Sequence record: NC_048193.1 | Direction: 5' to 3' (one strand) | DNA from: Escherichia phage PTXU04 | DNA: 61,600 nucleotides | In this document: positions 1 through 61,600 of the stretch, in pieces | How positions within the stretch are numbered: the stretch's first letter is position 1 | Layout: every line of letters starts with the position of its first letter | The notes under the pieces: generated by a model | What the model saw: only the letters and a program-made list of their open reading frames with translations | Told to the model about the DNA's origin: nothing | Databases searched by the model: none | Made by a program: the position numbers and the translations under genes

Positions 1-245
1 GTGGCCTCTTCTCTTAAAGAGCGCCAGAAATTTTCTTCAAACGTTTACCTTAATCAAACGCTCAAAGAGTTACCTTACTCCTTCAGTTGCTCAAAGTTTA
101 ACCAATTCCCGTAGCGCTACACGAAATCTGAGAAAGCGGCAAGGTAAGACACCTGGCCTTTTTACGCAGATGCGCGGTATTTGTGTGACGCAGGTCACAG
201 TGTTAAGCTATGCAGGTGATCACAAACACATAAAGGAATGACGTC

Positions 246-992
246 ATGACACCAGAAACCCGCGCGGGGTTTATCCTGGAGTACATCGAAGGCGACCTGA
301 CCGATCAGTTGCTGGCGGCAAAGTACGGCCTCGATGACTACCAGTTTAAAACCGCTGTACATATCGGAACCGGGAACATCATCAAGCCGGAACCTCTAAC
401 CCGTGGATTAAAGCGCGGTATGCGTAACAGTATGGCGGTGACTCATCTCGCTACCAAAACACTTGACGCTGAAGAGATGGCATTGAGTCCCCTTCAGTCG
501 GCTGAGATTATCGAACCGAAGGCGCGCGACCTGGCGCTATTCCTCAATAACGCGGAGCTATCTTTCGCTAATAACGTGCTCAGGGGAATGAACGCCACCG
601 CAGCAGCCGCCGCCAGCTTTGAGATCTTCAATAAACAACTGGCTGATAAGAAGGCCGCCGAATTATTGCGGTCATCTCACGTTGCCGACTACCTGGCGAG
701 CATGAAGGGTAAAAGCCTGTTTGCCCCGGTGCGGAACAAAGCATACCTTGAGGCCGTACTATGGCAGGTCATCGACCGTGGCCTACAACTGAGGCAGGAA
801 GTCGACACGCTTACAGGGTTACCAGTTGAAGGCCAATGTAAGTACGATCCGAAGTCGGTCATTGCTGCAAGTGCGTTACTGTCACGCCTCAAAGGCTGGG
901 ATAACGTGGAGCAGGGACAAGGTGAAGCCGAAACACAACGCGATCGCTTACGTCGACTGCAAGCAAACTTTAAACAGAATGGGGGCGAGTAA
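246..992 (+). CDS. hypothetical protein, possible terminase small subunit
   Basis: 248-aa ORF with AAAGGAA RBS-like sequence upstream; stop abuts the start of the large terminase at 992. Function inferred from position only; no motif recognised. Confidence 0.45.
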   Translation: MTPETRAGFILEYIEGDLTDQLLAAKYGLDDYQFKTAVHIGTGNIIKPEPLTRGLKRGMRNSMAVTHLATKTLDAEEMALSPLQSAEIIEPKARDLALFLNNAELSFANNVLRGMNATAAAAASFEIFNKQLADKKAAELLRSSHVADYLASMKGKSLFAPVRNKAYLEAVLWQVIDRGLQLRQEVDTLTGLPVEGQCKYDPKSVIAASALLSRLKGWDNVEQGQGEAETQRDRLRRLQANFKQNGGE

Positions 993-2623
993 TGTCTAAA
1001 CGTGACGTGTGGGAGTTTACCAACACCGACGAAGATGTGTGGATGTTGGTCGACTACTTAGAGAAGAAGGCAAATAGCGTTAACTTCACCTTTGAGGATG
1101 ACTCGGAGATGGATGCCTTTTTCCTCAAGTGTCGTAACGAGTTCCAATTCTTCGCTGAGCGGTGCCTTGTTATTCGTGGTAAGGACAACACGATCGCCCC
1201 CATCCGGCTTAACAAAGCTCAGCAATACATGAATGCAATCGCAGCCTGGCAGATGCACCACACCGGAAAGGTGCGGATTGTGGTCGTTAAAGGTCGCCAG
1301 CAGGGGATGAGTACCACGGTCCAGGCCAGAGCATACTGGAAGACGATTCACACCGAGGCTTATCACTCGTTAATTATGGCGCATCAGGCTAAGTCATCAT
1401 CAGCGTTGTTCGACATGACCAAGCGTTACCATCAGCATTGCCCTCCAGACTTGCAGCCTGTTAAGGGTCACGATAACGGCATGATGCTCAGCTTTCCTGA
1501 GTTAGATAGCAAGTACGCCGTGGCAACCGCTGGATCTACATCTGCCGGACGTGGCCTTACAGCTTCCTTCTTCCACGGGTCGGAGGTCGGCTTCTTTGAT
1601 GATGGTGCTGAGATTGCTTCCGGTATCATGCAGGCCATCCCTAATGCCGACGGTACCGAGGTCTATTTAGAGTCAACCGCCAACGGTGCTTCGGGCTATT
1701 TCTACACCCAATGGATGCTGGCAGCGCCTGCGGTCAATGATAGCCTGACGGATGCCGATAGCTCTGGTTTTATCCGTGTATTCGTGCCGTGGTTCTGGCA
1801 AGACGAGTACCGCAGTCCGGCTCCTGATTCCTTCGTGTACAGCGATGAAGAAAGCAAGTATGCCCGACTCTATGGACTGGACCGCGATCAGATGTTCTGG
1901 CGTCGTAAGCAAATCAAGTTGCTTGATGGCGACTCCCGACGCTTCGACCGTGACTATCCGGCAACCGCTGAGTTAGCTTTCCAGGCTACAGGCGACAACC
2001 TGCTTATTACTGGTGACATGGTGGCCTCTGCGTTGTACTGGGCGAAATCCGGTAAGCTCGATCCTGTCGGTGCTACTGTAATGGGCGTAGACGTTGCGGC
2101 AATGGGTGATGACTCGACGGCATTCGTGGTGCGTCGTGGTCGTGTGGTCCTGCATTGTGAGAAGCTGAGCAAGGCCAGCAACGGCGAGATTGCCAACCGT
2201 CTTCATGTACTGCGGGAACTGTACGGCGTCAACCATACGTTCATTGATGGGACTGGCGGCTACGGTACTGGCGTTCATGATCTTCTGGCTGCCCGTGGTG
2301 CTGCACATAATGTTACGCTGGTCCACTTCTCCGAGAAGGCGACGGAAGACCACAAGTACGCCAATAAACGTGCTGAAATGTGGGTTCGTATTCGTGACTG
2401 GATGCGTAACGCTGCCTCACTTCCTCAGGGTCATGACTGGGGCCGCGACCTCTGCGCGCCTACCTACCGCTTTGATGGTGACCGCCTGCGCCTTGAGAAG
2501 AAGGACGAAATTAAGAAGCGTATCGGTCGTTCGCCTGATATTGGTGACGCGCTGGCCCTTACATTCGCCTTCCCGGTTATCGAGGGTGGCTACAACGACA
2601 GCTATGAACCGGATGTCGCTTAA
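992..2623 (+). CDS. terminase large subunit
   Basis: 543 aa; N-terminal ATPase with VVVKGRQQGMSTT Walker-A-like motif typical of phage large terminases; C-terminal nuclease-like region (FIDGTGGYG). Confidence 0.85.
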   Translation: MSKRDVWEFTNTDEDVWMLVDYLEKKANSVNFTFEDDSEMDAFFLKCRNEFQFFAERCLVIRGKDNTIAPIRLNKAQQYMNAIAAWQMHHTGKVRIVVVKGRQQGMSTTVQARAYWKTIHTEAYHSLIMAHQAKSSSALFDMTKRYHQHCPPDLQPVKGHDNGMMLSFPELDSKYAVATAGSTSAGRGLTASFFHGSEVGFFDDGAEIASGIMQAIPNADGTEVYLESTANGASGYFYTQWMLAAPAVNDSLTDADSSGFIRVFVPWFWQDEYRSPAPDSFVYSDEESKYARLYGLDRDQMFWRRKQIKLLDGDSRRFDRDYPATAELAFQATGDNLLITGDMVASALYWAKSGKLDPVGATVMGVDVAAMGDDSTAFVVRRGRVVLHCEKLSKASNGEIANRLHVLRELYGVNHTFIDGTGGYGTGVHDLLAARGAAHNVTLVHFSEKATEDHKYANKRAEMWVRIRDWMRNAASLPQGHDWGRDLCAPTYRFDGDRLRLEKKDEIKKRIGRSPDIGDALALTFAFPVIEGGYNDSYEPDVA

Positions 2624-2682
2624 GATATACTCATCACACGGGGCGCATGGAGTGCCCCACTTCGCCCAGGGAGGGCCAGCTA

Positions 2683-3519
2683 ATGACCGTTACCGTCAAG
2701 CTCATCACCGAGCAAACCACTAACAAACTCGTCGACTCTGTAAACGCGGCTCAGGCTATGGGCTGGTTCCCGGTGTGCGGCGTGGTCTGCTTCAACGCTC
2801 GCTACACTCAGCTAATGACACTGGATACCGACGCTACCGAGGTTCCCGCCTGTAACTATTTTATCGTGGACGCTGCCGACAGCGTATCGTTCACCCAGCG
2901 CGTCAATCAATTACTCGACATTAATCCGGGCGCTGTGTGCCTTTCACCCGTGCAGTATTCACATGCTCGTTACATTCAGGCTTACGGCGATAACGTTGAT
3001 GACAACCGTCCGGTAAGTGCTGTGTTTCGTGCATCCTTCACTACTACAGGTCTTGCGCTGAATCAGTACGTTACCACCGACAACACCCCGCAGGTTGTGG
3101 TGTTCAATGCTCAGGCATTACCTAACGCCGCTCTAGGTACGCTCGACAATGCCACAGGTATATTCACAGCGGCGCGACGCATTGTCGGTACTCTGGCTAT
3201 AACCTGTCAGGTGCGTCGAACTACTGGTGGCGCTGCCGCTGTAACGTGGGGTTTTCAGGTGGAGACATCACCGGACGGCGTAACGTGGACACCTACAGCC
3301 GGGAGCGCACGTTATATCAACCTTCGCGGTGCAGGTGATAACAACGTTTTGCAGGTCATCGGGCTGACATCAGCAGTTGACATCCCGTCCGGCACCCGCC
3401 TCCGTATTACTCAGATGACCGATACATCATCGGCAAACGTTGGTCTGGCAGCACTCCCGGCTATGTTGGGTGGCGCTACGGCTGCGGGTCTGGTGTTCTC
3501 GTTAATTACCACGCTGTGA
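2683..3519 (+). CDS. hypothetical protein
   Basis: ORF-track frame 2647-3519; start moved to in-frame ATG at 2683 preceded by GGAGGG RBS. Followed by GGGGC-TTCG-GCCCC hairpin at 3527-3540. Confidence 0.5.
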   Translation: MTVTVKLITEQTTNKLVDSVNAAQAMGWFPVCGVVCFNARYTQLMTLDTDATEVPACNYFIVDAADSVSFTQRVNQLLDINPGAVCLSPVQYSHARYIQAYGDNVDDNRPVSAVFRASFTTTGLALNQYVTTDNTPQVVVFNAQALPNAALGTLDNATGIFTAARRIVGTLAITCQVRRTTGGAAAVTWGFQVETSPDGVTWTPTAGSARYINLRGAGDNNVLQVIGLTSAVDIPSGTRLRITQMTDTSSANVGLAALPAMLGGATAAGLVFSLITTL

Positions 3520-3560
3520 TACCATAGGGGCTTCGGCCCCTTATTCACGGAGTACATGAC

Positions 3561-5009
3561 ATGGAATTAACAGTTGCGGGTGGCTACTTCATTCCCGGCA
3601 AGACGCCGCAAATTATCAATAAGGTTAATGAGTTAATCGCTCTCGGCTACGTTCCCTACGGTACCCCGACGTATAACGAGGCCAGCGGTTGGGTAAGTCA
3701 GCTAATGGTGCTGGGCTACGGCGGCAGCGCTACTGACTACACTCTCACGACTGGTTATCTCGATAAGACTCCCTACTTCCCTAAGAAGCCGCCAGTTAAC
3801 GGTAATTGGGTGTTGCTCGGCTCACTACTGGCGCGCTCCAATAATTTCTACGTGCACGCATGGCTTGACGGCGTAGCCGCTGGCCCACTCATCAATATCG
3901 ACACGGGCACCACTGGCACGCTACCAATCAGCCGGGGCGGTACCGGGGCAACTACGGAACTGGACGCACGCAACAATCTGGAGTTAGGCGCAGAGGATGA
4001 CGTGACGTTTAACAGCGTTACCAGTCGCAAGCGCAACACCGGAACGTCAGCGTTCATCGCTCAGGGCGTTGATGGCTACACTCCAGCATCCAGCTTTACA
4101 ACGCAGATGTACGACACCGCAGGTACCACGTTGCTCGGTCAGGGCGAGTTCCGCGCCAACAATAACGGTACGCTGCAAATCATCAACCGCGATCCTGTAG
4201 GTTCAACGTCATACTTCTGGACCTTCGGACGCGACGGGACTACTGAGTTTCCGGGACAAACAATTATTCCCGCAACTCCGGGTAAACCTTGCATCCTCAG
4301 GTCGGGTGCTCCGGTTCTCCAGTTTGAGGAAACCGATACTGGCAAGGTTTACACGATGGTTGCCGATGGTAGCGGTCTGCGTATCAATGCTAACAACACA
4401 AGCGGTCCGATCGTATGGGGTTATAGCGGAACAACATCTCGTCTACAATTACCTGGTATCGAGGGTAACATTCAGATGTATAGCGGCACCACAACCAGCC
4501 TCGGTGTAATCACTACTGGCGGCGGTACCACAGCGGTGGGTACTCGCAACCAGTTTGAGGTGACCACTTCGGCGGGGTTCTATCTGGTGCGACGTAACAC
4601 TCAGAACACCACCGGACAATATATTATCAACTTCCCTACGAGTGCAGGAACCCTGGCCCTCGCAGGTACGTCAGGTATCAATTTCAAACATGACATTACT
4701 GACGCCGATTTACTGGAAGCTGTGAACCGCATCGACGCGCTACGCATGGTCAACTTTGTCTACAACGACGACGAGCAAAACCGCCAGCGCTTCGGGATTA
4801 TCGCGGAAGAGGCGGAAACTATAGCTCCGCAGTACATTAAACATCGTGAAGAAATGTATGAATGCGACATTGACGAGAACGGATCATCCATCAACCAGAA
4901 GTTCCGCGACCGTCCGTTTGTTGACGTTAACCCCATCGTCATGGATTTACTGGGCTACGTTAAGCACTTGTCGGCACGCGTGGCTGAACTGGAAGAGAAA
5001 TTAAAGTGA
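3561..5009 (+). CDS. tail fiber/spike protein with C-terminal intramolecular chaperone (peptidase S74-like) domain
   Basis: 482 aa; Gly/Thr-rich beta region; C-terminus (FGIIAEEAETIAPQYI ... LLGYVKHLSARVAELEEKLK) resembles the self-cleaving chaperone domain of phage fibers/endosialidases. GGAG RBS 9 nt upstream. Confidence 0.6.
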   Translation: MELTVAGGYFIPGKTPQIINKVNELIALGYVPYGTPTYNEASGWVSQLMVLGYGGSATDYTLTTGYLDKTPYFPKKPPVNGNWVLLGSLLARSNNFYVHAWLDGVAAGPLINIDTGTTGTLPISRGGTGATTELDARNNLELGAEDDVTFNSVTSRKRNTGTSAFIAQGVDGYTPASSFTTQMYDTAGTTLLGQGEFRANNNGTLQIINRDPVGSTSYFWTFGRDGTTEFPGQTIIPATPGKPCILRSGAPVLQFEETDTGKVYTMVADGSGLRINANNTSGPIVWGYSGTTSRLQLPGIEGNIQMYSGTTTSLGVITTGGGTTAVGTRNQFEVTTSAGFYLVRRNTQNTTGQYIINFPTSAGTLALAGTSGINFKHDITDADLLEAVNRIDALRMVNFVYNDDEQNRQRFGIIAEEAETIAPQYIKHREEMYECDIDENGSSINQKFRDRPFVDVNPIVMDLLGYVKHLSARVAELEEKLK

Positions 5010-5041
5010 TGTTATCATGCACTGATTAACGGAGGTGTACT

Positions 5042-5230
5042 ATGGCAGGACGTCAAGTTTCATACACTACCCGCAGCTTCACTGAAATCGTGAATCGCCT
5101 GGACCCGAAGCGACTGTCTACCCCGGAAGCGGTATACGTGTTCGACAACGGAAAGGTGAAGAGCGAGCAGCCGACGCTACCGGGTCACGACTATCGTTGG
5201 ACTAAGGACATTGAGAATGACAACAGTTAA
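5042..5230 (+). CDS. hypothetical protein
   Basis: 62-aa ORF with strong GGAGGTG RBS. Confidence 0.45.
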   Translation: MAGRQVSYTTRSFTEIVNRLDPKRLSTPEAVYVFDNGKVKSEQPTLPGHDYRWTKDIENDNS

Positions 5231-5585
5231 CCATGCAGTGATTTACACGCGCGGTACAGGTAGTGACGCTATCGAGATTGCAAACTACGAACTGGCCTCC
5301 ATCATCGGCGAGTGTCTGCACAACGCATACCCCGGCTACCTGTGGCGTGTAAACGCTGAGATTGAAGGTGGTATCGTTAACATCCTGTGTGGCGACGTGT
5401 CCTACGAGTCCGGCGCTACGTTGATGATCGCTGACCTGGAAGAACCTGTCGCGGCCAAGCGTCACGTACTGAAGGCTGGTGGTGAAATTCTGGAACGCGC
5501 CAGACTGCACCGTGGACGTATGCGCGAGCATGAACTGGTGGAAGCCAAGCGCGACATTCGTGGTAACATCATTGGTTTAAACTGA
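5211..5585 (+). CDS. hypothetical protein
   Basis: 124-aa ORF overlapping the previous stop; AAGGA RBS. Confidence 0.45.
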   Translation: MRMTTVNHAVIYTRGTGSDAIEIANYELASIIGECLHNAYPGYLWRVNAEIEGGIVNILCGDVSYESGATLMIADLEEPVAAKRHVLKAGGEILERARLHRGRMREHELVEAKRDIRGNIIGLN

Positions 5586-5595
5586 GGATTAAGAG

Positions 5596-7977
5596 ATGCC
5601 GAACGCACAAAAGGGGATTAGTGAGTCCCTCGTTGGTCGCGCGCCGGACACCCAGTCGCCTTACGGCGGCGGTGGTGCTCGCGGGATTACGCAGGTAAAC
5701 GACGATCCGTACCGCGCTAACCAGATTATTCCGGGCGCTGAACTGGACATCAACCAGGCATCCTTCGGTGAGATGGACTCATTCTCCCAGTTCGAGAAGG
5801 AAGGCGATACGCTGCAAGCCGAGGAACAGACCTACGACCAACCGGACGACTCCGGCGTTGCTGGCATGTCTGAAACTGAGTGGGTAGACCTCGGTCGCCG
5901 TTGCTATGACACGGGCCGCACCTTCTACCGTCAGGGCTACCAGACGCAGCACATCAACGACACCTATCTGTTTAAAGGTCGCCACGAACCGGGCAGCAAG
6001 TATTACAGCGAAGCGTTCCGCAACCGCTCGAAAGTTTTCCGCCCGTTAACCCGCATGGCCTCCCGTAGCTGGGAAGCGGACATTGCAACCGCTCTGTTCC
6101 TGAACGATGACTACATGCACATCTCGCCACGCAACGTAACCGATCAGGATGCGGATAAAGCGGCGGCAGTGCTGAAGGAAATTGTAAACCTTCGTCTGGA
6201 TAAAATCTGGTACCCGATTTGTATCGGTGCGGCGCAGGACTCATTCATCAATGGGCCAGCAATCGCTAAGGTTTTCTGGTGGCGTGAAACTACCGTTACC
6301 AAAACTGACATTCCGGTGCTGGATGAGATGGGTAATCTGGTCGGTCTGGAAACTACCGAGAACGAAATCGTCGTTCACGATGAGCCGTACATCGACCTGA
6401 TCCTGCCGGAAAACTTTATCTTTGACCCGACCGCAAAAGCGAACGATGTCATCGGTACTGGCAAGTATTTCATCCACAGAAAAATGATGTCTGTTGATGA
6501 CGTCATGGTACGGATGGAACGCGGCGAGTGGAACATGCTGTCACCTGGCGAAATCCTGACGTGTCGCTGGGCGATGGAAGACGACGCCACGCAGCAGGCA
6601 AAACGCGGTGAAGGTAAGCCGGACCCAATCAACAACGACAACGCTGATACCCGTTACGAATCCGTGATGGTTAACGAAGTGTTCGTCCGCCGTGACGGTA
6701 TCTGGTACACCTACCACATGATGGGTACCCAGTTCTTACTGGAAATGCCTGTGGAACTGAAGAACCGCTATCACCACGGTCGCCTGCCGTTCGTTTACGG
6801 TACCTGCATGATTGAGTCTCACAACAACGTGCCGGACTCAAAAGCCCACCTGGGTAGCGAGTTGCAGAAGGCAGTGAACGAAATCAGTAACCAGCGCGTG
6901 GACAACGTTAAGCTCGTACTGAACAAGCGTTATCTGGCGCGTCGCGGTGCATCTATCGACCTGGCCGCTCTGACACGCTCCACTCCGGGCGGCGTAATTT
7001 TCACCAGCGACCCGGCTGGCGACCTGATCCCGCAGGAAGTGAACGACGTCACCAGTAGCAGCTATGAGGAAACTCAGCGCCTGACTATGGAGATGAACGA
7101 AGCGCAGGGTACCTTCAGCGGCCAGGCTGTAGCCAACAACCGCGAGATGAACGAAACCGTCGGTGGTATGAAGTTGCTGAGCAACGCCGCTACCAAAGTG
7201 AACGACTTCGACATCCGTACCTTCGTTTTCACCTTCGTGCGCCCGGTGCTGGAACTGTTCATGCTCACCGTTCAGTATTATGAGAACGACGAGACGATCA
7301 TGCACATCGCCGTCGACAACTCGGCCTACTTCCCGCGCCTCAACGTGGAAGACCTGACCGACGATCTCATGACTAAACAGCTTGAGATGAAAGTCGATAC
7401 AGGTATTGGTGCAACTGATCCGGTACAGCGCGTAAACACCTTGATGTACGGTGTGACGACGGTAATGCAGTTACCCGGCATGGCTGACAACATGGATAGT
7501 AAAGCCGTCGGCAGCGCTATCTTCTCAACGCTCGGTCAGGGTGACGGTAGTAAATTCTTCCCGAATCTGGCGAAGAACTTCCAGGAGCCGCCTCCGTCAG
7601 AACCACCAGTTGATCCGCTGGTACAGGCTGCACAGGAAGAAGCGAAAGGTCGAGTGCAGGAAGCGCAGATTAAAGCTGAACTGGAACTCCAGAAGCAAGC
7701 CAACCAACTGGCCGCCGACCGCGAACTGAAGTTGATTCAGATGGCGCTCGACGCAGAACTGGAAGGTAAGCGCGGTCAGCTTGATATGTTGCTGTCTATG
7801 CTGGATAATGAAACCCGGCTACGGATTGCCGAAGCACAGGACAAGACCAAGCGTCAGACCACCGCACTCCAGCACGGAAGCTCATTGCAGCAGACGGCGA
7901 TGCAGCAGGCCCAGCAAATCGGCCAGCAGGTAACGCCTACTCAGCAGGAAGTTATCAATGAGTCAAACGTCAAGTAA
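5596..7977 (+). CDS. portal protein
   Basis: 793-aa protein between terminase and scaffold/capsid genes; size, position and coiled-coil C-terminus fit a podovirus-type portal. Positional call. Confidence 0.65.
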   Translation: MPNAQKGISESLVGRAPDTQSPYGGGGARGITQVNDDPYRANQIIPGAELDINQASFGEMDSFSQFEKEGDTLQAEEQTYDQPDDSGVAGMSETEWVDLGRRCYDTGRTFYRQGYQTQHINDTYLFKGRHEPGSKYYSEAFRNRSKVFRPLTRMASRSWEADIATALFLNDDYMHISPRNVTDQDADKAAAVLKEIVNLRLDKIWYPICIGAAQDSFINGPAIAKVFWWRETTVTKTDIPVLDEMGNLVGLETTENEIVVHDEPYIDLILPENFIFDPTAKANDVIGTGKYFIHRKMMSVDDVMVRMERGEWNMLSPGEILTCRWAMEDDATQQAKRGEGKPDPINNDNADTRYESVMVNEVFVRRDGIWYTYHMMGTQFLLEMPVELKNRYHHGRLPFVYGTCMIESHNNVPDSKAHLGSELQKAVNEISNQRVDNVKLVLNKRYLARRGASIDLAALTRSTPGGVIFTSDPAGDLIPQEVNDVTSSSYEETQRLTMEMNEAQGTFSGQAVANNREMNETVGGMKLLSNAATKVNDFDIRTFVFTFVRPVLELFMLTVQYYENDETIMHIAVDNSAYFPRLNVEDLTDDLMTKQLEMKVDTGIGATDPVQRVNTLMYGVTTVMQLPGMADNMDSKAVGSAIFSTLGQGDGSKFFPNLAKNFQEPPPSEPPVDPLVQAAQEEAKGRVQEAQIKAELELQKQANQLAADRELKLIQMALDAELEGKRGQLDMLLSMLDNETRLRIAEAQDKTKRQTTALQHGSSLQQTAMQQAQQIGQQVTPTQQEVINESNVK

Positions 7978-8356
7978 ATCACCTACGAGCGCGCATGTAG
8001 TATATGCGCGCAACATTAATCACATTGATATGCGGCAAGATGATTTGATGTCGGATACCTTGCCCGTCAATTATCTTTACAGTAAGATAAACATCGGTGA
8101 GGATGCCGCTCACTTTTTTACCGAAACGTTGCTGGGCGCGGATTTCGATGTGCGCCTTCGCGAGCAGTTCACCGCAGGCTTTGAGAAGTTGCTCACGGCT
8201 AACCCGGCGAACACTAGCGAAATTGTAGAGGCACAGATTGCCTGCCTGACCGTCATCAAAATTTACGAAACGATTGGCGCTCAGATTGAAGAAAAGGAAA
8301 GCAGCAAGCAGCAGTTAAACCAACAGCAGTTAGATGAAGACGGAGAAACAGCATGA
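7958..8356 (+). CDS. hypothetical protein
   Basis: 132-aa acidic ORF between portal and scaffold; translationally coupled on both sides. Confidence 0.45.
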   Translation: MSQTSSKSPTSAHVVYARNINHIDMRQDDLMSDTLPVNYLYSKINIGEDAAHFFTETLLGADFDVRLREQFTAGFEKLLTANPANTSEIVEAQIACLTVIKIYETIGAQIEEKESSKQQLNQQQLDEDGETA

Positions 8357-9633
8357 CTATCCAACAGGACGCCATGACCCGTAAAGCAACCGAAGTATCA
8401 AAGCAACAGGTCATTGAAGAGAACAACGCAGCAGCCGTGGCCGCTGGATTCACCCAGCAGGAAATCGAAGGTGCCAGCGATCATCTGGATGCCGTCGAGC
8501 AGACCGCCGAGGCCAAGAAAAGTATCTCTGACCGGGTGCGCGAAAACCAAGCCGCTCAGGCAAAAGATTCCGAAGACTTCCTCGCCAGCATCGCCGAACG
8601 TCGCCGCCAGCATTTAGCTGAAGGTGCAGATGAAGGTTTCGACCTTTACGGTCTTGACAACGATGAAGAAAGTCAGGACAATCAGGTACAGGAAGAAGAA
8701 ACTGAGGTAGAGCAGGACGCTCAGGTGCAGCAGGAAGCCGCGCCGCAAGTGGATAACAATGCCCCTCGCTTCTTCACCGACGCCAACGGTAACCAGAAAG
8801 TTGAACTTCTGGTAAATGGCAAAGTTCAAGTAGTCGATGCTTCACGCGTTATCGCGGCAGCCCAAAAGCTGGAAGCAGGTGACGAGCGGTTGCGCCAGGC
8901 CGCAGAAGAACGCCAGCGTTTAGAACGCGAACGTGCTGAACTTGAACAATTACGACTGGCCTCGCAACAGACTCAACAGCCATCCAGTACGGACGCTGAC
9001 CCTGATCTGAAAGCGAAATTGCGACAAGGTTTTGAACGCCTTTATAACGAAGGCGACGATAGCGCACTGGACGAGCTAGTAGATACCCTGGCAAAAGGAC
9101 GCCAACAGGCCATCCCACAGGTTGATACCACTCAGGTTGTTCAGCAAGTAATCGTAGAGCAAAACCGTAAAGCATGGGATCACTCCCTGCAAGTTGACGC
9201 ACAGACTTACGAGTCTGATCCGCAATATGCAGATGTGGTCGGTAACCCGGCACTCAGTGCTAAAGCAGCGCAGTATGCTCAGCAACTGGTACGTGAAAGT
9301 AATGCTCGCGATAACAACATCCGTCCTCTGGACATCATGGTGCGCGCGGCAAACATGGCACGTAACGAAGCTCGTGAACTGGCAGCAGCTTTAGGTTATA
9401 CTGGTCAACAGGTTACCACAACGCAGCAGGTTAACTCGCGCGCAGCAGCAGTTGAAGCTCGTAAGAGTCAGGTAGGTCAAACCGTGCTGGGTAGCGGTGC
9501 GCAACGTGAAAGCGAAGCGCCGAAAAAAGCAGCAGTACCGGATGGTGGCCGCAGCCCGTCTTCAATGGACGCTAAGTTGGCAGCCTTCTCAGGTCTGACG
9601 CAGGGCAGAACCGCCCCAGCAATTAAACGTTAA
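8353..9633 (+). CDS. scaffolding protein (putative)
   Basis: 426 aa, highly acidic and coiled-coil rich (EE/QQ/RQR runs), directly upstream of the capsid gene. Confidence 0.55.
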   Translation: MTIQQDAMTRKATEVSKQQVIEENNAAAVAAGFTQQEIEGASDHLDAVEQTAEAKKSISDRVRENQAAQAKDSEDFLASIAERRRQHLAEGADEGFDLYGLDNDEESQDNQVQEEETEVEQDAQVQQEAAPQVDNNAPRFFTDANGNQKVELLVNGKVQVVDASRVIAAAQKLEAGDERLRQAAEERQRLERERAELEQLRLASQQTQQPSSTDADPDLKAKLRQGFERLYNEGDDSALDELVDTLAKGRQQAIPQVDTTQVVQQVIVEQNRKAWDHSLQVDAQTYESDPQYADVVGNPALSAKAAQYAQQLVRESNARDNNIRPLDIMVRAANMARNEARELAAALGYTGQQVTTTQQVNSRAAAVEARKSQVGQTVLGSGAQRESEAPKKAAVPDGGRSPSSMDAKLAAFSGLTQGRTAPAIKR

Positions 9634-9655
9634 TCGTTGAAAGGAGAGTAACACT

Positions 9656-10627
9656 ATGGCAGGTCAATTGTGGGGCGTTGAGCGTCTCGGCGGGTTCATG
9701 TACTCAGACCAACTGAGTCAGTATCTGCGTAAAGAAGTACAGCCGATGATGCGTTTCCGCCAGTTCTGCTCGGCGAAAGAAGCATTTACCTACGGTCGCG
9801 GTGATATTTTCCATTGGGACATCTTCACCAACGTACGTACCCAGGGCGGTCGTCTGAAAGAAGGTCAGGCTCTGCCAGAAACCAACTTCGAAATCCGCCA
9901 GGGTTCCTTGCAGATCGACGAGTTCGGTAACTCTGTACCGTACACCAAAAAACTGGACAACTTGTCCAAAGTTCCGGTTGAGAACATTATCCAGTCCGCT
10001 CTGAAAGACGACTGTGCTAAGACCCTCGACTACGAAGCGTACAGCCAGTTCAACCAGACTCGTCTGGTAGCTTCCCCGGTTAGCGGCACCTCCGCTACTC
10101 AGGTGAACATCGAAGCCGTGGCCGCCGCTGGTGACCATACTGCGACTGTGAACGACGCTGCACTGTCTCTGGACCACGTTAAAGCTATCATCGACGAGAT
10201 GAAAGAGCGTAACATTCCGGGCTACGACGGTGATGACTACTTCGCTCTGGCGCGTCCGACGACTTTCCGTCCGATTCGTAACGAGATCGAAGAACTGTCT
10301 AAGTACGTTGAAAGCGGCTGGCGTAACATTCGCCTGGGCGAAATCGGCAAATACGAAGGTTGCCGCTTTGTTGAGCAGACTAACATCCCGTCTAAGGGCT
10401 GGACCAATGGTAAGTCTGACGAAGCGTTCTTCTTCGGTGGCGATACCGTAACTGAAGCAGTTACCGATCCTGAACAGATTCGTGGTAAACTGCCTACCGA
10501 CTACGGTCGTTCCAAAGGTGTTGCGTGGTACTACATGGGTGGCTTCGGTATCGTTCACAACCAGTCTCAGGCTGACGATCCGCAGGCACTTCAGAACCGC
10601 ATCATCCGTTGGGACTCAGCGTCCTAA
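9656..10627 (+). CDS. major capsid protein (putative)
   Basis: 323 aa; strong AAAGGAGAG RBS; follows scaffold; followed at 10636-10651 by a GGGGGC-TTCG-GCCCCC hairpin, typical of highly expressed capsid genes. Confidence 0.6.
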   Translation: MAGQLWGVERLGGFMYSDQLSQYLRKEVQPMMRFRQFCSAKEAFTYGRGDIFHWDIFTNVRTQGGRLKEGQALPETNFEIRQGSLQIDEFGNSVPYTKKLDNLSKVPVENIIQSALKDDCAKTLDYEAYSQFNQTRLVASPVSGTSATQVNIEAVAAAGDHTATVNDAALSLDHVKAIIDEMKERNIPGYDGDDYFALARPTTFRPIRNEIEELSKYVESGWRNIRLGEIGKYEGCRFVEQTNIPSKGWTNGKSDEAFFFGGDTVTEAVTDPEQIRGKLPTDYGRSKGVAWYYMGGFGIVHNQSQADDPQALQNRIIRWDSAS

Positions 10628-10670
10628 GTTTAATCGGGGGCTTCGGCCCCCAAATTGAAGGAGAAGTAAC

Positions 10671-10871
10671 ATGGCTCAGAACAAAGCGTACGGTATGCCG
10701 ATCAACGATAGCGCGACTGGCGTACATGCAAAAGACACTGGCGACGCTAAGTGCGGTCTGTCCAGTCTGGAAAAGTTCAAACCGGAAGAATACCCGGTAA
10801 CTGAACAGGCTCGCTTCTCTGCGGGTCAACGTAACGAAGACGTCGGTGGCGGCTTCAAACTCGTACAGTAA
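10671..10871 (+). CDS. hypothetical small protein
   Basis: 66-aa ORF with GAAGGAGAAG RBS immediately after the capsid hairpin. Confidence 0.4.
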   Translation: MAQNKAYGMPINDSATGVHAKDTGDAKCGLSSLEKFKPEEYPVTEQARFSAGQRNEDVGGGFKLVQ

Positions 10872-10885
10872 TGGAGGCTCGCTAA

Positions 10886-11296
10886 ATGTACTCTTACGAT
10901 AAATCTTTGCTGGCAAGTTACACGCTGGGTACGGCTGGCGCTGTAACGTTTGGAACAACTCCGGCTACCACTCTACCTGTATCGGCCATTGCTGAACTGT
11001 CTCATGACGCCAGCCGCGTGGTTGAAGGTGCGGTAGTTCTCGGTATCTCCGCGATCTACACTTCCGGCACAGGTACTATCTCTGTCGGTGACGGTACCAC
11101 GGCTGACCGTTACGGTGTGTTCACTGTTGACAGCACGTCTACACCGGGTGGCCCGTTGAAGGGTAAACTGGTGCTGACTGAAGAAGGTTATCACATGGGC
11201 GTTTCCAACGACGTCAACACCCCGCAGGTGTTCGTGCTGACCTACTCCGGTGATGCCGTACTGGCTGCCGCTCAAGTCACCGTTGGCCGCTACTAA
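10886..11296 (+). CDS. hypothetical virion protein (beta-rich, Gly/Thr-rich)
   Basis: 136 aa; GGAGG RBS; followed by a strong rho-independent terminator (11315-11340). Confidence 0.45.
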   Translation: MYSYDKSLLASYTLGTAGAVTFGTTPATTLPVSAIAELSHDASRVVEGAVVLGISAIYTSGTGTISVGDGTTADRYGVFTVDSTSTPGGPLKGKLVLTEEGYHMGVSNDVNTPQVFVLTYSGDAVLAAAQVTVGRY

Positions 11297-11376
11297 TTAG
11301 CCGCCTTCCCGATTGGGGTCGCCTTGTGCGGCCCCTTTTTATTATGTATCATTGGAAGACCTATCTGGAGGAAGTG

Positions 11377-11685
11377 ATTATGAAACCATCATACAATCAG
11401 GACGATTCAATTTCGTGGGGCCAGCGTACAGAGTTTGACGTTGACGCCATGAACAGCCAAATGGATTACGGTCGCATGGGTGATTATTTACCACCTTCAG
11501 ACGGTACTCGCGGCGCTGAAGATGACCATCCAAATATTGAGAACTTCAATATTCGTGACGGTTATTTGCAGCATAAAGGTCTGGAATCGTTCCGTCCGCA
11601 CGACGACTGCGGTACGACGGTCAAACCGATGTACGATCAGCAGGCTGTGTACAAAGGCTATGGAGAAAAGAAACGTGGCTATTAA
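11377..11685 (+). CDS. hypothetical protein
   Basis: ORF-track frame 11326-11685; start moved to ATG 11377 with GGAGGAAG RBS. Confidence 0.4.
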   Translation: MMKPSYNQDDSISWGQRTEFDVDAMNSQMDYGRMGDYLPPSDGTRGAEDDHPNIENFNIRDGYLQHKGLESFRPHDDCGTTVKPMYDQQAVYKGYGEKKRGY

Positions 11686-11956
11686 ACTCGATAAAACCAA
11701 ACCGTATGGTGTCATTCGTGGTCAACAGACTGGCGCAGTGAAACTGGCCTTCTATCAGAACGGTCACTACTTCGACCCGAAAGGTGAATATGTTGATCTG
11801 AATCCTACTCCTGTGAAGGAACCGGAAGCGCCAGTAATCCCTGTGAAGGAACCGGAACCGGAAGTGCCAGTGGTAGTTGAAGAACCCGTGGCTGCCGTGA
11901 AACCGAAAGCGAAAGCAAAAGTGCAACTGCCTCCGGGCCTGCCAACTAAGGAGTAA
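11660..11956 (+). CDS. hypothetical Pro/Glu-rich protein
   Basis: Frame of ORF 11480-11956; likely start at ATG 11660 or GTG 11675; C-terminal PEAPVIPVKEPEPEVPVVVEEP linker. Overlaps the upstream gene end. Confidence 0.35.
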   Translation: MEKRNVAIKLDKTKPYGVIRGQQTGAVKLAFYQNGHYFDPKGEYVDLNPTPVKEPEAPVIPVKEPEPEVPVVVEEPVAAVKPKAKAKVQLPPGLPTKE

Positions 11957-11959
11957 GAT

Positions 11960-12622
11960 ATGTCGAATACCCTGTTAGGAATGTCTCAACGAGTTGCCCG
12001 TGACGCAGGGTATTCCGGCAATATCCAGTCGGTAGCTGTGGTGTCCGGCGACGCTGCGCGCATTGTGCAGTATGTGAAGGACGCCACCACTTATATTGAA
12101 AACCTGTGGGGTGACTGGCGCTTCCTGTGGGGCGGTATGCTTGAAGGTACCGTCGATACCGGGGAAACTCATATCGTGCCACCACTCGGTCATTATCGCT
12201 GGGATCAGGCTCGTCTCATGTTTGACAACCACCTGGTCTACCCGGAACTATTTCACAACTTCAGCCCGTACAGCACCATGCTGGAACAGGGATACCCGAC
12301 TCAGTTTGTCATCATGCCGGACTCGTCTATCCAGATGTACCCGCGCCCTGACAAGCAATTCAACTTTCAATTTTCCTGGTACCGTGAGTCCGTAGAGTTG
12401 GTCAACGACTCCGACACTCCGCTGGTACCCGCGCGCTTCTGCAACACAATCGTGGCCTATGCGCTGTGGCTGTATGCAATGTACGACGACGCGGCGGAAC
12501 TGGCAGCCAAGTCTCAGGCCGAATACGACAAATACCTGCGCCTGCTTGAAGCTGACCAACGTCCTGACGGTTTCCCAACCAACCAGTCGTCCGGTAACTT
12601 CTTCTCTATTTCAGCGAGCTAA
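11960..12622 (+). CDS. virion structural protein (tail tube A-like by position)
   Basis: 220 aa; strong AAGGAG RBS; sits directly before a 756-aa protein, the arrangement of podovirus tail tubular proteins A/B. Positional inference. Confidence 0.45.
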   Translation: MSNTLLGMSQRVARDAGYSGNIQSVAVVSGDAARIVQYVKDATTYIENLWGDWRFLWGGMLEGTVDTGETHIVPPLGHYRWDQARLMFDNHLVYPELFHNFSPYSTMLEQGYPTQFVIMPDSSIQMYPRPDKQFNFQFSWYRESVELVNDSDTPLVPARFCNTIVAYALWLYAMYDDAAELAAKSQAEYDKYLRLLEADQRPDGFPTNQSSGNFFSISAS

Positions 12623-12625
12623 ATC

Positions 12626-14896
12626 ATGGCTAATTATGATCGCTTTGCATTGCAAGGTGGCCTCGACACGGCCACTCCTTATCTCAGCCGCCAGCCCGGT
12701 ACGCTGACTGCCGCCACAAACTTCTCCCCTGAGACGGATGGCGGCTATGCGCTTGAGGCTGGTTACGAACGTTTCGACGGTCAGCCAGCACCGAGCGAGA
12801 CTGTGGTGTACAGCCTCAACATGACGGACGATGTTACAGGTCTGCTACCGGGTGACGTTATCACAGGATCAACGTCCGGCGCGGTAGCAACTGTCGGCGC
12901 GGTTTTCGGTAAAGAAATCTGGTGTGATGTCACTAATGGTGTCACATTCATGCCGGGTGAGAATATCGGCGCTAACGTTATCGAGTACCTCTCAACGGAA
13001 GCTATTGACCAACGCAGCTACAGTCCGACAGCTACACGCACTACGATTCTGTTGATGTCACCGCTGGCGGCTAACACACTGGAAGTCGGCGATGCGTTAC
13101 TGGGCTTATCCTCAGCCGCTACAGTGGAAGTGAACATCATCAAAGTTACCAACGCTGACATGTGGGTATACGTGTCCACGCTGGCTGGCGCGGTGCAGAT
13201 TGGCGAGACGATGGTGAAGGGTGATGGTACCGAGTACAAGGTTAACGGTGAGTACGAAGTGGAACCTATGCTGGCCTCCCCGGATACTCCCGCAGGTGTC
13301 TTCTTTTACCTGAGCGAATTACGTCGCGCTAAGATTGGTGTGGTGCCGGGTATCAACAGTGTGCGCGGTGTATGGGATCTGGAAGGTGTCGTGTACTCGT
13401 TCCGTGACGCTGACGCCGACAGCACCAAAATGTACCGCAGTACGGTGACAGGCTGGCAGGAAGTCGACCTGGGCTTTACGATGGGATGGGATACGCGCCC
13501 GTCTACAACCACTGACGATGAACTCGGTCCGGGTGATTCAATCCGTGGTGTGACGTCCGGCGCTACGGCAACCGTCGGCTGGGTAGGTTACATCGCTCAG
13601 GATCACTCGTCAGGCTACCTGACGTTCACCAACGTGACCGGAACGTTCCAGGCGGGTGAAGTAATTCGCAACGACACGTACAGCGTCGACATTGGTGAAG
13701 TGACTGCGGCGGCCACGGCTAACGTACTCCCGGCTAACGGTCTGTACCGTTTCACCAACCACAACTTCTTCGGCGGTCTGAACACCTTCGCAATGTACGG
13801 CGTGAACGGTGTCGGTAACGGTTTCGTATACAACGAGACGAACGGCTTCTCATTCATCCCGACGCAGGCAGATACGGATACACCGTTCGACGTGGTTGAA
13901 TACAAAGACCACTTATTCTATGCGTTCCCGAAAGGTAGCCTGCAACACAGCGTGCTGGGTAGTCCGATGGACTGGAGCGGTGGCCTCGGCGCACTGGCGG
14001 TCGGCGTAGGTTCGGAAATCTCTTCACTGATTCCGGCACCAAAATCGCTTATTATTTGTACAGAGAAAGACATCCAAAGTCTTGAGGGGAGCAGCATCGA
14101 TGACTGGCAAAAAGAGGTTATTACTCAGCATACTGGTATCTCTAAATTTACTGGGGTGTACCAGTCTCAATCACTCGTACTCGCCCAGGCAGGTATCATT
14201 AGTATCGACCGGACTGACCAATTTGGTAACTTTAGCGACGGTACTATCAGCGACATCATCCGAGACACCATCGTACCTAACTATTCTCGCTGCACTTGCG
14301 CAATGGCAAGGAAGAGTCGAGGGCAGTACAGACTACATTTCGAGGGAGACGTCAACATTGCCCTTTCCACTAACCAGGGGAATGTGATCGGCTTCTCGAT
14401 GTTTGACTACGGCGGTCTGACGGTGCGTACGGCGGTCAACCCGTACGGTCGTATCTTCTTCATTTCGGACACCGGATACGTCTATCAGGATTCCGTAGGG
14501 GCCAGTAACGATGGTGGTGAACGGTCATCTGTATTCCGCACATCCTTCGCCAACCAGGGTGACCCGGATACTCGCAAGCGGTACCGCCGTATGGACATGA
14601 GTATCCGTGCTCAATCTTACCTTAACGCGCGTGTCGTTTTCTCGTACAATAAAGGCGCATCCACGCCGCAGGCATCGGTCGAATCTGGCCTGTTAGTGTC
14701 CGGCGGCGGACGCTGGGATTTGTCGCTGTGGGGGCAAGTCTACTGGGATGCCACGGAAAACCCGACAATCTCGTCTGACATTGACGGTTTAGGTTTTGAC
14801 ATCAGCACCATGCTGTACATCCGGTCACGAATCCATCCGCAGTTTACCGCAGAGGATTTATCATTCGAATGGTCACCACGTAGAAAGGTACGATAA
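12626..14896 (+). CDS. virion structural protein (tail tube B-like by position)
   Basis: 756-aa beta-rich protein between the 220-aa protein and the fibers. Confidence 0.45.
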   Translation: MANYDRFALQGGLDTATPYLSRQPGTLTAATNFSPETDGGYALEAGYERFDGQPAPSETVVYSLNMTDDVTGLLPGDVITGSTSGAVATVGAVFGKEIWCDVTNGVTFMPGENIGANVIEYLSTEAIDQRSYSPTATRTTILLMSPLAANTLEVGDALLGLSSAATVEVNIIKVTNADMWVYVSTLAGAVQIGETMVKGDGTEYKVNGEYEVEPMLASPDTPAGVFFYLSELRRAKIGVVPGINSVRGVWDLEGVVYSFRDADADSTKMYRSTVTGWQEVDLGFTMGWDTRPSTTTDDELGPGDSIRGVTSGATATVGWVGYIAQDHSSGYLTFTNVTGTFQAGEVIRNDTYSVDIGEVTAAATANVLPANGLYRFTNHNFFGGLNTFAMYGVNGVGNGFVYNETNGFSFIPTQADTDTPFDVVEYKDHLFYAFPKGSLQHSVLGSPMDWSGGLGALAVGVGSEISSLIPAPKSLIICTEKDIQSLEGSSIDDWQKEVITQHTGISKFTGVYQSQSLVLAQAGIISIDRTDQFGNFSDGTISDIIRDTIVPNYSRCTCAMARKSRGQYRLHFEGDVNIALSTNQGNVIGFSMFDYGGLTVRTAVNPYGRIFFISDTGYVYQDSVGASNDGGERSSVFRTSFANQGDPDTRKRYRRMDMSIRAQSYLNARVVFSYNKGASTPQASVESGLLVSGGGRWDLSLWGQVYWDATENPTISSDIDGLGFDISTMLYIRSRIHPQFTAEDLSFEWSPRRKVR

Positions 14897-16521
14897 TGGC
14901 TAACACTTATTTCAACTACATGGACCCGGTAGAACCGGGCGACCGTCTGGAGTCGAACAAATACAACGGTGACTTCTCCGCGATCGCCCGTGCTTTCGAC
15001 ATTCTACCGTCGCCAGATGCGCTGGCCTCCAACACCGGAAACTATGCCCGGTCACAGGGTACATCCACGGCGTACACAGTAACCCTCCCGCGCTTCGATG
15101 GTAGCTTCGGTTACATCACGGGTATGCAGGTGTTGCTCAACATTCACGTCAACAACACCGGGGCGGCCACGCTCAACATTAACGGACTCGGCCCTAAGCC
15201 ACTCGTCAACCTGACTACCGCGCTCGGCCCACTGGTGGCTAATGATCTGCGTGCAGGTACCATCTATTCCATCCGTTATGATGGTACCCGTTTCCAGGTA
15301 GTCAACACTGTTTCCGGTGCCGTAAACGCATCGCAGACCGCAGCTACCCAGGCAACTACTGCCGCCACAAACGCTGGTACGTCCGCCACAAACGCAGCAG
15401 CCAGCGCCAGCGCCGCAGCGACAAGCGCGAGTAACGCAGCAGCCAGTGCCAGTACCGCATCTTCAGGTGTTACCGCCGCTGCAAACTCTGCCAGCGCCGC
15501 ATCAACATCTGCAACCAACGCCGCAAACTCTGCGTCTGCGGCAAACACATCTGCGGGTAACGCCGCCAGCAGCGCCACGGCAGCATCCGGCAGCGCCACG
15601 GCAGCGGCAAACTCTGCCACGGCAGCATCCGGCAGCGCCAGTACCGCTAACACTCGCGCTACGGCAGCGGCAGCAAGTGCTACGGCAGCAGCAAACTCCG
15701 CAACTCAGGCAGCGGCCAGTGCTCAGACTGCACTCAATGCTATCGGCGACGCGTCGTTCAAAGCGGCGGTGATGGGTGTCCTGTTGACCAGTTCGCTGGA
15801 CGTGGGTACCGTCAAGTTCTATGCGCTGAACATTGACCCTAATGTCAAATATCCCGGTACCACCTGGGTACGACTGCCCGTGTCCCAAAGCATCCGCACA
15901 TCCCTGGCCGACGCAAGTGACGTCATGACCACGGTAGGTGCTGACACTGTGACACTGGTAACAGCCAACATCCCGTCACACAGTCACACGGGTACAGCGA
16001 CGATTGCCAGTACGGATTTGGGTAACAAGACGTCAACCAGCTTTGACTACGGTACCAAAACATCCAGCACCAAAGACTACGGTAACCTTACGTCATCCAG
16101 CTTTGACTACGGTAACCTTACGTCATCCAGCTACGATTACGGCAATGCCACATCAAGCGCCGCAGGTAGTCACAGTCATACAGTACCCGCTATTATCGGT
16201 ACCGGTACTACACCATCGCTCAAATCAGCAGCAAACGACTCATCGTCTGCGGGTAACGTCGCCACATCCAGCGTTGGTAACCACACGCATACGTTCGACC
16301 TACCGTCACACAACCACACTGTTGGTATCGGCTCACATACACACACCGTGTCGTTGGGTACACACAGTCACACTGTAGCGGTGGGAAGCCACAGTCACAC
16401 CGTAGCGGTGGGAAGTCACAACCATACAGTGACAGCCAGCATCGGTAACACGGGTACTGGTCAGGCTTTCAGCATCGTGGCAAACTCTACTATCCTTGTC
16501 GGCTGGAGACGTACCGCATGA
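14896..16521 (+). CDS. tail fiber-like protein 1 (Ala/Ser-repeat shaft, His-X-His-X repeat tip)
   Basis: 541 aa; N-terminus MANTYFNYMDPVEPG similar to the next gene; long AANSASAA-type repeats; C-terminal SHSHTV/GSHSHTVAVGSHSHTVAVGSHNHTV repeats. Confidence 0.6.
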   Translation: MANTYFNYMDPVEPGDRLESNKYNGDFSAIARAFDILPSPDALASNTGNYARSQGTSTAYTVTLPRFDGSFGYITGMQVLLNIHVNNTGAATLNINGLGPKPLVNLTTALGPLVANDLRAGTIYSIRYDGTRFQVVNTVSGAVNASQTAATQATTAATNAGTSATNAAASASAAATSASNAAASASTASSGVTAAANSASAASTSATNAANSASAANTSAGNAASSATAASGSATAAANSATAASGSASTANTRATAAAASATAAANSATQAAASAQTALNAIGDASFKAAVMGVLLTSSLDVGTVKFYALNIDPNVKYPGTTWVRLPVSQSIRTSLADASDVMTTVGADTVTLVTANIPSHSHTGTATIASTDLGNKTSTSFDYGTKTSSTKDYGNLTSSSFDYGNLTSSSYDYGNATSSAAGSHSHTVPAIIGTGTTPSLKSAANDSSSAGNVATSSVGNHTHTFDLPSHNHTVGIGSHTHTVSLGTHSHTVAVGSHSHTVAVGSHNHTVTASIGNTGTGQAFSIVANSTILVGWRRTA

Positions 16522-18134
16522 GTAACCAATATTACAACTTTATCAATCCGGCTGAAGCGGGTACGATTGTCGACCCGTTCGACTACAACCGTGAGATGGA
16601 AAAGATCACCGAGGCTTTCTCGGTGGTCCCGCCTGCTTCCCAGTTAACTTCCGGTACCCTGAACTACTCAACGGATACGGGTACCGGGAATGATCACATC
16701 GCCACGCTGGATGACTTTGATACCGACTATGTTGCCGGGAGTAACGTTGCGCTCCGAATCAATGACGCGTCTACCGGACCGTCTACCCTGAGTGTAAACG
16801 GGCTGGCCGCTAAAGACGTCACGCTGTCTGTGTTCGGCGCTGTGGCGGCAGGTGACCTGTTTGCTGAAGGTGTCTATACCTTCGTATTCAACGGTGAGCG
16901 TTTCCAGATTCTGGAGATGGGCGCACGCTATTACACTACCGCCTTCGAACAGCTTTCAATCGCCCAGGCTAAAGCTGCACTCGCGGCGGCCAGTGAAGCT
17001 GCGGCACTGAGTGAGCGTAACGCAGCAGCAGCGTCGGCGGCAAACGCCCTCACGTCAGCAAACGCTATTACCGCGTCCAAAGATGCAGCAGCAGGTAGCG
17101 CTACGTCTGCGGCAAACTCTGCGTCGGCAGCAGCAGGTAGCGCTACGTCTGCGGCAAACTCTGCGTCGGCAGCCAACACCTCTGCGGTCAACTCCGCGTC
17201 AAGCGCAACGGCGGCGGCAAACTCCGCAACGGCGGCGGCAAACTCCGCGACGGCTTCCGACGCCAGCGCAACGGCGGCGGCAAACTCCGCAACAGCAGCA
17301 GCAGGTAGCGCGGCGGACGCAGCAACTTACGCACAGGAAGCTATCGACATCGTTAACGCGCCGAACTTTCTCGACCGCGTGCAGGCGGCTATTCTTGAAC
17401 TGGAACTGTTCCCCGGCTGTACCGAGTTCTTTGACGCTGACATCGATCCTAACGTTAAGTATCCGGGTACCACATGGGTACGCTTACCAGCGTCGACATC
17501 ATTACGTATGTCCAACGCCACGGGCAGTGACGTTAACGGAACGACAGGCGCTGACAGTGTGACACTTTCGACAAACAACCTGGCCTCGCACAACCATTCA
17601 GTGACAATGGGTACCGTGAGCAGCACCGACCTGGGTACCGACACTCTGGCATCTGTTGACCTGGGTACCGACACTCTGGCTAACACTACCATCGCAGCGA
17701 AGACCACATCCAGCTTCGACTATGGTACCAAAACGGCATCAGGTTACGATCCCGGTGCGATTTCCACCAGTGGTGCTGGCGGCCACAGTCACACGTTTAC
17801 GGCGTATACCGCAGACGGATCGGGAGTGAGAATACGCTCAGCAGCGAACGACTCGACGTCTGCGGGTAACGTCACCACATCAAGTGCTGGTAACCACACG
17901 CACACTGTAGCTTTAGGTGCGCACACGCACACTGTAGCTTTAGGTGCGCACACTCACACCTTCCCGGTCGGCAGTCACACGCACACTGTAGCTTTGGGAG
18001 CGCACAGCCACACAGTGGCTTACGGCAGTCACGGACATAGTGCCACATTGTCGTTAAGCAACACTGGTTCCGGTACGTCCTTTGGCGTGGTAGAATCGTC
18101 TCTAATCTTAGTTGCATGGTACAGGAGCGCATAA
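16518..18134 (+). CDS. tail fiber-like protein 2 (paralog of 14896-16521)
   Basis: 538 aa; N-terminus MSNQYYNFINPAEAG; Ala/Ser repeats including a perfect 42-bp tandem DNA repeat; C-terminal LGAHTHTVALGAHTHTVALGAHTHTF repeats. Confidence 0.6.
   Translation: MSNQYYNFINPAEAGTIVDPFDYNREMEKITEAFSVVPPASQLTSGTLNYSTDTGTGNDHIATLDDFDTDYVAGSNVALRINDASTGPSTLSVNGLAAKDVTLSVFGAVAAGDLFAEGVYTFVFNGERFQILEMGARYYTTAFEQLSIAQAKAALAAASEAAALSERNAAAASAANALTSANAITASKDAAAGSATSAANSASAAAGSATSAANSASAANTSAVNSASSATAAANSATAAANSATASDASATAAANSATAAAGSAADAATYAQEAIDIVNAPNFLDRVQAAILELELFPGCTEFFDADIDPNVKYPGTTWVRLPASTSLRMSNATGSDVNGTTGADSVTLSTNNLASHNHSVTMGTVSSTDLGTDTLASVDLGTDTLANTTIAAKTTSSFDYGTKTASGYDPGAISTSGAGGHSHTFTAYTADGSGVRIRSAANDSTSAGNVTTSSAGNHTHTVALGAHTHTVALGAHTHTFPVGSHTHTVALGAHSHTVAYGSHGHSATLSLSNTGSGTSFGVVESSLILVAWYRSA
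17089..17172. repeat. perfect 42-bp tandem duplication inside fiber gene 2
   Basis: cagcaggtagcgctacgtctgcggcaaactctgcgtcggcag occurs twice back to back (17089-17130, 17131-17172). Confidence 0.7.
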
Positions 18135-19267
18135 TGTCAGGATTAACTAACCCGGCACAGTCGGATAGCACCACTACTAACCAGCCGGATCAGGTGCTCG
18201 CTACGAGCACCCCTTCGTCCACGTCCGGTGCGCTGGGTGCGAGCAACATTCAGAACGACGCGTCACAGCAGTCGAATGTGGCCTCGTCAATGGCGCAGGC
18301 GGCACAGGCTCAGCAGCAGCAGCAACAGCCGCAGCAGCAGCAGGCGGTACCCGTTGCGTCACAGCCAGCACCGCAGCAGGTGACCAATGGTGCCGTAGCA
18401 AACAACAATAACGCCAACGCCGCCAACAACTACCAGACTGTGGACCAGGCGTACAGCCAGTTGACCGCACAGAATAGCCCGATGATGCAGCAGGCAGCGG
18501 CTACGGCCCAGCGTCAGGCAGCACGTCGCGGTATGGGTAACTCGTCTATGGCTGTCGGCATGGGTCAGGCGGCCACGGATGCGGCTGCACAAAACATGGC
18601 GTCACAGATGGCTACCCAGTCGCAAGGTCAAGCGCAGTACAATCGCAGCCAGACGGAAGCTGAACGCGCCAAGCAGGTACAAGAAGGTCAGACGGATCGT
18701 CAATTGACAGAAGCCGAACGTGCCGCCCTGGTGCAAGAAGGGCAAGGACAACAGCAAATCACCAACCAGGCGTCACAGTTCGCACAGTCTTTAGAAGAAC
18801 AGATTCGTTCCGGTAAGGTCAGCGAGCAGCAAGCCCAGCAGCAGATCAACAACCAGGCGTCACAGTTCAGCCAAAGCCTGGCCGAGCAAATCCGCTCCGG
18901 TAAAGTGACGGAAGCGCAGGCTGCCGAGCAGATTAAGAATCAGGCGTCGCAGTTTAAAGATTCCCTGAAGCAACAACAGTTTGAGTTCAACGCCAACCTC
19001 GGTCTGGAGAACGCCAAGCTGAAGCAGGACGCCGCACAGTTCGCAACGTCTATTCAGGCTAACGCCCGTGGCAGCTATACGGACTCGGTGAACAACCTGT
19101 TAAACAACAGTTCGGTGAACATCAACAATATTTCTTCCAACCCGGATTTGACCACGGACCAGAAGAACAAGCTGATCTCGCAGGAACTGAGCAACCGTAA
19201 CAATGACCTGAAGTATTTGCAGTCACTTTATGGTAACGTTACATCCTGGTCCGACAAACTGAAATAA
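18116..19267 (+). CDS. Gln-rich repeat protein (possible internal virion protein)
   Basis: 383 aa; QQQQQQPQQQQ run; three tandem peptide repeats NQASQF-QSL-EQIRSGKV. Confidence 0.5.
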   Translation: MVQERIMSGLTNPAQSDSTTTNQPDQVLATSTPSSTSGALGASNIQNDASQQSNVASSMAQAAQAQQQQQQPQQQQAVPVASQPAPQQVTNGAVANNNNANAANNYQTVDQAYSQLTAQNSPMMQQAAATAQRQAARRGMGNSSMAVGMGQAATDAAAQNMASQMATQSQGQAQYNRSQTEAERAKQVQEGQTDRQLTEAERAALVQEGQGQQQITNQASQFAQSLEEQIRSGKVSEQQAQQQINNQASQFSQSLAEQIRSGKVTEAQAAEQIKNQASQFKDSLKQQQFEFNANLGLENAKLKQDAAQFATSIQANARGSYTDSVNNLLNNSSVNINNISSNPDLTTDQKNKLISQELSNRNNDLKYLQSLYGNVTSWSDKLK

Positions 19268-19276
19268 GGGGCGGCT

Positions 19277-19579
19277 ATGAGTTTCTTCGGTAGTTTTCTC
19301 GATACGGCGTCCAGCGCTTTCAACTGGCTGAGCAACAACAAGGCGGCACTGGATTTAATCTCCGGTGCTGCAAAAGGTTACGGTGCTTACATGCAGTACA
19401 AGCAGGGTAACCAGCAAATGAAATTGATGCAGAAGCAGCAGGAGAACGAGCAGCGTCGCTGGAATGATACGCACGGTGTCATCGACAGTTACGACAACTC
19501 TATCCCTCCGGGGCAGCAGGCTAACTCTGCGTTACTGTCAGGCAGCATGGCCGACGCAATGAAGCAAGGAGTTAAATAA
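19277..19579 (+). CDS. hypothetical protein
   Basis: 100-aa ORF; translationally coupled to flanking genes. Confidence 0.45.
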   Translation: MSFFGSFLDTASSAFNWLSNNKAALDLISGAAKGYGAYMQYKQGNQQMKLMQKQQENEQRRWNDTHGVIDSYDNSIPPGQQANSALLSGSMADAMKQGVK

Positions 19580-20535
19580 TGGCACAGGCACAAGGCGGTA
19601 CCGCAGGTAGCTCATCAACCCGTGGCAACGGCAGCTTATCGGCTGGCGCATCTTCGCGTGGCGGCGGCTTAGGCGGTGGCCTCGGTGGTAGCAACGGCGG
19701 CAGCAATAACGCGGGTAACAGCAAAGGTAACGCTGCGTCGAGCAATGCGGCCAGTGGGGCTTCAGCAGGCGCAGCAGCGGCAGGCGCAACGGCGGCAGCG
19801 GCAGGTGACTCTAAGCAGACTGGCGGCAGCCTCATGGGCGGTCTGAAGTCGGCGGTGGATAGCGCACGTTCTTCACGCACCGCAGCAGCCGCACCGTCAA
19901 CCAGCGCACCACAAGGTACTTTGTCGGCGTCCGACGTTGCAGGCATTGACAGCGAAAGCCATTCAGCCGCTGCGAACCTGGCAGCACGCGATCAAGGTTT
20001 CCGTGACACAGCTAACGCTAAGACCACCGCAGCAACAATGGGCGGCCTCGGTATGGCTGGTAGTCTCGTAGGCAATCTTGCCAGTAAACTGACAGCAGCG
20101 GCAGCACCGACTGAAGGTAGCGACCTGAGCGCTAACCACAACGTTGGTAAGGCGTGGGCTAACAGCGTCGGTCCCAGCAAAACTGTGAGCATGGCTGCAA
20201 GCCTGGCTGGCGGTATTCTCGGCGGTCCTATCGGTTCCGCACTGGCTGGCTTCGCGCTGGGTATTGCTAACGATCAGGCGGCCAAAGCAGCTAACCCGCA
20301 AGCGATGGCCGCTACACCACAGCAGATTGCCAACCGCGCTACGTTCGGTCAGCAGGCGGGTACCAGCAGTTCCGATCAGTACGATGCGACTGGTGCTAGT
20401 TCCGGTACCAACAATAGCAGCAACATGATGTCATCCATGAGCGCCGCCGCTCAACCGGGCGCTGGCTTCCAGGCGGCTGACGATTTCAGCGAGCAGCGTA
20501 AAGTGGACAACCTCAACTTAGGGAGCATCATCTAA
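19579..20535 (+). CDS. Gly/Ala/Ser-rich low-complexity protein
   Basis: 318 aa; GGGLGGGLGGSNGGSNNAGN and poly-Ala tracts. Confidence 0.45.
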   Translation: MAQAQGGTAGSSSTRGNGSLSAGASSRGGGLGGGLGGSNGGSNNAGNSKGNAASSNAASGASAGAAAAGATAAAAGDSKQTGGSLMGGLKSAVDSARSSRTAAAAPSTSAPQGTLSASDVAGIDSESHSAAANLAARDQGFRDTANAKTTAATMGGLGMAGSLVGNLASKLTAAAAPTEGSDLSANHNVGKAWANSVGPSKTVSMAASLAGGILGGPIGSALAGFALGIANDQAAKAANPQAMAATPQQIANRATFGQQAGTSSSDQYDATGASSGTNNSSNMMSSMSAAAQPGAGFQAADDFSEQRKVDNLNLGSII

Positions 20536-21092
20536 TGGGCGTTAGTCAGGAATATATCGATCAGCAGAAATACTACGCTGACGCAGTACAGGCATACAAA
20601 GCCAACGGTATGAGCCACAACGCAGCCTGGAAAAAGGCGGAAGCTGACTGGGCCGCAGGTGAACGTAACGTTGCCCGGAACGCGGATACCACAGGTTACA
20701 AGCCTCAGAACGCTGATACCAAAGCGTCACAGGGTGTTGTCCCGGCGTCACAGCGTAACGAAGATGGTACCCCCATCAACACGGCAAGCTCCGGTAGTAA
20801 CAGTAGTGGCAACTCTACTGAAGCCGTGCGCTACCGTGGTTCAACATCACAGACTCGCGTGGGTACCGATACCCGTGTGCGTGGTGGTACCGAAGCATCC
20901 AAAGCTGGTCAGGGTATGGGTAACACCGATCAGGGTATGGCTGCGGCAATGAAGAGTGCCACAGGCAAACAATTCGCTGACTCCAGTGACGTTCAACCCG
21001 TGGCCTCCAAGCAGAACGCATGGCAGGGAAACCGGACTCCGGTTAATCTGGCTTCCGTACAGCAACGTGTGTTAAAGTCTATCGGTCAATAA
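20535..21092 (+). CDS. hypothetical protein
   Basis: 185 aa; coupled start (ATG overlaps upstream stop). Confidence 0.45.
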   Translation: MGVSQEYIDQQKYYADAVQAYKANGMSHNAAWKKAEADWAAGERNVARNADTTGYKPQNADTKASQGVVPASQRNEDGTPINTASSGSNSSGNSTEAVRYRGSTSQTRVGTDTRVRGGTEASKAGQGMGNTDQGMAAAMKSATGKQFADSSDVQPVASKQNAWQGNRTPVNLASVQQRVLKSIGQ

Positions 21093-21107
21093 ATTAAGGG
21101 GCGAATT

Positions 21108-21794
21108 ATGTCAATGATGGATGCAATGAGTATGGGCGGCCAGCCTCCGCAGCAGGAAACGCAGGCACCACAGACTCAACCAATGGACCAGAAGACGTTG
21201 CGTATGGGCGGCGATGACCCTGCGGAAATGGAGAAGCTCTATAACAAAGTTATGGCGCTGATCTCTTCCGAGATTTGGGAAGGTCAGGGTGCCGACCAGG
21301 TGTCTGCACAGTTGATGGAAGATGACTCTGAGCCAGCCGAGGTTGTCGGCAAGTTCACTGGCTTCTATCTTATGATGGCTACTGCCGCTGCCAGAACTAA
21401 CGGTGGTTCATTCCCGCCTGTGGTTATCGTGGGTGCTGCCGCAGAGACGTCGAGTCAGCTTACTGATCTGGCGCTTATGCTGAAACTGATCTCCCCGGAA
21501 GAAGCGGACGATACCGCAGACGCTGGCGCACTGATTGGTCTGGAAGTTCTCATCGCCCAGGGCGGTAACCAGATGGCACCTGAAGAGAAACAGGAATACG
21601 CCGACATCGTTAAGGCTGTCATCAACGCATCGCCGAACGCTCAGGAAATCGCTGAGGAAGGTGCCGAGGATGCCATCGAAGAAGTTGAAGAAATGGGCGC
21701 ACCGGACGACAGCGCTGAAGAGATGGAAGCACAGACCGATGTTGATATGGCAGAGAAACCGCAGGGCATGGCCGCTGCAATGGGAGGCGCGTAA
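21108..21794 (+). CDS. acidic hypothetical protein
   Basis: 228 aa; Asp/Glu-rich C-terminus; GGGGCGAA RBS-like upstream. Confidence 0.45.
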   Translation: MSMMDAMSMGGQPPQQETQAPQTQPMDQKTLRMGGDDPAEMEKLYNKVMALISSEIWEGQGADQVSAQLMEDDSEPAEVVGKFTGFYLMMATAAARTNGGSFPPVVIVGAAAETSSQLTDLALMLKLISPEEADDTADAGALIGLEVLIAQGGNQMAPEEKQEYADIVKAVINASPNAQEIAEEGAEDAIEEVEEMGAPDDSAEEMEAQTDVDMAEKPQGMAAAMGGA

Positions 21795-22648
21795 TGAGTA
21801 TCGGTGAAGCACTGGCGGCAATGTTTGCAGGTGCAGCAGGTGAAGCGGCAGGTAACCGCGCGACTGAAATTCGTGACGAAGAAAAAGCTCGTCTGGCAGA
21901 AGCACGCGAACTGAAAATGATGGCGCTCCAGCAGAAGTACCAGACGTCCGAGCGTGAGGCCAGTCAGGCTTACGGTACGTCCGAGCGTAAGGATACTCAG
22001 GCTTACAACTCTGCCGAGAAGCAGAAAGACCGTGACTTCCAGTCTTCCGAGCGTCAGGCATCGCAGGCATTCCAGGCTGGCGAGAATGCTAAGTCACGCG
22101 CGGCTCAGGCTGGTAGCGATGGTGTTGGTCCGAACGGTAAGCGTCTGCAAGGTACACCGCAGATGGAGAAAGACGAAGACGGCAACATGACGGGTCGTAT
22201 GATCTTTACCTATCGTGACGGTACCGTACAGGTTAAAGCCATTGACGATCTGCCGGGTGGCGACGCTGACACCAAATCCAGCAAAGCACAGCGTGAGTCC
22301 GACGCCGCAGCATATGCTAAGAAGCGTGTCAGTGAGCAAGCTGGCCTCCTGTCATCCGATAAGGAAGACTTCAAAGATTATGGTGGTAGTCGCACCAAAG
22401 CTGAAGAAGCCTACAAGCAGGAGTATCTCAACAAGAACAAAGGTGGCGGCAGCAATGAAGAGTTACCGGGCAGCGGTCCTAAGTTCCAGGAGGGCGCAGA
22501 TCTGGCGACTAAGGAAGCTGAGAAAGGATACACCGCTAACCAGCAAGCCATGATCGCTCGCGTTAAGGAGAAGTACCCTGACGCATCCGATGACCAAATC
22601 GCGGCGGCCATTCGTGCTAATCCGCAATATGCACCAATGTTCAAATAA
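21794..22648 (+). CDS. repeat-containing hypothetical protein
   Basis: 284 aa; four SER-x-x-SQAY-type peptide repeats. Confidence 0.45.
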   Translation: MSIGEALAAMFAGAAGEAAGNRATEIRDEEKARLAEARELKMMALQQKYQTSEREASQAYGTSERKDTQAYNSAEKQKDRDFQSSERQASQAFQAGENAKSRAAQAGSDGVGPNGKRLQGTPQMEKDEDGNMTGRMIFTYRDGTVQVKAIDDLPGGDADTKSSKAQRESDAAAYAKKRVSEQAGLLSSDKEDFKDYGGSRTKAEEAYKQEYLNKNKGGGSNEELPGSGPKFQEGADLATKEAEKGYTANQQAMIARVKEKYPDASDDQIAAAIRANPQYAPMFK

Positions 22649-22689
22649 ATGTGCTATGCTTCCCCTATCAACAAGGGGGAGCATTTCTA

Positions 22690-25600
22690 ATGGCTAGTAA
22701 CATCGACCTTTCTGGACTGGACTTATCCCAGCCAAATCAACAACCTGCAACGAAGAAGTCTGAAAAGACTGCACCTGCTATTGACCTGTCGACGGTTAAC
22801 TTTGACCTGAGCGACGTAGACTTTTCCGGTATTGGAAATGAGAAGGCTGTCACAGAACCAGCAAAAGAAGATAGCTGGGGCGACGTAATTTACAAATCTC
22901 TCGCCGCGATGCCTGAGCGTATGCAACGTTCATGGCAGGGTATCAAACAAGGCGTGGCCGTTAAAGGTCAAGACCTGACTGACGGGGTGCTGGCTGAACG
23001 CCTGCGTAACGATCCGTCATATGCTGCCGAACTGGGGATTGACCCGGCTACCTTTACCGCTGCCGAAGGCGACACGTATGCGACCAAACTGCAAAAGAAT
23101 AAAGCTCTCTACGCCGCTATTGATAAAGCGAAGGCCGCAGAACTGAATAAGGATGCCGACTTTGTTGCCGCGCGTGATGAAGGTCTTCGCCTGTCAAACG
23201 AGATTGCCAAAACTGCACCGAAGACTGGTGACGAGTGGTCAGCTAAAAACCTGGTATCCACAATCCTCACTGGCGCGCAGGACATGTCTCCGGCAATCCT
23301 GACGTCCATCCTGTTGAAGCGTCCGGTCGCTGGCCTCGCTGAGATGACTGGTCAGGCGTACGGTTCCTACTATCAGGACTCAATCGACAAAGGTCTGTCT
23401 CCGGCAGAAGCCGATAACCGCGCTACCATGTTCGCCGCACTGGAACCAATCACTGAAGCGGTACCGCTGGGCCTCATCATGAAGAAGGGTGCGACTAGCC
23501 TGACTGACCTCGGTAAGTCTGCAATGGCTGAAGGTATCCAGGAGTCCGCTACCCAGGCTATCCAGAACGGTTACGACATTGGTGTGCTTGACGAAGATAT
23601 GACGGTAGGCCAGTTCCTGAATGACGTGGCGTTCTCCGGTGTAACTGGTGCTGGCGTAGGTGGCGTGCTGCATGGCGCGGTGCAAGCTCCCGGCATGGTC
23701 AAAGACTGGAAGGATAACCGCTCTGTTAACAACGCTATCGGTGACGCTGCGGCTGAGTCCGGTCAGGCGGTAGAAGGCGTGGACCCGAACGAGTACGACG
23801 CTGTGCGTGCTGAGATGGGCGGCGGTGACGTGCTGGACCAGATGGTTGAACAGGCATCTCCTGCAATCACTGAAGCTCGCAAGTCTGCCTACATGGAAGC
23901 GCGCGCCCAGGGTATGTCTCCGGCTGAAGCGATGGCCGCATCCCGTGAAGTCGGTGAAGTCGACGCTATGGATCAGATGGTCAGCGAACTGTTCGACTCC
24001 CCGGACTCCATCTACTATGCGAACAAGGCAAGCGCCACTAACGCACCGCAGTCTGTAGCACAGATGGTACAGCAGCAGGTAGCGCAGGGTGACATTGGTC
24101 CGCTTCCGGGCGAGACTAAAGGTCTGCCGTCTCCGGGGCAAACTTCCACCATCGCTATGCCCGGTCCAGTTGCGCAGGTTAAAGAGGCCACTGGCTACAA
24201 TCCACGCGGTGCGGCTGAAGAGTCTCCGGTACTGGCAGCAGTCCAGCAGAAACTGGAAGCGCCAGCACTGCCGCCGCAGGTTACTGAAGCTGTGGTACCG
24301 CCAGCACTGCCGCCTAAAGCTGAAGTGACTCCGCCTGCGTTACCGCAGATTGACGTAGCCGCTGCACTGGAACCTACCGTTCCTGCCGCTGAGCCAGCCG
24401 CTGCCGAGGTTAAACCGAAGCCAGCACTGTTTGCCCGTACCAAAAAGAAAGCCGCGCCAGAAGTCGATACAGAAGCACTGGCCGCCGAAGAAGCACGTCA
24501 GGCAGAACTGAAGGCGAAAGGTGACGAGGCTGTAGCCAAATACGTTGAGCGTGAATCCGTGCGTCCGGCGTTACCGGGTAAGAAGCCGCCAGCTATTCAG
24601 GTCACCAACAAGATCCTGAAGGAAGCCAACGAGCGTGGCGTTGACGTCGGCAATAAAGTGAACTGGAACGGCAAGGAGTATTCCGTCGATAAATTCCAGG
24701 GCCGTGCTGTACGTCTGGTTGATGAGAACGGCAACGGTCACATTGTTGATGCCCGTGAAATCAACGTGCCGTCTGTGGTACCGGAAGGTATGAAGCGTGT
24801 ATCCCAGGAAACCAAAGACGCCCGTGAGCGTTACGACCTGGCCCCTGTAGAGTTCGAAGATGAGCGCAACCTGGGTGAGATGGTTACCGATGCACAGCAG
24901 GCGACCGACGATGTACTGGCGCAGTCTGCCGAAGTTCAGCGTGACCTGGGTGAGATGATCGCTGAGAAGGAGAAGGACAACGCCGCAATTGAAGGTGAGT
25001 CCACTCGCGTTACCGACGTTGAAGGTCGTGTTGGTTTTGAACCAGTGGAAGGTACCGACCTGGACGGGAAGTATGCGAAAGACTCCCACGGTGAAGTCCG
25101 CAAGATTACTGGCGTGCAAGGTCGTCGCTTCGTGCTGGACAATGGCGACATCATGATTCGTCGCATTGGTGACACCAACGTGATGGATGCTCCACCTAAA
25201 GGCGCACGTAAAGCGATGTCGATGGAGGAACGTATTGTAGCTAACACGCTGCAAGGTATGCTGCATTCACTGAACGATACCAAGCGTCCGCTAAACAAAC
25301 TGCGCGAAAACATGTCTCACGCTAGTAATCAGGTTGATGAACAGTACCGCCATCTGTACGCGCCACTGAAGGGTAAGACTCGCGCGGCCATGCGCAAGGA
25401 ACTGGAAGACCGTATGTCCAGTATCGCTGAGCAGTCACCTAAAGGTCTGAGCAAAGAAAGTCAGGCGACGGCTGACCGCCTGCGTGAGAAGTCTTCCGCA
25501 CGCGCTGAGTCTTTCGAGAAGTCACTGGAAGATTTCACGCGTGGTATGAAACCGCTGGTACGTCGCAACTACATTCGCGCCCTGGAGAAGATGCAACCGG

Positions 25601-28600
25601 ACGGCATTACCCTGAAGGAAACCATCGACCGTGCGTATGCCCGTGGCGATAAAGTTGACTCCCGTGACATGTCGGCACCAGCCAGACATTACGTGGCCTA
25701 CAAAGAAGCTCGCGTACCGAAGAAGACTGACAAGCCGGACGTTACCCCGAACGTCGACTATCACACGCTGGTAGGTAAAACTTTCGAGGAAGACGGCGAG
25801 ACGTTCACCGTCAAGTCTATTCACGACACGTACCTGGCTACCGAAGACTCACAAGGTCGTCGTGAGATTTTCGGCAAGGATTACGCTAAGCGTAAGATCG
25901 ACAAGCAGTCCGGCGCGGCCAGCGTTAAGCCTGCGACCGAGAAGAAAGGGATGTCACCTGAAGATGTGGCTGTGGTTGCTACCGACTTCCTGAAGAAGTT
26001 CAAAGGTGCGCAGGCAATCAACATGTCCGTCATGCAGCGTCAGGAAGACATGGGTATCGACCTGCCGGAAGGTAGCGTACTGCTCGGCTTCTACGATGCT
26101 GGCAACGTGAGCGCCAAGCTGATCTCTGAAAACCTGACCAGCAAGGAAGAAGTGGAAGCGCTGTTGCGTCACGAAATCATCGTGCACTACGGCCTGCGCG
26201 CTCGCCTGTCTAAACCGGAATACGACGCTGAGATGGATAAAATCCTGGCCGCTGATAAGTCCCCGGCGCTGGCGAAGTATTTCAAAACTGTACGCGAGCA
26301 ATACAGCGACCTGTATGACATGAACTCACCTGACGCACAACGCATGATGGCTGAAGAAGTCCTGGCGCTGGCGGCAGAAAACCCGGCTATCCTGGAGAAG
26401 TCCAACGTCATTACCCGCGTGATTGAAGCTCTGCGTCAGTTGATGATTAAAGCCAAACTGATTGACGGTCGCGCCAGCATGGAGTCAGTACGCCAGCTTA
26501 TTCAGGCCAATGCTCAGTACCTGCGTGACAACACTGTCAACCGTGACGACGTGCGTAAGTCTCTGCCGCCGATGCAATACAGCGCGCCGAAGAACTTTGC
26601 CGCCAGCCTGAAAAAGAAAAATGACATCGAGTCTGCGGAAGTGGACGAAGACATCAAGCAGGGTATGCGTGACACCATGTACCGCGATGACCGCTCTCTG
26701 TTCCAGCGCATCAAAGACATCATGAAAGACAACGGTCTGACGATGGAAGGCTTGTATCAGAAAGGCGTGGATGACCTGTACACCATCGCCAAATATGAGA
26801 AGGCTGGCAACAATGGTGAACTGCGTCAGGGTAAAGAGTCAGCGTACAAGATGGCAATGCTGGCGAAGAACGTGAACAGCACCGTGGCCGTCGCAATGAA
26901 CCACGGCGCTCCGGTATACAAAGACGGCGGCATCAGCCTGAACAAGAACACCAAAGGCTTCACCGAAATCTTCAAGCCAGTGCTGGAGATGAAAGGTAAC
27001 ATGCTGCCAGTGTGGGAATACTGGGCGGGTGCTGTGCGTGCTAAGCGCTTGATGGAAGAAGGCCGCGAAAACCTGTATACCGAGAAGCAGATTAAAGACA
27101 TCATCGACTATGTTAACCGTCGCCCGGAAATGCGTAAGGTGTTCAACCAGGCACACAAAGACTGGCGTGAGTTCAACAAAGCTATCCTCGACTTCGGTGA
27201 GCAAACTGGCATCGTGGATCCTGAGCAGCGTAAACTGTTCGAGTCCGATGACTACGTTCCGTTCTACCGTGTGGATGAGGAAGTGGACCGTGTGACAGCA
27301 CCGTCTGGAAAACGTGGCCTCGCTGATCAGTCTTCCGGTATCCGCCGTCTGAAAGGTGGCGCTGGTAAGATGGACATTCTGGAGAACATGGCGCGTAACG
27401 TTAACCACATGATCACCTCCGGCTACAAGAACGCGGCCATGCAGAAGGTGCGTGACATCACCATCAACGCAGCGCTGGAAGAAGTACCGCATAACTTCAA
27501 GCCAGTCGGCATCAGCAACGAGCAGATGAAACGTGCGCTGACCAACCTGGGTCTGAAGGTTGAAGGTATGACCGCTGAGCAGATGGCGCAATACTCCAAC
27601 CTGTTCACCGCAGTAGCACCGCAGGGCGCTAACATTATCTCCGTGCGTGAAGGTGGTAAGCCGAAGTATTACGAAGTGACGGATCCTCAGTTGTTGGAAG
27701 CTATCGCAGGTGTTGGCCCGGAAGCCGTTGATACCCTCATCAACATTCTCGGCTGGCCTAAGCGTGTGTTCACCGCAGCCGTGACGTCAACGCCTAACTT
27801 CGTTATGACCAACTTCGTACGTGACGTGATGGGTAACTATGTGCAGATGGCTAAAGCAACTGGCCGCAACGAGACGTCAACGATTGTCAAAGATGTACTG
27901 ACATTCCGTCCGTTCTTTAAAGCGTTCCAGGGTGCGATGCGTTCTATCCGTAACGATAACATGACTGTCGATTACCATGTGGCTGGCGGCATGATGGGTG
28001 GTTATGACAACTCACGTCCAGAGTCGGTTGCCAAAAACCTGCGCAAGCTGGAGAAAGGCGGCACCATCATTAACTCACCGAAGAAGCTGTGGGAAATGTA
28101 CAGCAAGTTGCTGACCGCATCTGAACAGGCCACGCGCATGGGTGTGTACGAAGATGTCCTGAAGCACACTGGGGATCCGGTGGAAGCGGCATACCAGTCT
28201 AACGATGTGCTGAACTTCAGCCGCCGTGGTAGCAGTCGTTTGACCAAAGCGGTCATGGCGATCACCCCGTTCCTGAATGCCCGTGTACAGGGTCTGGACC
28301 GTATGGTGCGCGGTGGTAAAGAGAACCCGAAAGCCTTCATGCTAAAAGGTGCTCTGCTTGTTGGTGCAACGATGGCCCTTATGGCAATCAACGCAGACGA
28401 CGAACGTTACTGGGCGCTGCCGGAACACGAACGTGATTCCTTCTGGATCATCTTCGCTGGCGACACTCGCTACCGTATCCCGAAACCGTTCGAACTGGGA
28501 GCACTGTTCGGCACTATCCCTGAGCGTGCATTCGAAGCGCTGTACCGTGATGACCGTATGTTCGGTGCACGCATGGGCTTCATGCTGGGTAACACCTTCG

Positions 28601-29283
28601 CGATGGACTGGCCTCAATTCTTCAAGCCAATCTACGAAGACCAGACCAACATGAACAGCTTTACTCAGCGTCCGGTTGTACCGCAGTCACTGCAACGTCT
28701 GGAAGCTAACCAGCAGTACAGCACCACGACGCCGGAATGGATTAAGGATGTGAGTAAGGCGTTACCTGAAGCTGCCCCGGAATGGATGCGTAGTCCGCTG
28801 CGTCTCCAGCATATGATTGAAGGTTACACCGGAACAGTCGGTCAGTACATCATCGGCGTAACGGACGTGGCCTACCGCAAAGGAACGGGTACCGAAAAAG
28901 TTGCCCCGGCTAAAAAGGATTTTGATTACCCGGTGGTAAAAACTTTCGTACGTGGCGGTGTGTCCGGCGACAAATACACCGACCGTCTGTACCAGATGAG
29001 CGAGAAGGCTGGTCAAACGTACGGTACCCTGAAGGCGTACAAAGACCAGAAGAACATGCAGGCGTATCGGGAGTTCAAGACCGAGAAGGCCAGCGTGTTG
29101 TCTGCCCGTAAGTCAATTGAGAAAGGCGTTGCCCGGATGCAGAAGTACAACCGCCAGACGAAAGAGATTTACGCGAACGACAGTATGTCACCTGAAGCGA
29201 AGCGTGCGGAACTGGACGCCTTACAGGTTAAGAAGAACGAACTGGCGAAAGAATTGAGTGACAAATATTGGATGTTGTTTTAA
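22690..29283 (+). CDS. giant virion-associated protein (~2200 aa; putative internal/ejection protein)
   Basis: ORF-track frame 22651-29283; start moved to ATG 22690 with AAGGGGGAG RBS. No P-loop or polymerase motif recognised; last gene of the structural block; followed by hairpin plus T8 (29324-29354). Confidence 0.55.
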   Translation: MASNIDLSGLDLSQPNQQPATKKSEKTAPAIDLSTVNFDLSDVDFSGIGNEKAVTEPAKEDSWGDVIYKSLAAMPERMQRSWQGIKQGVAVKGQDLTDGVLAERLRNDPSYAAELGIDPATFTAAEGDTYATKLQKNKALYAAIDKAKAAELNKDADFVAARDEGLRLSNEIAKTAPKTGDEWSAKNLVSTILTGAQDMSPAILTSILLKRPVAGLAEMTGQAYGSYYQDSIDKGLSPAEADNRATMFAALEPITEAVPLGLIMKKGATSLTDLGKSAMAEGIQESATQAIQNGYDIGVLDEDMTVGQFLNDVAFSGVTGAGVGGVLHGAVQAPGMVKDWKDNRSVNNAIGDAAAESGQAVEGVDPNEYDAVRAEMGGGDVLDQMVEQASPAITEARKSAYMEARAQGMSPAEAMAASREVGEVDAMDQMVSELFDSPDSIYYANKASATNAPQSVAQMVQQQVAQGDIGPLPGETKGLPSPGQTSTIAMPGPVAQVKEATGYNPRGAAEESPVLAAVQQKLEAPALPPQVTEAVVPPALPPKAEVTPPALPQIDVAAALEPTVPAAEPAAAEVKPKPALFARTKKKAAPEVDTEALAAEEARQAELKAKGDEAVAKYVERESVRPALPGKKPPAIQVTNKILKEANERGVDVGNKVNWNGKEYSVDKFQGRAVRLVDENGNGHIVDAREINVPSVVPEGMKRVSQETKDARERYDLAPVEFEDERNLGEMVTDAQQATDDVLAQSAEVQRDLGEMIAEKEKDNAAIEGESTRVTDVEGRVGFEPVEGTDLDGKYAKDSHGEVRKITGVQGRRFVLDNGDIMIRRIGDTNVMDAPPKGARKAMSMEERIVANTLQGMLHSLNDTKRPLNKLRENMSHASNQVDEQYRHLYAPLKGKTRAAMRKELEDRMSSIAEQSPKGLSKESQATADRLREKSSARAESFEKSLEDFTRGMKPLVRRNYIRALEKMQPDGITLKETIDRAYARGDKVDSRDMSAPARHYVAYKEARVPKKTDKPDVTPNVDYHTLVGKTFEEDGETFTVKSIHDTYLATEDSQGRREIFGKDYAKRKIDKQSGAASVKPATEKKGMSPEDVAVVATDFLKKFKGAQAINMSVMQRQEDMGIDLPEGSVLLGFYDAGNVSAKLISENLTSKEEVEALLRHEIIVHYGLRARLSKPEYDAEMDKILAADKSPALAKYFKTVREQYSDLYDMNSPDAQRMMAEEVLALAAENPAILEKSNVITRVIEALRQLMIKAKLIDGRASMESVRQLIQANAQYLRDNTVNRDDVRKSLPPMQYSAPKNFAASLKKKNDIESAEVDEDIKQGMRDTMYRDDRSLFQRIKDIMKDNGLTMEGLYQKGVDDLYTIAKYEKAGNNGELRQGKESAYKMAMLAKNVNSTVAVAMNHGAPVYKDGGISLNKNTKGFTEIFKPVLEMKGNMLPVWEYWAGAVRAKRLMEEGRENLYTEKQIKDIIDYVNRRPEMRKVFNQAHKDWREFNKAILDFGEQTGIVDPEQRKLFESDDYVPFYRVDEEVDRVTAPSGKRGLADQSSGIRRLKGGAGKMDILENMARNVNHMITSGYKNAAMQKVRDITINAALEEVPHNFKPVGISNEQMKRALTNLGLKVEGMTAEQMAQYSNLFTAVAPQGANIISVREGGKPKYYEVTDPQLLEAIAGVGPEAVDTLINILGWPKRVFTAAVTSTPNFVMTNFVRDVMGNYVQMAKATGRNETSTIVKDVLTFRPFFKAFQGAMRSIRNDNMTVDYHVAGGMMGGYDNSRPESVAKNLRKLEKGGTIINSPKKLWEMYSKLLTASEQATRMGVYEDVLKHTGDPVEAAYQSNDVLNFSRRGSSRLTKAVMAITPFLNARVQGLDRMVRGGKENPKAFMLKGALLVGATMALMAINADDERYWALPEHERDSFWIIFAGDTRYRIPKPFELGALFGTIPERAFEALYRDDRMFGARMGFMLGNTFAMDWPQFFKPIYEDQTNMNSFTQRPVVPQSLQRLEANQQYSTTTPEWIKDVSKALPEAAPEWMRSPLRLQHMIEGYTGTVGQYIIGVTDVAYRKGTGTEKVAPAKKDFDYPVVKTFVRGGVSGDKYTDRLYQMSEKAGQTYGTLKAYKDQKNMQAYREFKTEKASVLSARKSIEKGVARMQKYNRQTKEIYANDSMSPEAKRAELDALQVKKNELAKELSDKYWMLF

Positions 29284-29323
29284 TATTTAGATCTCGATGA
29301 CATTCCCTGTAAATTGATAGCGC

Positions 29324-29354
29324 GCCCTTTCCACTTTGGTTAGGGCTTTTTTTT
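29324..29354 (+). terminator. putative rho-independent terminator after the giant gene
   Basis: Imperfect stem (GCCCT ... AGGGC) followed by a run of eight T. Confidence 0.4.
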
Positions 29355-29399
29355 GTGCTATGCTTTTGGTGGGAGTTCTAAGGGCATGGAGCATTTCAT

Positions 29400-29774
29400 A
29401 TGGACATGGGATATTACAACATGAACAAGCAAATCAGAGTGGAAATGCTTGTCGGCATGGTGACATTAACGTGGTCAATCGTGGCGGCAGTATTCAAACA
29501 GCCAGTCATTATTGATGAGTTAACTGGTATCATGCCTGGCGCATGGTGGGTATTCTCAGGCATTGTAATTGGTGGCGCTCAGATCTATATCTCCCGCAAC
29601 CCTGAGCGATGGATGGGAACATTCAGCCACTGGTGTGTAGCGTTCTTCAGTTGTATCTTCTGGTGTTATCTCGGCATGGCCGCACAAGCCGCCGCAGTCG
29701 GAGTAGTTCCCATCCTGATTTTCTGGTCTACCGCTGGCGTCACTTTATGGGAGTTGGCACATGTTCGAACTTAG
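29400..29774 (+). CDS. membrane protein (about 4 predicted TM segments)
   Basis: 124 aa; hydrophobic stretches LVGMVTLTWSIVAAVF, WWVFSGIVIGGAQIYI, WCVAFFSCIFWCYLGMAA, VGVVPILIFWSTAGVTLW; GGAG RBS. Confidence 0.45.
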   Translation: MDMGYYNMNKQIRVEMLVGMVTLTWSIVAAVFKQPVIIDELTGIMPGAWWVFSGIVIGGAQIYISRNPERWMGTFSHWCVAFFSCIFWCYLGMAAQAAAVGVVPILIFWSTAGVTLWELAHVRT

Positions 29775-29994
29775 TTCAATCCCGGTGGACGCTCCGTTAC
29801 CTTTCATTGCGATCGCAGTGTTATTCAACCTGGTACGCCATGCGTTGAATCTTCACCACGAACGTAAGAAGGAGGCAGCGGAAGAGGCCACGAACGAAAG
29901 GATTGTTGTGTTGTCGTCGAAGCTGGCGAAGGCGGAACAGACTATCGAGCACTTGAGGGAAGAGGTGGAACGATTGAAAAACAAAGGGGCTTAA
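29761..29994 (+). CDS. small TM plus coiled-coil protein (spanin-like or antiholin-like?)
   Basis: 77 aa; N-terminal TM (PFIAIAVLFNLV) then charged coiled coil; GGGAG RBS; stop lies in the loop of the bidirectional terminator. Confidence 0.4.
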   Translation: MFELSSIPVDAPLPFIAIAVLFNLVRHALNLHHERKKEAAEEATNERIVVLSSKLAKAEQTIEHLREEVERLKNKGA

Positions 29995-30005
29995 CGCCCC
30001 TTTTT
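29986..30005. terminator. bidirectional rho-independent terminator at the convergence of late (+) and early (-) blocks
   Basis: AAA GGGGC TTAAC GCCCC TTTTT; the stop codons of 29761-29994 (+) and 29991-30191 (-) both sit in the loop. Confidence 0.6.
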
Positions 30006-30191
30006 GATACTCGCTGCAATCTTCAGTTCGACAGGTACGCGATTGAGATCGCGGTGAATGCCTACATCCGGTGGTGCGGAAATACGTAGACCGACGTTAC
30101 CATTCTCAGAGTTCTCTACCGTCACGACAATATCGTTACCGATGTAGACGCTCTGACCTTCACGTCTGGTAATACGGAGTCCCTTAGCCAT
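29991..30191 (-). CDS. CsrA-like RNA-binding protein (carbon storage regulator homolog)
   Basis: ORF-track frame 29991-30257 trimmed to ATG 30191 (GGAG RBS 6 nt upstream). Product MAKGLRITRREGQSVYIGNDIVVTVENSENGNVGLRISAPPDVGIHRDLNRV aligns with E. coli CsrA ([21 protein letters not shown] ... VRIGVNAPKEVSVHREE), including the beta1 TRR and beta5 HR(D/E) RNA-binding residues. Confidence 0.6.
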   Translation of the reverse strand: MAKGLRITRREGQSVYIGNDIVVTVENSENGNVGLRISAPPDVGIHRDLNRVPVELKIAASIKKGR

Positions 30192-30417
30192 TCTTCTCCG
30201 CCTTAGCTTTCTTAGCTTTGATGACGCGACTGATCGCCACCAGTAAAGTAATGACACCAGACACGACCGGGAGATATTCTTCCGGTACCACAGCCTGGAA
30301 TAAATGCGGGGCAGTCTGCCACACTACTAATGCTGCATCAGGTACCGTGGTCAACACGGTAGTAACGGCGATACCGATAGTGATACCAGCGTCATGCAGC
30401 GCTTTGGATTTGTCCAT
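30184..30417 (-). CDS. holin (putative, two TM segments)
   Basis: 77 aa; two hydrophobic helices and a lysine-rich C-terminus (KAKKAKAEKNG); strong AAGGAG RBS; immediately downstream of the endolysin. Confidence 0.6.
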   Translation of the reverse strand: MDKSKALHDAGITIGIAVTTVLTTVPDAALVVWQTAPHLFQAVVPEEYLPVVSGVITLLVAISRVIKAKKAKAEKNG

Positions 30418-30473
30418 CTGTGAAGCTCCTTATATTGGCGTCCTTGCCAGGATTGACGACCTCGACTGGCCGC

Positions 30474-31004
30474 TTAGATGTTCACGCGGTTGGCGACCCA
30501 TCCATAAATGAATGAGCGATTTTTGGCGTTACTTTCGGTAAGCTCAATATACCGCACACACTGTAGGCTGTTAAGCATTTTCAATAATACTTTCGTACCA
30601 GCGCTACCACGCAACCGCAGGAAATCGTCCAGGGCATTAATCGTACGTTTACCGACCTTACCATCCACTACTAGGCCAGCGCCTGACGCGGCGTTGAGCG
30701 CACGCTGGAGGAATTTACCAGCCACCGCCGGACCCATGTTCACGCCAGTGTCTACCACTTCAGCACCGATTGCTGAGTCGAGTTCCGCCACCACGTAGAA
30801 TCCGGTGTTCACTACATAATCGTTGTAGTAAATCTCATACGCTGTAGATTGCGGCAAATCTTTCATGTGACCTTTGTACCCGGCGTTGCGAGCAACCTTC
30901 TCGGTAATTCCGTATTTGGTGGCACCGCCCGGATCATTCGGATGGTCCACGTATCCACCTTCGACCCGGATAATCTCTTCAATGATTTCGCGTACTGTAC
31001 TCAT
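30474..31004 (-). CDS. endolysin (GH108-like lysozyme with PG_binding_3-like domain)
   Basis: 176 aa; N-terminal VEGGYVDHPNDPGGATKYGIT matches the GH108 catalytic signature; AAAGGAG RBS. Confidence 0.8.
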   Translation of the reverse strand: MSTVREIIEEIIRVEGGYVDHPNDPGGATKYGITEKVARNAGYKGHMKDLPQSTAYEIYYNDYVVNTGFYVVAELDSAIGAEVVDTGVNMGPAVAGKFLQRALNAASGAGLVVDGKVGKRTINALDDFLRLRGSAGTKVLLKMLNSLQCVRYIELTESNAKNRSFIYGWVANRVNI

Positions 31005-31855
31005 AGCTTCGCTCCTTTCTCAGTTACGTATGGCTCGCAAACTTCAGCGAGGATGTCAAGATAACGACTGGCCTTGTCGTACTGCAACAGGATGTCGCCG
31101 CAGTCATCAAGCTCCTTGTCCTTGTCGTAAGGTACCACCATGTCGGTGTACCGGGTACACGCGAAGTAACCTTCGTCACCAGCGTACGAGAAGTTGGCCG
31201 CCTGCACATTCGGGAAGTCCTTCAGCGTGGAAAACACCTTGTCGTTACCTGACAGGTTGTCCATTTTGCGGAAGGTTGCCGTAGCTTTGAAAGCACCGTA
31301 CAGGTCCAGGCTGTCGCCCAGTTCCAGAGGATGCTCATCTTCCCTGTCGATGTTCAGCGTAGCTCGTACCATTTGACAAAACGCCGTAGGCTGGAGATAA
31401 CTTTCGATCGGCAGGCTGTTAAACGCCTGGCGTAAGAGTTGCGTAACCTTTTCAACCACACGGGGAGAAGCGCCCACAAAAAGAGCATCTCGATCTGGAT
31501 CATACGCCACCCAGCCGTAGTCGTTAGAAGGAAGTACATTCTCCCACATTTCTGCTTTAACTTGCTCATAGATAGCGTTGGCCTCATCACGGTTGAAGGT
31601 TTTATCTTTGGTGCGGCGAGCGAACTCAGCACGCAACCACTTGTCCGGTACCTTGCGTTTCTGGTACTGGAATTGCAGGAAGGTGATACCGTTGTGTACC
31701 CAGGTCATCTCATCCTGCATAGGGTTAGCCGCGATGAGGCCAATGCTTTCTTCGTTCCCGGCAGTGCACGGTTTGAAGTACGCATCCTCATTCGGCTTCG
31801 ACAGGTCGAGTTCCTTCTCGACCGTGAACGCGGTGACTTTAAATTTTGCCGTCAT
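31001..31855 (-). CDS. hypothetical protein
   Basis: 284-aa ORF; 4-nt overlap with the endolysin start. Confidence 0.5.
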   Translation of the reverse strand: MTAKFKVTAFTVEKELDLSKPNEDAYFKPCTAGNEESIGLIAANPMQDEMTWVHNGITFLQFQYQKRKVPDKWLRAEFARRTKDKTFNRDEANAIYEQVKAEMWENVLPSNDYGWVAYDPDRDALFVGASPRVVEKVTQLLRQAFNSLPIESYLQPTAFCQMVRATLNIDREDEHPLELGDSLDLYGAFKATATFRKMDNLSGNDKVFSTLKDFPNVQAANFSYAGDEGYFACTRYTDMVVPYDKDKELDDCGDILLQYDKASRYLDILAEVCEPYVTEKGAKL

Positions 31856-32363
31856 GTTCTTCCCACCAGATTAATTTTTCCAGGCAGTCTTTCGCCTTGT
31901 TCAAATCCTTAATGCGGTCAGCCTTGTCGCCTTTCTTGCGCAGGTATTTGACCACGCTGAACTCCAGACTGTTCAGGTTGTTCGCCATTGCATATTCGAA
32001 AGGCTGGATACCTTCCTTATAGTGCTGACCGCCCACCTGGTTGTCCCACGGATTGACAGGCGTGTCTTTCAGCGGTACATGTTCGACCGCAGGATCAGCT
32101 TTGAATACAGCCGGACTAGCTTTCGCATAAGTACCCTTCGGGCAGAACACCACCGAATGTGGTCCACCACACTGCGAACATTCTTTAGCCGTGGTGATCG
32201 TGTGGTAATGTCGGTTAGAAAGGTTGGGTGACGTAACGTGCGGCGCGTTGGGTGTATACGTGTGTTCATACACACCACTGACCGCAGGCTTCCACGGACA
32301 TTCGTCAGCTTTGTGAAATGTACCGCAACCAGCACACCAACTTGTTAAAGTTTGATTAGCCAT
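31839..32363 (-). CDS. DUF3310-like protein with N-terminal Cys-rich zinc-ribbon
   Basis: C-terminal QVGGQHYKEGIQPFEYAMANNLNSLEFSVVKYLRKKGDKADRIKDLNKAKDCLEKLI matches the phage DUF3310 pattern; N-terminal CxxC ... CxxC pairs. Confidence 0.55.
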   Translation of the reverse strand: MANQTLTSWCAGCGTFHKADECPWKPAVSGVYEHTYTPNAPHVTSPNLSNRHYHTITTAKECSQCGGPHSVVFCPKGTYAKASPAVFKADPAVEHVPLKDTPVNPWDNQVGGQHYKEGIQPFEYAMANNLNSLEFSVVKYLRKKGDKADRIKDLNKAKDCLEKLIWWEEHDGKI

Positions 32364-32827
32364 CAGAATTTCTTCCCATGTGCTTCAGCGCGAGCGCCGG
32401 GTTGATGATCGGCACGCTTACGGTTGTAAGCAACCTTCTCAATGATGGCCCCGATCACATCCAGGTTTTCGCTTTCGGCGATGTCGAGGATGCGGATGAT
32501 TGCGTCGGCCAGTTCCACTTCCAGCATGGAGCGGTGAGGCAGGTGGTCATCCATCAGGTTCTTACGGGCACCTTCCATCGCTTCAGAGATCTCACTGTGC
32601 ACCAGGCACAACAGAGTACCCATCTCACGCGGCTTATCCCACCAACCCATCTGACGATTCTGACGGTGGATGCGACGTTGCAGGATAGCGAACGGGATAC
32701 TGCGGTACAGTTCGGTGCTGGTTGATTCGCTACTTTCAACACCCATAATTGCCGGAATAGATTTACCGTTTGCAGGCTCACCATGTTTGCCAACTGTCAT
32801 ATTGCTGATCAGTTTTTCTTCATTCAT
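32363..32827 (-). CDS. mazG: MazG-like nucleotide pyrophosphohydrolase
   Basis: ORF-track frame 32363-32920 trimmed to ATG 32827 (AAGGGGAA RBS); LVHSEISEAMEGARK ... EVELADAIIRILDIAE matches MazG/NTP-PPase motifs. Confidence 0.6.
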   Translation of the reverse strand: MNEEKLISNMTVGKHGEPANGKSIPAIMGVESSESTSTELYRSIPFAILQRRIHRQNRQMGWWDKPREMGTLLCLVHSEISEAMEGARKNLMDDHLPHRSMLEVELADAIIRILDIAESENLDVIGAIIEKVAYNRKRADHQPGARAEAHGKKF

Positions 32828-32954
32828 CTTTTTCATTCCCCTTTTTACGACCAACTTTCCCACTACACACAGGGCATTTCTCGCCCCACCGTTTAGCACT
32901 GTAATGACCGTGCTCGTCACACTTCCGTAAATCGTTAAGCCATAAGATAGCCAT
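32820..32954 (-). CDS. small zinc-ribbon protein (tentative)
   Basis: 44-aa internal-start version of ORF 32820-33065 (MAILWLNDLRKCDEHGHYSAKRWGEKCPVCSGKV...); AGGAAA RBS; overlaps the MazG start by 8 nt. Confidence 0.3.
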   Translation of the reverse strand: MAILWLNDLRKCDEHGHYSAKRWGEKCPVCSGKVGRKKGNEKDE

Positions 32955-32975
32955 TTGTATTTTCCTAACTGGTTT

Positions 32976-33019
32976 ACTTGACGGGGCTAATGTACCCCGC
33001 CAGTAATTCACCGTCAAGT
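32976..33019 (-). terminator. nested inverted-repeat hairpin at the 3' end of the polymerase gene
   Basis: Outer arms ACTTGACGG (32976-32984) and CCGTCAAGT (33011-33019) enclose an inner CGGGG-loop-CCCCG hairpin. Terminator or regulatory element; function not established. Confidence 0.35.
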
Positions 33020-35179
33020 CTTTTTGTCGACAATTAATAATTTGCACGCTTCGAACACGTACCACAGATAGTTAACCTTGCTCCAGTCGAACTTGCTGAA
33101 GTCGCTACAGTCGGCCACGGTCTGACCGGAACACATGTTGGCCTCGGTTACCAGACCCCACTGACTTTTATTCTTCGTGTGGATGCGCTCGTCGTGCGGT
33201 ACCCCGGCAGCGTCCAGCTTGAGGAACGGTGTCGCCGGATCAGCCAGCAGTTCAGCAATAACACTGTCGTAATACTGGTCAGTGATTTTGTTCTTACGCT
33301 TCCACGTTCCGGGCGTACCCTTCGGTGCCGTGCGCTTAACCAGGCTGCCGCCGGACTGCGTGACGTAATACCGGATAGTGTTGGACAACTTCTCTTCGTG
33401 GCCGTCCGGGTAAACCAGATGCAACGACGAGTCACGGTTGACCTTGCCACGGATCATGAAGTCGAACTCGTCACGGTGGTTGATGATGAACGACGTCATG
33501 TCAGCACCGTGGACCATGCGCGCTTCAACCGCCTTCTGCACCACCAGGGCCGAGTGATCTTTATGCCACTCACGTTTGTATTCGTATGCACCTTTACGCT
33601 TGTAGCGGCTGTCTGGCTTCTCAGGATTGTAGTAACCTTCGCTGTACTCAGCGATGTACGAGTTCACGTCACGGATAAAGAAGCGGTCATAGCGGTTCTC
33701 TTCCAGTTCCAGTTTGGTAACCTGCTCCCACCACACGCGCAGATCGTTGGCGTGCTCCAGGTACTGGTCCGGGCAATGGAAGGTGATACCGTCAGTGTTA
33801 CACTGAATCATCTGTAACCCCGGCACCTTCAGTAATTGCTCAACCAGCATACACAGAGAAAGCTGCCCGTTGATTGTGATCTTCATGGTGTACATCGGGT
33901 CATAGAACACGCTGTATTCGTTGTTGCTGTTACCGTACGTACCGTTGAGGGCCAGCTTATACGCGCCACCCATCATTGTCTTTTTACCTACGCGGTTACG
34001 TTCGTTGAACAAGAACTCCGATACGTCACAGTAAACTTCCGACAGGTGCGCCGGGAAGATGCGGTTCTTGATTGACAGGTTCGGATAGTAACTTGCCACG
34101 TCCAGGTCGACGATGGTAAAGCCGTTACCGGTACGCACAATCTGGCGGTGTAGTGATGCGTGCAATCCCCCGGTACCGAAGTCATAGTTGAAACCGTCGA
34201 TGCGACAGTGCAAACTGACCGCTACAAACTTTGCCCCGGTCAGGTCGACATCAGCCGGGAGGTGCGCCAGGCGGCGCGGCTTCTTAACACCCTTCAGCCA
34301 GACCTTCACACGCTTCGGGTCCATCCACTTAACCATCTCAGGTGTACACCGGATGTCGGAGAACACACCCTTAGTTTCCTTGATTGTCTGCGCCATCAGA
34401 TAGTTTTGCACCATCTGGAATGCCGGATGTTCCAGACGGATGTAAGGTAGGATGCACTCGGCCAGTACGATTTGTGAGCGCGGAGTCTGGCGCGGTACAC
34501 GCTTGCCACCGAGTTTGCCGTAGCACTGTACCCCGGCTTTCTCCAGGGCGTGAATCAATACCTCACTGCCGATCTTCGTATCGTTCAGGTTCATGAAGTC
34601 CGACCCGTATTTCTCGGATAGTTCTTCACGGAACGCAATCATGTCATAGGACTTGATATAGAAGTCAGTGGTGGCATCAACGTCATGATCGTTGTACACC
34701 CACAGAATATCTTTTTGTTCGTTGGTGAGATGGGTACCGACCGGGAACGGCAGGTCTTCCACCTGCTTCATGCGCATGGCAATCTCAAGCGACTTCAGGC
34801 TGGTTGCCTTCGCCTTGTTGTCATAGTGGTGAATCTTCAGCAGGTCAATCTGCTTGACGAGGCGAGCGTCGGCCCACATCGGATAGGTGTTATCACCTTT
34901 GATGCGGGACATGGCCTTATTGTAGATACCCGCGACTGAACACCAGGGATTCTCATAGATCCACTGGACCACTTCCCAGTCGAACCACAGGTTGTTGAAT
35001 CCCACCATACGCTGATCGTTATTCCGCAGGTAGTTCAGGAAGTAGAACATCTTCTCCCGGTCATCGCGGCGGTCAGAGATTTCGTAGCGATAACGGTTAC
35101 CTGTCGCAACGTGACGAGCACTGAAGGTAAACGTATTCGGGTACGTCTCTATGTCGTAGGTGTAATCGCGAGCATCCAT
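33014..35179 (-). CDS. DNA polymerase, family B-like, with 3'-5' exonuclease domain
   Basis: 721 aa; YDIETY (Exo I), FNNLWFDWEVV (Exo II), DVASYYPNL (motif A, DxxSLYPS-like), KLALNGTYGNS (motif B), QCNTDGITF (motif C, DTD). Confidence 0.7.
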   Translation of the reverse strand: MDARDYTYDIETYPNTFTFSARHVATGNRYRYEISDRRDDREKMFYFLNYLRNNDQRMVGFNNLWFDWEVVQWIYENPWCSVAGIYNKAMSRIKGDNTYPMWADARLVKQIDLLKIHHYDNKAKATSLKSLEIAMRMKQVEDLPFPVGTHLTNEQKDILWVYNDHDVDATTDFYIKSYDMIAFREELSEKYGSDFMNLNDTKIGSEVLIHALEKAGVQCYGKLGGKRVPRQTPRSQIVLAECILPYIRLEHPAFQMVQNYLMAQTIKETKGVFSDIRCTPEMVKWMDPKRVKVWLKGVKKPRRLAHLPADVDLTGAKFVAVSLHCRIDGFNYDFGTGGLHASLHRQIVRTGNGFTIVDLDVASYYPNLSIKNRIFPAHLSEVYCDVSEFLFNERNRVGKKTMMGGAYKLALNGTYGNSNNEYSVFYDPMYTMKITINGQLSLCMLVEQLLKVPGLQMIQCNTDGITFHCPDQYLEHANDLRVWWEQVTKLELEENRYDRFFIRDVNSYIAEYSEGYYNPEKPDSRYKRKGAYEYKREWHKDHSALVVQKAVEARMVHGADMTSFIINHRDEFDFMIRGKVNRDSSLHLVYPDGHEEKLSNTIRYYVTQSGGSLVKRTAPKGTPGTWKRKNKITDQYYDSVIAELLADPATPFLKLDAAGVPHDERIHTKNKSQWGLVTEANMCSGQTVADCSDFSKFDWSKVNYLWYVFEACKLLIVDKKT

Positions 35180-35188
35180 TTTAAGTCC

Positions 35189-35854
35189 TTACAGTTTCGG
35201 CAATGGTGGTAAACCTGGTGCACCCGGCAGCTTCGGTGGTAATGACGGCGCGCCCGGTAGCGGTGGCAACGATGGTGTCGCCAGTGACGGTGCGGCAGTC
35301 TTCAGGATCTTCACGTTCGGACTGTCAACGTCATGCCCCAGCAGCTTCTTAGCTTTGTAGAAGAGTTCTTCCAGCATCATCAGACCTTTGTCCGGGCTAT
35401 CGGTCATCGTCGGGATACTGCGTTCTTGCTCAGCCACAAAACGGTTGGCCGCGTTGAGTGTCGAACCATCAAAGTTGTGACCCTTCAGCATCAGTTGCTT
35501 CTTATCGTTCGTCACCGCGTACAGATAAGCGTAGTGGCTGACGTGTGACTCGTAGTGATTCTGCCAGATAGTAGCGTTGCACTGGTGCTGAGTCTGGCGA
35601 CCGACGATGCGGGAGGCCATCATATTGGCACCAATCAATTCGGCCCCGGAGTTTACCAGCGTCTGCACGTTGGAGTAAATGAACTTTTTGAAAACGTCAT
35701 CACCGTAGTGGTCTGTAACTTTCTCCCAGTCCTGCAACACGTAATCGTAGCGGTGTTTCTCTTCACCGAAGATTGAGATGGACGCGGCGATAATGGGGGA
35801 ACCTAATGCAGAGTTGGCGGGGATGAGGTGTATTGCAGCGATTCGTTGTGCCAT
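35189..35854 (-). CDS. hypothetical protein with Pro-rich C-terminal tail
   Basis: ORF-track frame 35189-35869; alternative ATG at 35854; C-terminal PSLATPSLPPLPGAPSLPPKLPGAPGLPPLPKL. Confidence 0.45.
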   Translation of the reverse strand: MAQRIAAIHLIPANSALGSPIIAASISIFGEEKHRYDYVLQDWEKVTDHYGDDVFKKFIYSNVQTLVNSGAELIGANMMASRIVGRQTQHQCNATIWQNHYESHVSHYAYLYAVTNDKKQLMLKGHNFDGSTLNAANRFVAEQERSIPTMTDSPDKGLMMLEELFYKAKKLLGHDVDSPNVKILKTAAPSLATPSLPPLPGAPSLPPKLPGAPGLPPLPKL

Positions 35855-35896
35855 GATTTCGGATTCCATAAAACGCCATCCGTGGCGTGGGGATTG

Positions 35897-36208
35897 TTAC
35901 AGGCTGTTAAGCAGGTACGTCAGCTTGTCGCCCATTTCGTTCAACTTGACCGACAGATCGCGCGCTTGACGGTTCAGACTGACGAGACTTGTACCATCAG
36001 CTACAGGTTCTCCGACTGTCCCAGCCGTTGTCGGATTGTTGCCGAAGATACGACCGTACACAGCATCAAGCAGAGATTCGATACGGTCCTGACTCATAGA
36101 GATGTTATTCAGATGATCCTGAAGTTCATCGGTCAAGGTCTGCTTGACTTTAGCTTGATCGTTGTATTGTGATTCTAAAGCAGCTTTCAATTCTTTCTCG
36201 TTGTACAT
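35897..36208 (-). CDS. hypothetical coiled-coil protein
   Basis: ORF-track frame 35897-36448 trimmed to ATG 36208 (AGAGGAAAA RBS); the longer N-terminal extension runs through the upstream gene's repeat region in another frame. Confidence 0.4.
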   Translation of the reverse strand: MYNEKELKAALESQYNDQAKVKQTLTDELQDHLNNISMSQDRIESLLDAVYGRIFGNNPTTAGTVGEPVADGTSLVSLNRQARDLSVKLNEMGDKLTYLLNSL

Positions 36209-36229
36209 GGTGTTTTCCTCTTCAGTGTT

Positions 36230-36245
36230 GGCCCCTTGCGGGGCC
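36230..36245 (-). terminator. GC hairpin between genes (GGCCCC-GCAA-GGGGCC on the - strand transcript)
   Basis: Perfect 6-bp stem with GNRA-type loop between the stop of 36255-37331 and the RBS of 35897-36208. Confidence 0.4.
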
Positions 36246-36254
36246 GTGGGTTGG

Positions 36255-37331
36255 TTATGCGTTGTAAGGGTGTCCGCCAGGTGCAGCAGGTGCAGCCGGA
36301 GGTGCCATTGGTGCAGCAGGTGCAGCCGGAGGTGCCATCGGTGCAGCAGGTGCAGCGGCTGCCGCAGGTTGCATCTTACCGTTAGCGACCAGTGCTTCTT
36401 CGGTCCAGCCGCTGGCGATGTACTGATCGTAAGTGTAATCAGTCGCAATCATGCGGCTCTGCGGCGTCGGTGCTACAGGCGCAACAGGAGGTACAGCAGG
36501 AGCGGCGGCAGGTGCAGGAGCAGCAGGAGGTAGACCAGCGCCCGGAACAGCCGGAGCAGCGGGAGTTGCCGGAGGCATACCAGCGCCGGGTAAACCAGGC
36601 ATACCAGCCGGAGGCATACCAGCGCCAGGTAAACCAGGCATACCAGGTTGTGCACCCATCGCCGGAGTAGCGCCGCCAACAGGCATTGTGCTCATACCAG
36701 TCAGTGCTGCGGCAGGTGCCTGATTCAGAATGCTGGTGTAGTCAGGACCGCTCACGATCGGCGTACCGTAACCCACACGCTGAATCATGTGGAAGTTAAT
36801 GTAGATGCCGGACTGCGGTGGCGCTGAGTCGTTGCACTTGATAGAGCACAGTACGCGAACATAGTGGCCGCACGGGAAAGTGTGAGCGCCTTTAAGCTGT
36901 TGCACTTTCTTACCGTCAGGACCGATGGTGTCGTTGTACGGAGACGGTACCGCAGACTGATCAACGTCGAACACCTGTGGCTGGAAGCCGTTCTTGAATT
37001 TGATAACCCAGCAACCTTTCCAGCCAGGTTTAGCTACGTTCTGCGGAGCGTCGCCATCTTCCATCTTCCAGTGGAAACCTACCCACTGAGTCGCCTGATA
37101 TGACGCAGCGTATTTGTGAGTAGCCGCTACCTGTTGCATCAGTGCGTACAGTTCATCGAAGCGAGTGGCCGCTGGCTGGTCTTTCGGGAAGGCCACCGCG
37201 CAGAAATATTCCTCACGACCGTTCTTCAGTTCAACACCCTGGAAACCAGTGGTGTTAGCGCGGAACGGGTCGCCTGATACCAGGATGCCAGTACCAGTCA
37301 GGAATTGATCAGCAGAGTTTTGAATAGCCAT
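36255..37331 (-). CDS. hypothetical protein with Pro/Ala/Met-rich repeat C-terminus (possible ssDNA-binding protein by position)
   Basis: 358 aa; globular N-terminal domain then PGMPGLPGAGMPPAGMPGLPGAGMPP and AAPAAPMAPPAAPAAPMAPPAAPAAP repeats encoded by 30-36 bp tandem DNA repeats; sits directly after the PD-(D/E)XK nuclease. Function is positional inference. Confidence 0.45.
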   Translation of the reverse strand: MAIQNSADQFLTGTGILVSGDPFRANTTGFQGVELKNGREEYFCAVAFPKDQPAATRFDELYALMQQVAATHKYAASYQATQWVGFHWKMEDGDAPQNVAKPGWKGCWVIKFKNGFQPQVFDVDQSAVPSPYNDTIGPDGKKVQQLKGAHTFPCGHYVRVLCSIKCNDSAPPQSGIYINFHMIQRVGYGTPIVSGPDYTSILNQAPAAALTGMSTMPVGGATPAMGAQPGMPGLPGAGMPPAGMPGLPGAGMPPATPAAPAVPGAGLPPAAPAPAAAPAVPPVAPVAPTPQSRMIATDYTYDQYIASGWTEEALVANGKMQPAAAAAPAAPMAPPAAPAAPMAPPAAPAAPGGHPYNA

Positions 37332-37334
37332 TAA

Positions 37335-38510
37335 TTACTTCTCCAGTTTTGTAATAGGTTGATTCAACGCAATCATCATTGGGCTTTGTTCCGGGGTACC
37401 AGCTTCTTCGATACCACGTAGCGCCAACGTTTCAGTTTTCGGTTCGCTCAGCATCTTAGCCACGGCGTCACCGTACGTCTTCCTTATTTCTGACAGCGCC
37501 CCAATCTTACGCGGTGCTATCTTGTCCATGTCTGGTTCCATCCCGGTCACCAGCTTAATTGCTTTGGCCGCTTCCTCGACCGTCAAACTTTTCTTAGGCG
37601 CTTCCCTGGATTTTACTTTGACCATTTTCAGGTCTTTCATCACCGTGCCCTGACGCGCTAACTGTAATCCCCACTGGTACGCCCCGTCAATAAAATTCTT
37701 CACCAATTTTGATTGTTTGATGATTTTCTGAACTTCTTCCGAGGATAACAGGTTCGGATTAAACTTCACTGGCTCAGCCATGCTCATGACATACTCAGCA
37801 TTGGCGCGGCACCGACCGATAGCTTCACACCAGATACAGTGTGGACCAGCGGTCGCTAACTGGATTTCGTTGCTGTGATTAGCGGCCTGATATTCTGCCG
37901 CCACACCTGCAAATAACTCCAGTTCAGCACGCGTATACGTGGCTGTACGTATTGCTCCGGTTGCGCCGAGGCAACGTGGCTGGATGATTTCAAAGCGCAC
38001 TTCCTCCACGTTCGGGTAACGAAGAACAATGTCGAGCGCATAGCACATTAACTGACGGTTATCGTTGGCCGATACAAACGTGCGACCGAACTTCAGGTCT
38101 GCCACGATAGCCCAGTTGTTGGCAATAGCAATCGCGTGTAAATCTCGCGTGCCGAAGAAGCCCGGATGGATGTGCGTCAGGTCGACGCGATACTCGCTCT
38201 TAATATCAACAGCGACACCCAAAGCGTTACACATGTCCACTAACTGCTTGACGCGGCCAGTGTACACGTTGCAAAACTCTGCCATCTCTTCCGTGCACTC
38301 TATCCCTGTGCGGTCATAGACTTGTCCAACGAATTGACGAACATCGTAATGACCGCACTTGATTGCTTCTTCTGAAAAGTGGTGAGCCGTAGTACCTTCC
38401 TGGGCCTGGTACCCGGATTCTTCTTCCGGGCAGTTGCGGCGCATCTGGAGATAGGCTTTACAGTTCGACCACAATTCGGCACTCGATGGTCCGGTTATAA
38501 AGTGTTCCAT
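37335..38510 (-). CDS. PD-(D/E)XK nuclease with C-terminal Cys cluster (Cas4/RecB-like, DUF2800-like)
   Basis: 391 aa; GTRDLH and ADLKFG (D ... D-x-K) motifs; N-terminal Cys plus C-terminal CIWCEAIGRC cluster typical of Cas4/RecB-family phage exonucleases. Confidence 0.6.
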   Translation of the reverse strand: MEHFITGPSSAELWSNCKAYLQMRRNCPEEESGYQAQEGTTAHHFSEEAIKCGHYDVRQFVGQVYDRTGIECTEEMAEFCNVYTGRVKQLVDMCNALGVAVDIKSEYRVDLTHIHPGFFGTRDLHAIAIANNWAIVADLKFGRTFVSANDNRQLMCYALDIVLRYPNVEEVRFEIIQPRCLGATGAIRTATYTRAELELFAGVAAEYQAANHSNEIQLATAGPHCIWCEAIGRCRANAEYVMSMAEPVKFNPNLLSSEEVQKIIKQSKLVKNFIDGAYQWGLQLARQGTVMKDLKMVKVKSREAPKKSLTVEEAAKAIKLVTGMEPDMDKIAPRKIGALSEIRKTYGDAVAKMLSEPKTETLALRGIEEAGTPEQSPMMIALNQPITKLEK

Positions 38511-38522
38511 CGAGTGGTCCCC

Positions 38523-39257
38523 TTAGATAACTGACTGGCTGCGCAGGAAGTCATCGTTGGTGGCGTACTGCCAGAAGGTAAACTTGTAGCCAGACTGGAT
38601 GTCTTTCGCAGTCTTACCACCAGTGATACCGAACAGGCCGTACAGTTTTTCCAGTGCATCAGCACCATGCTTGTGGGCCAGCGCCGCAGCGGTCTGTTCC
38701 ATCGCTTCGTCGGTAGCACCGGACTCATCAGCGATTGCCGGGAAGTCGATCGCAACAGGTACCTGCGGTGCCAGCGGCGGCAGACCTACGCCAGCCAGCG
38801 GCGGTAAACCAGGCTGCGGTGCGACAGGTGCCTGCGGTGCAACGGCAGGTGCTTCAACTTCTTCAGCAGTGGCAACTTCACCACGCAGTTCCGCTTCAAC
38901 CTGCGGTACCAGCACTTCACGATCAACACCGCGCAGATATTTCCAGGTGCCGTCAGCATTGAAGGTCTTAGCCGCAGAGTGGATACGGGAGTCCCACGGT
39001 AGACCGTTCTTATCCAGCGTGGTAGCATCCGTTTCCTGACCGATTGACTGCGCTACTTCTTCAGCAACTTCGTCAGCAGCATCAGCGAAGGACTGTTGGT
39101 TACCAGCGGTACCGACCGGAGTCAGACCTTTCGCTACAGCGCCACCGAATACTGACTTCAGATCAGCTTCCAACAATTCGTAAACGCTGCCAGGCATGTT
39201 GTTAGCGCGAATCAGTTCAACGATCAGGTTGTATTTTTGTTCGATAGTAAAAGCCAT
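38523..39257 (-). CDS. hypothetical protein with Pro/Ala-rich linker
   Basis: 244 aa; GGAG RBS; internal PAVAPQAPVAPQPGLPPLAGVGLPPLAPQVPVA linker. Confidence 0.5.
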   Translation of the reverse strand: MAFTIEQKYNLIVELIRANNMPGSVYELLEADLKSVFGGAVAKGLTPVGTAGNQQSFADAADEVAEEVAQSIGQETDATTLDKNGLPWDSRIHSAAKTFNADGTWKYLRGVDREVLVPQVEAELRGEVATAEEVEAPAVAPQAPVAPQPGLPPLAGVGLPPLAPQVPVAIDFPAIADESGATDEAMEQTAAALAHKHGADALEKLYGLFGITGGKTAKDIQSGYKFTFWQYATNDDFLRSQSVI

Positions 39258-39310
39258 GTTGTATTACTCCAGGTTGATTAAAGTTTTGTTGTGTCGTGTT
39301 GACGGAATGA

Positions 39311-39340
39311 ATCATACACTCAACCAAAAACCGATTGCAA
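39311..39340 (-). promoter_or_regulatory. putative sigma70-like promoter for 38523-39257
   Basis: On the - strand: -35 TTGCAA (39340-39335), 18-nt spacer, -10 TATGAT (39316-39311). Confidence 0.35.
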
Positions 39341-39363
39341 TACTTTTTTAAAAATTTTATTAT
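39335..39363 (+). promoter_or_regulatory. putative sigma70-like promoter for the + strand helicase/primase island
   Basis: -35 TTGCAA (39335-39340), 17-nt AT-rich spacer, -10 TATTAT (39358-39363). The palindromic -35 hexamer is shared with the divergent - strand promoter. Confidence 0.4.
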
Positions 39364-39398
39364 CCTCTTCGTCAACACACATATAAGAGAACATCGAG

Positions 39399-41267
39399 AT
39401 GGCAAAACGTACCGCACGCCCCTATCAGGCGAAGGTTATCAATGAGTATTTCACCTGCTTGCACGCAGGCTACAAGGCACCTGTCATCATAATGAGTACG
39501 GGCGCAGGTAAAACTTTTTGCTTCACCAGCATAGTTGAACAGATGGTTGCCGCTGGTCACATGTGTATCGTCTTCTGTCACCGTTCAGAACTGGTGCGTC
39601 AAATCTCAATGAGTCTGGCAACACAGGAGTTGCATCACGACTTTATATGCAGCGACAAGACTCGCGCCATCTGCGGTAACGTGCAGCAGGCAGAGTTCGG
39701 TCGCACCTATTATCGCCCCGGCGCACCTATAATCGTGGCCTCTGTACAGACCGTCAACGCCAGACTTAAAGAAAGTCCGAAGTCTACCCCTCAGCGTAAA
39801 GCTATGCGCGAGGCCACGCTTCAGTTATTAATGCGCTGCACCTTTGGTGTATTTGATGAGTCGCACCACCTGACGCGCGACAATACCTTCGGTCGCCCTC
39901 TACAATATATGAATCCTCAAGCACGCTATTTGCTGGTAACGGCAACACCGGAACGTGCCGACGGTAAAGGTATGGGCGCGGTATCAATGCAGGGTAGTGG
40001 CATCGTCGACGTTGTGATCAAAGGGCCGGAAATGCGCTGGCTGATTGACCAGGGTAACTTGTGCGACTATAAAATTTATGAGCCACCTACGGAACAGGCT
40101 GACTTTACTAAGGTGCGCGTGACTGCCAGCGGGGACTACAACCAGCAGGACCAGGCGCGTGAGATGGACAAGGCTAAAATCACTGGCGATGTAGTGCGCC
40201 ACTACCAGGAACTCATCAATGGAAAACTCACAATTGTATTTTGCTGTGACATCTCCCACGCTCAGTCTGTGGCCAACGCTTACCAGCGCGCAGGGATACC
40301 AGCCGCCGTACTCCACGGAGGCGATGATGAATCTACACGTTTCAAGACCCTCCAGGCTTTCGAGCGCCGTGAAATACTTGTGCTCGTTACCGTTGATCTT
40401 GTCTCAGAAGGGTTCGACTTACCTGCAATTGAGGCAGCACAATTTCTGCGACGCACAATGTCTTTATCCTGGTTCATGCAAGCGTTCGGTCGTGTCCTGC
40501 GCCCGTCGCCCGGTAAAGATTATGCGATTATACTCGATCATGTGGGAAACTGGCGGGAGCATGGCCTTCCCGATAAGCCCCGCGTCTGGTCAATGGCAGA
40601 CCGAAAAGGCGGCAAGTCTTCGAGCAGCGATGATGACACAGTTCCGGTTACCCGTTGTCGTGTCCCTGTCGACAAGTCCGGCAGGTTCACACCTGAGCAA
40701 TGCGCCGTCATGTCAGCCGACGAGCAACTCAACAACGGAATCAGACCATGTGGATACATCTACGAAATCACCGAGCCACGCTGCCCCGATTGTGGGTGTC
40801 GACAGCCACTGGCCCCGCGAGGTGAACCCGTCATGGTTAAAGGTCAATTAGTAGAAGTGTCTGCGGAAGAACTGGCGAAGATGCGAGCGGGTGACGATTC
40901 CATCAGCGACCAGGCTGCGGTATGGCGTCAGGAGATTCAGGAAGATTTACTCAAACTGAAGATGTCACCGGAAGAATACGTAGCCCGGATGCACGTACCC
41001 GCCGTTGCTCATACTACGCAGATCAATAACCATCGCCGCTGGCGTGCAATGCAGGCCACACTCAAGCCATTGATGGATGAATGGATGGAGTACCACCAGA
41101 AAGGTGACGTGCACAAGGAAGCCGCACAACAGCTTTTCTTAAACCGCTTCGGCATCAACGTCTACTATGCGCAGGTGCTGAAACCTAAAGAGTGTTTTGA
41201 ACTGATTGAGAAAATCAAAGCACACCTCGAAGAGATTCATGCCAAAGGAGGCTTGACCTATGCGTAA
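39399..41267 (+). CDS. superfamily 2 (DEAD/DEAH-type) helicase
   Basis: 622 aa; motif I MSTGAGKTF, motif II FDESHH, motif VI QAFGRVLR; C-terminal CPDCGC zinc-finger-like element. Confidence 0.75.
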   Translation: MAKRTARPYQAKVINEYFTCLHAGYKAPVIIMSTGAGKTFCFTSIVEQMVAAGHMCIVFCHRSELVRQISMSLATQELHHDFICSDKTRAICGNVQQAEFGRTYYRPGAPIIVASVQTVNARLKESPKSTPQRKAMREATLQLLMRCTFGVFDESHHLTRDNTFGRPLQYMNPQARYLLVTATPERADGKGMGAVSMQGSGIVDVVIKGPEMRWLIDQGNLCDYKIYEPPTEQADFTKVRVTASGDYNQQDQAREMDKAKITGDVVRHYQELINGKLTIVFCCDISHAQSVANAYQRAGIPAAVLHGGDDESTRFKTLQAFERREILVLVTVDLVSEGFDLPAIEAAQFLRRTMSLSWFMQAFGRVLRPSPGKDYAIILDHVGNWREHGLPDKPRVWSMADRKGGKSSSSDDDTVPVTRCRVPVDKSGRFTPEQCAVMSADEQLNNGIRPCGYIYEITEPRCPDCGCRQPLAPRGEPVMVKGQLVEVSAEELAKMRAGDDSISDQAAVWRQEIQEDLLKLKMSPEEYVARMHVPAVAHTTQINNHRRWRAMQATLKPLMDEWMEYHQKGDVHKEAAQQLFLNRFGINVYYAQVLKPKECFELIEKIKAHLEEIHAKGGLTYA

Positions 41268-41395
41268 ACTTTGGGAGTGGATATTTGTTACCACCGTCAT
41301 CGTGTGTTTCGTGATTGATTTACTTTACGGCTTATAAAATTCTTTTCAAAGTATTTTAAATACTGTATGCTCGGTTTCTCACTGGAGGAATTACC

Positions 41396-41806
41396 ATGTC
41401 ACAAGCAGAGAAAAAGCTATTCGACCACAGCGCGATGAAGATGCAGCGCGAGTACAAAGGATTGTTGTATCGCAACAACTCCGGCGCATTGCCAGACCGC
41501 AACGGTACGCTCGTTCGCTTTGGACTCGGTAATGACTCCAAGCAACTCAACGAAGTATGGAAGTCACCCGACTCCATCGGCGGCACGCCAATCACCATTA
41601 CGCCTGATATGGTAGGTCGCACGTTTCTTGTGTTAACCGGATTCGAATTTAAGAAACCAGGCTGGCACATGACACCGGGAGACAAACGAGCGAAAGCCCA
41701 GCACGCCTGCATCCTCGACTGGCGACAGGCAGGTGGTATCGCAGGTTTCGTAACCGACGTTACCCACATCGACTACTACATTCAGGAATTTAAAAATGGC
41801 AAGTAA
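41396..41806 (+). CDS. VRR-NUC-like nuclease (tentative)
   Basis: 136 aa; KSPDSIGGTPITITPD and GFEFKK resemble the PD ... E-x-K core of VRR-NUC domains; GGAGG RBS. Confidence 0.4.
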   Translation: MSQAEKKLFDHSAMKMQREYKGLLYRNNSGALPDRNGTLVRFGLGNDSKQLNEVWKSPDSIGGTPITITPDMVGRTFLVLTGFEFKKPGWHMTPGDKRAKAQHACILDWRQAGGIAGFVTDVTHIDYYIQEFKNGK

Positions 41807-41990
41807 TAAAGAGTTACACCCGAACAATCAGAAGCTGGCCGAACTTATCGAAGAATTTGGCTTTGAAAAAGTGATGGCCGCTACCGGATACAAGATCAGC
41901 ACGTTGGCGGTATACATGAAAGGCCATTGCGGTGTTATCCCTGACGCGCGCCTGAACATTGCTATCACGGTACTGAACTCTAATAAATAA
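41796..41990 (+). CDS. hypothetical protein
   Basis: 64-aa ORF overlapping the upstream stop. Confidence 0.4.
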   Translation: MASNKELHPNNQKLAELIEEFGFEKVMAATGYKISTLAVYMKGHCGVIPDARLNIAITVLNSNK

Positions 41991-41999
41991 GGTTATCTC

Positions 42000-44420
42000 A
42001 TGACCTATAAGCCTGAACAGGCGCAGTTGTTTTATGCCGCGCTAACTGGAATGCAAAACCCGCCGCTCGTCTGGCAGTGGTTCTGTGACTATGACAAAGA
42101 AAGACGCGACCTGGCTGGCTGGGAATACGCGTACATGAATCCGGCAAAGCTGGCGGACCTTCAGGCTCGCGGTTGCGGCGTGTTCACATCTGTCAACGGT
42201 TCGACTACAGGCGGTCGTGGTAAGAATGACATCGACATCTTCCGTGCAGTGTTCATGGATAGTGACGGTGCTCCGTTCCCGGATCAGTGGCCTGTTCCGC
42301 CACACGCTATCGTCAAGCGCGACGACACGCATTATCACGCCTACTGGTTTATCGACGGTGACTGCTCCGCTATGGAGTGGATGATCGCACAGAAGCAGAT
42401 CGCTCTGCACTTCGGTAGCGACGAGTCAATGGTAAACCCTGACCGCGTTATGCGTGTACCGGGATTCCTCCACCAGAAGTCTCTGGACAACCGCGTTCTC
42501 TACGAACTGGCGGAACTCCACGCTGACATGCCACGCTACAAACTGCGCGACGTTATCTCACGCTTCACGTTAACCGACGAGAAGATGATGAAGATGGGCG
42601 AATGGGTGCGCCAGCGCAGCGCTCAGTACGTGGGCGGCATGGATGACTTCGACGACAACGAGCACAACTGTAAACAGTTTATCACCTATCTGAAGAACCG
42701 CGCCGAGCAATCCATCAGCGGCCAGGGTGGTAACCATGTGCTGTTTAAGACTGCCGCCGCCGGACGTGACTACCAACTGTCACCGCAGAAAACCTACGAG
42801 TTAATGCTGGACTACTGGGACGCCAACAACGAACCGCCGTGGGGCGATGAGATGTGGCCGACCGTCCAGAACGTTTACAAGTACAGCCAGAATGGTGTCG
42901 GTGCGCGCTCGTTCGCTGCACGTCTCACTGAGCAGGCCGCTATGCTGCCAGGTATGTCACTGACTCCGGTTGAGCAGGCTATCTATATGCCGGAAGCGCC
43001 AGTCGTTGACGAGAAACAACAGATGGCTGAGTCGGTAGCACGCCTGGCCGCCGCTATTGAGTCCGGCGATGACAGCATGATGCAACCTGACGACATGGTT
43101 TACAGTTCCAACCATACGCGTAACGCCATGCTGTTCATGTGGCTGCATTGCCGCAAGGGTGAGTACCTTGTGGATGACGGTATCATGTACCAGTTCAACG
43201 GTAAAATTTACGAAGCACAAGCACCGGACTTTCTGAAGGTTAAGCTGGCTACCGAGATGCAACTCAGCTTCCCGTCTGAGTCAACCATCAACGGTACCGC
43301 CAACCTCATCAAGCTGTTGCTGGCACGCTCTGCTCCGTCCAAATGGCCTGAGTGGAAAGGTGATCCCGACAAGGATACGTCCGGTTTGATTTGCTTCAAC
43401 AACGGCATCCTGGATATTAACGAGAATCTCTGGTATGAGCACACGCACTTACTGCGTATTCGTACCATTCTCCCGTTTGATTATGACTATAAGGCCACTT
43501 GCCCTACGTGGGAAAACTTCCTGCGTGAAGTGTGGGGTAACAGTAAATACGAACCGCTGATTGAACAGTTACAGATGTGGTTTGGCTATATGCTTATGGA
43601 TGATACCAGTCAACAGAAGATGCTCATCATGTCCGGTACCGGGGGCGCTGGTAAGTCGACCATCATGCGTACGCTTAACAAAATGGTAGGCGATTACAAC
43701 TGCGCGTTCCCTAACCTGAACGGTTTAACTAAAGATTCGCAACTGGCCGCTTTATTCGATAAACCTGTGGCAATCCTGAACGACGTATCTGATCCGTCTC
43801 CATCCAACGCTACCGCAGTAGTTGAACGTATTAAAGGTATCGTGGGTCAGGATAAATTAACGATTGACCGCAAATACCTGACGTCGATTGAGGTCAGTTT
43901 CCGGTGCCGTCTGAACGTTACCTGCAACGCCTTCCCGCGTTTGTCGGAATCATCGAACGCTATGCTGCGTCGTGGTCTGTTCTTCACAACCAAGCGTTCG
44001 TTTGTCGGCAAGGAAGACATGACACTGGAACCTCGTATCGACAAAGAGATGACTGGTATCATCAACTGGGCGATCGCAGGTATCAAAAAGTTACAGAAGA
44101 TTGGCAAGCTGGAAAACCACCCTTGCATGAATGACGATATTGAAATCTTCCGCATGTTGACATCGCCGCTTGAAACGTTCGTACAGGATGCACTGGTATA
44201 CCGCGAGGATGCTTACATTACCATCCCTGATCTGTGCAAACGTTACAAAGCGTGGTGCACACTGAACGAAGGATCGCGCATGTTCAGCAACCAGTCACTG
44301 ATAAGTAAGATCGGTGTATTCCCCGGCTTGAGTCTGGCGAAACGTGGCCGCGACTATGTACTGGAAGGTGCTTACCTCCGACCGGACGATGAACCAGACA
44401 ACGGAGTGATTTACGAATGA
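42000..44420 (+). CDS. DNA primase (prim-pol-like N-terminus plus P-loop NTPase C-terminus)
   Basis: 806 aa; N-terminal DIDIFRAVFMDSDGAPF ... HYHAYWF resembles bifunctional primase-polymerase; Walker A MSGTGGAGKST in the C-terminal half, as in phage/plasmid P4-type primases. Confidence 0.7.
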   Translation: MTYKPEQAQLFYAALTGMQNPPLVWQWFCDYDKERRDLAGWEYAYMNPAKLADLQARGCGVFTSVNGSTTGGRGKNDIDIFRAVFMDSDGAPFPDQWPVPPHAIVKRDDTHYHAYWFIDGDCSAMEWMIAQKQIALHFGSDESMVNPDRVMRVPGFLHQKSLDNRVLYELAELHADMPRYKLRDVISRFTLTDEKMMKMGEWVRQRSAQYVGGMDDFDDNEHNCKQFITYLKNRAEQSISGQGGNHVLFKTAAAGRDYQLSPQKTYELMLDYWDANNEPPWGDEMWPTVQNVYKYSQNGVGARSFAARLTEQAAMLPGMSLTPVEQAIYMPEAPVVDEKQQMAESVARLAAAIESGDDSMMQPDDMVYSSNHTRNAMLFMWLHCRKGEYLVDDGIMYQFNGKIYEAQAPDFLKVKLATEMQLSFPSESTINGTANLIKLLLARSAPSKWPEWKGDPDKDTSGLICFNNGILDINENLWYEHTHLLRIRTILPFDYDYKATCPTWENFLREVWGNSKYEPLIEQLQMWFGYMLMDDTSQQKMLIMSGTGGAGKSTIMRTLNKMVGDYNCAFPNLNGLTKDSQLAALFDKPVAILNDVSDPSPSNATAVVERIKGIVGQDKLTIDRKYLTSIEVSFRCRLNVTCNAFPRLSESSNAMLRRGLFFTTKRSFVGKEDMTLEPRIDKEMTGIINWAIAGIKKLQKIGKLENHPCMNDDIEIFRMLTSPLETFVQDALVYREDAYITIPDLCKRYKAWCTLNEGSRMFSNQSLISKIGVFPGLSLAKRGRDYVLEGAYLRPDDEPDNGVIYE

Positions 44421-44911
44421 AACCTTTCTACGCAAGCAAGACACCAAAGGAGTTACGCGATTGCTGGGGTACGCCCCAGTGGTTGATTGACCGCCTGTCG
44501 CTGGAGTTTGATTTCGCAATCGACGCGGCGGCAGATGAGCACAACAGAAAGTTCCCCCTGTATTTCAAGCAGGGATTAGGCTTTAACTGGGCGGACTTCT
44601 GCCCGGAAGGTAAATGGGTATGGAACAACCCTCCGTTCTCCTTAGTGGACCCGTGGGTGGATCAGTGGATACAGTGCAGCGAATCGGACCGTGGTGTGGT
44701 GTCAATCGTCAACGCACAGACTGCCGCTCGCTGGTTTCACAAGGCGCTGGAGGCTTGCTCGGAGGCCAGGTTTAGCATCGGGCGTGTGGCCTTCATTCAT
44801 CCCGTTACCGGAAAGCGTGTAGCCGGAAACAACCTGGGGCAAGTGCTGTTCGTGTTTGAACCGGGCAAGCTGGGCGAAAAAAGAATTGGCACTTTCAAAG
44901 GAACCAAGTAG
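44417..44911 (+). CDS. DNA N6-adenine methyltransferase (phage Dam-like)
   Basis: 164 aa; WGTPQWLIDRL ... FDFAIDAAA ... NPPFS motifs characteristic of the phage N6A-methyltransferase family. Confidence 0.8.
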   Translation: MKPFYASKTPKELRDCWGTPQWLIDRLSLEFDFAIDAAADEHNRKFPLYFKQGLGFNWADFCPEGKWVWNNPPFSLVDPWVDQWIQCSESDRGVVSIVNAQTAARWFHKALEACSEARFSIGRVAFIHPVTGKRVAGNNLGQVLFVFEPGKLGEKRIGTFKGTK

Positions 44912-44938
44912 AATGGATTACTTGACAAAGGAGGATGT

Positions 44939-45127
44939 ATGAAAATCACACCACTGAAGGAATGGATTGAAGGTCACCGCTCGTTAACGGCTGCGGCTGA
45001 AGTGCTCGACGTTCCAAAACAAAACCTGTCGTTTGCTTTGAACAAAGTGAAGGGCGCTACGTTTGTGCTGGAGGAAGACGACGGGACACTGCGGTTGTTA
45101 CGTGAGGTTGCAAAAAGGGGCGCATAA
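44939..45127 (+). CDS. hypothetical protein
   Basis: 62-aa ORF with AAGGAGG RBS; stop in the loop of the terminator at 45118-45142. Confidence 0.4.
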   Translation: MKITPLKEWIEGHRSLTAAAEVLDVPKQNLSFALNKVKGATFVLEEDDGTLRLLREVAKRGA

Positions 45128-45142
45128 GCGCCCTTAGTTTTT
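45118..45142. terminator. rho-independent terminator at the convergent junction
   Basis: GGGCGC-ATAA-GCGCCC stem-loop followed by TTAGTTTTT; the stop codons of 44939-45127 (+) and 45141-45323 (-) flank or overlap it. Confidence 0.5.
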
Positions 45143-45323
45143 ACATTAATATCAGCAGTTGCACACATCCTATAATCAGACCTACCAGGAAAATAGTCGC
45201 ACCCGCATAAAATAAAATCGTTGCATTATCGGTATCACTCACCACAGCTTTGAAAGACTTTACTATCCCCGATAAAGCCATCGCGATGATCGCTATCAAC
45301 ATTAAACCCGCAGCATAAAACAT
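45141..45323 (-). CDS. small membrane protein
   Basis: 60 aa; two hydrophobic helices (LMLIAIIAMALSGIV, ILFYAGATIFLVGLIIGCV). Confidence 0.4.
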   Translation of the reverse strand: MFYAAGLMLIAIIAMALSGIVKSFKAVVSDTDNATILFYAGATIFLVGLIIGCVQLLILM

Positions 45324-45332
45324 AATTACCTC

Positions 45333-45584
45333 TCAGTGAAATGTCAGTTTGAGTTGTTCAAAGATTACCGGATCATCAAGCTGAATCTCCAGTTCTTCAT
45401 CATGCACCTGATACTCTTCGACATCACTCGCCGCCAGCACCAGTTGCACACCGTCAACCACACCCAGTACAGCAAACACTCCCTGACTGCGGTCACTGTT
45501 TACGATACTGAGCATGTCGCTCAGCACGTCTCCCAGCCCGTTTGGGTTAACGCAAAGGTCGATATGTTTAGGTTCATTTGACAT
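45333..45584 (-). CDS. hypothetical acidic protein
   Basis: ORF-track frame 45333-45647 trimmed to ATG 45584 (AGGAGG RBS). Confidence 0.4.
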   Translation of the reverse strand: MSNEPKHIDLCVNPNGLGDVLSDMLSIVNSDRSQGVFAVLGVVDGVQLVLAASDVEEYQVHDEELEIQLDDPVIFEQLKLTFH

Positions 45585-45888
45585 GGCGGCTGGCCTCCTG
45601 TGCGTCAATGATTGCTTCGTTTGTGGCGACAATGAGATCCACCACATGCTTTGCGAGTACGGTCAGATTCCCGTGTCGCGCTTGATTCACCACGTTGATC
45701 GCGGTGTTGGTGTCCGTCATCATTTCCACGCCGTCAATCAGGTCGACAATGAATTTGTGGCGGTCGTACTCCCGGTTAAAGCTGGCTATGTCCGGGTGGT
45801 TATCAAGATGAAAGCAGCAGTGATAACCCTTTGGTAAATTGGCAACACGATCACCTACTCGCGGCCCGTCGATTAAAAGGATGGTCAT
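45574..45888 (-). CDS. hypothetical protein
   Basis: 104-aa ORF, translationally coupled to neighbours. Confidence 0.4.
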   Translation of the reverse strand: MTILLIDGPRVGDRVANLPKGYHCCFHLDNHPDIASFNREYDRHKFIVDLIDGVEMMTDTNTAINVVNQARHGNLTVLAKHVVDLIVATNEAIIDAQEASRHVK

Positions 45889-46136
45889 ATAAAGCTCGCC
45901 TTAATTAGCGCGGCCTCCCGGTGGCCTCTGTGAATGGTAACGACTCCAGCCGTTTCAAGTTTCTTCACCGCCTTGCGCACATGCTCTTTGTCGTAGCCGG
46001 TATAGGAGGCCAGTTCATCGAACGTTACAGGTGCGTCAGCCGATGCTATACAGCATAGCAGGTAACGACCGAACACGTTAACCTTGTGTTGCGCCATCTG
46101 GTAGTCTTCGCCCGGTGTGAATACCTTAATTGCCAC
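45885..46136 (-). CDS. winged-helix DNA-binding protein (putative transcriptional regulator)
   Basis: 83 aa; FDELASYTGYDKEHVRKAVKKLETAGVVTI resembles a MarR/winged-HTH recognition helix. Confidence 0.4.
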   Translation of the reverse strand: MAIKVFTPGEDYQMAQHKVNVFGRYLLCCIASADAPVTFDELASYTGYDKEHVRKAVKKLETAGVVTIHRGHREAALIKASFI

Positions 46137-46746
46137 GGTAGTAAGCCTCCACTGCGCTGGTTATCAAACTGATTTTGTCGTCATTAAAATCATCGGCATC
46201 ATACGCAGCTTTGACCGTGGCGATCACGTCGTTGGCTTTGTTAAGTTTAGATTCCAGGTCAACAACTCTGTCACCGAGACGGTTGGATTCTTTAATCATT
46301 TCTATAGCCTGACTGAACACGCCAGCAGTTGCTAACCCTTTGTCGGCATCCGTCGCCACGCGCAGACCTTCAACCCACTTGCGGAAATACTTCAGGGATT
46401 CGTCGTCCTGTTTAGCGTCGTTTTCCAGGTCTTCTACTCTACGACACAGACGGGTGTTACGCTCACCGCTGTTTCTCAACTCATCACGCAGAGTGGTTTC
46501 AGTCTGTTTGGCTTTCTCCAGTGCGCGCTCATAGTCATACACTTGTTGATTTAATGACTTCAGGTTTTGCTTTAAGATCTCCACTTGCTTAAGAGCATCA
46601 TTATACGCGTCGTTGCTCGGATAAATTACAGGTGCCGGGGCGTCAGCGTTACGCAGCTTGTTAGCCAGCGACTTGACGTTATTCATCGTCATACCTTCGG
46701 CGATCAGGACCAGTGCTTCATTAAAAGTAAGGGTGATAGTTTTCAT
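46126..46746 (-). CDS. coiled-coil hypothetical protein
   Basis: 206 aa; extended heptad-like charged regions. Confidence 0.45.
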   Translation of the reverse strand: MKTITLTFNEALVLIAEGMTMNNVKSLANKLRNADAPAPVIYPSNDAYNDALKQVEILKQNLKSLNQQVYDYERALEKAKQTETTLRDELRNSGERNTRLCRRVEDLENDAKQDDESLKYFRKWVEGLRVATDADKGLATAGVFSQAIEMIKESNRLGDRVVDLESKLNKANDVIATVKAAYDADDFNDDKISLITSAVEAYYRGN

Positions 46747-47009
46747 TTAACGCGCTCCACTTCGTAGGCAAATGCTGAGTAGGTGTTGGCCGCCAGCAGT
46801 CCGGCGGTCGGGGATACAGGTAATTTGAGTTTCTTCAATGCCAGGCGCACGACCATTACGCGCAACCAGATCACGGCTTGCTCCTTATCAGGTGTGGTTT
46901 GAGTGATACGACGGTGATTGTCATCGACAACGTAGTAGCCAGCGGCTTCACGTTTGATGTGGTAGGTTGCTTCTGCTTCACGCAGGATATTGATTTGGAA
47001 TCTGAACAT
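46743..47009 (-). CDS. hypothetical protein
   Basis: 88-aa ORF downstream of a predicted promoter at 47045-47073. Confidence 0.45.
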   Translation of the reverse strand: MFRFQINILREAEATYHIKREAAGYYVVDDNHRRITQTTPDKEQAVIWLRVMVVRLALKKLKLPVSPTAGLLAANTYSAFAYEVERVK

Positions 47010-47044
47010 GACTATTTACCCCATTGCTCGTTAGCGATAGGGTA

Positions 47045-47073
47045 AATATAGGTTAGTTAAATCTGACTGTCAA
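47045..47073 (-). promoter_or_regulatory. putative sigma70-like early promoter
   Basis: On the - strand: -35 TTGACA (47073-47068), 17-nt spacer, -10 TATATT (47050-47045); about 35 nt upstream of ATG 47009. Confidence 0.45.
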
Positions 47074-47078
47074 TAGAT

Positions 47079-47774
47079 TTATTCGTAGGCTTCTAACGCG
47101 AGTCTACAAATATGTGATCTAACGCAATCATTTTTGTGGAAGAGAATACCCTGAACGTCATCAGAGTCCTGGAACCGTGCTAACGCATCGCTGAGTCCGT
47201 CCGGCACGCCCTTCGGTAAGTCGCACTGAGTGATGTCACCGTTAACGACCACGATGCAGTTGTCACCGATACGCGTCAGGAAGAGTTTCATCTGCTTAGG
47301 TGTGACGTTCTGCGCTTCGTCGAGGATGATAAACGCATTGTCAAAGCTGCGACCCCGCATGTAGGCGAACGGTGCAATCTCAATCTTGCCGTGCTCCATG
47401 CAGTATTTGAAATGCGTCTCGCCCAGGCGTTTAATCAGCGTGTCCTTAACCGGACGGAAGTACGGATCAAACTTCTCTGCCAGACCTCCCGGCAGGAAGC
47501 CCATGTCTTCGTCAGCATTGAGTACGGGACGTGTGACAACGATGCGTTCGACAATCTTATCGGTGAGATACTCCGCAGCTTTGCAGGCTGCAATAAACGT
47601 TTTACCGCACCCAGCCTCGCCGCTCGCAAATATAAGTGACTTAGTTCGGATGGCCTCAAGATAGGATTCCTGATTTACGGTGCGCGGTTCAATCGGCGAT
47701 TTGTCTGCGCGGGTGACGGGGGAAGGGTTGGTGTTGAACTCTACAACTTCAGCGGTGTTGCGTTTCTTACTCAT
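47079..47774 (-). CDS. phoH: PhoH-like ATPase
   Basis: ORF-track frame 47079-47816 trimmed to ATG 47774 (GAGGTG RBS); Walker A GEAGCGKTF, Walker B ILDEAQN. Confidence 0.75.
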   Translation of the reverse strand: MSKKRNTAEVVEFNTNPSPVTRADKSPIEPRTVNQESYLEAIRTKSLIFASGEAGCGKTFIAACKAAEYLTDKIVERIVVTRPVLNADEDMGFLPGGLAEKFDPYFRPVKDTLIKRLGETHFKYCMEHGKIEIAPFAYMRGRSFDNAFIILDEAQNVTPKQMKLFLTRIGDNCIVVVNGDITQCDLPKGVPDGLSDALARFQDSDDVQGILFHKNDCVRSHICRLALEAYE

Positions 47775-47793
47775 AGAGCACCTCGTTTGAGAG

Positions 47794-47811
47794 GGGCGCG
47801 GAATTGCGCCC
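47794..47811 (-). terminator. GC hairpin between genes
   Basis: GGGCGC-GGAATT-GCGCCC stem-loop between the stop of 47820-48020 and the PhoH RBS. Confidence 0.35.
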
Positions 47812-47819
47812 ATCATTTA

Positions 47820-48020
47820 CTACATCCAGCCAGCAATCGCCCCCGGCAACCAGGTGAAAATGCCCACGATGCGTATGACAGTTTCAGCAGTGGAGTCGGA
47901 CGCGTTACCACCTCCAATATACGCCAGGCAGTGTACCAGGTTCAAGAACCAGCCGATCCAGCCGCCGATGAACACTATCCAAAGACCTAACACTGCCAAA
48001 AGACCAAAGTATTTACCCAT
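47820..48020 (-). CDS. small membrane protein
   Basis: ORF-track frame 47820-48107 trimmed to ATG 48020 (GGGGGAG RBS); two TM helices. Confidence 0.4.
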   Translation of the reverse strand: MGKYFGLLAVLGLWIVFIGGWIGWFLNLVHCLAYIGGGNASDSTAETVIRIVGIFTWLPGAIAGWM

Positions 48021-48501
48021 TTTTACGACTCCCCCGTGGCCGCGTAACGTGACGCGTGATGTTGTGCTGTTTGCACAGTTTATAAATGCGTGATGAAAAC
48101 ACCCCAATTACAGCAGCGTAATCGCTGGCGGTCATGGTTAGCATCGCTTTACGCAGATGATTGATGTCTACCTTCACGCCCTTCTCAGGACTTTTCCAGC
48201 CGTACTTCTTGCGCACCGTATCAAGCTGGCGCGGTAGGATCCCCAGCAGTTTGGCAGCTTCGACACGCGACTTACGCTCGACGATCATTTTGTTCATCGG
48301 CGTGTTTGCTACTGGTACCCGGTACCGCTCGATAGGTTGCCAGTTCTGCCAGACTACCCGATGTTTGTAACGATGGTTGACACGCTGGACCGCCCGATAT
48401 TTTCCTTTGTGCGTCACGACGCAGTAAGGTTTGTTGAGCACCGCAGACATACGTTCAGCCTGCTTGATGGCCTCGTCCAGTGTGTCACAGGTGATTGCCA
48501 T
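48013..48501 (-). CDS. putative DNA-binding protein
   Basis: 162 aa; basic, with HTH-like segment RVEAAKLLGILPRQLDTVRKKYGW. Confidence 0.4.
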   Translation of the reverse strand: MAITCDTLDEAIKQAERMSAVLNKPYCVVTHKGKYRAVQRVNHRYKHRVVWQNWQPIERYRVPVANTPMNKMIVERKSRVEAAKLLGILPRQLDTVRKKYGWKSPEKGVKVDINHLRKAMLTMTASDYAAVIGVFSSRIYKLCKQHNITRHVTRPRGSRKNG

Positions 48502-48692
48502 TAGCGACGAGCCTTACCACGGCTACGGCCAGGGAGTGCACGAACTTCTAAAGGAATGATGCGAACACCTTTACGGGTATAGCGCTTCGTGTACGATACG
48601 ATCTCGGTGCGCTGCGGTGGTGCCAGGTCACGCAGAGCAGCGGCGAAAGGTGTAGAGAAAGCGTTACCGAACAGCATTTTAAATAAGCTCAT
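48501..48692 (-). CDS. hypothetical basic protein
   Basis: 63-aa ORF with AGGAAA RBS, downstream of the promoter at 48728-48756. Confidence 0.4.
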   Translation of the reverse strand: MSLFKMLFGNAFSTPFAAALRDLAPPQRTEIVSYTKRYTRKGVRIIPLEVRALPGRSRGKARR

Positions 48693-48727
48693 TTTGATTT
48701 TCCTATTGTCGCGTTTGTAGAATAATG

Positions 48728-48756
48728 AATTTAGTATAGTCGTCCCTGACTGTCAA
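48728..48756 (-). promoter_or_regulatory. putative sigma70-like early promoter
   Basis: On the - strand: -35 TTGACA (48756-48751), 17-nt spacer containing CAGGGACG, -10 TAAATT (48733-48728). Confidence 0.35.
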
Positions 48757-48760
48757 GTAA

Positions 48761-49390
48761 TTAATCCGCGCTAATGAATGAATCTACATCCGGCGGCCAC
48801 ACGTCTTGCGATTGCGGCGGTAACGCGGGTTTGTTATTGAGTTTGGCGTAAGCCTTACACACCCACTCAACCTGGTACCGGGCATCATGCAGCGCGTTAT
48901 GATACTGGATATGTGCCGGACGCGTGCGGGGCATCTGCATACCTGCAAGCATCATGATTGTGCGCATGTCGTAGATATTCCAGTATTTCCACGGGTATTG
49001 ATGTCCATACGTGCTGATCACAGGGTTGGTTTGACGTAGCCACCATTCAAGCTGGGCGATGTCCATCACCGATCCGTTACCCCAAATGCCGGAGTTGCCC
49101 AGGTTGTATTTATAGAACCACTCACGCAGGCTACGCGCCACGTTGCGCGGGTCGCTGGTACCGTTGTACGCTTCAGCCCTGGCCGCTTCGTCCTGACTTT
49201 CCCACCACTTCAGGGTAGAAAGGCTGGGCGTGCCGTATTTCTGCGCCAGGTTGCGGTCCATGCGCTCGTAAAACTCTGCCACAATCTCACCGCTGGTAAT
49301 GTCAAACGCTACCAGGCCGATGGTAAGGATTGGACCGTTTGGCTCAACGCTGAGGTTCTCAACGTCTGCCATTACGTGAATATTACTCAC
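48761..49390 (-). CDS. 3'-5' exonuclease (DnaQ-like, DEDDh)
   Basis: 209 aa; ADVENL (Exo I D-x-E) and YHNALHDARYQ (Exo III H-x4-D) motifs. Confidence 0.55.
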   Translation of the reverse strand: MSNIHVMADVENLSVEPNGPILTIGLVAFDITSGEIVAEFYERMDRNLAQKYGTPSLSTLKWWESQDEAARAEAYNGTSDPRNVARSLREWFYKYNLGNSGIWGNGSVMDIAQLEWWLRQTNPVISTYGHQYPWKYWNIYDMRTIMMLAGMQMPRTRPAHIQYHNALHDARYQVEWVCKAYAKLNNKPALPPQSQDVWPPDVDSFISAD

Positions 49391-49626
49391 GGTTTAATCT
49401 CCTTCAGTGAGTCGCGCCATTCACCCGGTGGCAACTCAAGTTGGGGGCAGTCGGTGTCAAAGCACGTACCGATACCGCTTAACAGACCGTCTTCAGGCCA
49501 CCAGATAAAATTACGCAGCTTAGGTTCGCCGACGAACGCGTAAACAGTCCCGTCACTGTCAGCCGCCAGGTGTGTAGCGTTATCCGGTACATCGACATCG
49601 TGACCGTAATAATTTACTGTTTTCAT
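49387..49626 (-). CDS. hypothetical protein
   Basis: 79-aa ORF, 4-nt overlaps with flanking genes. Confidence 0.4.
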   Translation of the reverse strand: MKTVNYYGHDVDVPDNATHLAADSDGTVYAFVGEPKLRNFIWWPEDGLLSGIGTCFDTDCPQLELPPGEWRDSLKEIKP

Positions 49627-50156
49627 TTATTACTCTCCCCATCCAGTACAGCAGCACACAGGCTATCAACCTGCACCACGATCACCCGGTCCGAAAGCGC
49701 TTCGAATGCTGCGCAAACTTTAGGGTCATCCTCAAAGCACGTAAATTTCTCAGTGCCGTAGGTCTTCAGCAGGCGGAGCAGGGCATCAGCTTTGAACTCT
49801 TCCGCGCTGCGGTGGTCATCCATCGGTCGCATCTGCAACTTAATGAGCGTGCGGCTCAACTCCAGATCATTATGCAGGCGGTCCATCGTCGGCAGGTAGG
49901 CAGACTTACCGCGCCCGGTGAGGAATCGCACATCTTCGCCACTGGCTAACAGTTGTTTGATAATAGCCAACATGTTAGGGATCGGCTTATCACCACGGCA
50001 CGCACCATTAAACTGCGCCCAGGCTTCGGTGCTGTTGCGGTTGTCGCCAGTTGGCATCAGGTGCGCGCGGTGGCGATTGTCGTACAGGGTACCGTCTAAA
50101 TCACAGATGTAGATCATTTCAATATCATCTCCAGGACTTTGTAGAAAAAGTAACAC
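49623..50156 (-). CDS. HAD-superfamily phosphatase-like protein
   Basis: 177 aa; N-terminal ICDLDGTLYD (DxDGT motif of HAD phosphatases/nucleotidases). Confidence 0.5.
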   Translation of the reverse strand: MLLFLQSPGDDIEMIYICDLDGTLYDNRHRAHLMPTGDNRNSTEAWAQFNGACRGDKPIPNMLAIIKQLLASGEDVRFLTGRGKSAYLPTMDRLHNDLELSRTLIKLQMRPMDDHRSAEEFKADALLRLLKTYGTEKFTCFEDDPKVCAAFEALSDRVIVVQVDSLCAAVLDGESNK

Positions 50157-50172
50157 AGCACGATAAGAAATA

Positions 50173-50514
50173 TTAACGCGATGATTTGTTCCATAACTTT
50201 AAAGTCTCCGTAAAAATATACTCGGCCAGGTAGGTTAGTGCTTCATGGTTGTCATGGTCAACCCTGATCCCTACGTGATTTAAAACATCCCATGCTGAGT
50301 GTATAGCTTCGTGCATCACCAGTGACGGTGAAGGCTCCCTGATATACACCACACATGGCCCTATGTGCTCAACGGTAGCGAAGGCGTTTGTTAATGCGTA
50401 ATCATCGCCCTTGCGGTCCGGGAAGTCCTTCAGGTATTTTTCAAGACTGAAGTAGACCCGGAGTTTTCCGGGGTAGATTTTGAATTTGATGATGCCGTCT
50501 GCCATAGTACCCAC
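50173..50514 (-). CDS. small HExxH-motif protein (possible zinc metallopeptidase-like)
   Basis: 113 aa; HEAIHSAW contains a HExxH zinc-binding signature. Confidence 0.4.
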   Translation of the reverse strand: MGTMADGIIKFKIYPGKLRVYFSLEKYLKDFPDRKGDDYALTNAFATVEHIGPCVVYIREPSPSLVMHEAIHSAWDVLNHVGIRVDHDNHEALTYLAEYIFTETLKLWNKSSR

Positions 50515-50699
50515 TCGTTTCGCTCATCGCCCGGTACCAGCCAGCCTTCTTTCACCAGTTGGTCGCACGTTTCATCAAGACTGGCGGGAACAACCTTCGC
50601 CCCCGTCAGCGCCCAGCGGTGGCCGCCTACTTGCTGCGGGTAGTGGTACAGCTTCGCACCCGCTTTAAGCTCGACCGTCAGCACATAGCCGCGCATCAT
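50430..50699 (-). CDS. hypothetical protein (overlaps 50173-50514 in another frame)
   Basis: 89-aa ORF filling the gap to the next gene; the ~75-85 nt overlap lowers confidence. Confidence 0.3.
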   Translation of the reverse strand: MMRGYVLTVELKAGAKLYHYPQQVGGHRWALTGAKVVPASLDETCDQLVKEGWLVPGDERNEWVLWQTASSNSKSTPENSGSTSVLKNT

Positions 50700-50980
50700 G
50701 ACTTGCTTAACTCCAGACCGTCCAGAGTGAAGTCAAGGATTGCCGTCGGGTCATCCTTGCGGATCAGCTGCGCCATAATGCGTACAGCACGATCGCAGGT
50801 GTTTGGTGTGACCAGTGGCATCCCACCGCCGGAGATAATGCACGCCGGAATCTTATCGGCTTCCGTCACAATATACGTTGTGGTGAAACTGTATTTGTGA
50901 GTTTTAATGTTAGCGTGTGCTACGTTCATGCCTACAGCCATTGCCGCGTATGCAGCCACAATCATAATAATGTATTTCAT
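50696..50980 (-). CDS. secreted/periplasmic protein with signal peptide
   Basis: 94 aa; N-terminal MKYIIMIVAAYAAMAVGMNVAHA looks like a Sec signal peptide with AHA cleavage site. Confidence 0.45.
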   Translation of the reverse strand: MKYIIMIVAAYAAMAVGMNVAHANIKTHKYSFTTTYIVTEADKIPACIISGGGMPLVTPNTCDRAVRIMAQLIRKDDPTAILDFTLDGLELSKS

Positions 50981-51312
50981 TTTAAAGTCCTCAATGATAG
51001 GAAAAGTTTTTCGCGGCGCGACTCAAACGCCCGGCGACAGTCGTCGATTGCGGCTTGTGCTGTAAGGTACGCATTACTTTCGTACTCACGTTCATCGTTA
51101 GCGCGAGCAACGCATACCCATGTACCGTTACGATAACGCTTCAGTAAATGCGAATCGCGTTTGTATTGACATGCACCCATATTGTCAAAGCTGATCAGTT
51201 CCCAGCCTTCCGGTGCGATACTCAGTGCTTCGTTTACGTTCACTCGATTAACCCTCTGTGTTGTTGGTGAACTAAATATAATTGATGGCTTCCATGCCGT
51301 CAAGTAAATCAT
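50977..51312 (-). CDS. hypothetical protein (start uncertain)
   Basis: 111-aa ORF; a predicted promoter (51275-51303) lies inside its first codons, so an alternative GTG start at 51243 (AGAGGG RBS) is plausible. Confidence 0.4.
   Translation of the reverse strand: MIYLTAWKPSIIFSSPTTQRVNRVNVNEALSIAPEGWELISFDNMGACQYKRDSHLLKRYRNGTWVCVARANDEREYESNAYLTAQAAIDDCRRAFESRREKLFLSLRTLK
51275..51303 (-). promoter_or_regulatory. putative sigma70-like early promoter
   Basis: On the - strand: -35 TTGACG (51303-51298), 17-nt spacer, -10 TATATT (51280-51275). Confidence 0.4.
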
Positions 51313-51525
51313 TTACCAACTAGCAAAACATTTATCGGTCGGTTGGCGGATCATCCATTCACCATAAATAAACTTAATCGTTAGAAACGTGTCGTTGCGG
51401 TTACCTTTAATCGCCTTAACTTTTAGCGCCCGTCTAAGGTTCCGCCAGCGCGGCTCCCATACCAGATCGCCAGGGTTAAGTTTGCCGTAGGTAGTCAGGC
51501 GGAAGTGTGGTTTATTTGTTGCCAT
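51313..51525 (-). CDS. hypothetical protein
   Basis: ORF-track frame 51313-51573; likely start at ATG 51525 to limit overlap with the upstream gene. Confidence 0.35.
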   Translation of the reverse strand: MATNKPHFRLTTYGKLNPGDLVWEPRWRNLRRALKVKAIKGNRNDTFLTIKFIYGEWMIRQPTDKCFASW

Positions 51526-52165
51526 CGGATGGTACCCCACACAGCGCGTTAAGCGTGGACACATCAAGCGCAATCTCGGTTGACTGCGGTTTCTCGGTCG
51601 CCGGGATTAATTCAGCCGCTTCCGGCCAGGCTTTCAACAGCGCAGCAACATTGCGGAACGGCTTAAGCTGGGCTTTCAGTGTGGAGTGAAGGTTCTCGTA
51701 GTCCTTGCGCAGCGCCTTAGCGTCGGCATCGATCGCCATAAGCTCATCGCGTGCGGATTCATACGGGTAGACCAGACCTTCACCAACAGGCCAGGCGGGT
51801 ACGATGCAATGCTCGACGTCAGCGCCGCTGTCAGCGAACAATGACCGCGCCTCATCATAACGGTTGCCGTAGTGCAGACCGTCAATGCGTAAGTTGTGAC
51901 TGTGACCGCACACGTTGACGTAAAAGTAATCGCTCGTTACCTGAGCGTGAACAGTGCCGAACGCTTTTAAGTCGTCATTGATATGATCAGCGTCACGTTT
52001 GAGCGCCAAGATTTCCTCAATGCTCAGACCGGATTGCTTCAGGAAGTAGTCACGGATACGCACAGCCACCGCAGAGCGACGGGCGCAGATGGCCTTGTCG
52101 CGTTCGACGATACCGGATTTGTGCTCGGCGTTGCGTAAGATAGCGTCTATAATTGATTGTTTCAT
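51512..52165 (-). CDS. hypothetical protein
   Basis: 217-aa ORF; no confident motif (a CGHSHN segment is not enough to call a phosphoesterase). Confidence 0.45.
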   Translation of the reverse strand: MKQSIIDAILRNAEHKSGIVERDKAICARRSAVAVRIRDYFLKQSGLSIEEILALKRDADHINDDLKAFGTVHAQVTSDYFYVNVCGHSHNLRIDGLHYGNRYDEARSLFADSGADVEHCIVPAWPVGEGLVYPYESARDELMAIDADAKALRKDYENLHSTLKAQLKPFRNVAALLKAWPEAAELIPATEKPQSTEIALDVSTLNALCGVPSDGNK

Positions 52166-52863
52166 TATTTGTTAGCCTCATATACTGCACGGGCAAAGCC
52201 GCGCGGGGTTAGTGATCGGATGGTTTTAGTCTTCGCAGACTTGCCGCCTAACTTGTGGTACTGTTTGCTGTACCCTGGCGGGATGGGTATTGGCAATTTA
52301 ACAGGATACCGGAAGCCGTTACCCGTCCAAAGGTTTGTAGTCTTCGGATACATGTCGCGCGCTTCGATGTACTCAGGGAAGAACGGATTAATATCATCTT
52401 CCGGCAGGTACCCGGCAAACTCCCACGGCTGGAAAGTATAATCAGGCTTTTGCCATAGCGTTGATAATACTCCGCGCGGGTTCTCCACCATGTACGGCAC
52501 GTTAAACCAGCACCCTAAACCCTCGGCAATGCGTGCGGTCTTCGTGGCCTCAATCTGAAAATCAGGATTCTTCTCACGCTTGCGCGGGAATGCTGGCGCA
52601 CCGGATACCGCTAAATCCGTGCACGGTGGGAACGCAAATATTAAATCCGGTGTTCCCCACTCACCCGCGATCGCCTTCAGAGTCCACAGGCTATCAATCC
52701 AGGCGTTTACGTAGTGAATGTTTGGATGCTCCACTCGGCACCCGAATTTAGTGTAAGGCCCGTGGTCGCCCTCGTCCGCGTTGAAACAGTAGACTGTGTG
52801 ACCAGCCTCCGCCCACGGCTGACCCATCAGGCCGGACCCGTCGAACAGGGACCAGATGATCAT
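52165..52863 (-). CDS. DNA cytosine-C5 methyltransferase-like protein (compact)
   Basis: 232 aa; motif I-like LFDGSG, motif IV-like FPPCTDLAVSG (Pro-Cys), motif VI-like YMVENPRG (ENV-like). Unusually short for a C5-MTase; no obvious target-recognition domain. Confidence 0.45.
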   Translation of the reverse strand: MIIWSLFDGSGLMGQPWAEAGHTVYCFNADEGDHGPYTKFGCRVEHPNIHYVNAWIDSLWTLKAIAGEWGTPDLIFAFPPCTDLAVSGAPAFPRKREKNPDFQIEATKTARIAEGLGCWFNVPYMVENPRGVLSTLWQKPDYTFQPWEFAGYLPEDDINPFFPEYIEARDMYPKTTNLWTGNGFRYPVKLPIPIPPGYSKQYHKLGGKSAKTKTIRSLTPRGFARAVYEANK

Positions 52864-53096
52864 TGCATTTTCTCCAGACCTTTACGCGCACAGTCAACCA
52901 TGCAGCGTATGACGCCTTCAGGATCGTTGACATGCTCCAACATCATTTTACTGACAACGCGCGATATACCATACGTTTGACCTAACACGTCATCATAACC
53001 ACGCCAAACAAACATAATGCGGTCACCATCGCTTGAGATTTCACAGCGAAAACCGTCGATGTATACCAGTTCCAGCAGTTTCATAAAGTCGATCAT
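52860..53096 (-). CDS. hypothetical protein
   Basis: 78-aa ORF, coupled to neighbours. Confidence 0.4.
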   Translation of the reverse strand: MIDFMKLLELVYIDGFRCEISSDGDRIMFVWRGYDDVLGQTYGISRVVSKMMLEHVNDPEGVIRCMVDCARKGLEKMQ

Positions 53097-53278
53097 TGTC
53101 TTTTCTCCAGCCGCTCCAGTCGGTCGAACAGTTCATCAATCGCATCGTTACGTGTATCGCCACGCACGGTCTGAGGTCTACCGCAACCAGATAAACAATA
53201 CACTTCCTCTTTCAGTATTTCGCGTGCGGTAGGTTGCACTACTGGCGCGCCGCAGTGCTCGCAATAAGCCCATGCCAT
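53093..53278 (-). CDS. zinc-ribbon protein
   Basis: 61 aa; CEHCGAP ... CLSGCGRP (CxxC-x17-CxxxC). Confidence 0.4.
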   Translation of the reverse strand: MAWAYCEHCGAPVVQPTAREILKEEVYCLSGCGRPQTVRGDTRNDAIDELFDRLERLEKRQ

Positions 53279-53279
53279 G

Positions 53280-53507
53280 TTATTTCCCCCACCATTTCTT
53301 TTTATCGTTAAGCCAGGCTTGCGCCGCTTCCAGGCTGTCTAAGTTACCAGACCATTTGCCGTTATATTGTGCGTAATAAATACCGCGCAGCTTGTGAATC
53401 TCGTTACCGTTACGATCACGATAGTAGGCGGTGTCCATGTCAGCGATGAAGTAAAACAGTTTGAAGCCGCCCGGTGTTAACGCTAAAGCCTGCTCGATGG
53501 TCATCAT
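53280..53507 (-). CDS. hypothetical protein
   Basis: 75-aa ORF. Confidence 0.4.
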   Translation of the reverse strand: MMTIEQALALTPGGFKLFYFIADMDTAYYRDRNGNEIHKLRGIYYAQYNGKWSGNLDSLEAAQAWLNDKKKWWGK

Positions 53508-53698
53508 GATATTAATTCACCTATCGTTACGTTGAGCGCCGCAGCTAACTCGGTTAGAGTTTTCAGGCGCGGGTTGTTTGCTTTCAGTACCATGAACAGA
53601 GCGCCACGTTTCCAGCCTGCGCGCCGTTCCACCTCACTAAGACTTATGGCCTCCCGCTCGGCCAGGTATTGCACACGGGCTTTTAAATTAATCGCCAT
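53504..53698 (-). CDS. HTH (XRE/Cro-like) DNA-binding protein
   Basis: ORF-track frame 53504-53758; ATG 53698 chosen because the longer form would translate through the hairpin at 53704-53718. LSEVERRAGWKRGALFMVLKANNPRLKTLTELAAALNVTIGELI is HTH-like. No clear SD. Confidence 0.4.
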   Translation of the reverse strand: MAINLKARVQYLAEREAISLSEVERRAGWKRGALFMVLKANNPRLKTLTELAAALNVTIGELIS

Positions 53699-53703
53699 AG
53701 TTT

Positions 53704-53718
53704 GGGGGCCGAAGCCCC
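53704..53718 (-). terminator. GGGGC-UUCG-GCCCC tetraloop hairpin (- strand transcript)
   Basis: Same hairpin sequence as the + strand copies at 3527-3540 and 10636-10651; lies between the lipoprotein gene stop and the HTH gene start. Confidence 0.4.
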
Positions 53719-53726
53719 ACCCTTTA

Positions 53727-53912
53727 TTACTTTTCGCCACCCTTAGCCGCAGCATCACGGGAAGCCTGAGCGTTCTCGGCGCGTTGCTGCGCGTTAGGTG
53801 AATCCGACTCAGCGCGCCCGGTTTGACCGGATACGTTTGGATTGTACCCGACGTTGGCAGAGCAACCAGCCAGCAGAGTAGCCAGAACGATAGCGATGAT
53901 AGATTTAGACAT
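53727..53912 (-). CDS. small lipoprotein (signal peptide with lipobox LLAGC)
   Basis: ORF-track frame 53727-54050 trimmed to ATG 53912 (AGGAG RBS 8 nt upstream); MSKSIIAIVLATLLAGCSANVG is a canonical lipoprotein signal; 61 aa. Confidence 0.5.
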   Translation of the reverse strand: MSKSIIAIVLATLLAGCSANVGYNPNVSGQTGRAESDSPNAQQRAENAQASRDAAAKGGEK

Positions 53913-54090
53913 GTTTGAAGCTCCTATTGTTTGTGATGGAAAGGAGGCCGCCACCACGTCGACCATAAAATTTGTTAACGCCAGAGTTCTACCGGAAGAC
54001 CGAACACGAACCGGAGAACCGCCCACACTGCAACCATTGACATCACCCACAACGCCAGGGAGAAGGCAAGACCTGTGATTATGCTTTGCA

Positions 54091-54225
54091 TTACAACCGC
54101 CTTAATTGTGTGATAATGTCGTTAAAGGTGGCGTAGTCGCACGTCATAACCCACAGCGCTGACAGTATGAAAATGGCGATTGACAGTTTAAGTGCCGCGC
54201 TTGCGAATACATTAAAACCAGCCAT
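54091..54225 (-). CDS. small hydrophobic protein (tentative, below ORF-track cutoff)
   Basis: Hand-translated 44-aa ORF MAGFNVFASAALKLSIAIFILSALWVMTCDYATFNDIITQLRRL with one predicted TM helix; start overlaps the end of 54212-54571. Confidence 0.25.
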   Translation of the reverse strand: MAGFNVFASAALKLSIAIFILSALWVMTCDYATFNDIITQLRRL

Positions 54226-54571
54226 AGATCCCCCCGCAGTGTTTCATTGCGTCGTACAGGTTAGAAAATGCCATACCTTGTGTAAGGCCGTTCATGGTGT
54301 ACCATTTACCGTTACGCTCGTCCAGCTTGATAGCCCGGTTTAACGCATTGTGATAAAGGGCGTTCCCACCGTACACGCGGACCATGTAAACTTCCCCGTT
54401 GCGTGCGGTCACTGACACGGTGATCAGATGACCTTCCTCGGTACCCACCAGGGTAGCACCGTCACAAAAGTAAATGTTATCGCCCTGGTGCTCGCTGCGC
54501 TCCAGCGGAAAGTCTGTAATGTGCGCGACGGCGGCAATAATTCTCGGTAAGTTACTCACAGGAAACCCCAC
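54212..54571 (-). CDS. hypothetical protein
   Basis: 119-aa ORF. Confidence 0.45.
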   Translation of the reverse strand: MGFPVSNLPRIIAAVAHITDFPLERSEHQGDNIYFCDGATLVGTEEGHLITVSVTARNGEVYMVRVYGGNALYHNALNRAIKLDERNGKWYTMNGLTQGMAFSNLYDAMKHCGGIYGWF

Positions 54572-54721
54572 ATTTCACAAATATATTTCACGGTTGCCGA
54601 TATTGCGATCAGCGTCATGCAAGCACTTAACACAGCCACAAAATGATCTTTCACAGGAACCCCCACAACGTTAACGACAGATAACCCAGCGTTACATAGA
54701 AACCGATTGTTAATGTAGTGC

Positions 54722-55000
54722 TCACTGGCTGGCCTCCTTCACCATCCGGGCAGCCTCGCGCATTATCTTAGCGCGGTTGGCTACCGTGGACTTGATGCCG
54801 TGCTGAGCTAACAGGCGGCGCGTCGTGGTAAACTGGTGCGGCGGGAAGATAGCCGCAAAAAAGTTATCGTCGTAACGCTCCAGTCGGTCGAGGTCCACCA
54901 GGTCAGCTACTGCGTGACGCATAGCCTTTGATACAAAGATTGACCAGTCGGTACCCTCCGGTGCTTTGCGTGCTAAGGTATTCATGACACCATCTCCCAT
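54722..55000 (-). CDS. hypothetical protein
   Basis: 92-aa ORF. Confidence 0.45.
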   Translation of the reverse strand: MGDGVMNTLARKAPEGTDWSIFVSKAMRHAVADLVDLDRLERYDDNFFAAIFPPHQFTTTRRLLAQHGIKSTVANRAKIMREAARMVKEASQ

Positions 55001-55242
55001 GCGTGATGAACAATCTTACCCATTGCCTCATCAAAGCTATTACATTGCACACTATCGAGATTGCGGAACCGTACTAGGTTATCGCGGTAAGCAACAGCCA
55101 TCAGGTGAGCGCCATAATACAATTCAATCTCAATAGAGTGACCTTTGTTAGCCTTTATCACCCAGCCGAGCGGCAACACGTTAGCGCGCCCGGTGTTTTC
55201 TGCATAGGCCAGCGCTTCGGCTGGCGTTGGGTATTTGTTCAT
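54982..55242 (-). CDS. hypothetical protein
   Basis: 86-aa ORF. Confidence 0.45.
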   Translation of the reverse strand: MNKYPTPAEALAYAENTGRANVLPLGWVIKANKGHSIEIELYYGAHLMAVAYRDNLVRFRNLDSVQCNSFDEAMGKIVHHAWEMVS

Positions 55243-55244
55243 GA

Positions 55245-55559
55245 TCAGAATCTCACGTTCAGAATAACGATTACCGGTTTATTCCCCAGGCTGTAGGAGT
55301 CACCGAACAACAGCGCGCCCATGAAGTCACCGCGTGACAGGTTGGAGGCGCTCACGGTGCACACCTGGCCGTTATGCAGCACGGTATCACCTGGCTTGAT
55401 GGCGCTAATGTGCTTGCCGAATAACTGCGCGTCTTTGTAAACGCGGATGTTATATTCAGGCGCTACCGTCTTTTTCAGAGAAGCGATCACCGCCTCGCTA
55501 TCCAGCATGTTGATGTTTTCTGCCGCCATCAGTGCCGCAATATTTTCCAATGCTTTCAT
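55245..55559 (-). CDS. hypothetical protein
   Basis: 104-aa ORF; leader on the - strand is TTAACAGGAGATAAACAA-ATG with a hairpin (55577-55606) just upstream. Confidence 0.45.
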   Translation of the reverse strand: MKALENIAALMAAENINMLDSEAVIASLKKTVAPEYNIRVYKDAQLFGKHISAIKPGDTVLHNGQVCTVSASNLSRGDFMGALLFGDSYSLGNKPVIVILNVRF

Positions 55560-55625
55560 TTGTTTATCTCCTGTTAAGGGGTGTTAGTGGTTTTAATAAG
55601 GCACCCCGCAAGATGCCTGATAAAA

Positions 55626-55865
55626 CTACTGGATGATATAGGCGAATCCGGTACCGTCTGGAGTTTCACCGCTGGCAATGATTTTCCACTCAATATCAGT
55701 GCGCGCTTTCAGGTCTGCAATCAGAGCGTTGGCCGCTTCGGTGTGCGCTTCTTTAATCTCAGAGCAAGGGTAAGCGATAGTTACTTTACCGTTCCAGCAT
55801 TTAGCAACGATGCGAGCGCCACGGGAATTAGTAGGAGCCAGGAATTTAGTGATGATAGTTTGCAT
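55626..55865 (-). CDS. hypothetical protein
   Basis: 79-aa ORF; conserved leader AAAGAGAGAGAAACAAA-ATG; predicted promoter at 55918-55946. Confidence 0.45.
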   Translation of the reverse strand: MQTIITKFLAPTNSRGARIVAKCWNGKVTIAYPCSEIKEAHTEAANALIADLKARTDIEWKIIASGETPDGTGFAYIIQ

Positions 55866-55917
55866 TTTGTTTCTCTCTCTTTTTGAGGTGGGAAGCGGTA
55901 TTGCCTCCCAGTGATTT

Positions 55918-55946
55918 AAAGATACTACTAATCAGATTTAGCGTCA
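55918..55946 (-). promoter_or_regulatory. putative sigma70-like early promoter (weaker -10)
   Basis: On the - strand: -35 TTGACG (55946-55941), 17-nt spacer, -10 TATTTT (55923-55918). Confidence 0.3.
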
Positions 55947-55971
55947 AGTAATTATTTCACGAATTTTTAAA

Positions 55972-56298
55972 TTACTTTAGCGCCGCCACCAGCTTGATAT
56001 AGTCGATGGCATCCTCAAGCGTCCTGACATGTACCGGGGGACGGTCCCGCAGATGCACAATCACGTAGTTGGTGTACAGAATGCAGCGCGCGAACTCGTC
56101 GCCGTCAGGGTAACGCACAGACACAACCGGACCCACTTCCGATACTATGTAACCCTCGATGGCTGGCAGGCGCGCAGGGCGTACTACGGGCTTTAACTGG
56201 TCTATCGCATCCTGAAGCCAGGCGGTGACCTCTGCGGCTGACTTGCCGTTTTCCAGGGCGTGCAGGGCGTTGATAATATTAGCGCGTGCATTATTCAT
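55972..56298 (-). CDS. hypothetical protein
   Basis: 108-aa ORF. Confidence 0.45.
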   Translation of the reverse strand: MNNARANIINALHALENGKSAAEVTAWLQDAIDQLKPVVRPARLPAIEGYIVSEVGPVVSVRYPDGDEFARCILYTNYVIVHLRDRPPVHVRTLEDAIDYIKLVAALK

Positions 56299-56708
56299 TT
56301 GTTCAGACCTCCGTTAACAATAAAATTGAATGCGTCGTTAAAGTTATTAAAGCGGTGGCGCGGTACTGTACCAGCATCGCACACCACATATTTAAAACCG
56401 ACCTTAACGATCTGGCCTACCCGCTTGTCGTCATGTACACGGGCAACGCGCCAGGTATGCACGCCTACCTGCTCCGACTTATAGCGGATTTTGAATTTAA
56501 GGTACGCCGCCAGCACCTTGTCGGCCCACTTCTGGCGCTCCTCTTTTGGAACAAACGACGAGCAGCGATCCGCCAGCTTGAAGGTATTAACGGTTAACCC
56601 CCAGTCGTTATGACAAGAAAGGTACACCGAGAACGGCGTGAATTGCAGGCGCACGTTGCGATACTTAAAACTCTGTTTTACTGCATGGTTAACGGTTACT
56701 TTACGCAT
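56295..56708 (-). CDS. hypothetical protein
   Basis: 137-aa ORF; shares an FKLAD motif with the next gene upstream. Confidence 0.45.
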   Translation of the reverse strand: MRKVTVNHAVKQSFKYRNVRLQFTPFSVYLSCHNDWGLTVNTFKLADRCSSFVPKEERQKWADKVLAAYLKFKIRYKSEQVGVHTWRVARVHDDKRVGQIVKVGFKYVVCDAGTVPRHRFNNFNDAFNFIVNGGLNK

Positions 56709-57105
56709 AATTAGTGCCTTTGATTGAGCAGGTTAGAAAAAGATCCATAACGTCATTCGTCCACTGTTCCCGGTCGCCTTCCTGATCGGCCAGTTTGAAC
56801 ATCTCCACATTGGGCGCTATCAGGTAGACCCCGGTTGTCGTGAATGACAGGCGCACGCTTGAGTAATTGAGGCATTCATTGACAGCGTGGCGCATGTCAT
56901 CGGCGCACGTTCTGGTACTCCACATAAATTTTAAAGTGCTATCAGGACGGTGGACACGCACAGCCATCTCACCGTCTGCCGTCTGCACAATACCGTAATG
57001 CCTTCCGGTTGACTGGTAGCGCACCCTTGCCGCTTTGATAGCCGCCGGGATAGACGTATATCGCCGATAACCTGGCGCGCCCTTAAGCTGGTTGGGATGC
57101 GGCAT
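56701..57105 (-). CDS. hypothetical protein
   Basis: 134-aa ORF. Confidence 0.45.
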   Translation of the reverse strand: MPHPNQLKGAPGYRRYTSIPAAIKAARVRYQSTGRHYGIVQTADGEMAVRVHRPDSTLKFMWSTRTCADDMRHAVNECLNYSSVRLSFTTTGVYLIAPNVEMFKLADQEGDREQWTNDVMDLFLTCSIKGTNYA

Positions 57106-57421
57106 CGGCTGATCCCCAGGCGCGATCTATCAGTCCTTGCAGCGCTCCCAGTTGTGTAGCGTGGTACCCTGCATCGCCCGGATCGCGGTCAACGTAGGCC
57201 CAGGCGTGGCCCTCAGTAGTCCGGCGCACCTTGCCGAACGCTACGTTGCTGGCATCAATGAGGGTATAGGTTACGGTATGTTTACCCTCGCGCACCATGC
57301 GCCAGCCTTTAGGAATGTGTAACTGTTGCCCGTAATACTCAAAGATTGAATAGTTGCCGTCGTCGTCAATCTGTGCGAGCAGGTCTACCAGGGCGGCGCG
57401 GATCTCTGCAATAGTTTTCAT
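57083..57421 (-). CDS. hypothetical protein (PKGW motif)
   Basis: 112-aa ORF; shares MKT start and a PKGW segment with the adjacent 119-aa ORF. Confidence 0.45.
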   Translation of the reverse strand: MKTIAEIRAALVDLLAQIDDDGNYSIFEYYGQQLHIPKGWRMVREGKHTVTYTLIDASNVAFGKVRRTTEGHAWAYVDRDPGDAGYHATQLGALQGLIDRAWGSADAASQPA

Positions 57422-57777
57422 TTGTTGGCCTCACGGTTAAGCCATTCGATGGCCTCTTTTTGAGTTTTCACAGTGGTTTTATATTTACCGTCCCACCAGA
57501 TCACATGATTGCCTTCAATATTCCGGTATACATAGGCACGTCTGACTCCGCGCTGGTCGCTCAGAATAATGATGTTGTTGCTGTCGTGGTTGATGGCGAT
57601 ACCCCAGCCTTTAGGCAGGTTTACCGGTACGCCCAGGAAATGCGGTTGTTCCTCCTTTGGTTGCAGGCTGGCAATCAGCACGTCTAAAGCCTCGATTAAC
57701 TCATAAGCCGGGGCCGTCTTCGGGATAATGCAGGCATAATCATCCCGCAGGTTCTGGTAGTAGCTTAAAGTTTTCAT
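57418..57777 (-). CDS. hypothetical protein (PKGW motif)
   Basis: 119-aa ORF. Confidence 0.45.
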   Translation of the reverse strand: MKTLSYYQNLRDDYACIIPKTAPAYELIEALDVLIASLQPKEEQPHFLGVPVNLPKGWGIAINHDSNNIIILSDQRGVRRAYVYRNIEGNHVIWWDGKYKTTVKTQKEAIEWLNREANK

Positions 57778-58028
57778 TTGGTTAATCCCTCGATTGCCTC
57801 ACGGGCGTGGCGCTTTGCGTCGCCGTAAGCGTTGGGCGAATACTGCGACGTTTCATGACCAGCAAACCACGCGTTAACTAATAGCTCTTTGATTAGCTCA
57901 CTGTTGAGCAGGTCAAACGCGCCGTTAGTGTAAGGATGCGTGTAAGGATTGGCCTTGTTGCGCTGCGTCGGGTCGCTATCCTTATCAGTCATGTGGGCGT
58001 TGTTGATCCACTTCTCGAACTCTGTCAT
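57774..58028 (-). CDS. hypothetical protein
   Basis: 84-aa ORF; its ATG overlaps the TGA of the small ORF 58025-58201 (ATGA). Confidence 0.45.
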   Translation of the reverse strand: MTEFEKWINNAHMTDKDSDPTQRNKANPYTHPYTNGAFDLLNSELIKELLVNAWFAGHETSQYSPNAYGDAKRHAREAIEGLTK

Positions 58029-58201
58029 TTGAATTTACCCTCCAGTATTTTAGCGATGACCGCATCAATCCACATGTCACGCTGCGACGGCTCATAGGTG
58101 TGGCTGAGCACCTGGCCGATAGTAGCACCTGGGGCAAACGTGGTAATTAATATCACTGTATGCCCGATAAACTTTAATTTGATGTTACTGATTGTTTGCA
58201 T
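58025..58201 (-). CDS. small ORF, possible degenerate fourth copy of the tandem paralog family (tentative)
   Basis: Hand-translated 58-aa ORF (MQTISNIKLKFIGHTVILITTFAPGATIGQVLSHTYEPSQRDMWIDAVIAKILEGKFK) starting at the same conserved ATG (inside the KDHA codons) that starts each paralog; ends in ATGA overlap with the next gene. Confidence 0.3.
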   Translation of the reverse strand: MQTISNIKLKFIGHTVILITTFAPGATIGQVLSHTYEPSQRDMWIDAVIAKILEGKFK

Positions 58202-58475
58202 GGTCTTTTACCCACTTGATGCGCTCATGGTTAAGGTGCATGGTCGCGCCGTCAAACTCTATTTCGAATCGGTATTCACCGCCGAACGGGTAGATCGGAT
58301 CGAGTCCAGCCTCTTCCAGTTGCTTCTTAATATGCCAGCGCGGCAGGCAATACGGCGCTTGCGTGACTGACATACATAATCCAACGTGACGATAGAACGG
58401 CTGGCCTTCCGGCGCGCCTTTATCCAGCCAGGCGGCATAGTCGTTATAGAATTGCTGTAATAATTTATTTTGCAT
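58185..58475 (-). CDS. tandem paralog C (about 95-aa family, unknown function)
   Basis: MQNKLLQQFYNDYAAWLDKGAP ... AGLDPIYPFGG ... RIKWVKDHA; similar along its length to the two genes upstream. Confidence 0.55.
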   Translation of the reverse strand: MQNKLLQQFYNDYAAWLDKGAPEGQPFYRHVGLCMSVTQAPYCLPRWHIKKQLEEAGLDPIYPFGGEYRFEIEFDGATMHLNHERIKWVKDHANNQ

Positions 58476-58752
58476 GGTCTTTCACCCATTGAACGCGTAA
58501 AGGGTTGAGGTGCATAGCCCGATTCTCTAAATCTATATCGAACTGAGGCACGCCGCCGAACGGGTATAATGAATCGAGTCCGGCCTCCGCAAACTGTTTT
58601 TTAATTTCGTTAAGAGGTACGCGGTACGGTCGTTTCATTGCTTGCGAGCATAAACCCTCGCCGCGCGTAAATTGCTTATCGTCTTCCGGCGCGCCAGCAT
58701 CAAGCCAGGCCGCGTAGTCGTTATAGAATTGCTGTAAGTTTTTATTGTGCAT
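58465..58752 (-). CDS. tandem paralog B (about 95-aa family, unknown function)
   Basis: MHNKNLQQFYNDYAAWLDAGAP ... AGLDSLYPFGG ... RVQWVKDHAK; start ATG lies inside the WVKDHA codons of paralog A (11-nt overlap). Confidence 0.55.
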   Translation of the reverse strand: MHNKNLQQFYNDYAAWLDAGAPEDDKQFTRGEGLCSQAMKRPYRVPLNEIKKQFAEAGLDSLYPFGGVPQFDIDLENRAMHLNPLRVQWVKDHAK

Positions 58753-59029
58753 GGTCTTTTACCCACTTGATGCGTAAAGGGTTGATGTGATGGTCGCTAT
58801 TGAATGACTTAGTAAGATAATCCGCCTCACCGTCATTGAAAGGATACTGAAAATCAAGACCAGCCGCCTCGAACTGGCGACCCATCTCGATATAAGCGTC
58901 ACGGTCGCCGCCGAACTTCCCCAGGTTATGACATAACCCAGCGTCTCGATAAAACGGTTGTTTGTGTGGCGCGCCAGCGTCAAGCCACGCGGCGTATGCG
59001 TTATAGAATGCCTGTAATAATTTATTCAT
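58742..59029 (-). CDS. tandem paralog A (about 95-aa family, unknown function)
   Basis: MNKLLQAFYNAYAAWLDAGAP ... AGLDFQYPFNDG ... RIKWVKDHAQ. Confidence 0.55.
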   Translation of the reverse strand: MNKLLQAFYNAYAAWLDAGAPHKQPFYRDAGLCHNLGKFGGDRDAYIEMGRQFEAAGLDFQYPFNDGEADYLTKSFNSDHHINPLRIKWVKDHAQ

Positions 59030-59164
59030 TTCAATAAGTCCTCGATTGCTAAGTGGATGCCTACCAGCCGCGCCCGGTCACGCTGGGCTTTAATGCGGCT
59101 CACTACAGTGGCGAGGGACTCCCCGCCGTACAGGGTGATTTTAAACAGGGTGGTCACCCGGCTG

Positions 59165-59461
59165 TTATATTTTGCGCAAAGCACGTAAGGCTTCATTGTA
59201 GTATTCCGTCATTTCAATTTTCATGTGGTGGCTTACGCAATCCTCGTTGGCCCATACTAGCCAGTCGCTCGGCAATGCGCAGGCAATGAACTCCTGCCAG
59301 TAGTCATAATCGCGCTGGCTGAGCGTACCCATTGCCGCTATTTTGTTGCGCACATCGAAACCAGCGTTAAAGATTTGCTGACAGATAGCGGCCAGGGTGG
59401 GGCGCAGTGCCAGTTTGCGGAAGTAGCGCGCGTCTTCAGCGTCGATAATTTGATTGGTCAT
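59165..59461 (-). CDS. hypothetical protein
   Basis: 98-aa ORF; leader TTAACAGGAGATGCAATC-ATG with hairpin 59484-59499 upstream. Confidence 0.45.
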   Translation of the reverse strand: MTNQIIDAEDARYFRKLALRPTLAAICQQIFNAGFDVRNKIAAMGTLSQRDYDYWQEFIACALPSDWLVWANEDCVSHHMKIEMTEYYNEALRALRKI

Positions 59462-59483
59462 GATTGCATCTCCTGTTAAGGGT

Positions 59484-59499
59484 GGGGCACGATGGCCCC
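59484..59499 (-). terminator. GC hairpin (GGGGC-loop-GCCCC) in hairpin/leader cassette
   Basis: Between the stop of 59509-60306 and the RBS of 59165-61; flanking CCTGTTAAGGGTGGGGC sequence recurs at 60322-60348 and 55569-55583. Confidence 0.4.
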
Positions 59500-59508
59500 G
59501 GTGGTTGA

Positions 59509-60306
59509 TTATAAGCCGTTAATGCGGTTGGCGTAGCTCACAGCGTTGTATTCGTCGTCGAACTCGTACAGGTGCTTACCGTCGAGCATTACGAAGTGAC
59601 GACCTTTGTCAGTGCTGTACACGGCGCGCCCGTTGGTGATAGTGGTGTAAGCGTTGATGTCTGCCTCTGTTACCTCCAGCGCGCCCATGTTGATGAGGTT
59701 GCGGATACCGATCTGAATGTCGACCCACTCGCGCGACTCGTTAACCCAGCGATAAACGAAACCTGACTTGCTCACCTTGTATACGGAGTCAGCCACGAAG
59801 TAGCGCGGTGTTTCTTTATTGATGAAGTCGGTCAGTTGCTGTTGCTTACGCTCAAACTCTTTGCGGTTAAACGCTACAGTCAGGTCCAGTTCTTCACCAG
59901 CATATAAATGCTGCGGCGCTTTCGCCAGGTCACACAGGTCATTGTGATTGGTGATGCGTGCGTCGTGACCGTCTACGATACGCTGCGCCATACCTGCCAG
60001 CAGGTTAGCGGTGCGCTCGCGGTCCATTTTAAACGCTTCATCATGAGCGGCGGCAATGGAGTTACCGGAAAACTCGCGGTTGTCCTTGCCGTCCCAGCCC
60101 ATGCGGGAATCGCGGGAATTAAGCTCAATGATGGCCGCCTCCAGGCGCTCAATCAGCTTAGCGCGACGTGTCGGGGTGGAGAAAGACAACCCGGTGTTAG
60201 CTTCGAAGTTAATGCGGTTCCACTCAGCACAGATAGCGCCGATAGTAGTTGTGTTGTCGCGAATCATACGTTCGGCAGTCTGGATCAGGAAAGTGATATT
60301 AGTCAT
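59509..60306 (-). CDS. hypothetical protein
   Basis: 265-aa ORF; conserved leader CAAAGAGCGAGAAACAAAA-ATG. Confidence 0.5.
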   Translation of the reverse strand: MTNITFLIQTAERMIRDNTTTIGAICAEWNRINFEANTGLSFSTPTRRAKLIERLEAAIIELNSRDSRMGWDGKDNREFSGNSIAAAHDEAFKMDRERTANLLAGMAQRIVDGHDARITNHNDLCDLAKAPQHLYAGEELDLTVAFNRKEFERKQQQLTDFINKETPRYFVADSVYKVSKSGFVYRWVNESREWVDIQIGIRNLINMGALEVTEADINAYTTITNGRAVYSTDKGRHFVMLDGKHLYEFDDEYNAVSYANRINGL

Positions 60307-60333
60307 TTTTGTTTCTCGCTCTTTGTTGAGGGT

Positions 60334-60348
60334 GGGGCCGATGGCCCC
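60334..60348 (-). terminator. GC hairpin (GGGGCC-loop-GGCCCC) in hairpin/leader cassette
   Basis: Between the stop of 60358-60540 and the leader of 59509-60306. Confidence 0.4.
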
Positions 60349-60357
60349 GTCACGTTA

Positions 60358-60540
60358 TTAATAGAAAGATACGTAGGTCGCAATCCCTTTGGCGTCATCG
60401 TTAGGCAGCGCCTTGATCGCCAGGTCGTAACCTGCTTCGACTTTAGCCTTAGCGCTGGCCTCGTTGTAACCCCACATAGTCAGAATGGTCACAACGTTTT
60501 CCTTATTTACTACTTTGAGCGCTTTAGTGATACGTGCCAT
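60358..60540 (-). CDS. hypothetical small protein
   Basis: 60-aa ORF; conserved leader GAAAGAGAGAAACAAA-ATG; predicted promoter at 60579-60607. Confidence 0.4.
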   Translation of the reverse strand: MARITKALKVVNKENVVTILTMWGYNEASAKAKVEAGYDLAIKALPNDDAKGIATYVSFY

Positions 60541-60578
60541 TTTGTTTCTCTCTTTCGTTAATTGGGTGGTGCAAGCTA

Positions 60579-60607
60579 ACTATAAGTAGTGGCGTCCCTG
60601 CCGTCAA
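60579..60607 (-). promoter_or_regulatory. putative sigma70-like early promoter
   Basis: On the - strand: -35 TTGACG (60607-60602), 17-nt spacer containing CAGGGACG, -10 TATAGT (60584-60579). Confidence 0.45.
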
Positions 60608-60635
60608 GTGTTTTATTTATGATTTTGTGATGCAC

Positions 60636-61352
60636 TTAACACTTTTTGCGTGTTTCCTTACGGCGGCGGCAGTAGTCGAGGTAAGCCGCTCTTAATGGTG
60701 CGGCGATATGTGGCAGGATGTCGTGATGACCTCCAGCACGTTGCACACCCATTACCATTTCGTTTAATAACCACTGTGCAAACTCCGGTCTTTCCATTAC
60801 ATCCCGACCAGTAAGGAGGCGATCGCCACCAGGCATCAAATGTTTCGCGTCAGTGTAACGAACCGACCATTGACCGCCGTCCGGTCGAGCGGCCAGGGCT
60901 GGGATTTGCTGATAGTAATGCTCACAGCCTTTAGCTGGCGCATGGTTGACCCACATGATTAAAGAGTCATCAGAATGATAAGCCTTCGCACGGTTACGCC
61001 GGAACGCATCACGCTTTACCGCTGCACAATGTGTACACCCGGCGTTAAGCGTATACTTGATTGTATTGCTGCACACCTTACACGGTCGCCCGGTGTATGT
61101 GCTCTCGCCTTTATGTACAGCGATCTCCCTGGCTAATTTAGCTTTCTGGTATTCCCTGCTCACATTCTTATCCCTTGCACACTGCACACACCCACGGCTG
61201 GAAACGTAGCGCTCGCGCTCCCCACAATGGCGGCAAGGATTCTTCGCGAGGAATACGGCAGCCTTGCGCGTCGGAAGTTGTGCCCCGTCCACGGCGTCAT
61301 CTACCAGGTCGGCCCCGTAGTGGTTCATGATGTCGTCAATGTTGATGGTCAT
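60636..61352 (-). CDS. Cys-rich (multiple CxxC) putative zinc-binding protein; first gene of the - strand early block
   Basis: 238 aa; CRHCGERE ... CVQCARD ... CKVCSNT ... CTHCAAV pairs; ACAGGAAAC RBS region; promoter-like TATAAT upstream. Confidence 0.5.
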   Translation of the reverse strand: MTINIDDIMNHYGADLVDDAVDGAQLPTRKAAVFLAKNPCRHCGERERYVSSRGCVQCARDKNVSREYQKAKLAREIAVHKGESTYTGRPCKVCSNTIKYTLNAGCTHCAAVKRDAFRRNRAKAYHSDDSLIMWVNHAPAKGCEHYYQQIPALAARPDGGQWSVRYTDAKHLMPGGDRLLTGRDVMERPEFAQWLLNEMVMGVQRAGGHHDILPHIAAPLRAAYLDYCRRRKETRKKC

Positions 61353-61385
61353 TCTTAGTTTCCTGTGGTTGTTGATAGAATTTTA

Positions 61386-61414
61386 ATTATACCTTTATCA
61401 CGATGATTAAGTAA
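61386..61414 (-). promoter_or_regulatory. putative early promoter for the first - strand gene
   Basis: On the - strand: perfect -10 TATAAT (61391-61386) about 34 nt upstream of ATG 61352; weak -35 (TTACTT, 61414-61409). Confidence 0.35.
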
Positions 61415-61415
61415 A

Positions 61416-61574
61416 ACATTACTAACTACCGAAAACCTACATAATCACTGATTAAGGCAGGTTTACATTTTCTTAAGAGATAACTTAATCTCACCTAGCG
61501 TGAAAATAAAAACTAGACTTAACCAATGGTTTTGTAGGTTTCCCGTAGTTAGTAATGTATTACTTAATCACTGA
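61416..61574. repeat. 26-bp imperfect inverted repeat (24/26) with associated 10-bp direct repeat
   Basis: Arm 1 ACATTACTAACTACCGAAAACCTACA (61416-61441); arm 2 is its reverse complement with 2 mismatches (61533-61558); each arm is followed by TAATCACTGA (61442-61451, 61565-61574); arms are 91 bp apart. Confidence 0.6.
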
Positions 61575-61600
61575 CATTTACTACAAGAAAGCGCCAACCC

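Follow-up and report, generated by a model that had tools for sequence, protein, structure and literature searches.

Short G-C-rich hairpins behind stop codons of Escherichia phage PTXU04 as candidate operon-internal mRNA punctuation

Hairpins inside the operons of PTXU04

The window analyzed was the whole genome (61,600 bp) of Escherichia phage PTXU04 (NC_048193.1), a podovirus of the genus Xuquatrovirus with E. coli as host. Nine hairpins were found between genes of its operons, on both strands. The first-pass annotation had listed eight hairpins, seven of which were recovered at their exact positions, while the eighth, placed at 55577-55606, had been wrongly delimited (the minimum-energy hairpin at this locus is 55599-55618). 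The list was also incomplete, omitting the hairpin at 2640-2658 (+), a 5'-UTR hairpin at 55889-55910 (-) and a promoter-overlapping hairpin at 32979-33002 (-). The operon-internal hairpins were:

2640-2658, +: GGGGCGC-AUGGA-GUGCCCC, 16 nt past a stop codon and 24 nt before the AUG at 2683
3527-3540, +: GGGGC-UUCG-GCCCC, 7 nt past the stop of gene 2683-3519 and 20 nt before the tail-fibre gene 3561-5009
10636-10651, +: GGGGGC-UUCG-GCCCCC, 8 nt past the stop of 9656-10627 (major capsid gene), 19 nt before the gp11 AUG (10671)
36230-36245, -: GGCCCC-GCAA-GGGGCC (GNRA loop), 9 nt past the stop of gene 36255-37331 and 21 nt before the next AUG
47794-47811, -: GGGCGC-AAUUCC-GCGCCC, 8 nt past a stop codon and 19 nt before the phoH AUG (47774)
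53705-53718, -: GGGGC-UUCG-GCCCC, 8 nt past the stop of a small lipoprotein gene and 6 nt before the AUG of 53504-53698
55599-55618, -: AGGCAUC-UUGCGG-GGUGCCU, 7 nt past the stop of the promoter-proximal gene (promoter at 55947); tail UAUUAAAA, then leader CACCCCUUAACAGGAGAU (55567-55584) and AUG at 55559
59484-59499, -: GGGGC-CAUCGU-GCCCC, then leader ACCCUUAACAGGAGAU (59462-59483) and AUG at 59461
60334-60348, -: GGGGCC-AUC-GGCCCC, paralogue of 59484, then leader ACCCUCAACAAAGAGCGAGAAACAAAA (60307-60333) and AUG at 60306

Genes upstream of the hairpins included those of bulk proteins, namely the major capsid protein, a Gp2.5/Enc34-like ssDNA-binding protein (36255-37331) and, on weak N-terminal similarity to a protein annotated as head fiber in phage Bas95, gene 2683-3519. 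The lipoprotein upstream of 53705 carries a lipobox (LLAGC), and the gene downstream encodes a 64-aa HTH protein; the sole SD-like sequence at this locus, AAGGG, lies upstream of the hairpin. At 2640, a second small hairpin (gccc-AGGGA-gggc) overlaps the SD.

On the transcribed strand, the bare hairpins had stems of 5 to 8 bp and folded at -8.7 to -13.3 kcal/mol (whole intergenic regions, -10.9 to -23.4 kcal/mol). Fold z-scores of single sites were modest, and weak for several hairpins (-0.7 to -4.6). Rfam covariance models gave no match at gathering score over the whole window, and in regions 1-12000 and 45000-61600 none of the hairpins was matched even when E was allowed to reach 1.

Placement and strand polarity

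Counting hairpins of at least five pure G-C pairs, the genome held 15 in total, no excess over dinucleotide shuffles (16.8 +/- 3.7). Nine to ten of these 15 fell in the 4.7% of the genome that is non-coding (binomial P about 4e-9), and it is their placement, not their number, that is non-random. The gap from stop codon to hairpin was 7 to 9 nt for eight of the nine operon-internal hairpins, all without a U-tract, and the gap from hairpin to AUG was 19 to 27 nt for seven of the nine. Stable tetraloops were found only on the sense strand (4/4), the UNCG class as C(UUCG)G (3527, 10636, 53705) and the GNRA class as C(GCAA)G (36230); they cap four of the nine hairpins, the remaining five having loops of 3, 5 or 6 nt.

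The same layout was found in other phages. Exact copies of the 16-mer forming the 10636 hairpin were present in more than 120 other viral contigs of IMG/VR, in the same order of stop codon, hairpin, SD and AUG. Among 128 occurrences, 73 followed an ORF only when read in the UUCG-sense orientation, versus 2 only when read in the antisense one, and the stop-to-hairpin gap in these unrelated phages had its mode at 5 to 8 nt.

Conservation of the post-capsid hairpin and of other sites

The hairpin behind the capsid gene (tail AAAUUGAA, no U-tract) was identical in the relatives Pondi and Bas95. Its position was kept in metagenomic relatives with 46 to 90% capsid identity despite different stems (GGGGCG-CUAGU-CGCCCC, GGGCGC-UUCG-GUGCCC, GCGGGG-UUCG-CCCCGC, GGCCGG-GAAA-CCGGCC, GGCGGG-GUAA-CCCGCC and others), most of them lacking a U-tract as well. 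Across seven relatives, 100% of the alignment cells paired and both sides had changed in five of six pairs, in an alignment biased towards structure because its sequences had already been chosen as hairpins. Vibrio-phage relatives had no post-capsid hairpin, which is therefore dispensable in some lineages.

Other sites were conserved to various extents. The 3527 hairpin (tail UUAUUCAC) with its leader, 26 nt in all, was 96% conserved in Bas95 although the flanking genes differ on both sides, and a 45-nt core at 55599 was likewise conserved there between unrelated flanking genes. At 36230 (z = -3.2) the stem was identical in Pondi and Bas95 with variable flanks, and at 47794 the single Bas95 change fell in the loop. 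The z-score at 60334 was -2.5. Bas95 lacks the 2640 hairpin and has a homing endonuclease gene in its place.

The hairpins are real and under selection. Because the stable tetraloops are confined to the sense strand and the post-capsid stem covaries, they act at the RNA level, and of the roles suggested in the first-pass annotation, that of RNA stability elements fits best.

Contrast with canonical terminators

Intrinsic terminators were defined by at least five U in the 8 nt directly behind the stem. All nine operon-internal hairpins have the G-C-rich stem of such terminators and only 1 to 4 U in this stretch, against 7 at the true terminator at 11315, and a terminator scan called none of the nine on the transcribed strand. 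The first-pass annotation was right that most lack a U-tract and that they are not simple terminators. Four other sites had the U-tract:

11315-11340, +: canonical intrinsic terminator closing the capsid module, GGGGUCGC-CUUGU-GCGGCCCC with UUUUU behind it
29324-29354, +: canonical terminator, GCCCU...AGGGC followed by U8, behind the gene of the 2197-aa gp25
29983-30003, both strands: bidirectional terminator beside csrA at the first convergence point, AAAGGGGC-GUUAA-GCCCCUUU, each strand carrying a T-run
45116-45135, both strands: bidirectional terminator at the second convergence point, GGGCGC-UUAU-GCGCCC, again with a T-run on each strand

Canonical U-tract terminators thus lie mainly at operon or module ends and at convergence points. 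A promoter scan between the hairpins and the next AUG found none, so that the genes behind the hairpins need read-through; these include the tail-fibre gene behind 3527 and, behind 10636, gp11 and gp12, virion proteins seen on SDS-PAGE (PMC6563267).

The class nevertheless has U-rich members elsewhere. In relatives whose DNA polymerase is about 70% identical, intergenic hairpins of the replication operon carried clear U-tracts, and 31 of the 73 IMG/VR copies found behind a sense-strand ORF only (42%) had U-rich tails; there is therefore a gradual transition from this class to true terminators, which may be leaky.

Leaders and promoter cassettes of the early region

A conserved leader had been claimed behind each of five hairpins. 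It was found at three (55599, 59484 and 60334), while the leaders of 36230 and 47794 are unrelated; only the early-region cassettes bear the claim out. The leader CCCUUAACAGGAGAU is common to 55599 and 59484, and CCCACC(C)UCAA-AAGAG(A/C)GAGAAACAAAA-AUG occurs behind 60334 and behind two promoters. The promoter cassettes were:

32979-33017, -: sigma-70-like promoter (TTGACG-17-TACATT) and hairpin, the -10 hexamer being the hairpin loop
48693-48760 and 51244-51312: promoter cassettes paralogous to 60538-60635
55866-55971, -: composite cassette of a sigma-70-like promoter (TTGACG-17-TATCTT), the hairpin 55889-55910 and the leader CCUCAAAAAGAGAGAGAAACAAA-AUG
60538-60635, -: promoter cassette (TTGACG-17-TATAGT) with the inverted repeat GGC-AGGGAC-GCC in the spacer and the leader CACCCAAUUAACGAAAGAGAGAAACAAA-AUG

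The 55889-55910 hairpin (UGGGAGGC-AAUACC-GCUUCCCA, z = -4.2) would stand at or near the transcript 5' end, given the usual -10 spacing; its cassette is present once in PTXU04, once in Pondi, with a G-U to G-C change, and twice in Bas95. The 32979-33002 hairpin (CGGGG-UACAUUAG-CCCCG, z = -4.6) is kept in Bas95 with a different spacer and a TTGACA -35 box. The gene downstream of 59484 is preceded in Bas95 by a promoter-hairpin-leader cassette instead. Each cassette family numbered 2 to 3 copies; junction cases in the three genomes compared were 3527, 55599 and 59484. The three phages had 100% identical promoter cassettes, against about 85% identity in their coding DNA, and an IMG/VR search did not find the cassettes beyond this lineage.

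These cassettes resemble the PeSL of the T4-type phages RB49 and phi1, composed of a sigma-70 promoter, a polyG/polyC stem-loop and an SD (PMC2839356, also PMC4122927). As in PeSL, a sigma-70-like promoter (at all five cassettes), a polyG/polyC stem-loop and the SD/AUG lie within about 100 bp, the stem-loop covering the -10 box at 32979-33017 or adjoining the promoter at 55866-55971, and small inverted repeats occupying the spacers of three promoters; the units also appear to repeat in an ORFan-rich early region and to stand at insertion or replacement junctions between close relatives. Unlike PeSL, seven of the hairpins have no promoter (3527, 10636, 36230, 47794, 53705, 59484 and 60334), the 55889 stem-loop belongs to the 5' UTR, past the -10 box, and families count 2 to 3 copies versus dozens in RB49.

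Discussion

We consider it somewhat probable that the hairpins serve as operon-internal mRNA punctuation, as barriers to 3' exonucleases and perhaps also as weak attenuators. A stem of 5 to 7 bp, almost purely G-C, capped by a stable loop (UUCG, GCAA) and starting 7 to 9 nt past the upstream stop would sit right at the outside of the mRNA channel when a ribosome halts at the stop codon, its end about 20 nt before the following AUG. Host RNA polymerase would mostly read through, since no U-tract follows. Wherever the polycistronic RNA is cut downstream, or at any transcript end, the hairpin would stop 3'-to-5' exonucleases (PNPase, RNase II), and the upstream cistron may therefore outlive those further down. 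Weak pausing or attenuation probably occurs as well, chiefly at 3527 and 55599, whose tails are partly U-rich. In the early region the same type of stem-loop would be carried in small reusable cassettes (hairpin, leader and SD, or sigma-70 promoter, hairpin, leader and SD), apparently duplicated within the genome and placed at mosaic junctions between related phages, in the manner of T4-type PeSL. The sequence comparisons establish that the hairpins exist, lie between genes, have a strand polarity, keep their position with covarying stems, lack U-tracts and differ from the canonical terminators; we infer both the barrier step, from general knowledge of E. coli and its phages, and the extent of attenuation.

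The hairpins might instead be leaky intrinsic terminators or attenuators at which a fraction of host polymerases stops, yielding a staircase of abundance along the operon as at TJ, TF and TG of phiX174. We hold this unlikely. Seven of the nine hairpins have only 1 or 2 U among the 8 nt behind the stem, from which E. coli RNA polymerase releases little; the scan called none, and the post-capsid hairpins of relatives mostly lack the tract too. The stems and tetraloops do resemble the phage's own terminators, the tails at 3527 (UUAUU) and 55599 are in part U-rich, and U-tracts occur at such sites in related phages and in many IMG/VR copies. Leakiness has precedents as well: the intergenic terminators of phiX174 stop only 20 to 40% of transcription (bioRxiv 10.1101/2020.03.05.979765), and a PeSL stem-loop cut reporter expression about as much as the rrnB T1 terminator (PMC2839356). 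The phiX174 set (TJ, TF, TG and TH) likewise stands behind capsid and other structural genes of one transcription unit, with read-through needed and graded mRNA, but tools predict it as Rho-independent, unlike the PTXU04 hairpins. The RNase III processing sites proposed in the first-pass annotation by analogy with T7 early mRNA share with these hairpins the intercistronic position and the missing terminator function, and nothing else speaks for them. For E. coli RNase III to cut, 11 bp of helix must separate the cleavage site from the loop, activity being lost on removing 1 or 2 bp, and binding or cleavage is inhibited by proximal-box G-C pairs, which act as antideterminants (PMC1540722). Natural sites of the T7 R1.1 type are longer, with an internal loop and proximal and distal boxes free of antideterminants, whereas the longest uninterrupted helix among the nine is 8 bp (55599) and the stems are nearly pure G-C. 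The intergenic folds held no conserved helix of about 20 bp, and a predicted 6-bp extension around 10636 was not kept in Bas95. On stem length and G-C antideterminants the analogy was rejected, and we give it almost no credence.

Recognition by a protein, such as the phage CsrA homologue (GGA-loop hairpins with the SD) or a boxB-like antitermination system, seems improbable. No N-like protein was identified, and boxA-like matches were at chance level, none adjoining a hairpin on the transcribed strand as in a lambda-type nut site. The phage CsrA (29991-30191, -) retains its RNA-binding residues and csrA knock-down gives smaller plaques (PMC11879866), but none of the eight first listed hairpins has a GGA loop. 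Sites were sought as GGA in a short-hairpin loop with a second GGA over the SD, 10 to 60 nt apart. Sense-strand intergenic GGA-loop hairpins numbered 9 against 3.6 +/- 1.8 in shuffles (antisense, 2), in a post hoc test that counts paralogous promoter cassettes and two possibly coding sites. The two-site pattern appeared in two leaders, at 2640/2664 and at 30418-30473 upstream of the csrA operon, and a single GGA-loop site lay at 35873-35888. Candidates for GGA-loop hairpins paired with a GGA-containing SD are those upstream of gene 2683, of the csrA operon and of gene 35189-35869, along with read-through copies of three early promoter cassettes. That part of the intergenic hairpins forms a regulon of the phage CsrA is speculative; if true, the phage would time or autoregulate its own translation through a viral CsrA, with G-C hairpins and leaders as modules of one post-transcriptional programme. 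A possible but doubtful reading places the recurrence mainly at the DNA level, the cassettes offering short homologies for gene swapping between related phages, as PeSL-like mobile regulatory units (PMC2839356, PMC4122927), with a secondary RNA role. It accords with the 3527 and 55599 cassettes conserved in Bas95 amid non-homologous genes, the exchange at 59484, the variable copy number (two promoter-hairpin-leader cassettes in Bas95) and the identity of promoter cassettes amid more divergent coding DNA. Loop polarity and stem covariation favor selection on RNA, however, the shared cores are short (14 to 45 nt) and the cassettes were confined to this lineage in IMG/VR. Mosaic breakpoints fall at gene boundaries anyway, and the coincidence of cassettes with junctions is therefore weak evidence.

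Punctuation, the reading we prefer, has known parallels. C(UUCG)G and GNRA tetraloop hairpins were reportedly described by Tuerk et al. (1988, PNAS) in intercistronic regions of phage T4 mRNA. Loop and closing pair, short G-C stems, intercistronic position and sense-strand polarity are alike in T4 and PTXU04; PTXU04 belongs to another phage lineage, its hairpins are known from sequence, and the 7 to 9 nt stop offset was measured in PTXU04. Inside bacterial operons, the REP elements of malE-malF and the puf intercistronic hairpins are 3' stem-loop stabilizers of mRNA, where a stable hairpin without efficient termination shields the upstream segment from 3' exonucleases, the mechanism proposed for PTXU04. 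REP elements are longer, host-specific repeats with a consensus of their own, whereas the PTXU04 hairpins are minimal (14 to 20 nt). The latter are probably ordinary phage punctuation hairpins, a further case of a known type, which many phages place just past the stop codon and which would tune the survival of each message.

Genome organization and hairpin inventory

The complete genome of Escherichia phage PTXU04 (MK373772 / NC_048193) was organized in four strand blocks. Its size (61,600 bp), a polyvalent protein of roughly 2,198 aa and a CsrA homologue agreed with the published description of this type phage of Xuquatrovirus (PMC6563267, PMC11879866). The capsid region shared 97% identity with Escherichia phage Pondi (Xuquatrovirus) and about 88% with HelliStehle_Bas95 (Bas95), the two relatives compared throughout. 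No terminal direct repeat was found between the first and last 4 kb, and neither tRNAs nor Rfam families at gathering score were found over the whole window. A sub-threshold Rfam match to Ysr251 (47084-47277, +; 62.7 bits versus a gathering score of 100; E = 2.5e-14) lay antisense to the phoH gene and was probably due to phoH coding-sequence homology, not an sRNA.

Strand blocks of the PTXU04 genome
1-29.8 kb, +, structural genes
29.9-39.3 kb, -, second block
39.4-44.9 kb, +, third block
45.1-61.4 kb, -, early genes, ORFans and six sigma-70-like promoters

Eight hairpins, named here by start coordinate, were considered: 3527 and 10636 (+), and 36230, 47794, 53705, 55599, 59484 and 60334 (-). 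Direct reading of the sequence confirmed seven of them where the first-pass annotation had placed them; the eighth had been mis-set at 55577-55606, the stable hairpin at that place being 55599-55618 (-). An alternative pairing from the fold (55578-55606, GGGGUG/CACCCC) was rejected, as both Pondi and Bas95 have lost it through deletion of 10 nt. Rfam returned nothing at the hairpins, either at gathering score (whole window) or at E up to 1 (1-12000 and 45000-61600). Folding of every intergenic region revealed further elements.

Additional hairpins from intergenic folding, and canonical terminators
2640-2658, +, extra hairpin
55889-55910, -, extra hairpin just after a promoter
32979-33002, -, extra hairpin with the -10 box of promoter TTGACG-17-TACATT as its loop
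11315-11340, +, canonical terminator with U-tract
29324-29354, +, canonical terminator with U-tract
29983-30003, canonical bidirectional terminator with U-tract
45116-45135, canonical bidirectional terminator with U-tract

All three phages shared an identical bidirectional terminator at the second convergence; behind its Bas95 copy (42599-42615) came about 15 T/A in a row, versus 5 in PTXU04 and Pondi.

Placement and geometry of the hairpins

G-C hairpins (at least 5 consecutive G-C pairs, loop of 3-8 nt) were not in excess overall, the window having 15 and dinucleotide shuffles 16.8 +/- 3.7; the idea of too many GC hairpins was thus rejected, and placement alone was non-random. The non-coding 4.7% of the genome held 9-10 of the 15, where 0.7 were expected (binomial P about 4e-9). 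Single-site fold z-scores ranged from -0.7 to -4.6. Four loops were tetraloops (three UUCG and one GCAA), which fall into the stable UNCG and GNRA classes on the transcribed strand but not on its complement.

Together with 2640, the eight made nine operon-internal hairpins of regular geometry. For 8 of 9 the gap from stop codon to hairpin was 7-9 nt, and for 7 of 9 the next AUG followed the hairpin end by 19-27 nt. Considering ribosome footprints, the 7-9 nt offset would set the first paired base at the mRNA-channel edge of a ribosome on the stop codon, so that the hairpin could remain folded during translation of the upstream gene. The hairpin observation was real and non-random.

Comparison with related phages

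Stems were invariant in Pondi and Bas95, while loops or flanks varied. Among close relatives the loop differed at 47794 and at 59484, and in 55889 a G-U pair was replaced by G-C. An extended stem around 10636 was discarded, its 6 additional pairs being lost in Bas95.

Post-capsid regions were compared among 15 viral and 18 metagenomic loci encoding capsid relatives. Relatives with an intergenic gap carried a G-C hairpin a few nucleotides past the capsid stop codon, with differing sequences.

Examples of post-capsid hairpins, by capsid identity
90%, GGGGCG-CUAGU-CGCCCC
86%, GGGGGC-UUCG-GCCCCC
72%, GCGGGG-UUCG-CCCCGC
71%, GGGCGC-UUCG-GUGCCC
70%, GCGGGG-GUAACA-CCCCGC
54%, GGCCGG-GAAA-CCGGCC and GGCGGG-GUAA-CCCGCC
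51%, GCCCCC-UACAU-GGGGGC

More remote relatives had longer post-capsid hairpins, and Vibrio-phage relatives, whose post-capsid gap is 10 nt, had none. A U-rich tail followed only 2 or 3 of the relatives' hairpins. Across seven tetraloop versions of the post-capsid stem, every cell paired and both sides changed in 5 of 6 pairs, a count leaning towards structure since the input sequences had already been chosen as hairpins. In the replication operon of relatives at about 70% polymerase identity, clear U-tracts followed the G-C tetraloop hairpins (UCUG, GCAA, UUCG) between genes.

The exact 16-mer GGGGGCTTCGGCCCCC was present in more than 120 IMG/VR contigs. Among 128 occurrences, 73 lay behind an ORF only in UUCG-sense orientation and 2 only in antisense orientation; location inside an ORF was uninformative because of long spurious ORFs in G-C-rich DNA. 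The stop-to-hairpin gap peaked at 5-8 nt. Tails were U-rich in about 42% (31 of the 73 sense-only copies) and U-poor in 36%, the latter mostly running straight into a Shine-Dalgarno sequence (SD) and AUG. The comparative evidence, from relatives and from the 16-mer elsewhere, indicates that phage operons carry the hairpin element generically and by convergence.

Early-region cassettes

Early-region hairpins were parts of short reusable modules.

Modules of the early region
59484 and 60334, -, hairpin B (GGGGCC-AUCG-GCCCC), ACCCU(U/C)AAC and one of two leaders
55866-55971, promoter, hairpin and leader
60541-60635, 51244-51312 and 48693-48760, -, paralogous early promoter cassettes, sigma-70-like

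The first-pass annotation had described one of two conserved leaders after each of five hairpins, which held only for 55599, 59484 and 60334; unrelated leaders followed 36230 and 47794. Leader CCCUUAACAGGAGAU was found behind 55599 and 59484, and leader CCCACC(C)UCAA-AAGAG(A/C)GAGAAACAAAA-AUG behind 60334 and behind promoters 55947 and 60607. Right behind the -35 box, the three paralogous cassettes harbored inverted repeats (GUC-AGGGAC-GAC at 48693-48760, GGC-AUGGAA-GCC at 51244-51312, GGC-AGGGAC-GCC at 60541-60635) that a phage regulator could use as operator. Promoter regions 48756 and 47073 and the promoter core at 51303 were identical in all three phages, in surrounding coding DNA of about 85% identity; the 60607 cassette had no counterpart in Pondi or Bas95.

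Cassettes acted as units across genomes: Bas95 kept the cassette at 3527 (26 nt) and the core of the one at 55599 (45 nt) between unrelated genes. The Bas95 orthologue of gene 59165-59461 was preceded by a second promoter-hairpin-leader copy in place of hairpin B. Neither the 3527 cassette nor the CCCACCUCAA leader had an exact match outside the lineage in IMG/VR. Near-identical 49-nt stretches ending in CGCAUCAAGUGGGUAAAAGACC-AUG preceded two start codons (58152-58201 and 58703-58752, -), which suggests that a gene end or start junction was duplicated among paralogous small early genes.

The early cassettes matched the description of the promoter-early stem-loops (PeSLs) of T4-type phages, which combine a sigma-70 promoter, a polyG/polyC stem-loop lying over the promoter boxes or between them, an SD and a start codon, cluster among ORFans and serve as recombination points (PMC2839356, PMC4122927). 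Most of the eight hairpins, however, lacked a promoter, and recombination at the PTXU04 cassettes would be putative, so that PeSL membership would be only partial. The T4 review did not mention operon-internal hairpins like the eight.

Function of the operon-internal hairpins

The hairpins had been proposed to be RNA stability or processing elements of RNase III type rather than terminators. The RNase III part failed on helix length and composition: stems were 5-8 pairs, nearly all G-C, and neither the folds nor the comparison with Pondi and Bas95 displayed a conserved helix extension beyond them. E. coli RNase III requires 11 bp between cleavage site and loop; a helix shortened by a single pair is 50-fold less reactive, and binding or catalysis is blocked when the proximal box contains G-C pairs (PMC1540722). 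A boxA/nut-site reading was also rejected, no boxA-like sequence adjoining a hairpin on the transcribed strand. Efficient termination is unlikely because U-tracts were absent (1-4 U in the first 8 tail nucleotides, versus 7 for terminator 11315), because the terminator scan made no transcribed-strand calls at the hairpins, and because the canonical terminators of PTXU04 were confined almost entirely to operon ends and points of convergence. Genes behind the hairpins, moreover, had no promoter of their own and must be expressed; gp11 and gp12, behind 10636, are visible virion proteins, and the tail-fibre gene comes after 3527.

The stability part of the proposal stands as the best reading, and the hairpins are best supported as operon-internal punctuation that would stabilize upstream mRNA. 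We infer that the hairpin would fold behind the terminating ribosome and that most polymerases would pass it; once a 3' end is created downstream, it would shield the upstream RNA segment from 3' exonucleases and raise the upstream cistron relative to downstream ones. This punctuation reading fits the upstream genes. Among them were those of the major capsid protein, of a Gp2.5/Enc34-like ssDNA-binding protein and of a protein with an N-terminus weakly similar to the Bas95 head fibre, as well as the gene that comes first after two strong early promoters. Gene 55626-55865 was flanked by the post-promoter hairpin 55889-55910 and the 3' hairpin 55599-55618. True attenuation may take a share beside stabilization, inseparable from it by sequence alone; phiX174 terminators block 20-40% of transcription (bioRxiv 10.1101/2020.03.05.979765). 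In Pseudomonas phages, canonical intrinsic terminators account for only about 20% of mapped termination sites (PMC10204088), and 3' ends at hairpins without U-tracts would therefore be nothing unusual.

CsrA and other leader elements

The phage CsrA homologue (29991-30191, -; Pfam PF02599, E = 1.7e-12) kept the L-x-I-T-R-R and H-R-D motifs and the key RNA-binding residues. Its gene was the last of its operon, adjoining a bidirectional terminator, and its knock-down leads to smaller plaques (PMC11879866). No relatives of it were found in IMG/VR by the method used. Intergenic hairpins with a GGA loop numbered 9 on the sense strand (3.6 +/- 1.8 in shuffles) and 2 on the antisense, in a post hoc test on non-independent sites involving none of the eight hairpins. 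Two leaders (2640/2664, and 30418-30473 upstream of the csrA operon) displayed the classic two-site pattern. Hairpin 35873-35888 (-; ACGCCA-CGGA-UGGCGU then UUU), identical in all three phages, directly preceded the AUG of gene 35189-35869 and carried in its loop and 3' arm the sole SD-like sequence (GGAUGG), which resembled the CsrA SELEX motif. That the GGA-loop hairpins, as one part of the intergenic repertoire, form a CsrA regulon is nonetheless quite improbable.

The 64-aa Cro/XRE-like HTH gene (53504-53698, -), absent from the Pondi annotation, starts at an AUG 6 nt past the UUCG hairpin 53705. No SD lies between them and AAGGG stands just upstream of the hairpin, which may thus draw this SD within range of the AUG, a layout recalling T4 genes 38 and 25.

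The exact 12-mer TGTGCTATGCTT occurred twice (within 22650-22689 and 29354-29399, +), about 35-45 nt upstream of the AUG of gp25 and of gene 29400, the second copy directly behind the gp25 terminator. Behind each copy came a hairpin with 3' arm GGAGCAU, then UUUC(A)UA-AUG. A late promoter (extended -10-like TGnTATGCT) is one possible role of the 12-mer, a translational operator another. At the position corresponding to PTXU04 hairpin 22656-22684, between the tail-fibre and 'head morphogenesis' genes, Bas95 carried an extra UNCG hairpin (22123-22138, CCGCCC-UACG-GGGCGG) followed by UUUU, SD and AUG.

Significance

The hairpins belong to a known, widespread kind of element, and the finding changes no principle of phage biology. 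The genus that PTXU04 typifies is poorly understood, and this phage or relatives of it already feature in CRISPRi-ART and BASEL-type studies. The punctuation map supports gene-start calls, such as that of the HTH gene behind 53705, and informs guide design and the reading of polar effects. The hairpins would also be compact, portable read-through stabilizers for synthetic operons. The cassettes modestly extend the PeSL idea, in which small regulatory modules sit at mosaic junctions, from T4-type myoviruses to a new lineage.

Follow-up and report, generated by a model that had tools for sequence, protein, structure and literature searches.

Gene 4 of Escherichia phage PTXU04: a fibre gene between terminase and portal, with a DUF1737-like N-terminal module and a proposed capsid location

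Described relatives of the gp4 protein

In phage phi24B, the DUF1737 domain of gp84 has been seen by cryo-EM as a hexamer on the central hexon pore, in one preprint and for one phage (bioRxiv 10.64898/2026.04.10.717836). This NanS-p esterase resembles PTXU04 gp4 in having a homologous domain at its extreme N-terminus followed by a functional module processed by proteolysis, but its single repeat is joined to an esterase cargo, whereas gp4, a putative trimeric fibre, has two repeats and carries a tip for receptor binding. The gp84 gene is near the stx and lysis genes, whereas gp4 is between the terminase large subunit (terL) and portal genes, and the capsid binding seen for the gp84 domain is proposed for gp4 by homology. 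The Drexlerviridae proteins Rogue1_0021, JK_26, bas01_0010 and e41c_0011 share with gp4 a two-repeat module, a trimeric fibre body and a location in the head gene cluster, but their body is a collagen triple helix, their C-terminal domain is of another kind, and they lack an S74 chaperone. These tandem-DUF1737 proteins are uncharacterised, and their annotations vary (DNA polymerase, tail fibre, collagen repeat protein).

The distal tip and chaperone of gp4 are homologous to those of T5 pb1, BF23 Ltf and DT57C LtfA, with the same S-x4-K dyad. These fibres are 1076–1400 aa long, as against 482 aa for gp4, with a long N-terminal part that leads onto the siphovirus tail collar; upstream of aa 226, gp4 shares nothing with such L-shaped fibres except a GGTGA collar motif, and it has a different anchor. 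The chaperone of the K1F endosialidase (MEROPS S74) belongs to the same Pfam family and has the same five-residue Ser–Lys spacing (Ser911 and Lys916 in K1F), with release expected after trimer folding, but its cargo is an enzymatic tailspike and that of gp4 a non-enzymatic fibre tip. The proposed gp4 fibre can also be likened to SPP1 gp12 and phi29 gp8.5, trimeric accessory capsid fibres thought to be adhesion aids, although these have no known DUF1737 anchor, T5-like tip or S74 chaperone. A review table (PMC7602432) lists the collagen-like trimer SPP1 gp12 at the hexon centre (q6F), whereas phi29 gp8.5 is at quasi-3-fold positions, unlike the hexon-centre site proposed for gp4. That gp4 is an annotated fibre gene was already known, the record NC_048193 giving it as 'putative tail fiber component' with the same coordinates; the new proposal is a capsid location, which the anchor and the gene position together suggest.

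Organization of the locus and of gp4

The window is the whole 61,600-nucleotide stretch of PTXU04 DNA (NC_048193.1), and the features that concern us are as follows.

992–2623, + strand: large terminase gene terL, left boundary of the locus (phrog_2, E 1e-24)
2640–2658, + strand: GC-rich hairpin GGGGCGCATGGAGTGCCCC in the terL–gp3 gap, read from the sequence
2683–3519, + strand: gp3 (PTXU04_00003), second fibre-like protein, 278 aa (alignments, Pfam, PHROG)
3527–3540, + strand: hairpin GGGGCTTCGGCCCC with a UUCG-type loop in the gp3–gp4 gap, read from the sequence
3561–5009, + strand: gp4 (PTXU04_00004), 482 aa, ATG start, 52.1 kDa precursor
3561–3884, + strand: tandem DUF1737-like module of gp4, proposed capsid anchor, aa 1–108 (Pfam, hhalign, AF2, Foldseek)
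3887–4976, + strand: exchangeable cassette of gp4 (shaft, receptor-binding tip, most of the chaperone), about aa 109–472 (blastn against Pondi)
3915–3956, + strand: fibre collar motif GTLPISRGGTGATT of gp4, aa 119–132, common to Pondi and Bas95
4236–4670, + strand: T5/BF23 pb1-like distal receptor-binding tip of gp4, aa 226–370 (BF23 alignment, tblastn)
4671–5006, + strand: intramolecular chaperone of gp4, Peptidase_S74, aa 371–482, 13.0 kDa (Pfam, 8hqz_d and BF23 alignments)
5042–5585, + strand: two small ORFs, gp5 (5042–5230) and gp6 (5217–5585) (ORF list)
5596–7977, + strand: portal gene, right boundary of the locus (PF23899 SU10_portal, E 5.6e-34)
11960–12622: adaptor gene (PF24175)
12626–14896: nozzle-like gene
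14896–16521 and 16518–18134, + strand: gp17 and gp18, fibre paralogues (PHROG tail-fibre families)

The initial annotation placed a fibre gene between the large terminase and the portal and about 10 kb from the other tail and fibre genes, and both statements hold: the phrog_2 terminase is upstream and the SU10-type portal downstream, and from gp4 it is 6.95 kb to the adaptor gene and 9.9 kb to the nearest following fibre gene. It missed gp3, the fibre-like gene between terL and gp4. A tail fibre label is attached to gp4 or its positional homologue in GenBank, the CRISPRi-ART re-annotation and the BASEL paper (PMC11879866, PMC11990801), and PHROG tail-fibre families match gp4, the best being phrog_1980 (E 2.6e-43). 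Similar-sized ORFs are present at the gp5/gp6 position in the Vibrio-phage relatives, between terL and portal, the correspondence being by position and size alone. The GGGGCGCATGGAGTGCCCC hairpin was not called by a consensus terminator scan, and the GGGGCTTCGGCCCC hairpin is followed by TTATT and then by the gp4 ribosome-binding site; a promoter and terminator scan around the gp4 locus gave no clear signals.

Peptidase_S74 (PF13884) matches gp4 aa 373–425 well above its cut-off (36.1 bits against 22; E 8.2e-9), and the catalytic dyad is present as Ser371 (codon 4671–4673) and Lys376 (codon 4686–4688); together with the PHROG matches, this bears out the earlier description of a fibre with a C-terminal S74-type chaperone. 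The dyad segment GTS-GINF-K aligns with GTS-GIEY-K in DT57C LtfA and GTS-DINY-K in BF23 Ltf, with S-x4-K conserved, and the C-terminal 160 aa of gp4 match the solved LtfA chain 8hqz_d (E 2e-52). Cleavage is predicted between Thr370 and Ser371, giving a mature chain of 39.1 kDa from the 52.1 kDa precursor. Tip and chaperone together (aa 226–481) align with the C-terminus of the BF23 L-shaped tail fibre (38% identity in a 277-aa alignment, E 2e-56); by tblastn the tip also matches fibres of T5-like phages and Seuratvirus, and the collar motif GTLPISRGGTGATT aligns with LtfA residues 440–484. The AF2 model of the full-length monomer (mean pLDDT 59, pTM 0.29) is confident in the anchor and chaperone only, with pLDDT 69–88 over the chaperone region, and was left out of the fold search for its low confidence.

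Compared with Pondi by blastn, the DNA is 93.5% identical up to position 3886, has no detectable identity from 3887 to 4976, and is 93.6% identical from 4977. The first 108 aa of gp4 are 99% identical in Pondi and 94–99% identical in other alleles, and the metagenomic alleles (P0014–P0018) keep these 108 aa and the last 10 aa and are 26–47% identical in between. As judged from these alignments, everything between the anchor and the final ten codons behaves as a cassette, freely exchanged by recombination among related phages. The suggestion that gp4 is a horizontally acquired module is thus upheld in so far as a cassette has been exchanged relative to Pondi and among the metagenomic alleles, but not as a recent foreign insertion. 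The GC content of gp4 is 0.529 and that of the genome 0.528, and neither the whole gene nor its cassette departs from the spread of other late genes in GC3, codon choice or synonymous-codon likelihood, so that the comparison gives no compositional sign of foreign origin; a recent, compositionally foreign insert is ruled out on these grounds.

Residues 1–108 of gp3 form an N-terminal tandem module like that of gp4, with a sub-cut-off DUF1737 match in two stretches, and the protein is 96% identical to its Pondi counterpart. Its C-terminal domain is distinct from that of gp4, matching phrog_26397 and phrog_37013 and resembling ICP2 gp14 and the RaK2 or K64-1 fibre tips. When gp3 and gp4 are compared directly by BLASTP, the match is not significant (E 0.17); their kinship is visible only at the profile and alignment level.

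The N-terminal module and its genomic contexts

The module of gp4 consists of one repeat at about aa 1–52 and a second, degenerate one at about aa 53–108. DUF1737 (PF08410) is the sole Pfam family matched by the N-terminal domains of gp4, gp3 and Bas95_0006, in all three below the cut-off of 24 bits (gp4, 13.9 bits, E 0.051; gp3, 15.6 bits, E 0.015). Related two-repeat ORFs of 100 aa exceed that cut-off (Bas95_0005, 28.7 bits; an ORF of the metagenomic contig L007, 28.8 bits), as do the Drexlerviridae tandem proteins, with two stretches each at 27.9–37.6 bits. The profile of the gp4 family aligns by hhalign with the Drexlerviridae tandem DUF1737 module over 104 columns (probability 97.1%, E 7e-11) and with the N-terminus of phi24B gp84 (91.8%, E 7e-7). 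At the level of profiles, then, the gp4 anchor is homologous to DUF1737. The internal repeat test is weak, with repeat 2 matching repeat 1 at a probability of 33% (E 4e-4) and gp84 at 2%, and we call gp4 a tandem DUF1737 protein because of its full-length match to the Drexlerviridae module.

The AF2 model of the gp4 N-terminal domain (pLDDT 83.4, pTM 0.79) has a single helix and the strand order b-a-b-b-b then b-b-b. Repeat 1, with strands at residues 2–9, 30–32, 37–39 and 44–51 and a helix at 17–27, is compatible with the helix and three antiparallel strands of DUF1737; repeat 2 is modelled without a helix. A Foldseek search of BFVD with this model gave Rogue1, JK06 and phiJLA23 as the top matches (E 1.6e-4 to 1e-3, TMq 0.63–0.68), the best being Rogue1 K7PMK4 (E 1.6e-4, TMq 0.68). 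Single-domain DUF1737 models in BFVD reach TMt 0.6–0.69 against it with E-values that are not significant, and among solved structures the model found no match.

The family was revealed by an exhaustive search of representative proteins; word-indexed protein searches with the N-terminal domain, alone or as profiles, returned short fragments only. In all of the approximately 20 full-length members, the module occupies residues 1–105 and is followed by parts of the trimeric type, such as collagen repeats, S74 fibres or Phage_tail_C_2. These fibrous members have two repeats, and the non-fibrous phi24B gp84 has one.

A fibre gene between terL and portal is also found in Pondi, in HelliStehle (Bas95) and in L007. 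The Vibrio-phage relatives have the order terL, two small ORFs and portal with no fibre gene, which confines the fibre locus to the E. coli lineage. In Bas95 and L007 there is a homing endonuclease gene after terL, a site that tolerates insertions. The initial annotation regarded a fibre gene in the head cluster as unusual; the gene is indeed there, but its position is conserved in Pondi, Bas95 and L007. In the siphoviruses Rogue1 and e4/1c the anchor gene is immediately upstream of the major capsid gene, in AugustePiccard (Bas01) it is between a 'putative head outer capsid protein' gene and the major capsid gene, and in the T4-like phage TH44 it immediately follows inh and hoc (a single, unverified record). 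All located genes with the anchor-fibre architecture sit among head genes, in podo-, sipho- and myoviruses; contexts were counted for located genes, with P0020 and P0024–P0028 left out. Viral contigs scanned for the genomic context of distant family members gave no match, and a metagenome scan for such members gave one weak 3-kb match (L009). Podo-, sipho- and myoviruses have unlike tails but a common HK97-type capsid, and the latter is the better fit for an anchor found in all three. A point against this is that their major capsid proteins fall into different Pfam families. A literature search found no head fibres described in Drexlerviridae or Rogue1.

The initial annotation had named conserved synteny indicating a head-associated protein as a finding that would speak against it. 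This holds in part: synteny is conserved and the anchor belongs to a family with a hexon-binding domain, and the unstated assumption that this fibre is on the tail is thus the weakest part of the earlier interpretation, while the S74-type domain stands.

Head or tail location of the fibre

The gp17 and gp18 proteins, encoded after the nozzle gene, have N-terminal segments of about 135 aa conserved with the Vibrio-phage fibres, and their tip resembles T4 gp37 (2xgf, E 4.9e-13). The SU10/Xuquatrovirus-type tail-attachment domain is present in gp17/gp18 and absent from gp3 and gp4, the gp4 N-terminus being unrelated to it. From their domains and their ancestral tail-fibre position, gp17 and gp18 are likely the true tail fibres. 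In the CRISPRi-ART screen in BL21, a method with known false negatives, knock-down of gp4 was scored 'Semi-Fit' (−1.01, p 0.38, two guides) and that of gp3 also 'Semi-Fit' (p 0.55), neither value being significant, with gp16 and gp17 'Fit' (PMC11879866 supplementary file 16); the scores of gp3 and gp4 fit an accessory role. Peptide mass fingerprinting of a few gel bands of PTXU04 identified gp7, gp10 (the major capsid protein), gp11 and gp12 only, and electron microscopy showed a typical podovirus, with head fibres not mentioned (PMC6563267).

On balance we think it probable that gp4 forms a trimeric fibre that is anchored to the capsid and binds its receptor with a T5-like tip. The 52-kDa precursor would trimerise with the aid of its C-terminal chaperone (aa 371–482), which would fold the T5/BF23 pb1-like tip (aa ~226–370) and then cut itself off by autoproteolysis through Ser371/Lys376 to leave a mature chain of 39 kDa. 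Three chains with two repeats each would bring together six domains, which could form a pseudo-hexameric ring in the hexon centre, paralleling the six single DUF1737 domains of phi24B gp84. Together with gp3, which has the same anchor and another tip, gp4 would constitute capsid-borne 'head' fibres that bind a surface glycan reversibly and improve the chance of capture, with committed adsorption and DNA delivery being left to the tail fibres gp17/gp18 and the nozzle. The domain identities, catalytic dyad, cassette limits and gene neighbourhoods in this scheme come straight from the analysis, whereas we infer the accessory role, the ligand, the attachment to the capsid and the 3 × 2 = 6 stoichiometry.

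The main competitor, which we regard as possible but rather unlikely, is that gp4 is an ordinary tail side fibre, docked at the adaptor–nozzle junction or on gp17/gp18 in a branched receptor-binding complex, with its gene in a permissive insertion site beside the terminase gene. Its tail-fibre PHROG families, T5-type tip and S74 chaperone favour such a fibre, and to our knowledge S74 chaperones and T5-like tips have so far been known from tail fibres and tailspikes, which counts against the capsid; the existing annotations named above and the insertion tolerance after terL in Bas95 and L007 point the same way. Nevertheless, the gp4 anchor lacks similarity to the tail-attachment domain of gp17/gp18 and the Vibrio-phage fibres, is homologous to a domain that binds the capsid in phi24B, and recurs in sipho- and myoviruses with other docking sites, always among head genes; moreover, knock-down of gp4 is not clearly deleterious in BL21. 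HelliStehle depends completely on O-antigen (PMC11990801), an absolute need that is easier to explain with a tail fibre and would be unusual if an O-antigen-binding fibre were on the head, and that counts against a capsid location. Weighing in the same direction are the virion proteins and electron microscopy reported for PTXU04, the sub-cut-off DUF1737 score and degenerate second repeat of gp4, the reliance of hexon binding on one preprint about one phage, and the single TH44 record.

Attachment to the neck, on a portal or adaptor collar in the manner of the T4 fibritin whiskers, would account for the short distance of about 0.6 kb from gp4 to the portal gene downstream, and a six-domain ring could suit a 6- or 12-fold neck. 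We hold this improbable, as the Drexlerviridae anchor gene adjoins the capsid gene and not the portal gene, that of TH44 adjoins hoc, and the phi24B domain is seen on hexons rather than the neck. Least credible of all, and very improbable in our view, is the idea that gp4 was recently acquired from a foreign source or is decaying, and does nothing in the virion. In its favour are the missing locus in the Vibrio relatives and the truncated or frameshifted alleles found in metagenomes (P0001, P0002). Against it, the 482-codon frame is intact, with its catalytic dyad and conserved anchor, its codons are chosen as elsewhere in the genome, relatives keep the gene in the same position, and there are many full-length alleles.

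Beyond PTXU04, and with slightly less confidence than we place in a capsid location for gp4 itself, we lean towards the view that receptor-binding fibres on the capsid are widespread among coliphages and form a class so far overlooked: trimers with swappable tips of the tail-fibre type, in which two tandem DUF1737 repeats per chain (3 × 2 = 6) would make a pseudo-hexameric plug at hexon centres. The tips may be S74-chaperoned and T5-like, follow collagen shafts, or be of the Phage_tail_C_2 type; the class may span podoviruses (Xuquatrovirus), siphoviruses (Drexlerviridae) and myoviruses (a T4-like phage). Such proteins now bear labels as diverse as tail fibre, DNA polymerase and hypothetical protein. 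If gp4 is a head fibre, genome-based host-range prediction and receptor-binding-protein engineering would be mislabelling as 'tail fibres' proteins that do not position the tail, and Xuquatrovirus and many T1-like phages would have two layers of recognition, capture by the capsid and then commitment by the tail. DUF1737 would then be a portable capsid-docking tag, useful in phage display, with a symmetry rule of one repeat per hexameric cargo and two per trimeric cargo, and the long-discussed adhesion role of head decorations would become testable. If gp4 is a tail fibre, what we have is a common type of mosaic receptor-binding gene whose position is unusual, though conserved. Material for testing the adhesion role is at hand, in the published genome-wide CRISPRi-ART knock-down screen of PTXU04 and in HelliStehle, which is part of the BASEL collection.

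The gp4 gene and its neighborhood

The ORF at 3561..5009 is a genuine gene, gp4, encoding 482 aa. A Pfam search places Peptidase_S74 at residues 373–425 (E 8.2e-9; 36.1 bits, with a cut-off of 22 bits), and PHROGs assigns the protein to tail-fiber families, with phrog_1980 on top (E 2.6e-43), confirming the initial annotation of an S74 fiber gene between terminase and portal. PTXU04 is the type phage of Xuquatrovirus, with a published genome of 61,600 bp (PMC6563267). The gene itself was annotated previously, since the CRISPRi-ART supplement for NC_048193, whose gene coordinates match the window exactly, lists PTXU04_00004 (3561..5009) as a 'putative tail fiber component' (PMC11879866).

Genes around gp4 and the remaining tail genes
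246..992, terS-like gene, upstream of gp4
992..2623, terL (phrog_2), upstream of gp4
2683..3519, gp3 (PTXU04_00003), a second fiber-like gene, between terL and gp4
3561..5009, + strand, gp4
5042..5585, two small ORFs, gp5 (62 aa) and gp6, between gp4 and portal; no family match in Pfam or PHROGs
5596..7977, portal (PF23899 SU10_portal, E 5.6e-34), downstream of gp4
11960..12622, SU10_adaptor, first of the remaining tail genes
12626..14896, nozzle-like tail gene
14896..16521 and 16518..18134, gp17 and gp18, two paralogous fibers

Apart from the gp3/gp4 locus the tail genes begin at 11960, and the separation of about 10 kb given initially is therefore correct. Two GC-rich hairpins flank gp3, GGGGCGCATGGAGTGCCCC at 2640..2658 and GGGGCTTCGGCCCC at 3527..3540; a terminator scan made no call for either, and they might serve to adjust expression or to delimit cassettes. 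Elsewhere in the genome, the 2210-aa ORF at 22651..29283 has an LPD38 domain (PF18857, E 1.6e-38) and corresponds to gp25, the 'polyvalent protein' that scored as essential under CRISPRi-ART.

An exchangeable tip on a conserved anchor

The distal half of gp4 is homologous to T5-type fiber tips: residues 321–481 match the solved DT57C LtfA structure (8hqz_d, E 2e-52), and residues 226–481 share 38% identity with the C-terminal part of the BF23 L-shaped tail fiber (E 2e-56). The S74 Ser-Lys dyad is Ser371 and Lys376, in the motif GTS-GINF-K, and cleavage before Ser371 would convert a 52.1-kDa precursor into a 39.1-kDa fiber chain and a 13.0-kDa chaperone. The AF2 model of the full-length monomer is confident in the anchor and chaperone alone (mean pLDDT 59), as would be expected for an obligate trimer.

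Comparison with Pondi, the closest relative (93.6% nucleotide identity), shows gp4 to be mosaic, with 93.5% identity up to 3886, no detectable nucleotide similarity from 3887 to 4976, and 93.6% identity from 4977 on. The first 108 residues (94–99% identical) and the last ten recur in five metagenomic alleles, with just 26–47% identity in between. In GC, GC3, and synonymous codon usage, gp4 and the cassette both lie within the range of the other late genes. The receptor-binding module proposed initially has thus been exchanged, but among coliphages of similar composition and not as a recent foreign insertion. A 105-aa protein from an ENA metagenome (P0002) has the gp4 anchor, a short intervening stretch, and the conserved C-terminal RVAELEEKLK, as if the entire cassette had been lost from between the conserved ends.

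The anchor is a two-repeat module about 105 residues long, common to gp4, gp3, and Bas95_0004, 0005, and 0006 of HelliStehle (Bas95). The sole Pfam family matching these N-terminal segments is DUF1737 (PF08410), with Bas95_0005 and a 100-aa ORF of a metagenomic contig (L007) above the cut-off and gp3, gp4, and Bas95_0006 below it; the second gp4 repeat is degenerate. In the AF2 model of residues 1–110 (pLDDT 83.4, pTM 0.79) repeat 1 forms a strand, a helix, and three more strands, and repeat 2 three strands, with a long loop replacing the helix. The model has no match among solved structures, and its best matches among predicted viral structures (BFVD) come from the T1-like phages Rogue1, phiJLA23, and JK06 and are uncharacterised (E 1.6e-4 to 1e-3, TMq 0.63–0.68). 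The modules of Rogue1_0021 and its AugustePiccard and e4/1c homologues exceed the DUF1737 cut-off in two stretches each (27.9–37.6 bits), and hhalign aligns the gp4-type module with the Drexlerviridae modules over 104 columns (97.1% probability, E 7e-11) and with the N-terminus of phi24B gp84 (91.8%, E 7e-7). An exhaustive profile search yielded about 20 full-length proteins of 281–770 aa, all with the module at residues 1–105 and with diverse distal parts (S74 fibers, Phage_tail_C_2, collagen, and gp3-like domains).

In gp3 a module of the same kind is followed by a different C-terminal domain, which resembles the C-terminal regions of ICP2 gp14 and of fiber proteins of RaK2 and K64-1. ICP2 gp14 is encoded shortly after ICP2 gp16, a 323-aa protein equal in length to the PTXU04 capsid protein and without a Pfam family match. 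The 100-aa ORFs Bas95_0005 (4827..5129) and its L007 counterpart (11470..11772) consist of the two repeats without a fiber, and could act as a bare hexon cap or compete for the same site.

Tandem-module genes in other phages

Fiber genes occupy the same position in the nearest genomes, Pondi, HelliStehle, and the 36.7-kb contig L007, and two to four tandem-module genes stand side by side in each Xuquatrovirus-like genome. HelliStehle and L007 have a homing endonuclease and additional small genes at this locus, and the terL-to-fiber junction is an insertion hot spot; the endonuclease (about 512 aa, opposite strand, directly 3' of terL, at 2372..3910 as Bas95_0003 and at 8335..9873 in L007) is absent from PTXU04 and Pondi. 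The more distant Vibrio-phage relatives, with portals about 34% identical, carry two small ORFs but no fiber gene between terL and portal, and the locus is therefore one kept within the E. coli clade and missing outside. Those two ORFs, of 66 and 133 aa, are similar to gp5 and gp6 in size and position.

Every tandem-module gene that could be placed has head-gene surroundings. The Xuquatrovirus group has it in the terL–portal interval, the T4-like phage TH44 has it immediately behind inh and hoc, and in Rogue1 and e4/1c it immediately precedes the major capsid gene; in AugustePiccard it is flanked by the major capsid gene and by a gene for a Hoc-like 'head outer capsid protein'. TH44 is the sole T4-like record with such a gene in the phage collection searched; its 676-aa protein (MT446415.1, 2428..4458) begins with a tandem module that shares 49.5% identity with the N-terminus of gp3, and continues with collagen repeats and a fiber body. 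Tandem-DUF1737 genes are present in 24 records, and all those examined are T1-like phages of the Drexlerviridae.

Tandem-DUF1737 genes directly upstream of the major capsid gene at the three Drexlerviridae loci looked at
9564..11009, Rogue1 (L010), Rogue1_0021; collagen triple helix downstream of the module
4956..6389, AugustePiccard (L011), bas01_0010
5010..6527, e4/1c (L012), e41c_0011

Labels on these genes vary among 'DNA polymerase', 'tail fiber protein', and 'collagen repeat protein', the first of which looks like a propagated annotation error.

Attachment to head or tail

Phages with the tandem module span podo-, myo-, and siphovirus tails, and we know of no fiber docking site common to these; the capsids of tailed phages, in turn, all use the HK97 fold. 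A caveat is that capsid proteins from the module-carrying lineages fall into different families. Anchor homology and the placements among head genes point to the capsid, and we consider gp4 rather likely to be a head fiber. A single preprint provides the capsid-binding evidence for DUF1737, with cryo-EM showing the phi24B gp84 domain assembled into a hexamer at the central pore of hexons (2026, bioRxiv 10.64898/2026.04.10.717836). Trimeric module proteins have two repeats whereas the non-fibrous gp84 has one, which agrees with a rule that each hexon takes six domains, and SPP1 gp12, a collagen-like trimer at hexon centers, is a precedent (review PMC7602432). An accessory role would be consistent with published knock-down data, in which gp3 and gp4 scored 'Semi-Fit' (not significant) and gp16 and gp17 'Fit' (PMC11879866). 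The virion proteomics of PTXU04 was limited to four gel bands, and the published TEM does not mention head fibers (PMC6563267).

That gp4 is instead a tail side fiber is a credible but unlikely alternative. S74-chaperoned tips are, to our knowledge, found to date on tail appendages only, and the absolute O-antigen dependence of HelliStehle (PMC11990801) is simpler with a tail-borne fiber, but the tail-attachment domain common to PTXU04 and its Vibrio relatives sits on gp17 and gp18, whose N-terminal domains are conserved with the Vibrio-phage fibers. The Vibrio relatives have one fiber gene at the gp17/gp18 position, and the gp17 and gp18 tips resemble the T4 gp37 needle (2xgf, E 4.9e-13). Attachment to the neck seems improbable, and a non-functional insert more improbable still. 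Three elements of the initial interpretation stand: the S74 domain, the unusual placement, and the exchange of the receptor-binding module. A recent foreign insert is not supported, and membership of the tail is doubtful. In our reading gp4 belongs to a family of fibers that are anchored by DUF1737 and probably borne on the capsid, extending the known head fibers and decoration proteins.

Follow-up and report, generated by a model that had tools for sequence, protein, structure and literature searches.

Between two paralogous fiber genes and a giant open reading frame, the E. coli podovirus PTXU04 carries six consecutive plus-strand ORFs of strongly biased composition, which raises the question of what such proteins do at this position. 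The window analyzed here is the complete PTXU04 genome (61,600 nt; NC_048193), and the coordinates of the six ORFs are identical to those annotated there for PTXU04_00019 to PTXU04_00024 (gp19 to gp24; Table 1). An initial annotation made from the letters alone had correctly placed this run of low-complexity genes between the fibers and the giant gene. It had begun the first of them at 18116; a start at 18134 is more likely, because it is preceded by GGAG 8 nt upstream, overlaps the stop codon of gp18 (TAATG) and is the start given by both the RefSeq and the phage Pondi annotation. Genes in the cluster overlap at their start and stop codons, and no strong terminator was found between 11335 and ~29990, so that the cluster appears to belong to one late transcription unit with the adaptor, nozzle, fibers and gp25.

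Table 1. Features of the gp19-gp24 locus of PTXU04 and its flanks (positions in the window)
Feature	Position	Strand	Remarks
Fiber gene gp17	14896-16521		Paralogue of gp18
Fiber gene gp18	16518-18134		Paralogue of gp17
gp19 (PTXU04_00019)	18134-19267	+	377 aa; essential, Fit 2.14, p 3.7e-5
(CAG)11 microsatellite	18311-18343	+	Codes for the gp19 poly-Q tract
Three 29-aa repeats of gp19	18746-19006	+	aa 205-291; GQQQITNQASQFAQSLEEQIRSGKVSEQQ and variants
gp20	19277-19579	+	100 aa; essential, Fit 1.55
gp21	19579-20535	+	318 aa; 'Not fit'
Glycine-zipper-like segment of gp21	20191-20274	+	aa 205-232; VSMAASLAGGILGGPIGSALAGFALGIA
gp22	20535-21092	+	185 aa; Semi-fit
gp23	21108-21794	+	228 aa; essential, Fit 1.15
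gp23 core	21219-21695		aa 38-196
Antisense ORF	21408-22070	-	220 aa
gp24	21794-22648	+	284 aa; essential, Fit 2.12
84-residue helix of gp24	21860-22111		aa 23-106; AlphaFold2
Hendecad repeat array of gp24	21926-22090	+	aa 45-99
Tandem repeat (TRF)	21944-22006		33 bp x 1.9, in gp24
Mosaic junction inside gp24	22054-22111	+	From comparison with Bas95
Weak stem-loop	22660-22681	+	7 pairs; holds the gp25 ribosome-binding site GGGGGAG
gp25, giant polyvalent protein	22690-29283	+	2,197 aa from the annotated start; essential
LPD38 domain of gp25	28399-28932

Extreme low complexity, together with long ORFs on the opposite strand, could suggest that the six ORFs are mere artefacts, produced by a biased base composition. 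Stop-free antisense stretches in the cluster do reach 226 codons. However, the plus-strand ORFs are under purifying selection (dN/dS 0.03-0.16 relative to Pondi: 0.05 for gp19, 0.04 for gp20, 0.16 for gp21 and 0.03 for gp22), have homologues at 37-40% identity, including some in Vibrio phages, and possess ribosome-binding sites and CRISPRi phenotypes; the artefact reading is thereby refuted. Selection and homology both favor the plus-strand ORFs as the genes. The description of the products as disorder-rich was also borne out: when 75 non-overlapping ORFs of the genome are ranked by their fraction of order-promoting residues, gp21, gp24, gp22, gp19 and gp23 take the five lowest places and gp20 the ninth. 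In a published CRISPRi screen in E. coli BL21, gp19, gp20, gp23, gp24 and gp25 were essential (Fit), gp22 was Semi-fit and gp21 was 'Not fit'; expression of gp20, gp22, gp23, gp24 and gp25 in E. coli proved toxic or interfering. Each of the six genes has an orthologue in the sister phage Bas95, and the cluster genes with orthologues in marine Vibrio phages are exactly the four that scored Fit. The same gene order (gp19-like, Gly-rich membrane-like, acidic, gp24-like, giant) was found in unrelated metagenomic podoviruses.

The initial annotation had offered two roles for these products, ejected internal proteins or assembly factors. We favor the first and put at roughly 0.7 the probability that gp19-gp24, together with the giant gp25, constitute a podovirus ejection-protein (internal virion, 'E-protein') module. 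This reading is supported, indirectly, by sequence homology at the level of the module, and the link runs through Bas95. Amino acids 26-105 of gp24 are 80% identical to the Bas95 orthologue, but similarity stops at 22054 (codon 87) in the nucleotide sequence and near aa 105 in the protein; past this junction, the C-terminal half of gp24 and the next gene have been swapped as one unit. In Bas95, aa 203-326 of the gp24 orthologue match aa 338-465 of P22 gp20 (42.7% identity over 131 aa, E 2e-24) and the next gene encodes a P22 gp16 homologue (phrog_770 'DNA transfer protein', E 2.4e-40). The Bas95 block therefore closes with true homologues of gp20, in its C-terminal part, and of gp16. The N-terminal 105 aa of gp24, comprising a Gly-rich N-terminus and an 84-residue helix, are common to this gp20 homologue, and the LPD38 protein gp25 sits in the slot that Bas95 fills with the gp16 homologue. 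Across nine loci, the PTXU04-type gp24 C-terminus precedes an LPD38 giant in five and another C-terminus precedes a protein of 706-741 aa in four (Bas95, L016, L018 and Vibrio D277); of these shorter proteins, those of Bas95 and D277 were compared with P22 gp16 and proved to be homologues. The swap of C-terminus and giant is seen in the Vibrio lineage independently of the E. coli lineage. We favor the ejection module because the Bas95 cluster ends in homologues of P22 gp20 and gp16, with gp24 sharing the N-terminal half of the gp20 homologue, and because LPD38 giants, such as the one in the gp16 slot of PTXU04, are packaged in the virions of phi24B and JC1, as determined by mass spectrometry. 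The late transcription unit, the co-varying C-termini, the helices and repeats of gp24 and gp19, the CRISPRi and expression phenotypes, the recurring gene order and the precedents of SU10 and N4 speak for it as well.

The resemblance to P22 extends to arrangement. The P22 proteins gp7, gp20 and gp16, which have orthologues in Sf6, are likewise encoded by consecutive late genes after the tail genes, and gp24 is laid out like gp20: its N-terminus is rich in Gly, its long helices would suit a helical barrel, and its C-terminal domain would pair with the next protein. On the other hand, P22 has three or four such genes and PTXU04 six small ones; gp24 itself has no domain homologous to the gp20 C-terminal domain, and a gp24 profile fails to detect P22 gp20; and in place of gp16 there is an unrelated LPD38 protein of 2,200 aa. 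No similarity of gp19-gp23 to P22 gp7, gp14, gp20 or gp16 was detectable, nor did searches of PHROGs, Pfam and the PDB match these five to a known family of ejection proteins. Both the missing gp20 domain and these missing family matches count against the ejection reading.

In the AlphaFold2 model of gp24 (net charge -4), the Gly/Ala-rich N-terminus leads into a single long helix. A small beta domain follows at aa 123-149 and, after more helices, a helical domain at the C-terminus (aa 248-283) that bears a KYPDASDDQI motif. The four SERxxSQAY 11-mers recorded earlier are found at aa 52-93, and can also be read as five in-register hendecads; the hydrophobic periodicity of 3.64 was reached by none of 300 shuffles. 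These repeats are 55% identical over 49 aa to the N-terminal repeats of a Microviridae DNA pilot protein, and 'Pilot protein for DNA ejection' was the commonest PHROG label among 111 remote hits. In pilot proteins such as phiX174 H, too, Q/N/R-rich helices with an 11-residue periodicity come after a Gly-rich N-terminus (Q+N+R content 25% in gp24 and 30% in the H tube). However, the likeness is limited to the repeat array, and PTXU04 is a dsDNA tailed phage for which a tube is a proposal. The 11-mer repeat is present too in proteins with tail-fiber domains, so we regard it as a generic helical stalk rather than a pilot-specific signature; this, and the weakly hydrophobic N-terminus of gp24 (Kyte-Doolittle 1.07, two charges), count against ejection.

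The Gln-rich protein with three repeats is gp19, which contains 19% Q, 15% A, 11% S and 10% N and has a net charge of -4. It consists of an S/T/Q-rich N-terminus, a conserved core (SPMMQQAAATAQRQAARRGMGNSSMAVG), variable Q-rich helical repeats and a conserved C-terminal domain, with orthologues in Bas95 and Vibrio phage D274. The repeat units begin at aa 205, 234 and 263; the first two are identical at 23 of 29 positions. The poly-Q tract is shorter in Pondi (5 gap columns). Hydrophobic periodicity is 3.63 residues (29/8; p 0.003 relative to shuffles) and Q+N+R content is 33%, close to that of the phiX174 H tube. The number of repeats in the family varies from none to many, which one would not expect of a fixed-length conduit and which counts against the ejection reading. 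The position of gp19 directly after the fiber genes, and the long coiled-coil helices typical of P22-type needles, would also fit a role for gp19, gp24 or both as external tail parts, i.e. a coiled-coil needle, a plug or a nozzle-closing fiber stalk. A needle is present in SU10- and phi24B-type tails, but the periodicity here is hendecad-like, as opposed to the heptads of trimeric needles, and gp19-like genes in other phages stand beside the giant or after the nozzle with no tie to fibers. The 11-mer repeat does occur in proteins with tail-fiber PHROG domains and the Bas95 gp24 orthologue is auto-annotated as a 'tail fiber protein'; however, that label lands on the region with homology to gp20 of P22, which is an internal ejection protein. 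The paralogous gp17 and gp18 could, moreover, already be the central and the lateral fiber. We therefore consider an external location quite improbable.

Candidate membrane-active features occur in gp20 and gp21. In gp20, whose orthologues are found in Bas95 and D274, the amphipathic N-terminus (MSFFGSFLDTASSAFNWL...ISGAAKGYGAY) is conserved and is followed by a Q/K/E-rich helix and a C-terminal SMADAMK motif. The Gly/Ala/Ser-rich protein is gp21 (54% Ala+Gly+Ser), whose sole orthologue is in Bas95 and for which no Pfam match was found; its aa 205-232 (Kyte-Doolittle 1.58 over 19 aa, no charges) form the only near-transmembrane segment of the cluster, the pattern is kept in Bas95, and the segment recalls the membrane-embedded C-terminus of P22 gp7. 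By eye, it is also like the GGPVGAVAG segment of Stx-phage Sap71. That gp21, the most membrane-like product, scored 'Not fit' counts against the ejection reading. The S/T/G/Q-rich gp22 carries a GMAAAMK motif and has no counterpart in D274.

The initial annotation had spoken of acidic proteins in the plural, and this holds for gp23 (net charge -34) but not for the others, gp22 being mildly basic (+5) and gp19 and gp24 each at -4. Between a conserved N-terminus (MSMMDAM) and a strictly conserved C-terminus (GMAAAMGG), gp23 has a P/Q-rich linker, a seven-helix globular core and an acidic tail (AlphaFold2 pLDDT 74.9, pTM 0.68, core above 90); no informative structural or sequence match was found. 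Being small, strongly acidic, helical and folded, with disordered ends and conserved terminal peptides, gp23 has the profile typical of a chaperone or adaptor, and it is the strongest candidate for the alternative that the six, or some of them, are assembly factors and not part of the virion. Chaperone or scaffold-like, and left behind after assembly, these would load the procapsid with gp25 and the other internal proteins, or would assemble the fibers, on the model of P22 gp14 or type III secretion chaperones. The P22 ejection gene cluster does include gene 14, whose product is labeled 'virion stability factor' in the record. The gp23 start has no upstream overlap but its stop overlaps the gp24 start, so its Fit score could partly reflect translational coupling to gp24. 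Against this, the sequences indicate no known chaperone fold, gp24 has a module in common with a family that is ejected in P22, the small proteins adjoining the JC1 giant are in the virion, and SU10 ejects five consecutive gene products. We judge this alternative unlikely; for gp20-gp23, the evidence fits an ejected role and an assembly-factor role alike.

Giant encapsidated proteins with small low-complexity or membrane-active neighbors are likewise found in N4 (gp50 with gp51/gp52), phi24B (gp47) and JC1 (gp69 with gp64/gp67/gp68). N4 ejects its giant protein plus two small ejection proteins, and in the Bcep22-like JC1 three of the small products encoded just upstream of the giant are virion-associated. 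The giants of phi24B and of JC1 and Ralstonia phages have the LPD38 domain in common with gp25. The small proteins are positional and compositional analogues only: those of PTXU04 have no significant similarity to N4 gp51/gp52, JC1 gp64/67/68 or Stx-phage Sap69-Sap72, and for JC1 and the Stx phages this counts against the ejection reading. In the Kuravirus SU10, five consecutive products (gp20-gp24) are in virions and lost upon genome release, and the SU10 adaptor family PF24175 is also found in close relatives of PTXU04; however, the SU10 ejection proteins show no PHROG-level similarity to PTXU04, and SU10 gp20 is a transglycosylase, a domain not seen in gp19-gp24. Peptide fingerprinting of a few PTXU04 gel bands identified only gp7, gp10, gp11 and gp12, with none of the six among them, which counts against the ejection reading.

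LPD38 proteins have also been proposed to be conflict effectors, and with the charge of gp23 and the toxicity of several of the six in E. coli this invites the idea of packaged host-takeover or anti-defense effectors that act with gp25, gp23 for example as an acidic DNA mimic, and have no channel role. Yet four of the six are essential in E. coli BL21, where a pure anti-defense role would probably be dispensable; Bas95 retains all six without an LPD38 protein; and the link of gp24 to P22 gp20 indicates channel building. We regard this idea as highly improbable.

Under the ejection-module reading, gp19-gp25 would be made late, from the operon holding the tail and fiber genes, packaged in the head, expelled via the tail at infection and reassembled as a channel across the envelope. 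T7 gp14, gp15 and gp16 function in the way proposed here, as outer-membrane pore, periplasmic tunnel and inner-membrane part, and T7 likewise ejects small low-complexity proteins (gp6.7, gp7.3); there is no sequence similarity, however, and T7 forms a core that is visible and stacked. We propose that gp24 oligomerizes via its 11-residue-periodic helix into a multi-helix periplasmic barrel, much like the phiX174 H tube or the barrel that P22 gp20 forms from 12 helices. Its C-terminal domain may dock the gp25 N-terminus, as in AlphaFold3 predictions for P22, in which the gp20 plinth touches gp16 and the C-terminal end of gp20 wraps the plinth beside the gp16 N-terminal region. With the same kind of Q/N/R-rich helical repeats, gp19 might extend or line the conduit, gp20 (through its amphipathic N-terminus) and gp21 (through its glycine-zipper-like segment) could be the membrane-active parts, gp23 a packaged partner or a chaperone of gp24 and gp25, and gp22 an accessory component. 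The channel would serve both the phage DNA and the ~2,200-residue giant protein.

Between the two paralogous fibre genes and the giant gene gp25 of PTXU04, an E. coli podovirus of the genus Xuquatrovirus, lie six consecutive plus-strand open reading frames (ORFs), gp19 to gp24, as the initial annotation had described. The first of them had been placed at 18116; a start at 18134 is likelier, being favoured by an upstream GGAG, an overlap with the gp18 stop and agreement with the RefSeq and Pondi annotations. The supplementary gene table of the CRISPRi-ART screen lists PTXU04_00019 to PTXU04_00025 with coordinates and protein sequences identical to the ORFs of the window. Against Pondi, the nearest relative in the phage collection (92.8% identity over the region; the sister phage Bas95, or HelliStehle, is a distant relative), all six genes have dN/dS values of 0.03-0.16, indicating that they are genuine genes. 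The long antisense ORFs, earlier considered spurious, are stop-free stretches of up to 226 codons in both PTXU04 and Pondi, and selection and homology back the plus-strand genes. The cluster sits with the tail genes in a long stretch without strong terminators. Coordinates of the features discussed are collected in the table.

Positions of features in PTXU04 and in the other phages compared
Feature	Sequence	Position	Strand	Remark
gp16	PTXU04	12626-14896		756 aa
gp17 and gp18	PTXU04	14896-18134		paralogous fibres
gp19 to gp24	PTXU04	18134-22648	+
Cysteine-free stretch	PTXU04	18134-29283		gp19 to gp25
(CAG)11 microsatellite	PTXU04	18311-18343		encodes gp19 poly-Gln tract
Met-rich motif SMADAMK	PTXU04	19549-19569		gp20 C-terminus
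Met-rich motif GMAAAMK	PTXU04	20928-20948		gp22
Met-rich motif MSMMDAM	PTXU04	21108-21128		gp23 N-terminus; strictly conserved in 29 homologues
Met-rich motif GMAAAMGG	PTXU04	21768-21791		gp23 C-terminus; strictly conserved in 29 homologues
End of nucleotide similarity to Bas95	PTXU04	22054		end of repeat array
Weak stem-loop	PTXU04	22660-22681		7 pairs
gp25	PTXU04	22690-29283		LPD38 giant
CsrA homologue	PTXU04	about 30170-30260	-
'Bacteriocin' gene	VT2-Sakai (L006)	7870-8121		83 aa
LPD38 giant	Vibrio phage D274 (L004)	15325-24813		3,162 aa
P22 gp16 homologue	Vibrio phage D277 (L020)	within 2987-6084

The compositions reported at first were largely borne out. The Gln-rich protein is gp19 (19% Gln) and the Gly/Ala/Ser-rich protein is gp21 (54% Ala+Gly+Ser); the plural in 'acidic proteins' did not stand, as gp23 (net charge -34) is the only strongly acidic one. 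A pattern search recovered the repeats of both proteins for which they had been claimed, as three units of 29 aa in gp19 and four to five units of 11 aa in gp24. Self-BLAST did not display these internal repeats; they were confirmed by the pattern search and by TRF, which at the DNA level reported the (CAG)11 tract and a 33-bp repeat. In Pondi the stretch of Gln that this tract encodes in gp19 is shorter, and its length may therefore vary by slippage. When 75 non-overlapping ORFs of the genome were ranked by their fraction of order-promoting residues, gp21, gp24, gp22, gp19 and gp23 made up the bottom five and gp20 was the ninth poorest. Cysteine is absent from every one of gp19 to gp24 and from the 2,197-aa gp25. 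Several protein ends in the cluster carry a short Met-rich motif, possibly a common peptide for docking or targeting; gp23, which carries it at both termini, may be a chaperone rather than cargo.

The only near-transmembrane segment of the cluster is a glycine-zipper-like stretch at aa 205-232 of gp21. Its GxxxG pattern was seen by eye only, and gp21 matched nothing in Pfam, Gly-zipper families included, even at E 5; the Stx-phage analogue Sap71 gave sub-threshold matches to a Gly-zipper profile (E 9.4e-6). The Gly/Ala-rich N-terminus of gp24 has a Kyte-Doolittle value of 1.07, under the transmembrane threshold. In the Stx phage VT2-Sakai, a 'bacteriocin' gene two genes upstream of the LPD giant encodes a protein with a glycine-zipper C-terminus. 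In a study of phi24B, 'a homolog of a bacteriocin' turned up in virions and was put down to contamination; if that protein is the homologue of the VT2-Sakai one, the latter may be a genuine internal or ejection protein.

Scans of gp19 to gp24 against PHROGs and Pfam assigned none of the six to a family. Pairwise HMM searches found orthologues of all six in Bas95 and, in the marine Vibrio phage D274, of gp19, gp20, gp23 and, weakly, gp24, in the same gene order and ending in a 3,162-aa giant. In the CRISPRi-ART screen gp19, gp20, gp23, gp24 and gp25 were scored Fit, that is, essential, gp22 Semi-fit and gp21 Not fit (dispensable by score), so that the four essential genes among the six are the four deeply conserved ones. 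In the same screen gp20, gp22, gp23, gp24 and gp25 were toxic or interfered with infection when expressed. A genome-wide CRISPRi study flagged gp16 to gp25 as a highly fit run without identifiable function and regarded the block as a route to understanding LPD polyvalent proteins. The peptide fingerprinting of excised gel bands by Korf et al. identified gp7, gp10, gp11 and gp12 only and is uninformative on minor proteins.

Database searches gave families of 58 hits for gp24, 20 for gp19 and 49 for gp23. Unrelated metagenomic podovirus contigs encode, in order, a gp19-like protein, a Gly/Ala-rich hydrophobic protein, an acidic protein, a gp24-like protein and then a giant, and in another contig a giant of at least 3,904 aa directly follows the gp19-like gene. 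Homology of the small upstream proteins is confined to the PTXU04/Vibrio D274 group and some metagenomic contigs: profile tests gave no significant link to the small proteins upstream of the Stx, Bcep22/Ralstonia and BA3 giants. The gp24, gp23 and gp19 family profiles matched no PDB sequence, and a scan of IMG/VR with gp24 and gp16 returned no relatives. Decoy-controlled profiles likewise linked neither gp24 to Stx Sap72, JC1 gp68, Darius 00023 or BA3_0005 nor gp21 to JC1 gp67 or Sap71. A resemblance by eye between the gp19 core (ARRGMGNSSMAVG) and P22 gp7, Stx Sap69 or JC1 gp64 was rejected when profiles were compared with shuffled decoys (z -2.7 to 1.9), and the gp19 and gp21 family profiles scored below shuffled controls on P22 gp7. 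For gp19 to gp23, no relation to a characterised ejection protein could be detected.

The comparison with Bas95 was the most informative. Bas95 keeps all six genes and is without the LPD38 giant; its next gene encodes a 734-aa protein that matches phrog_770, 'DNA transfer protein' (E 2.4e-40), and P22 gene 16 (tblastn E 2e-17, phmmer 7e-28). No significant alignment was obtained between gp25 and this homologue of P22 gp16, homology of that type being absent from the PTXU04 terminal slot. The gp24 proteins of the two phages align throughout aa 1-105, with 80% identity over aa 26-105, and nucleotide similarity ends at the end of the repeat array. In its C-terminal half the Bas95 orthologue carries the conserved C-terminal (plinth) homology to P22 gp20 (aa 203-326 against gp20 aa 338-465; 42.7% identity over 131 aa, E 2e-24). 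In PTXU04 gp24 the C-terminal half is another one, without this homology and its motif MGASGINT...SSPE, and the gp24 family profile gave 2.4 bits only on P22 gp20. The evidence that gp24 is of the gp20 type is its N-terminal orthology together with its slot immediately upstream of the large terminal ejection protein, a position that is the same in nine loci.

In all nine, the C-terminal type of the gp24-slot protein tracks the protein encoded downstream. A 'KYPDASDEQI' C-terminus precedes an LPD38 giant in PTXU04, Pondi, two further relatives (L017 and L019) and Vibrio D274, and another C-terminus precedes a protein of 706-741 aa in Bas95, the relatives L016 and L018, and Vibrio D277; homology to P22 gp20 (C-terminus) and gp16 (downstream protein) was checked in Bas95 and D277 only. 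The D277 slot protein is annotated 'released from the phage upon host infection', and its C-terminus had no significant match to P22 gp20. The downstream protein is a P22 gp16 homologue in D277 and the giant in D274, and the C-terminus of the protein encoded before it differs to match. Since these two phages are otherwise collinear, the swap arose independently in the Vibrio lineage. A gp16-like N-terminus in the D274 giant was tested for and rejected, the tblastn hits coming from sibling phages such as D277 that have a separate gp16 homologue in place of the giant. By eye, the D274 giant also has helicase-like and NPPF methyltransferase-like motifs.

P22 offers a scheme for such a module. An in situ cryo-EM preprint reports that gp7* makes an outer-membrane pore with Gly-rich C-terminal helices, that the long helices of a gp20 dodecamer form a 12-helix barrel across the periplasm, and that the gp20 C-terminal plinth abuts the cytoplasmic membrane; AlphaFold3 modelling in the same preprint places the last plinth segment next to the gp16 N-terminal region. 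The observations on PTXU04 are in keeping with this scheme: the conserved N-terminal part of gp24 would form the channel, and the large protein at the end of the block, in PTXU04 the LPD38 giant, would dock on the C-terminal half of gp24, which is exchangeable. That giant, gp25, matches PF18857 (LPD38, E 1.6e-38) and ends the virion gene block, as in the LPD38 cargo modules of podoviruses; regions homologous to its C-terminal region occur in 257 phage records. The packaging of giants and of small neighbour-encoded proteins is supported by precedent: the LPD38 protein gp47 of phi24B is abundant in virions yet invisible in the cryo-EM map, mass spectrometry found JC1 gp64, gp67, gp68 and the 4,515-aa gp69 associated with virions, five consecutive genes of SU10 encode ejected products, and the giant polymerase of N4 is ejected along with two small ejection proteins. 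Together, sister-phage homology, co-variation, genetics and precedent argue that gp19 to gp24 and gp25 form a podovirus ejection module in which a mosaic gp20-like protein, gp24, is coupled to the LPD38 giant, a reading to which we assign a probability of about 0.7. The initial proposal that the six are ejected internal proteins or assembly factors is thereby backed at the level of the module.

Several features adjoin the cluster. A weak stem-loop spans the GGGGGAG ribosome-binding site of gp25 and could hold back synthesis of the giant. A CsrA homologue, conserved in all relatives (L016 to L019), lies a short way downstream of the module; a single peptide pointed to a CsrA homologue in virions of JC1, an unrelated podovirus. 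On the upstream side, gp17 and gp18 share an N-terminal domain, Ala/Ser/Thr-rich repeats and His-x-His repeats resembling those of the distal tip of T4 long tail fibres, and Bas95 has two much shorter fibre versions (219 and 215 aa) in their place. The presumed nozzle, gp16, hits a PHROG with the label 'amidase' (E 2e-19), the annotation also given to its Vibrio counterpart, and orthologues of the adjoining gp15 carry an SU10 adaptor domain.

An AlphaFold2 monomer model of gp24 has a disordered Gly/Ala-rich N-terminus, a single 84-residue helix (aa 23-106), a small beta domain, more helices and a C-terminal helical domain; Foldseek found no significant structural neighbour in the PDB (nothing below E 0.6). 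An exhaustive profile search found 230 relatives, many of which share a layout of Gly-rich N-terminus, charged helix, 11-mer array and small beta domain. In other phages gp24-type 11-mers occur joined to a core and a C-terminus like those of gp19, which points to one repeat type used by both proteins. One metagenomic protein (P0057, 331 aa) joins a gp19-like N-terminus and 11-mer repeats to a Hint (intein-like) domain, unexpected in a virion protein. By tblastn, gp24 matched 'DNA pilot proteins' from three Microviridae in their N-terminal repeats (E 3e-7, 49 aa at 55% identity), with a profile score of 35 bits (z 11.5); the similarity is confined to the 11-mer array, and gp24 has none to these proteins outside it. 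Hydrophobic periodicity is 3.64 residues (11/3) in the gp24 repeat region and 3.63 residues (29/8) in that of gp19, both above shuffled controls and of the hendecad type known from the phiX174 H tube, in which Gln, Asn and Arg line the lumen; Q+N+R content is 25-33%, against 30% in H. The H/VP2 family is microvirus-encoded, and gp24, from a 61.6-kb tailed podovirus, lies outside it in the taxonomic sense.

Among 111 remote hits, the PHROG labels seen most often were those of four families named 'pilot protein for DNA ejection' and of one named 'released from the phage upon host infection', a label whose source was not found in the T7 record. Tail-fibre domains are present in several of these hits, and the mix of labels marks the 11-mer as a widespread helical module of virion proteins; the repeat does not prove pilot function. 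That gp19 or gp24 is an external needle or fibre stalk is a reading we consider highly improbable. We speculate, and think it rather unlikely, that gp24-like and gp19-like proteins build from 11-residue repeats a Q/N/R-lined helical barrel of the phiX174 H kind, through which the genome as well as a polyvalent protein of 2,200 residues, in unfolded form, would travel. On this speculation the repeat module and the pilot proteins of Microviridae would have a common origin, and the exchangeable C-terminal half of gp24 would act as a cargo adaptor that selects either a P22 gp16-type protein or an LPD38 giant for delivery.

Read as an ejection module, the gp16-gp25 block, until then not assigned a function, gains a concrete, testable identity; its last small protein, gp24, would be a mosaic of a conserved N-terminal channel part and a C-terminal half exchanged with the cargo gene. 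If true, this would account for the coupling of giant polyvalent proteins to the channel that delivers the DNA, would provide near-isogenic natural variants for experiments (PTXU04 and Bas95, D274 and D277), and would add to the ejection proteins known from podoviruses, a class not easily recognised from sequence. It would also show the microvirus-pilot repeat to be widespread among virion proteins of tailed phages. Were the barrel and cargo adaptor real as well, podoviruses would possess a plug-and-play protein-injection system.
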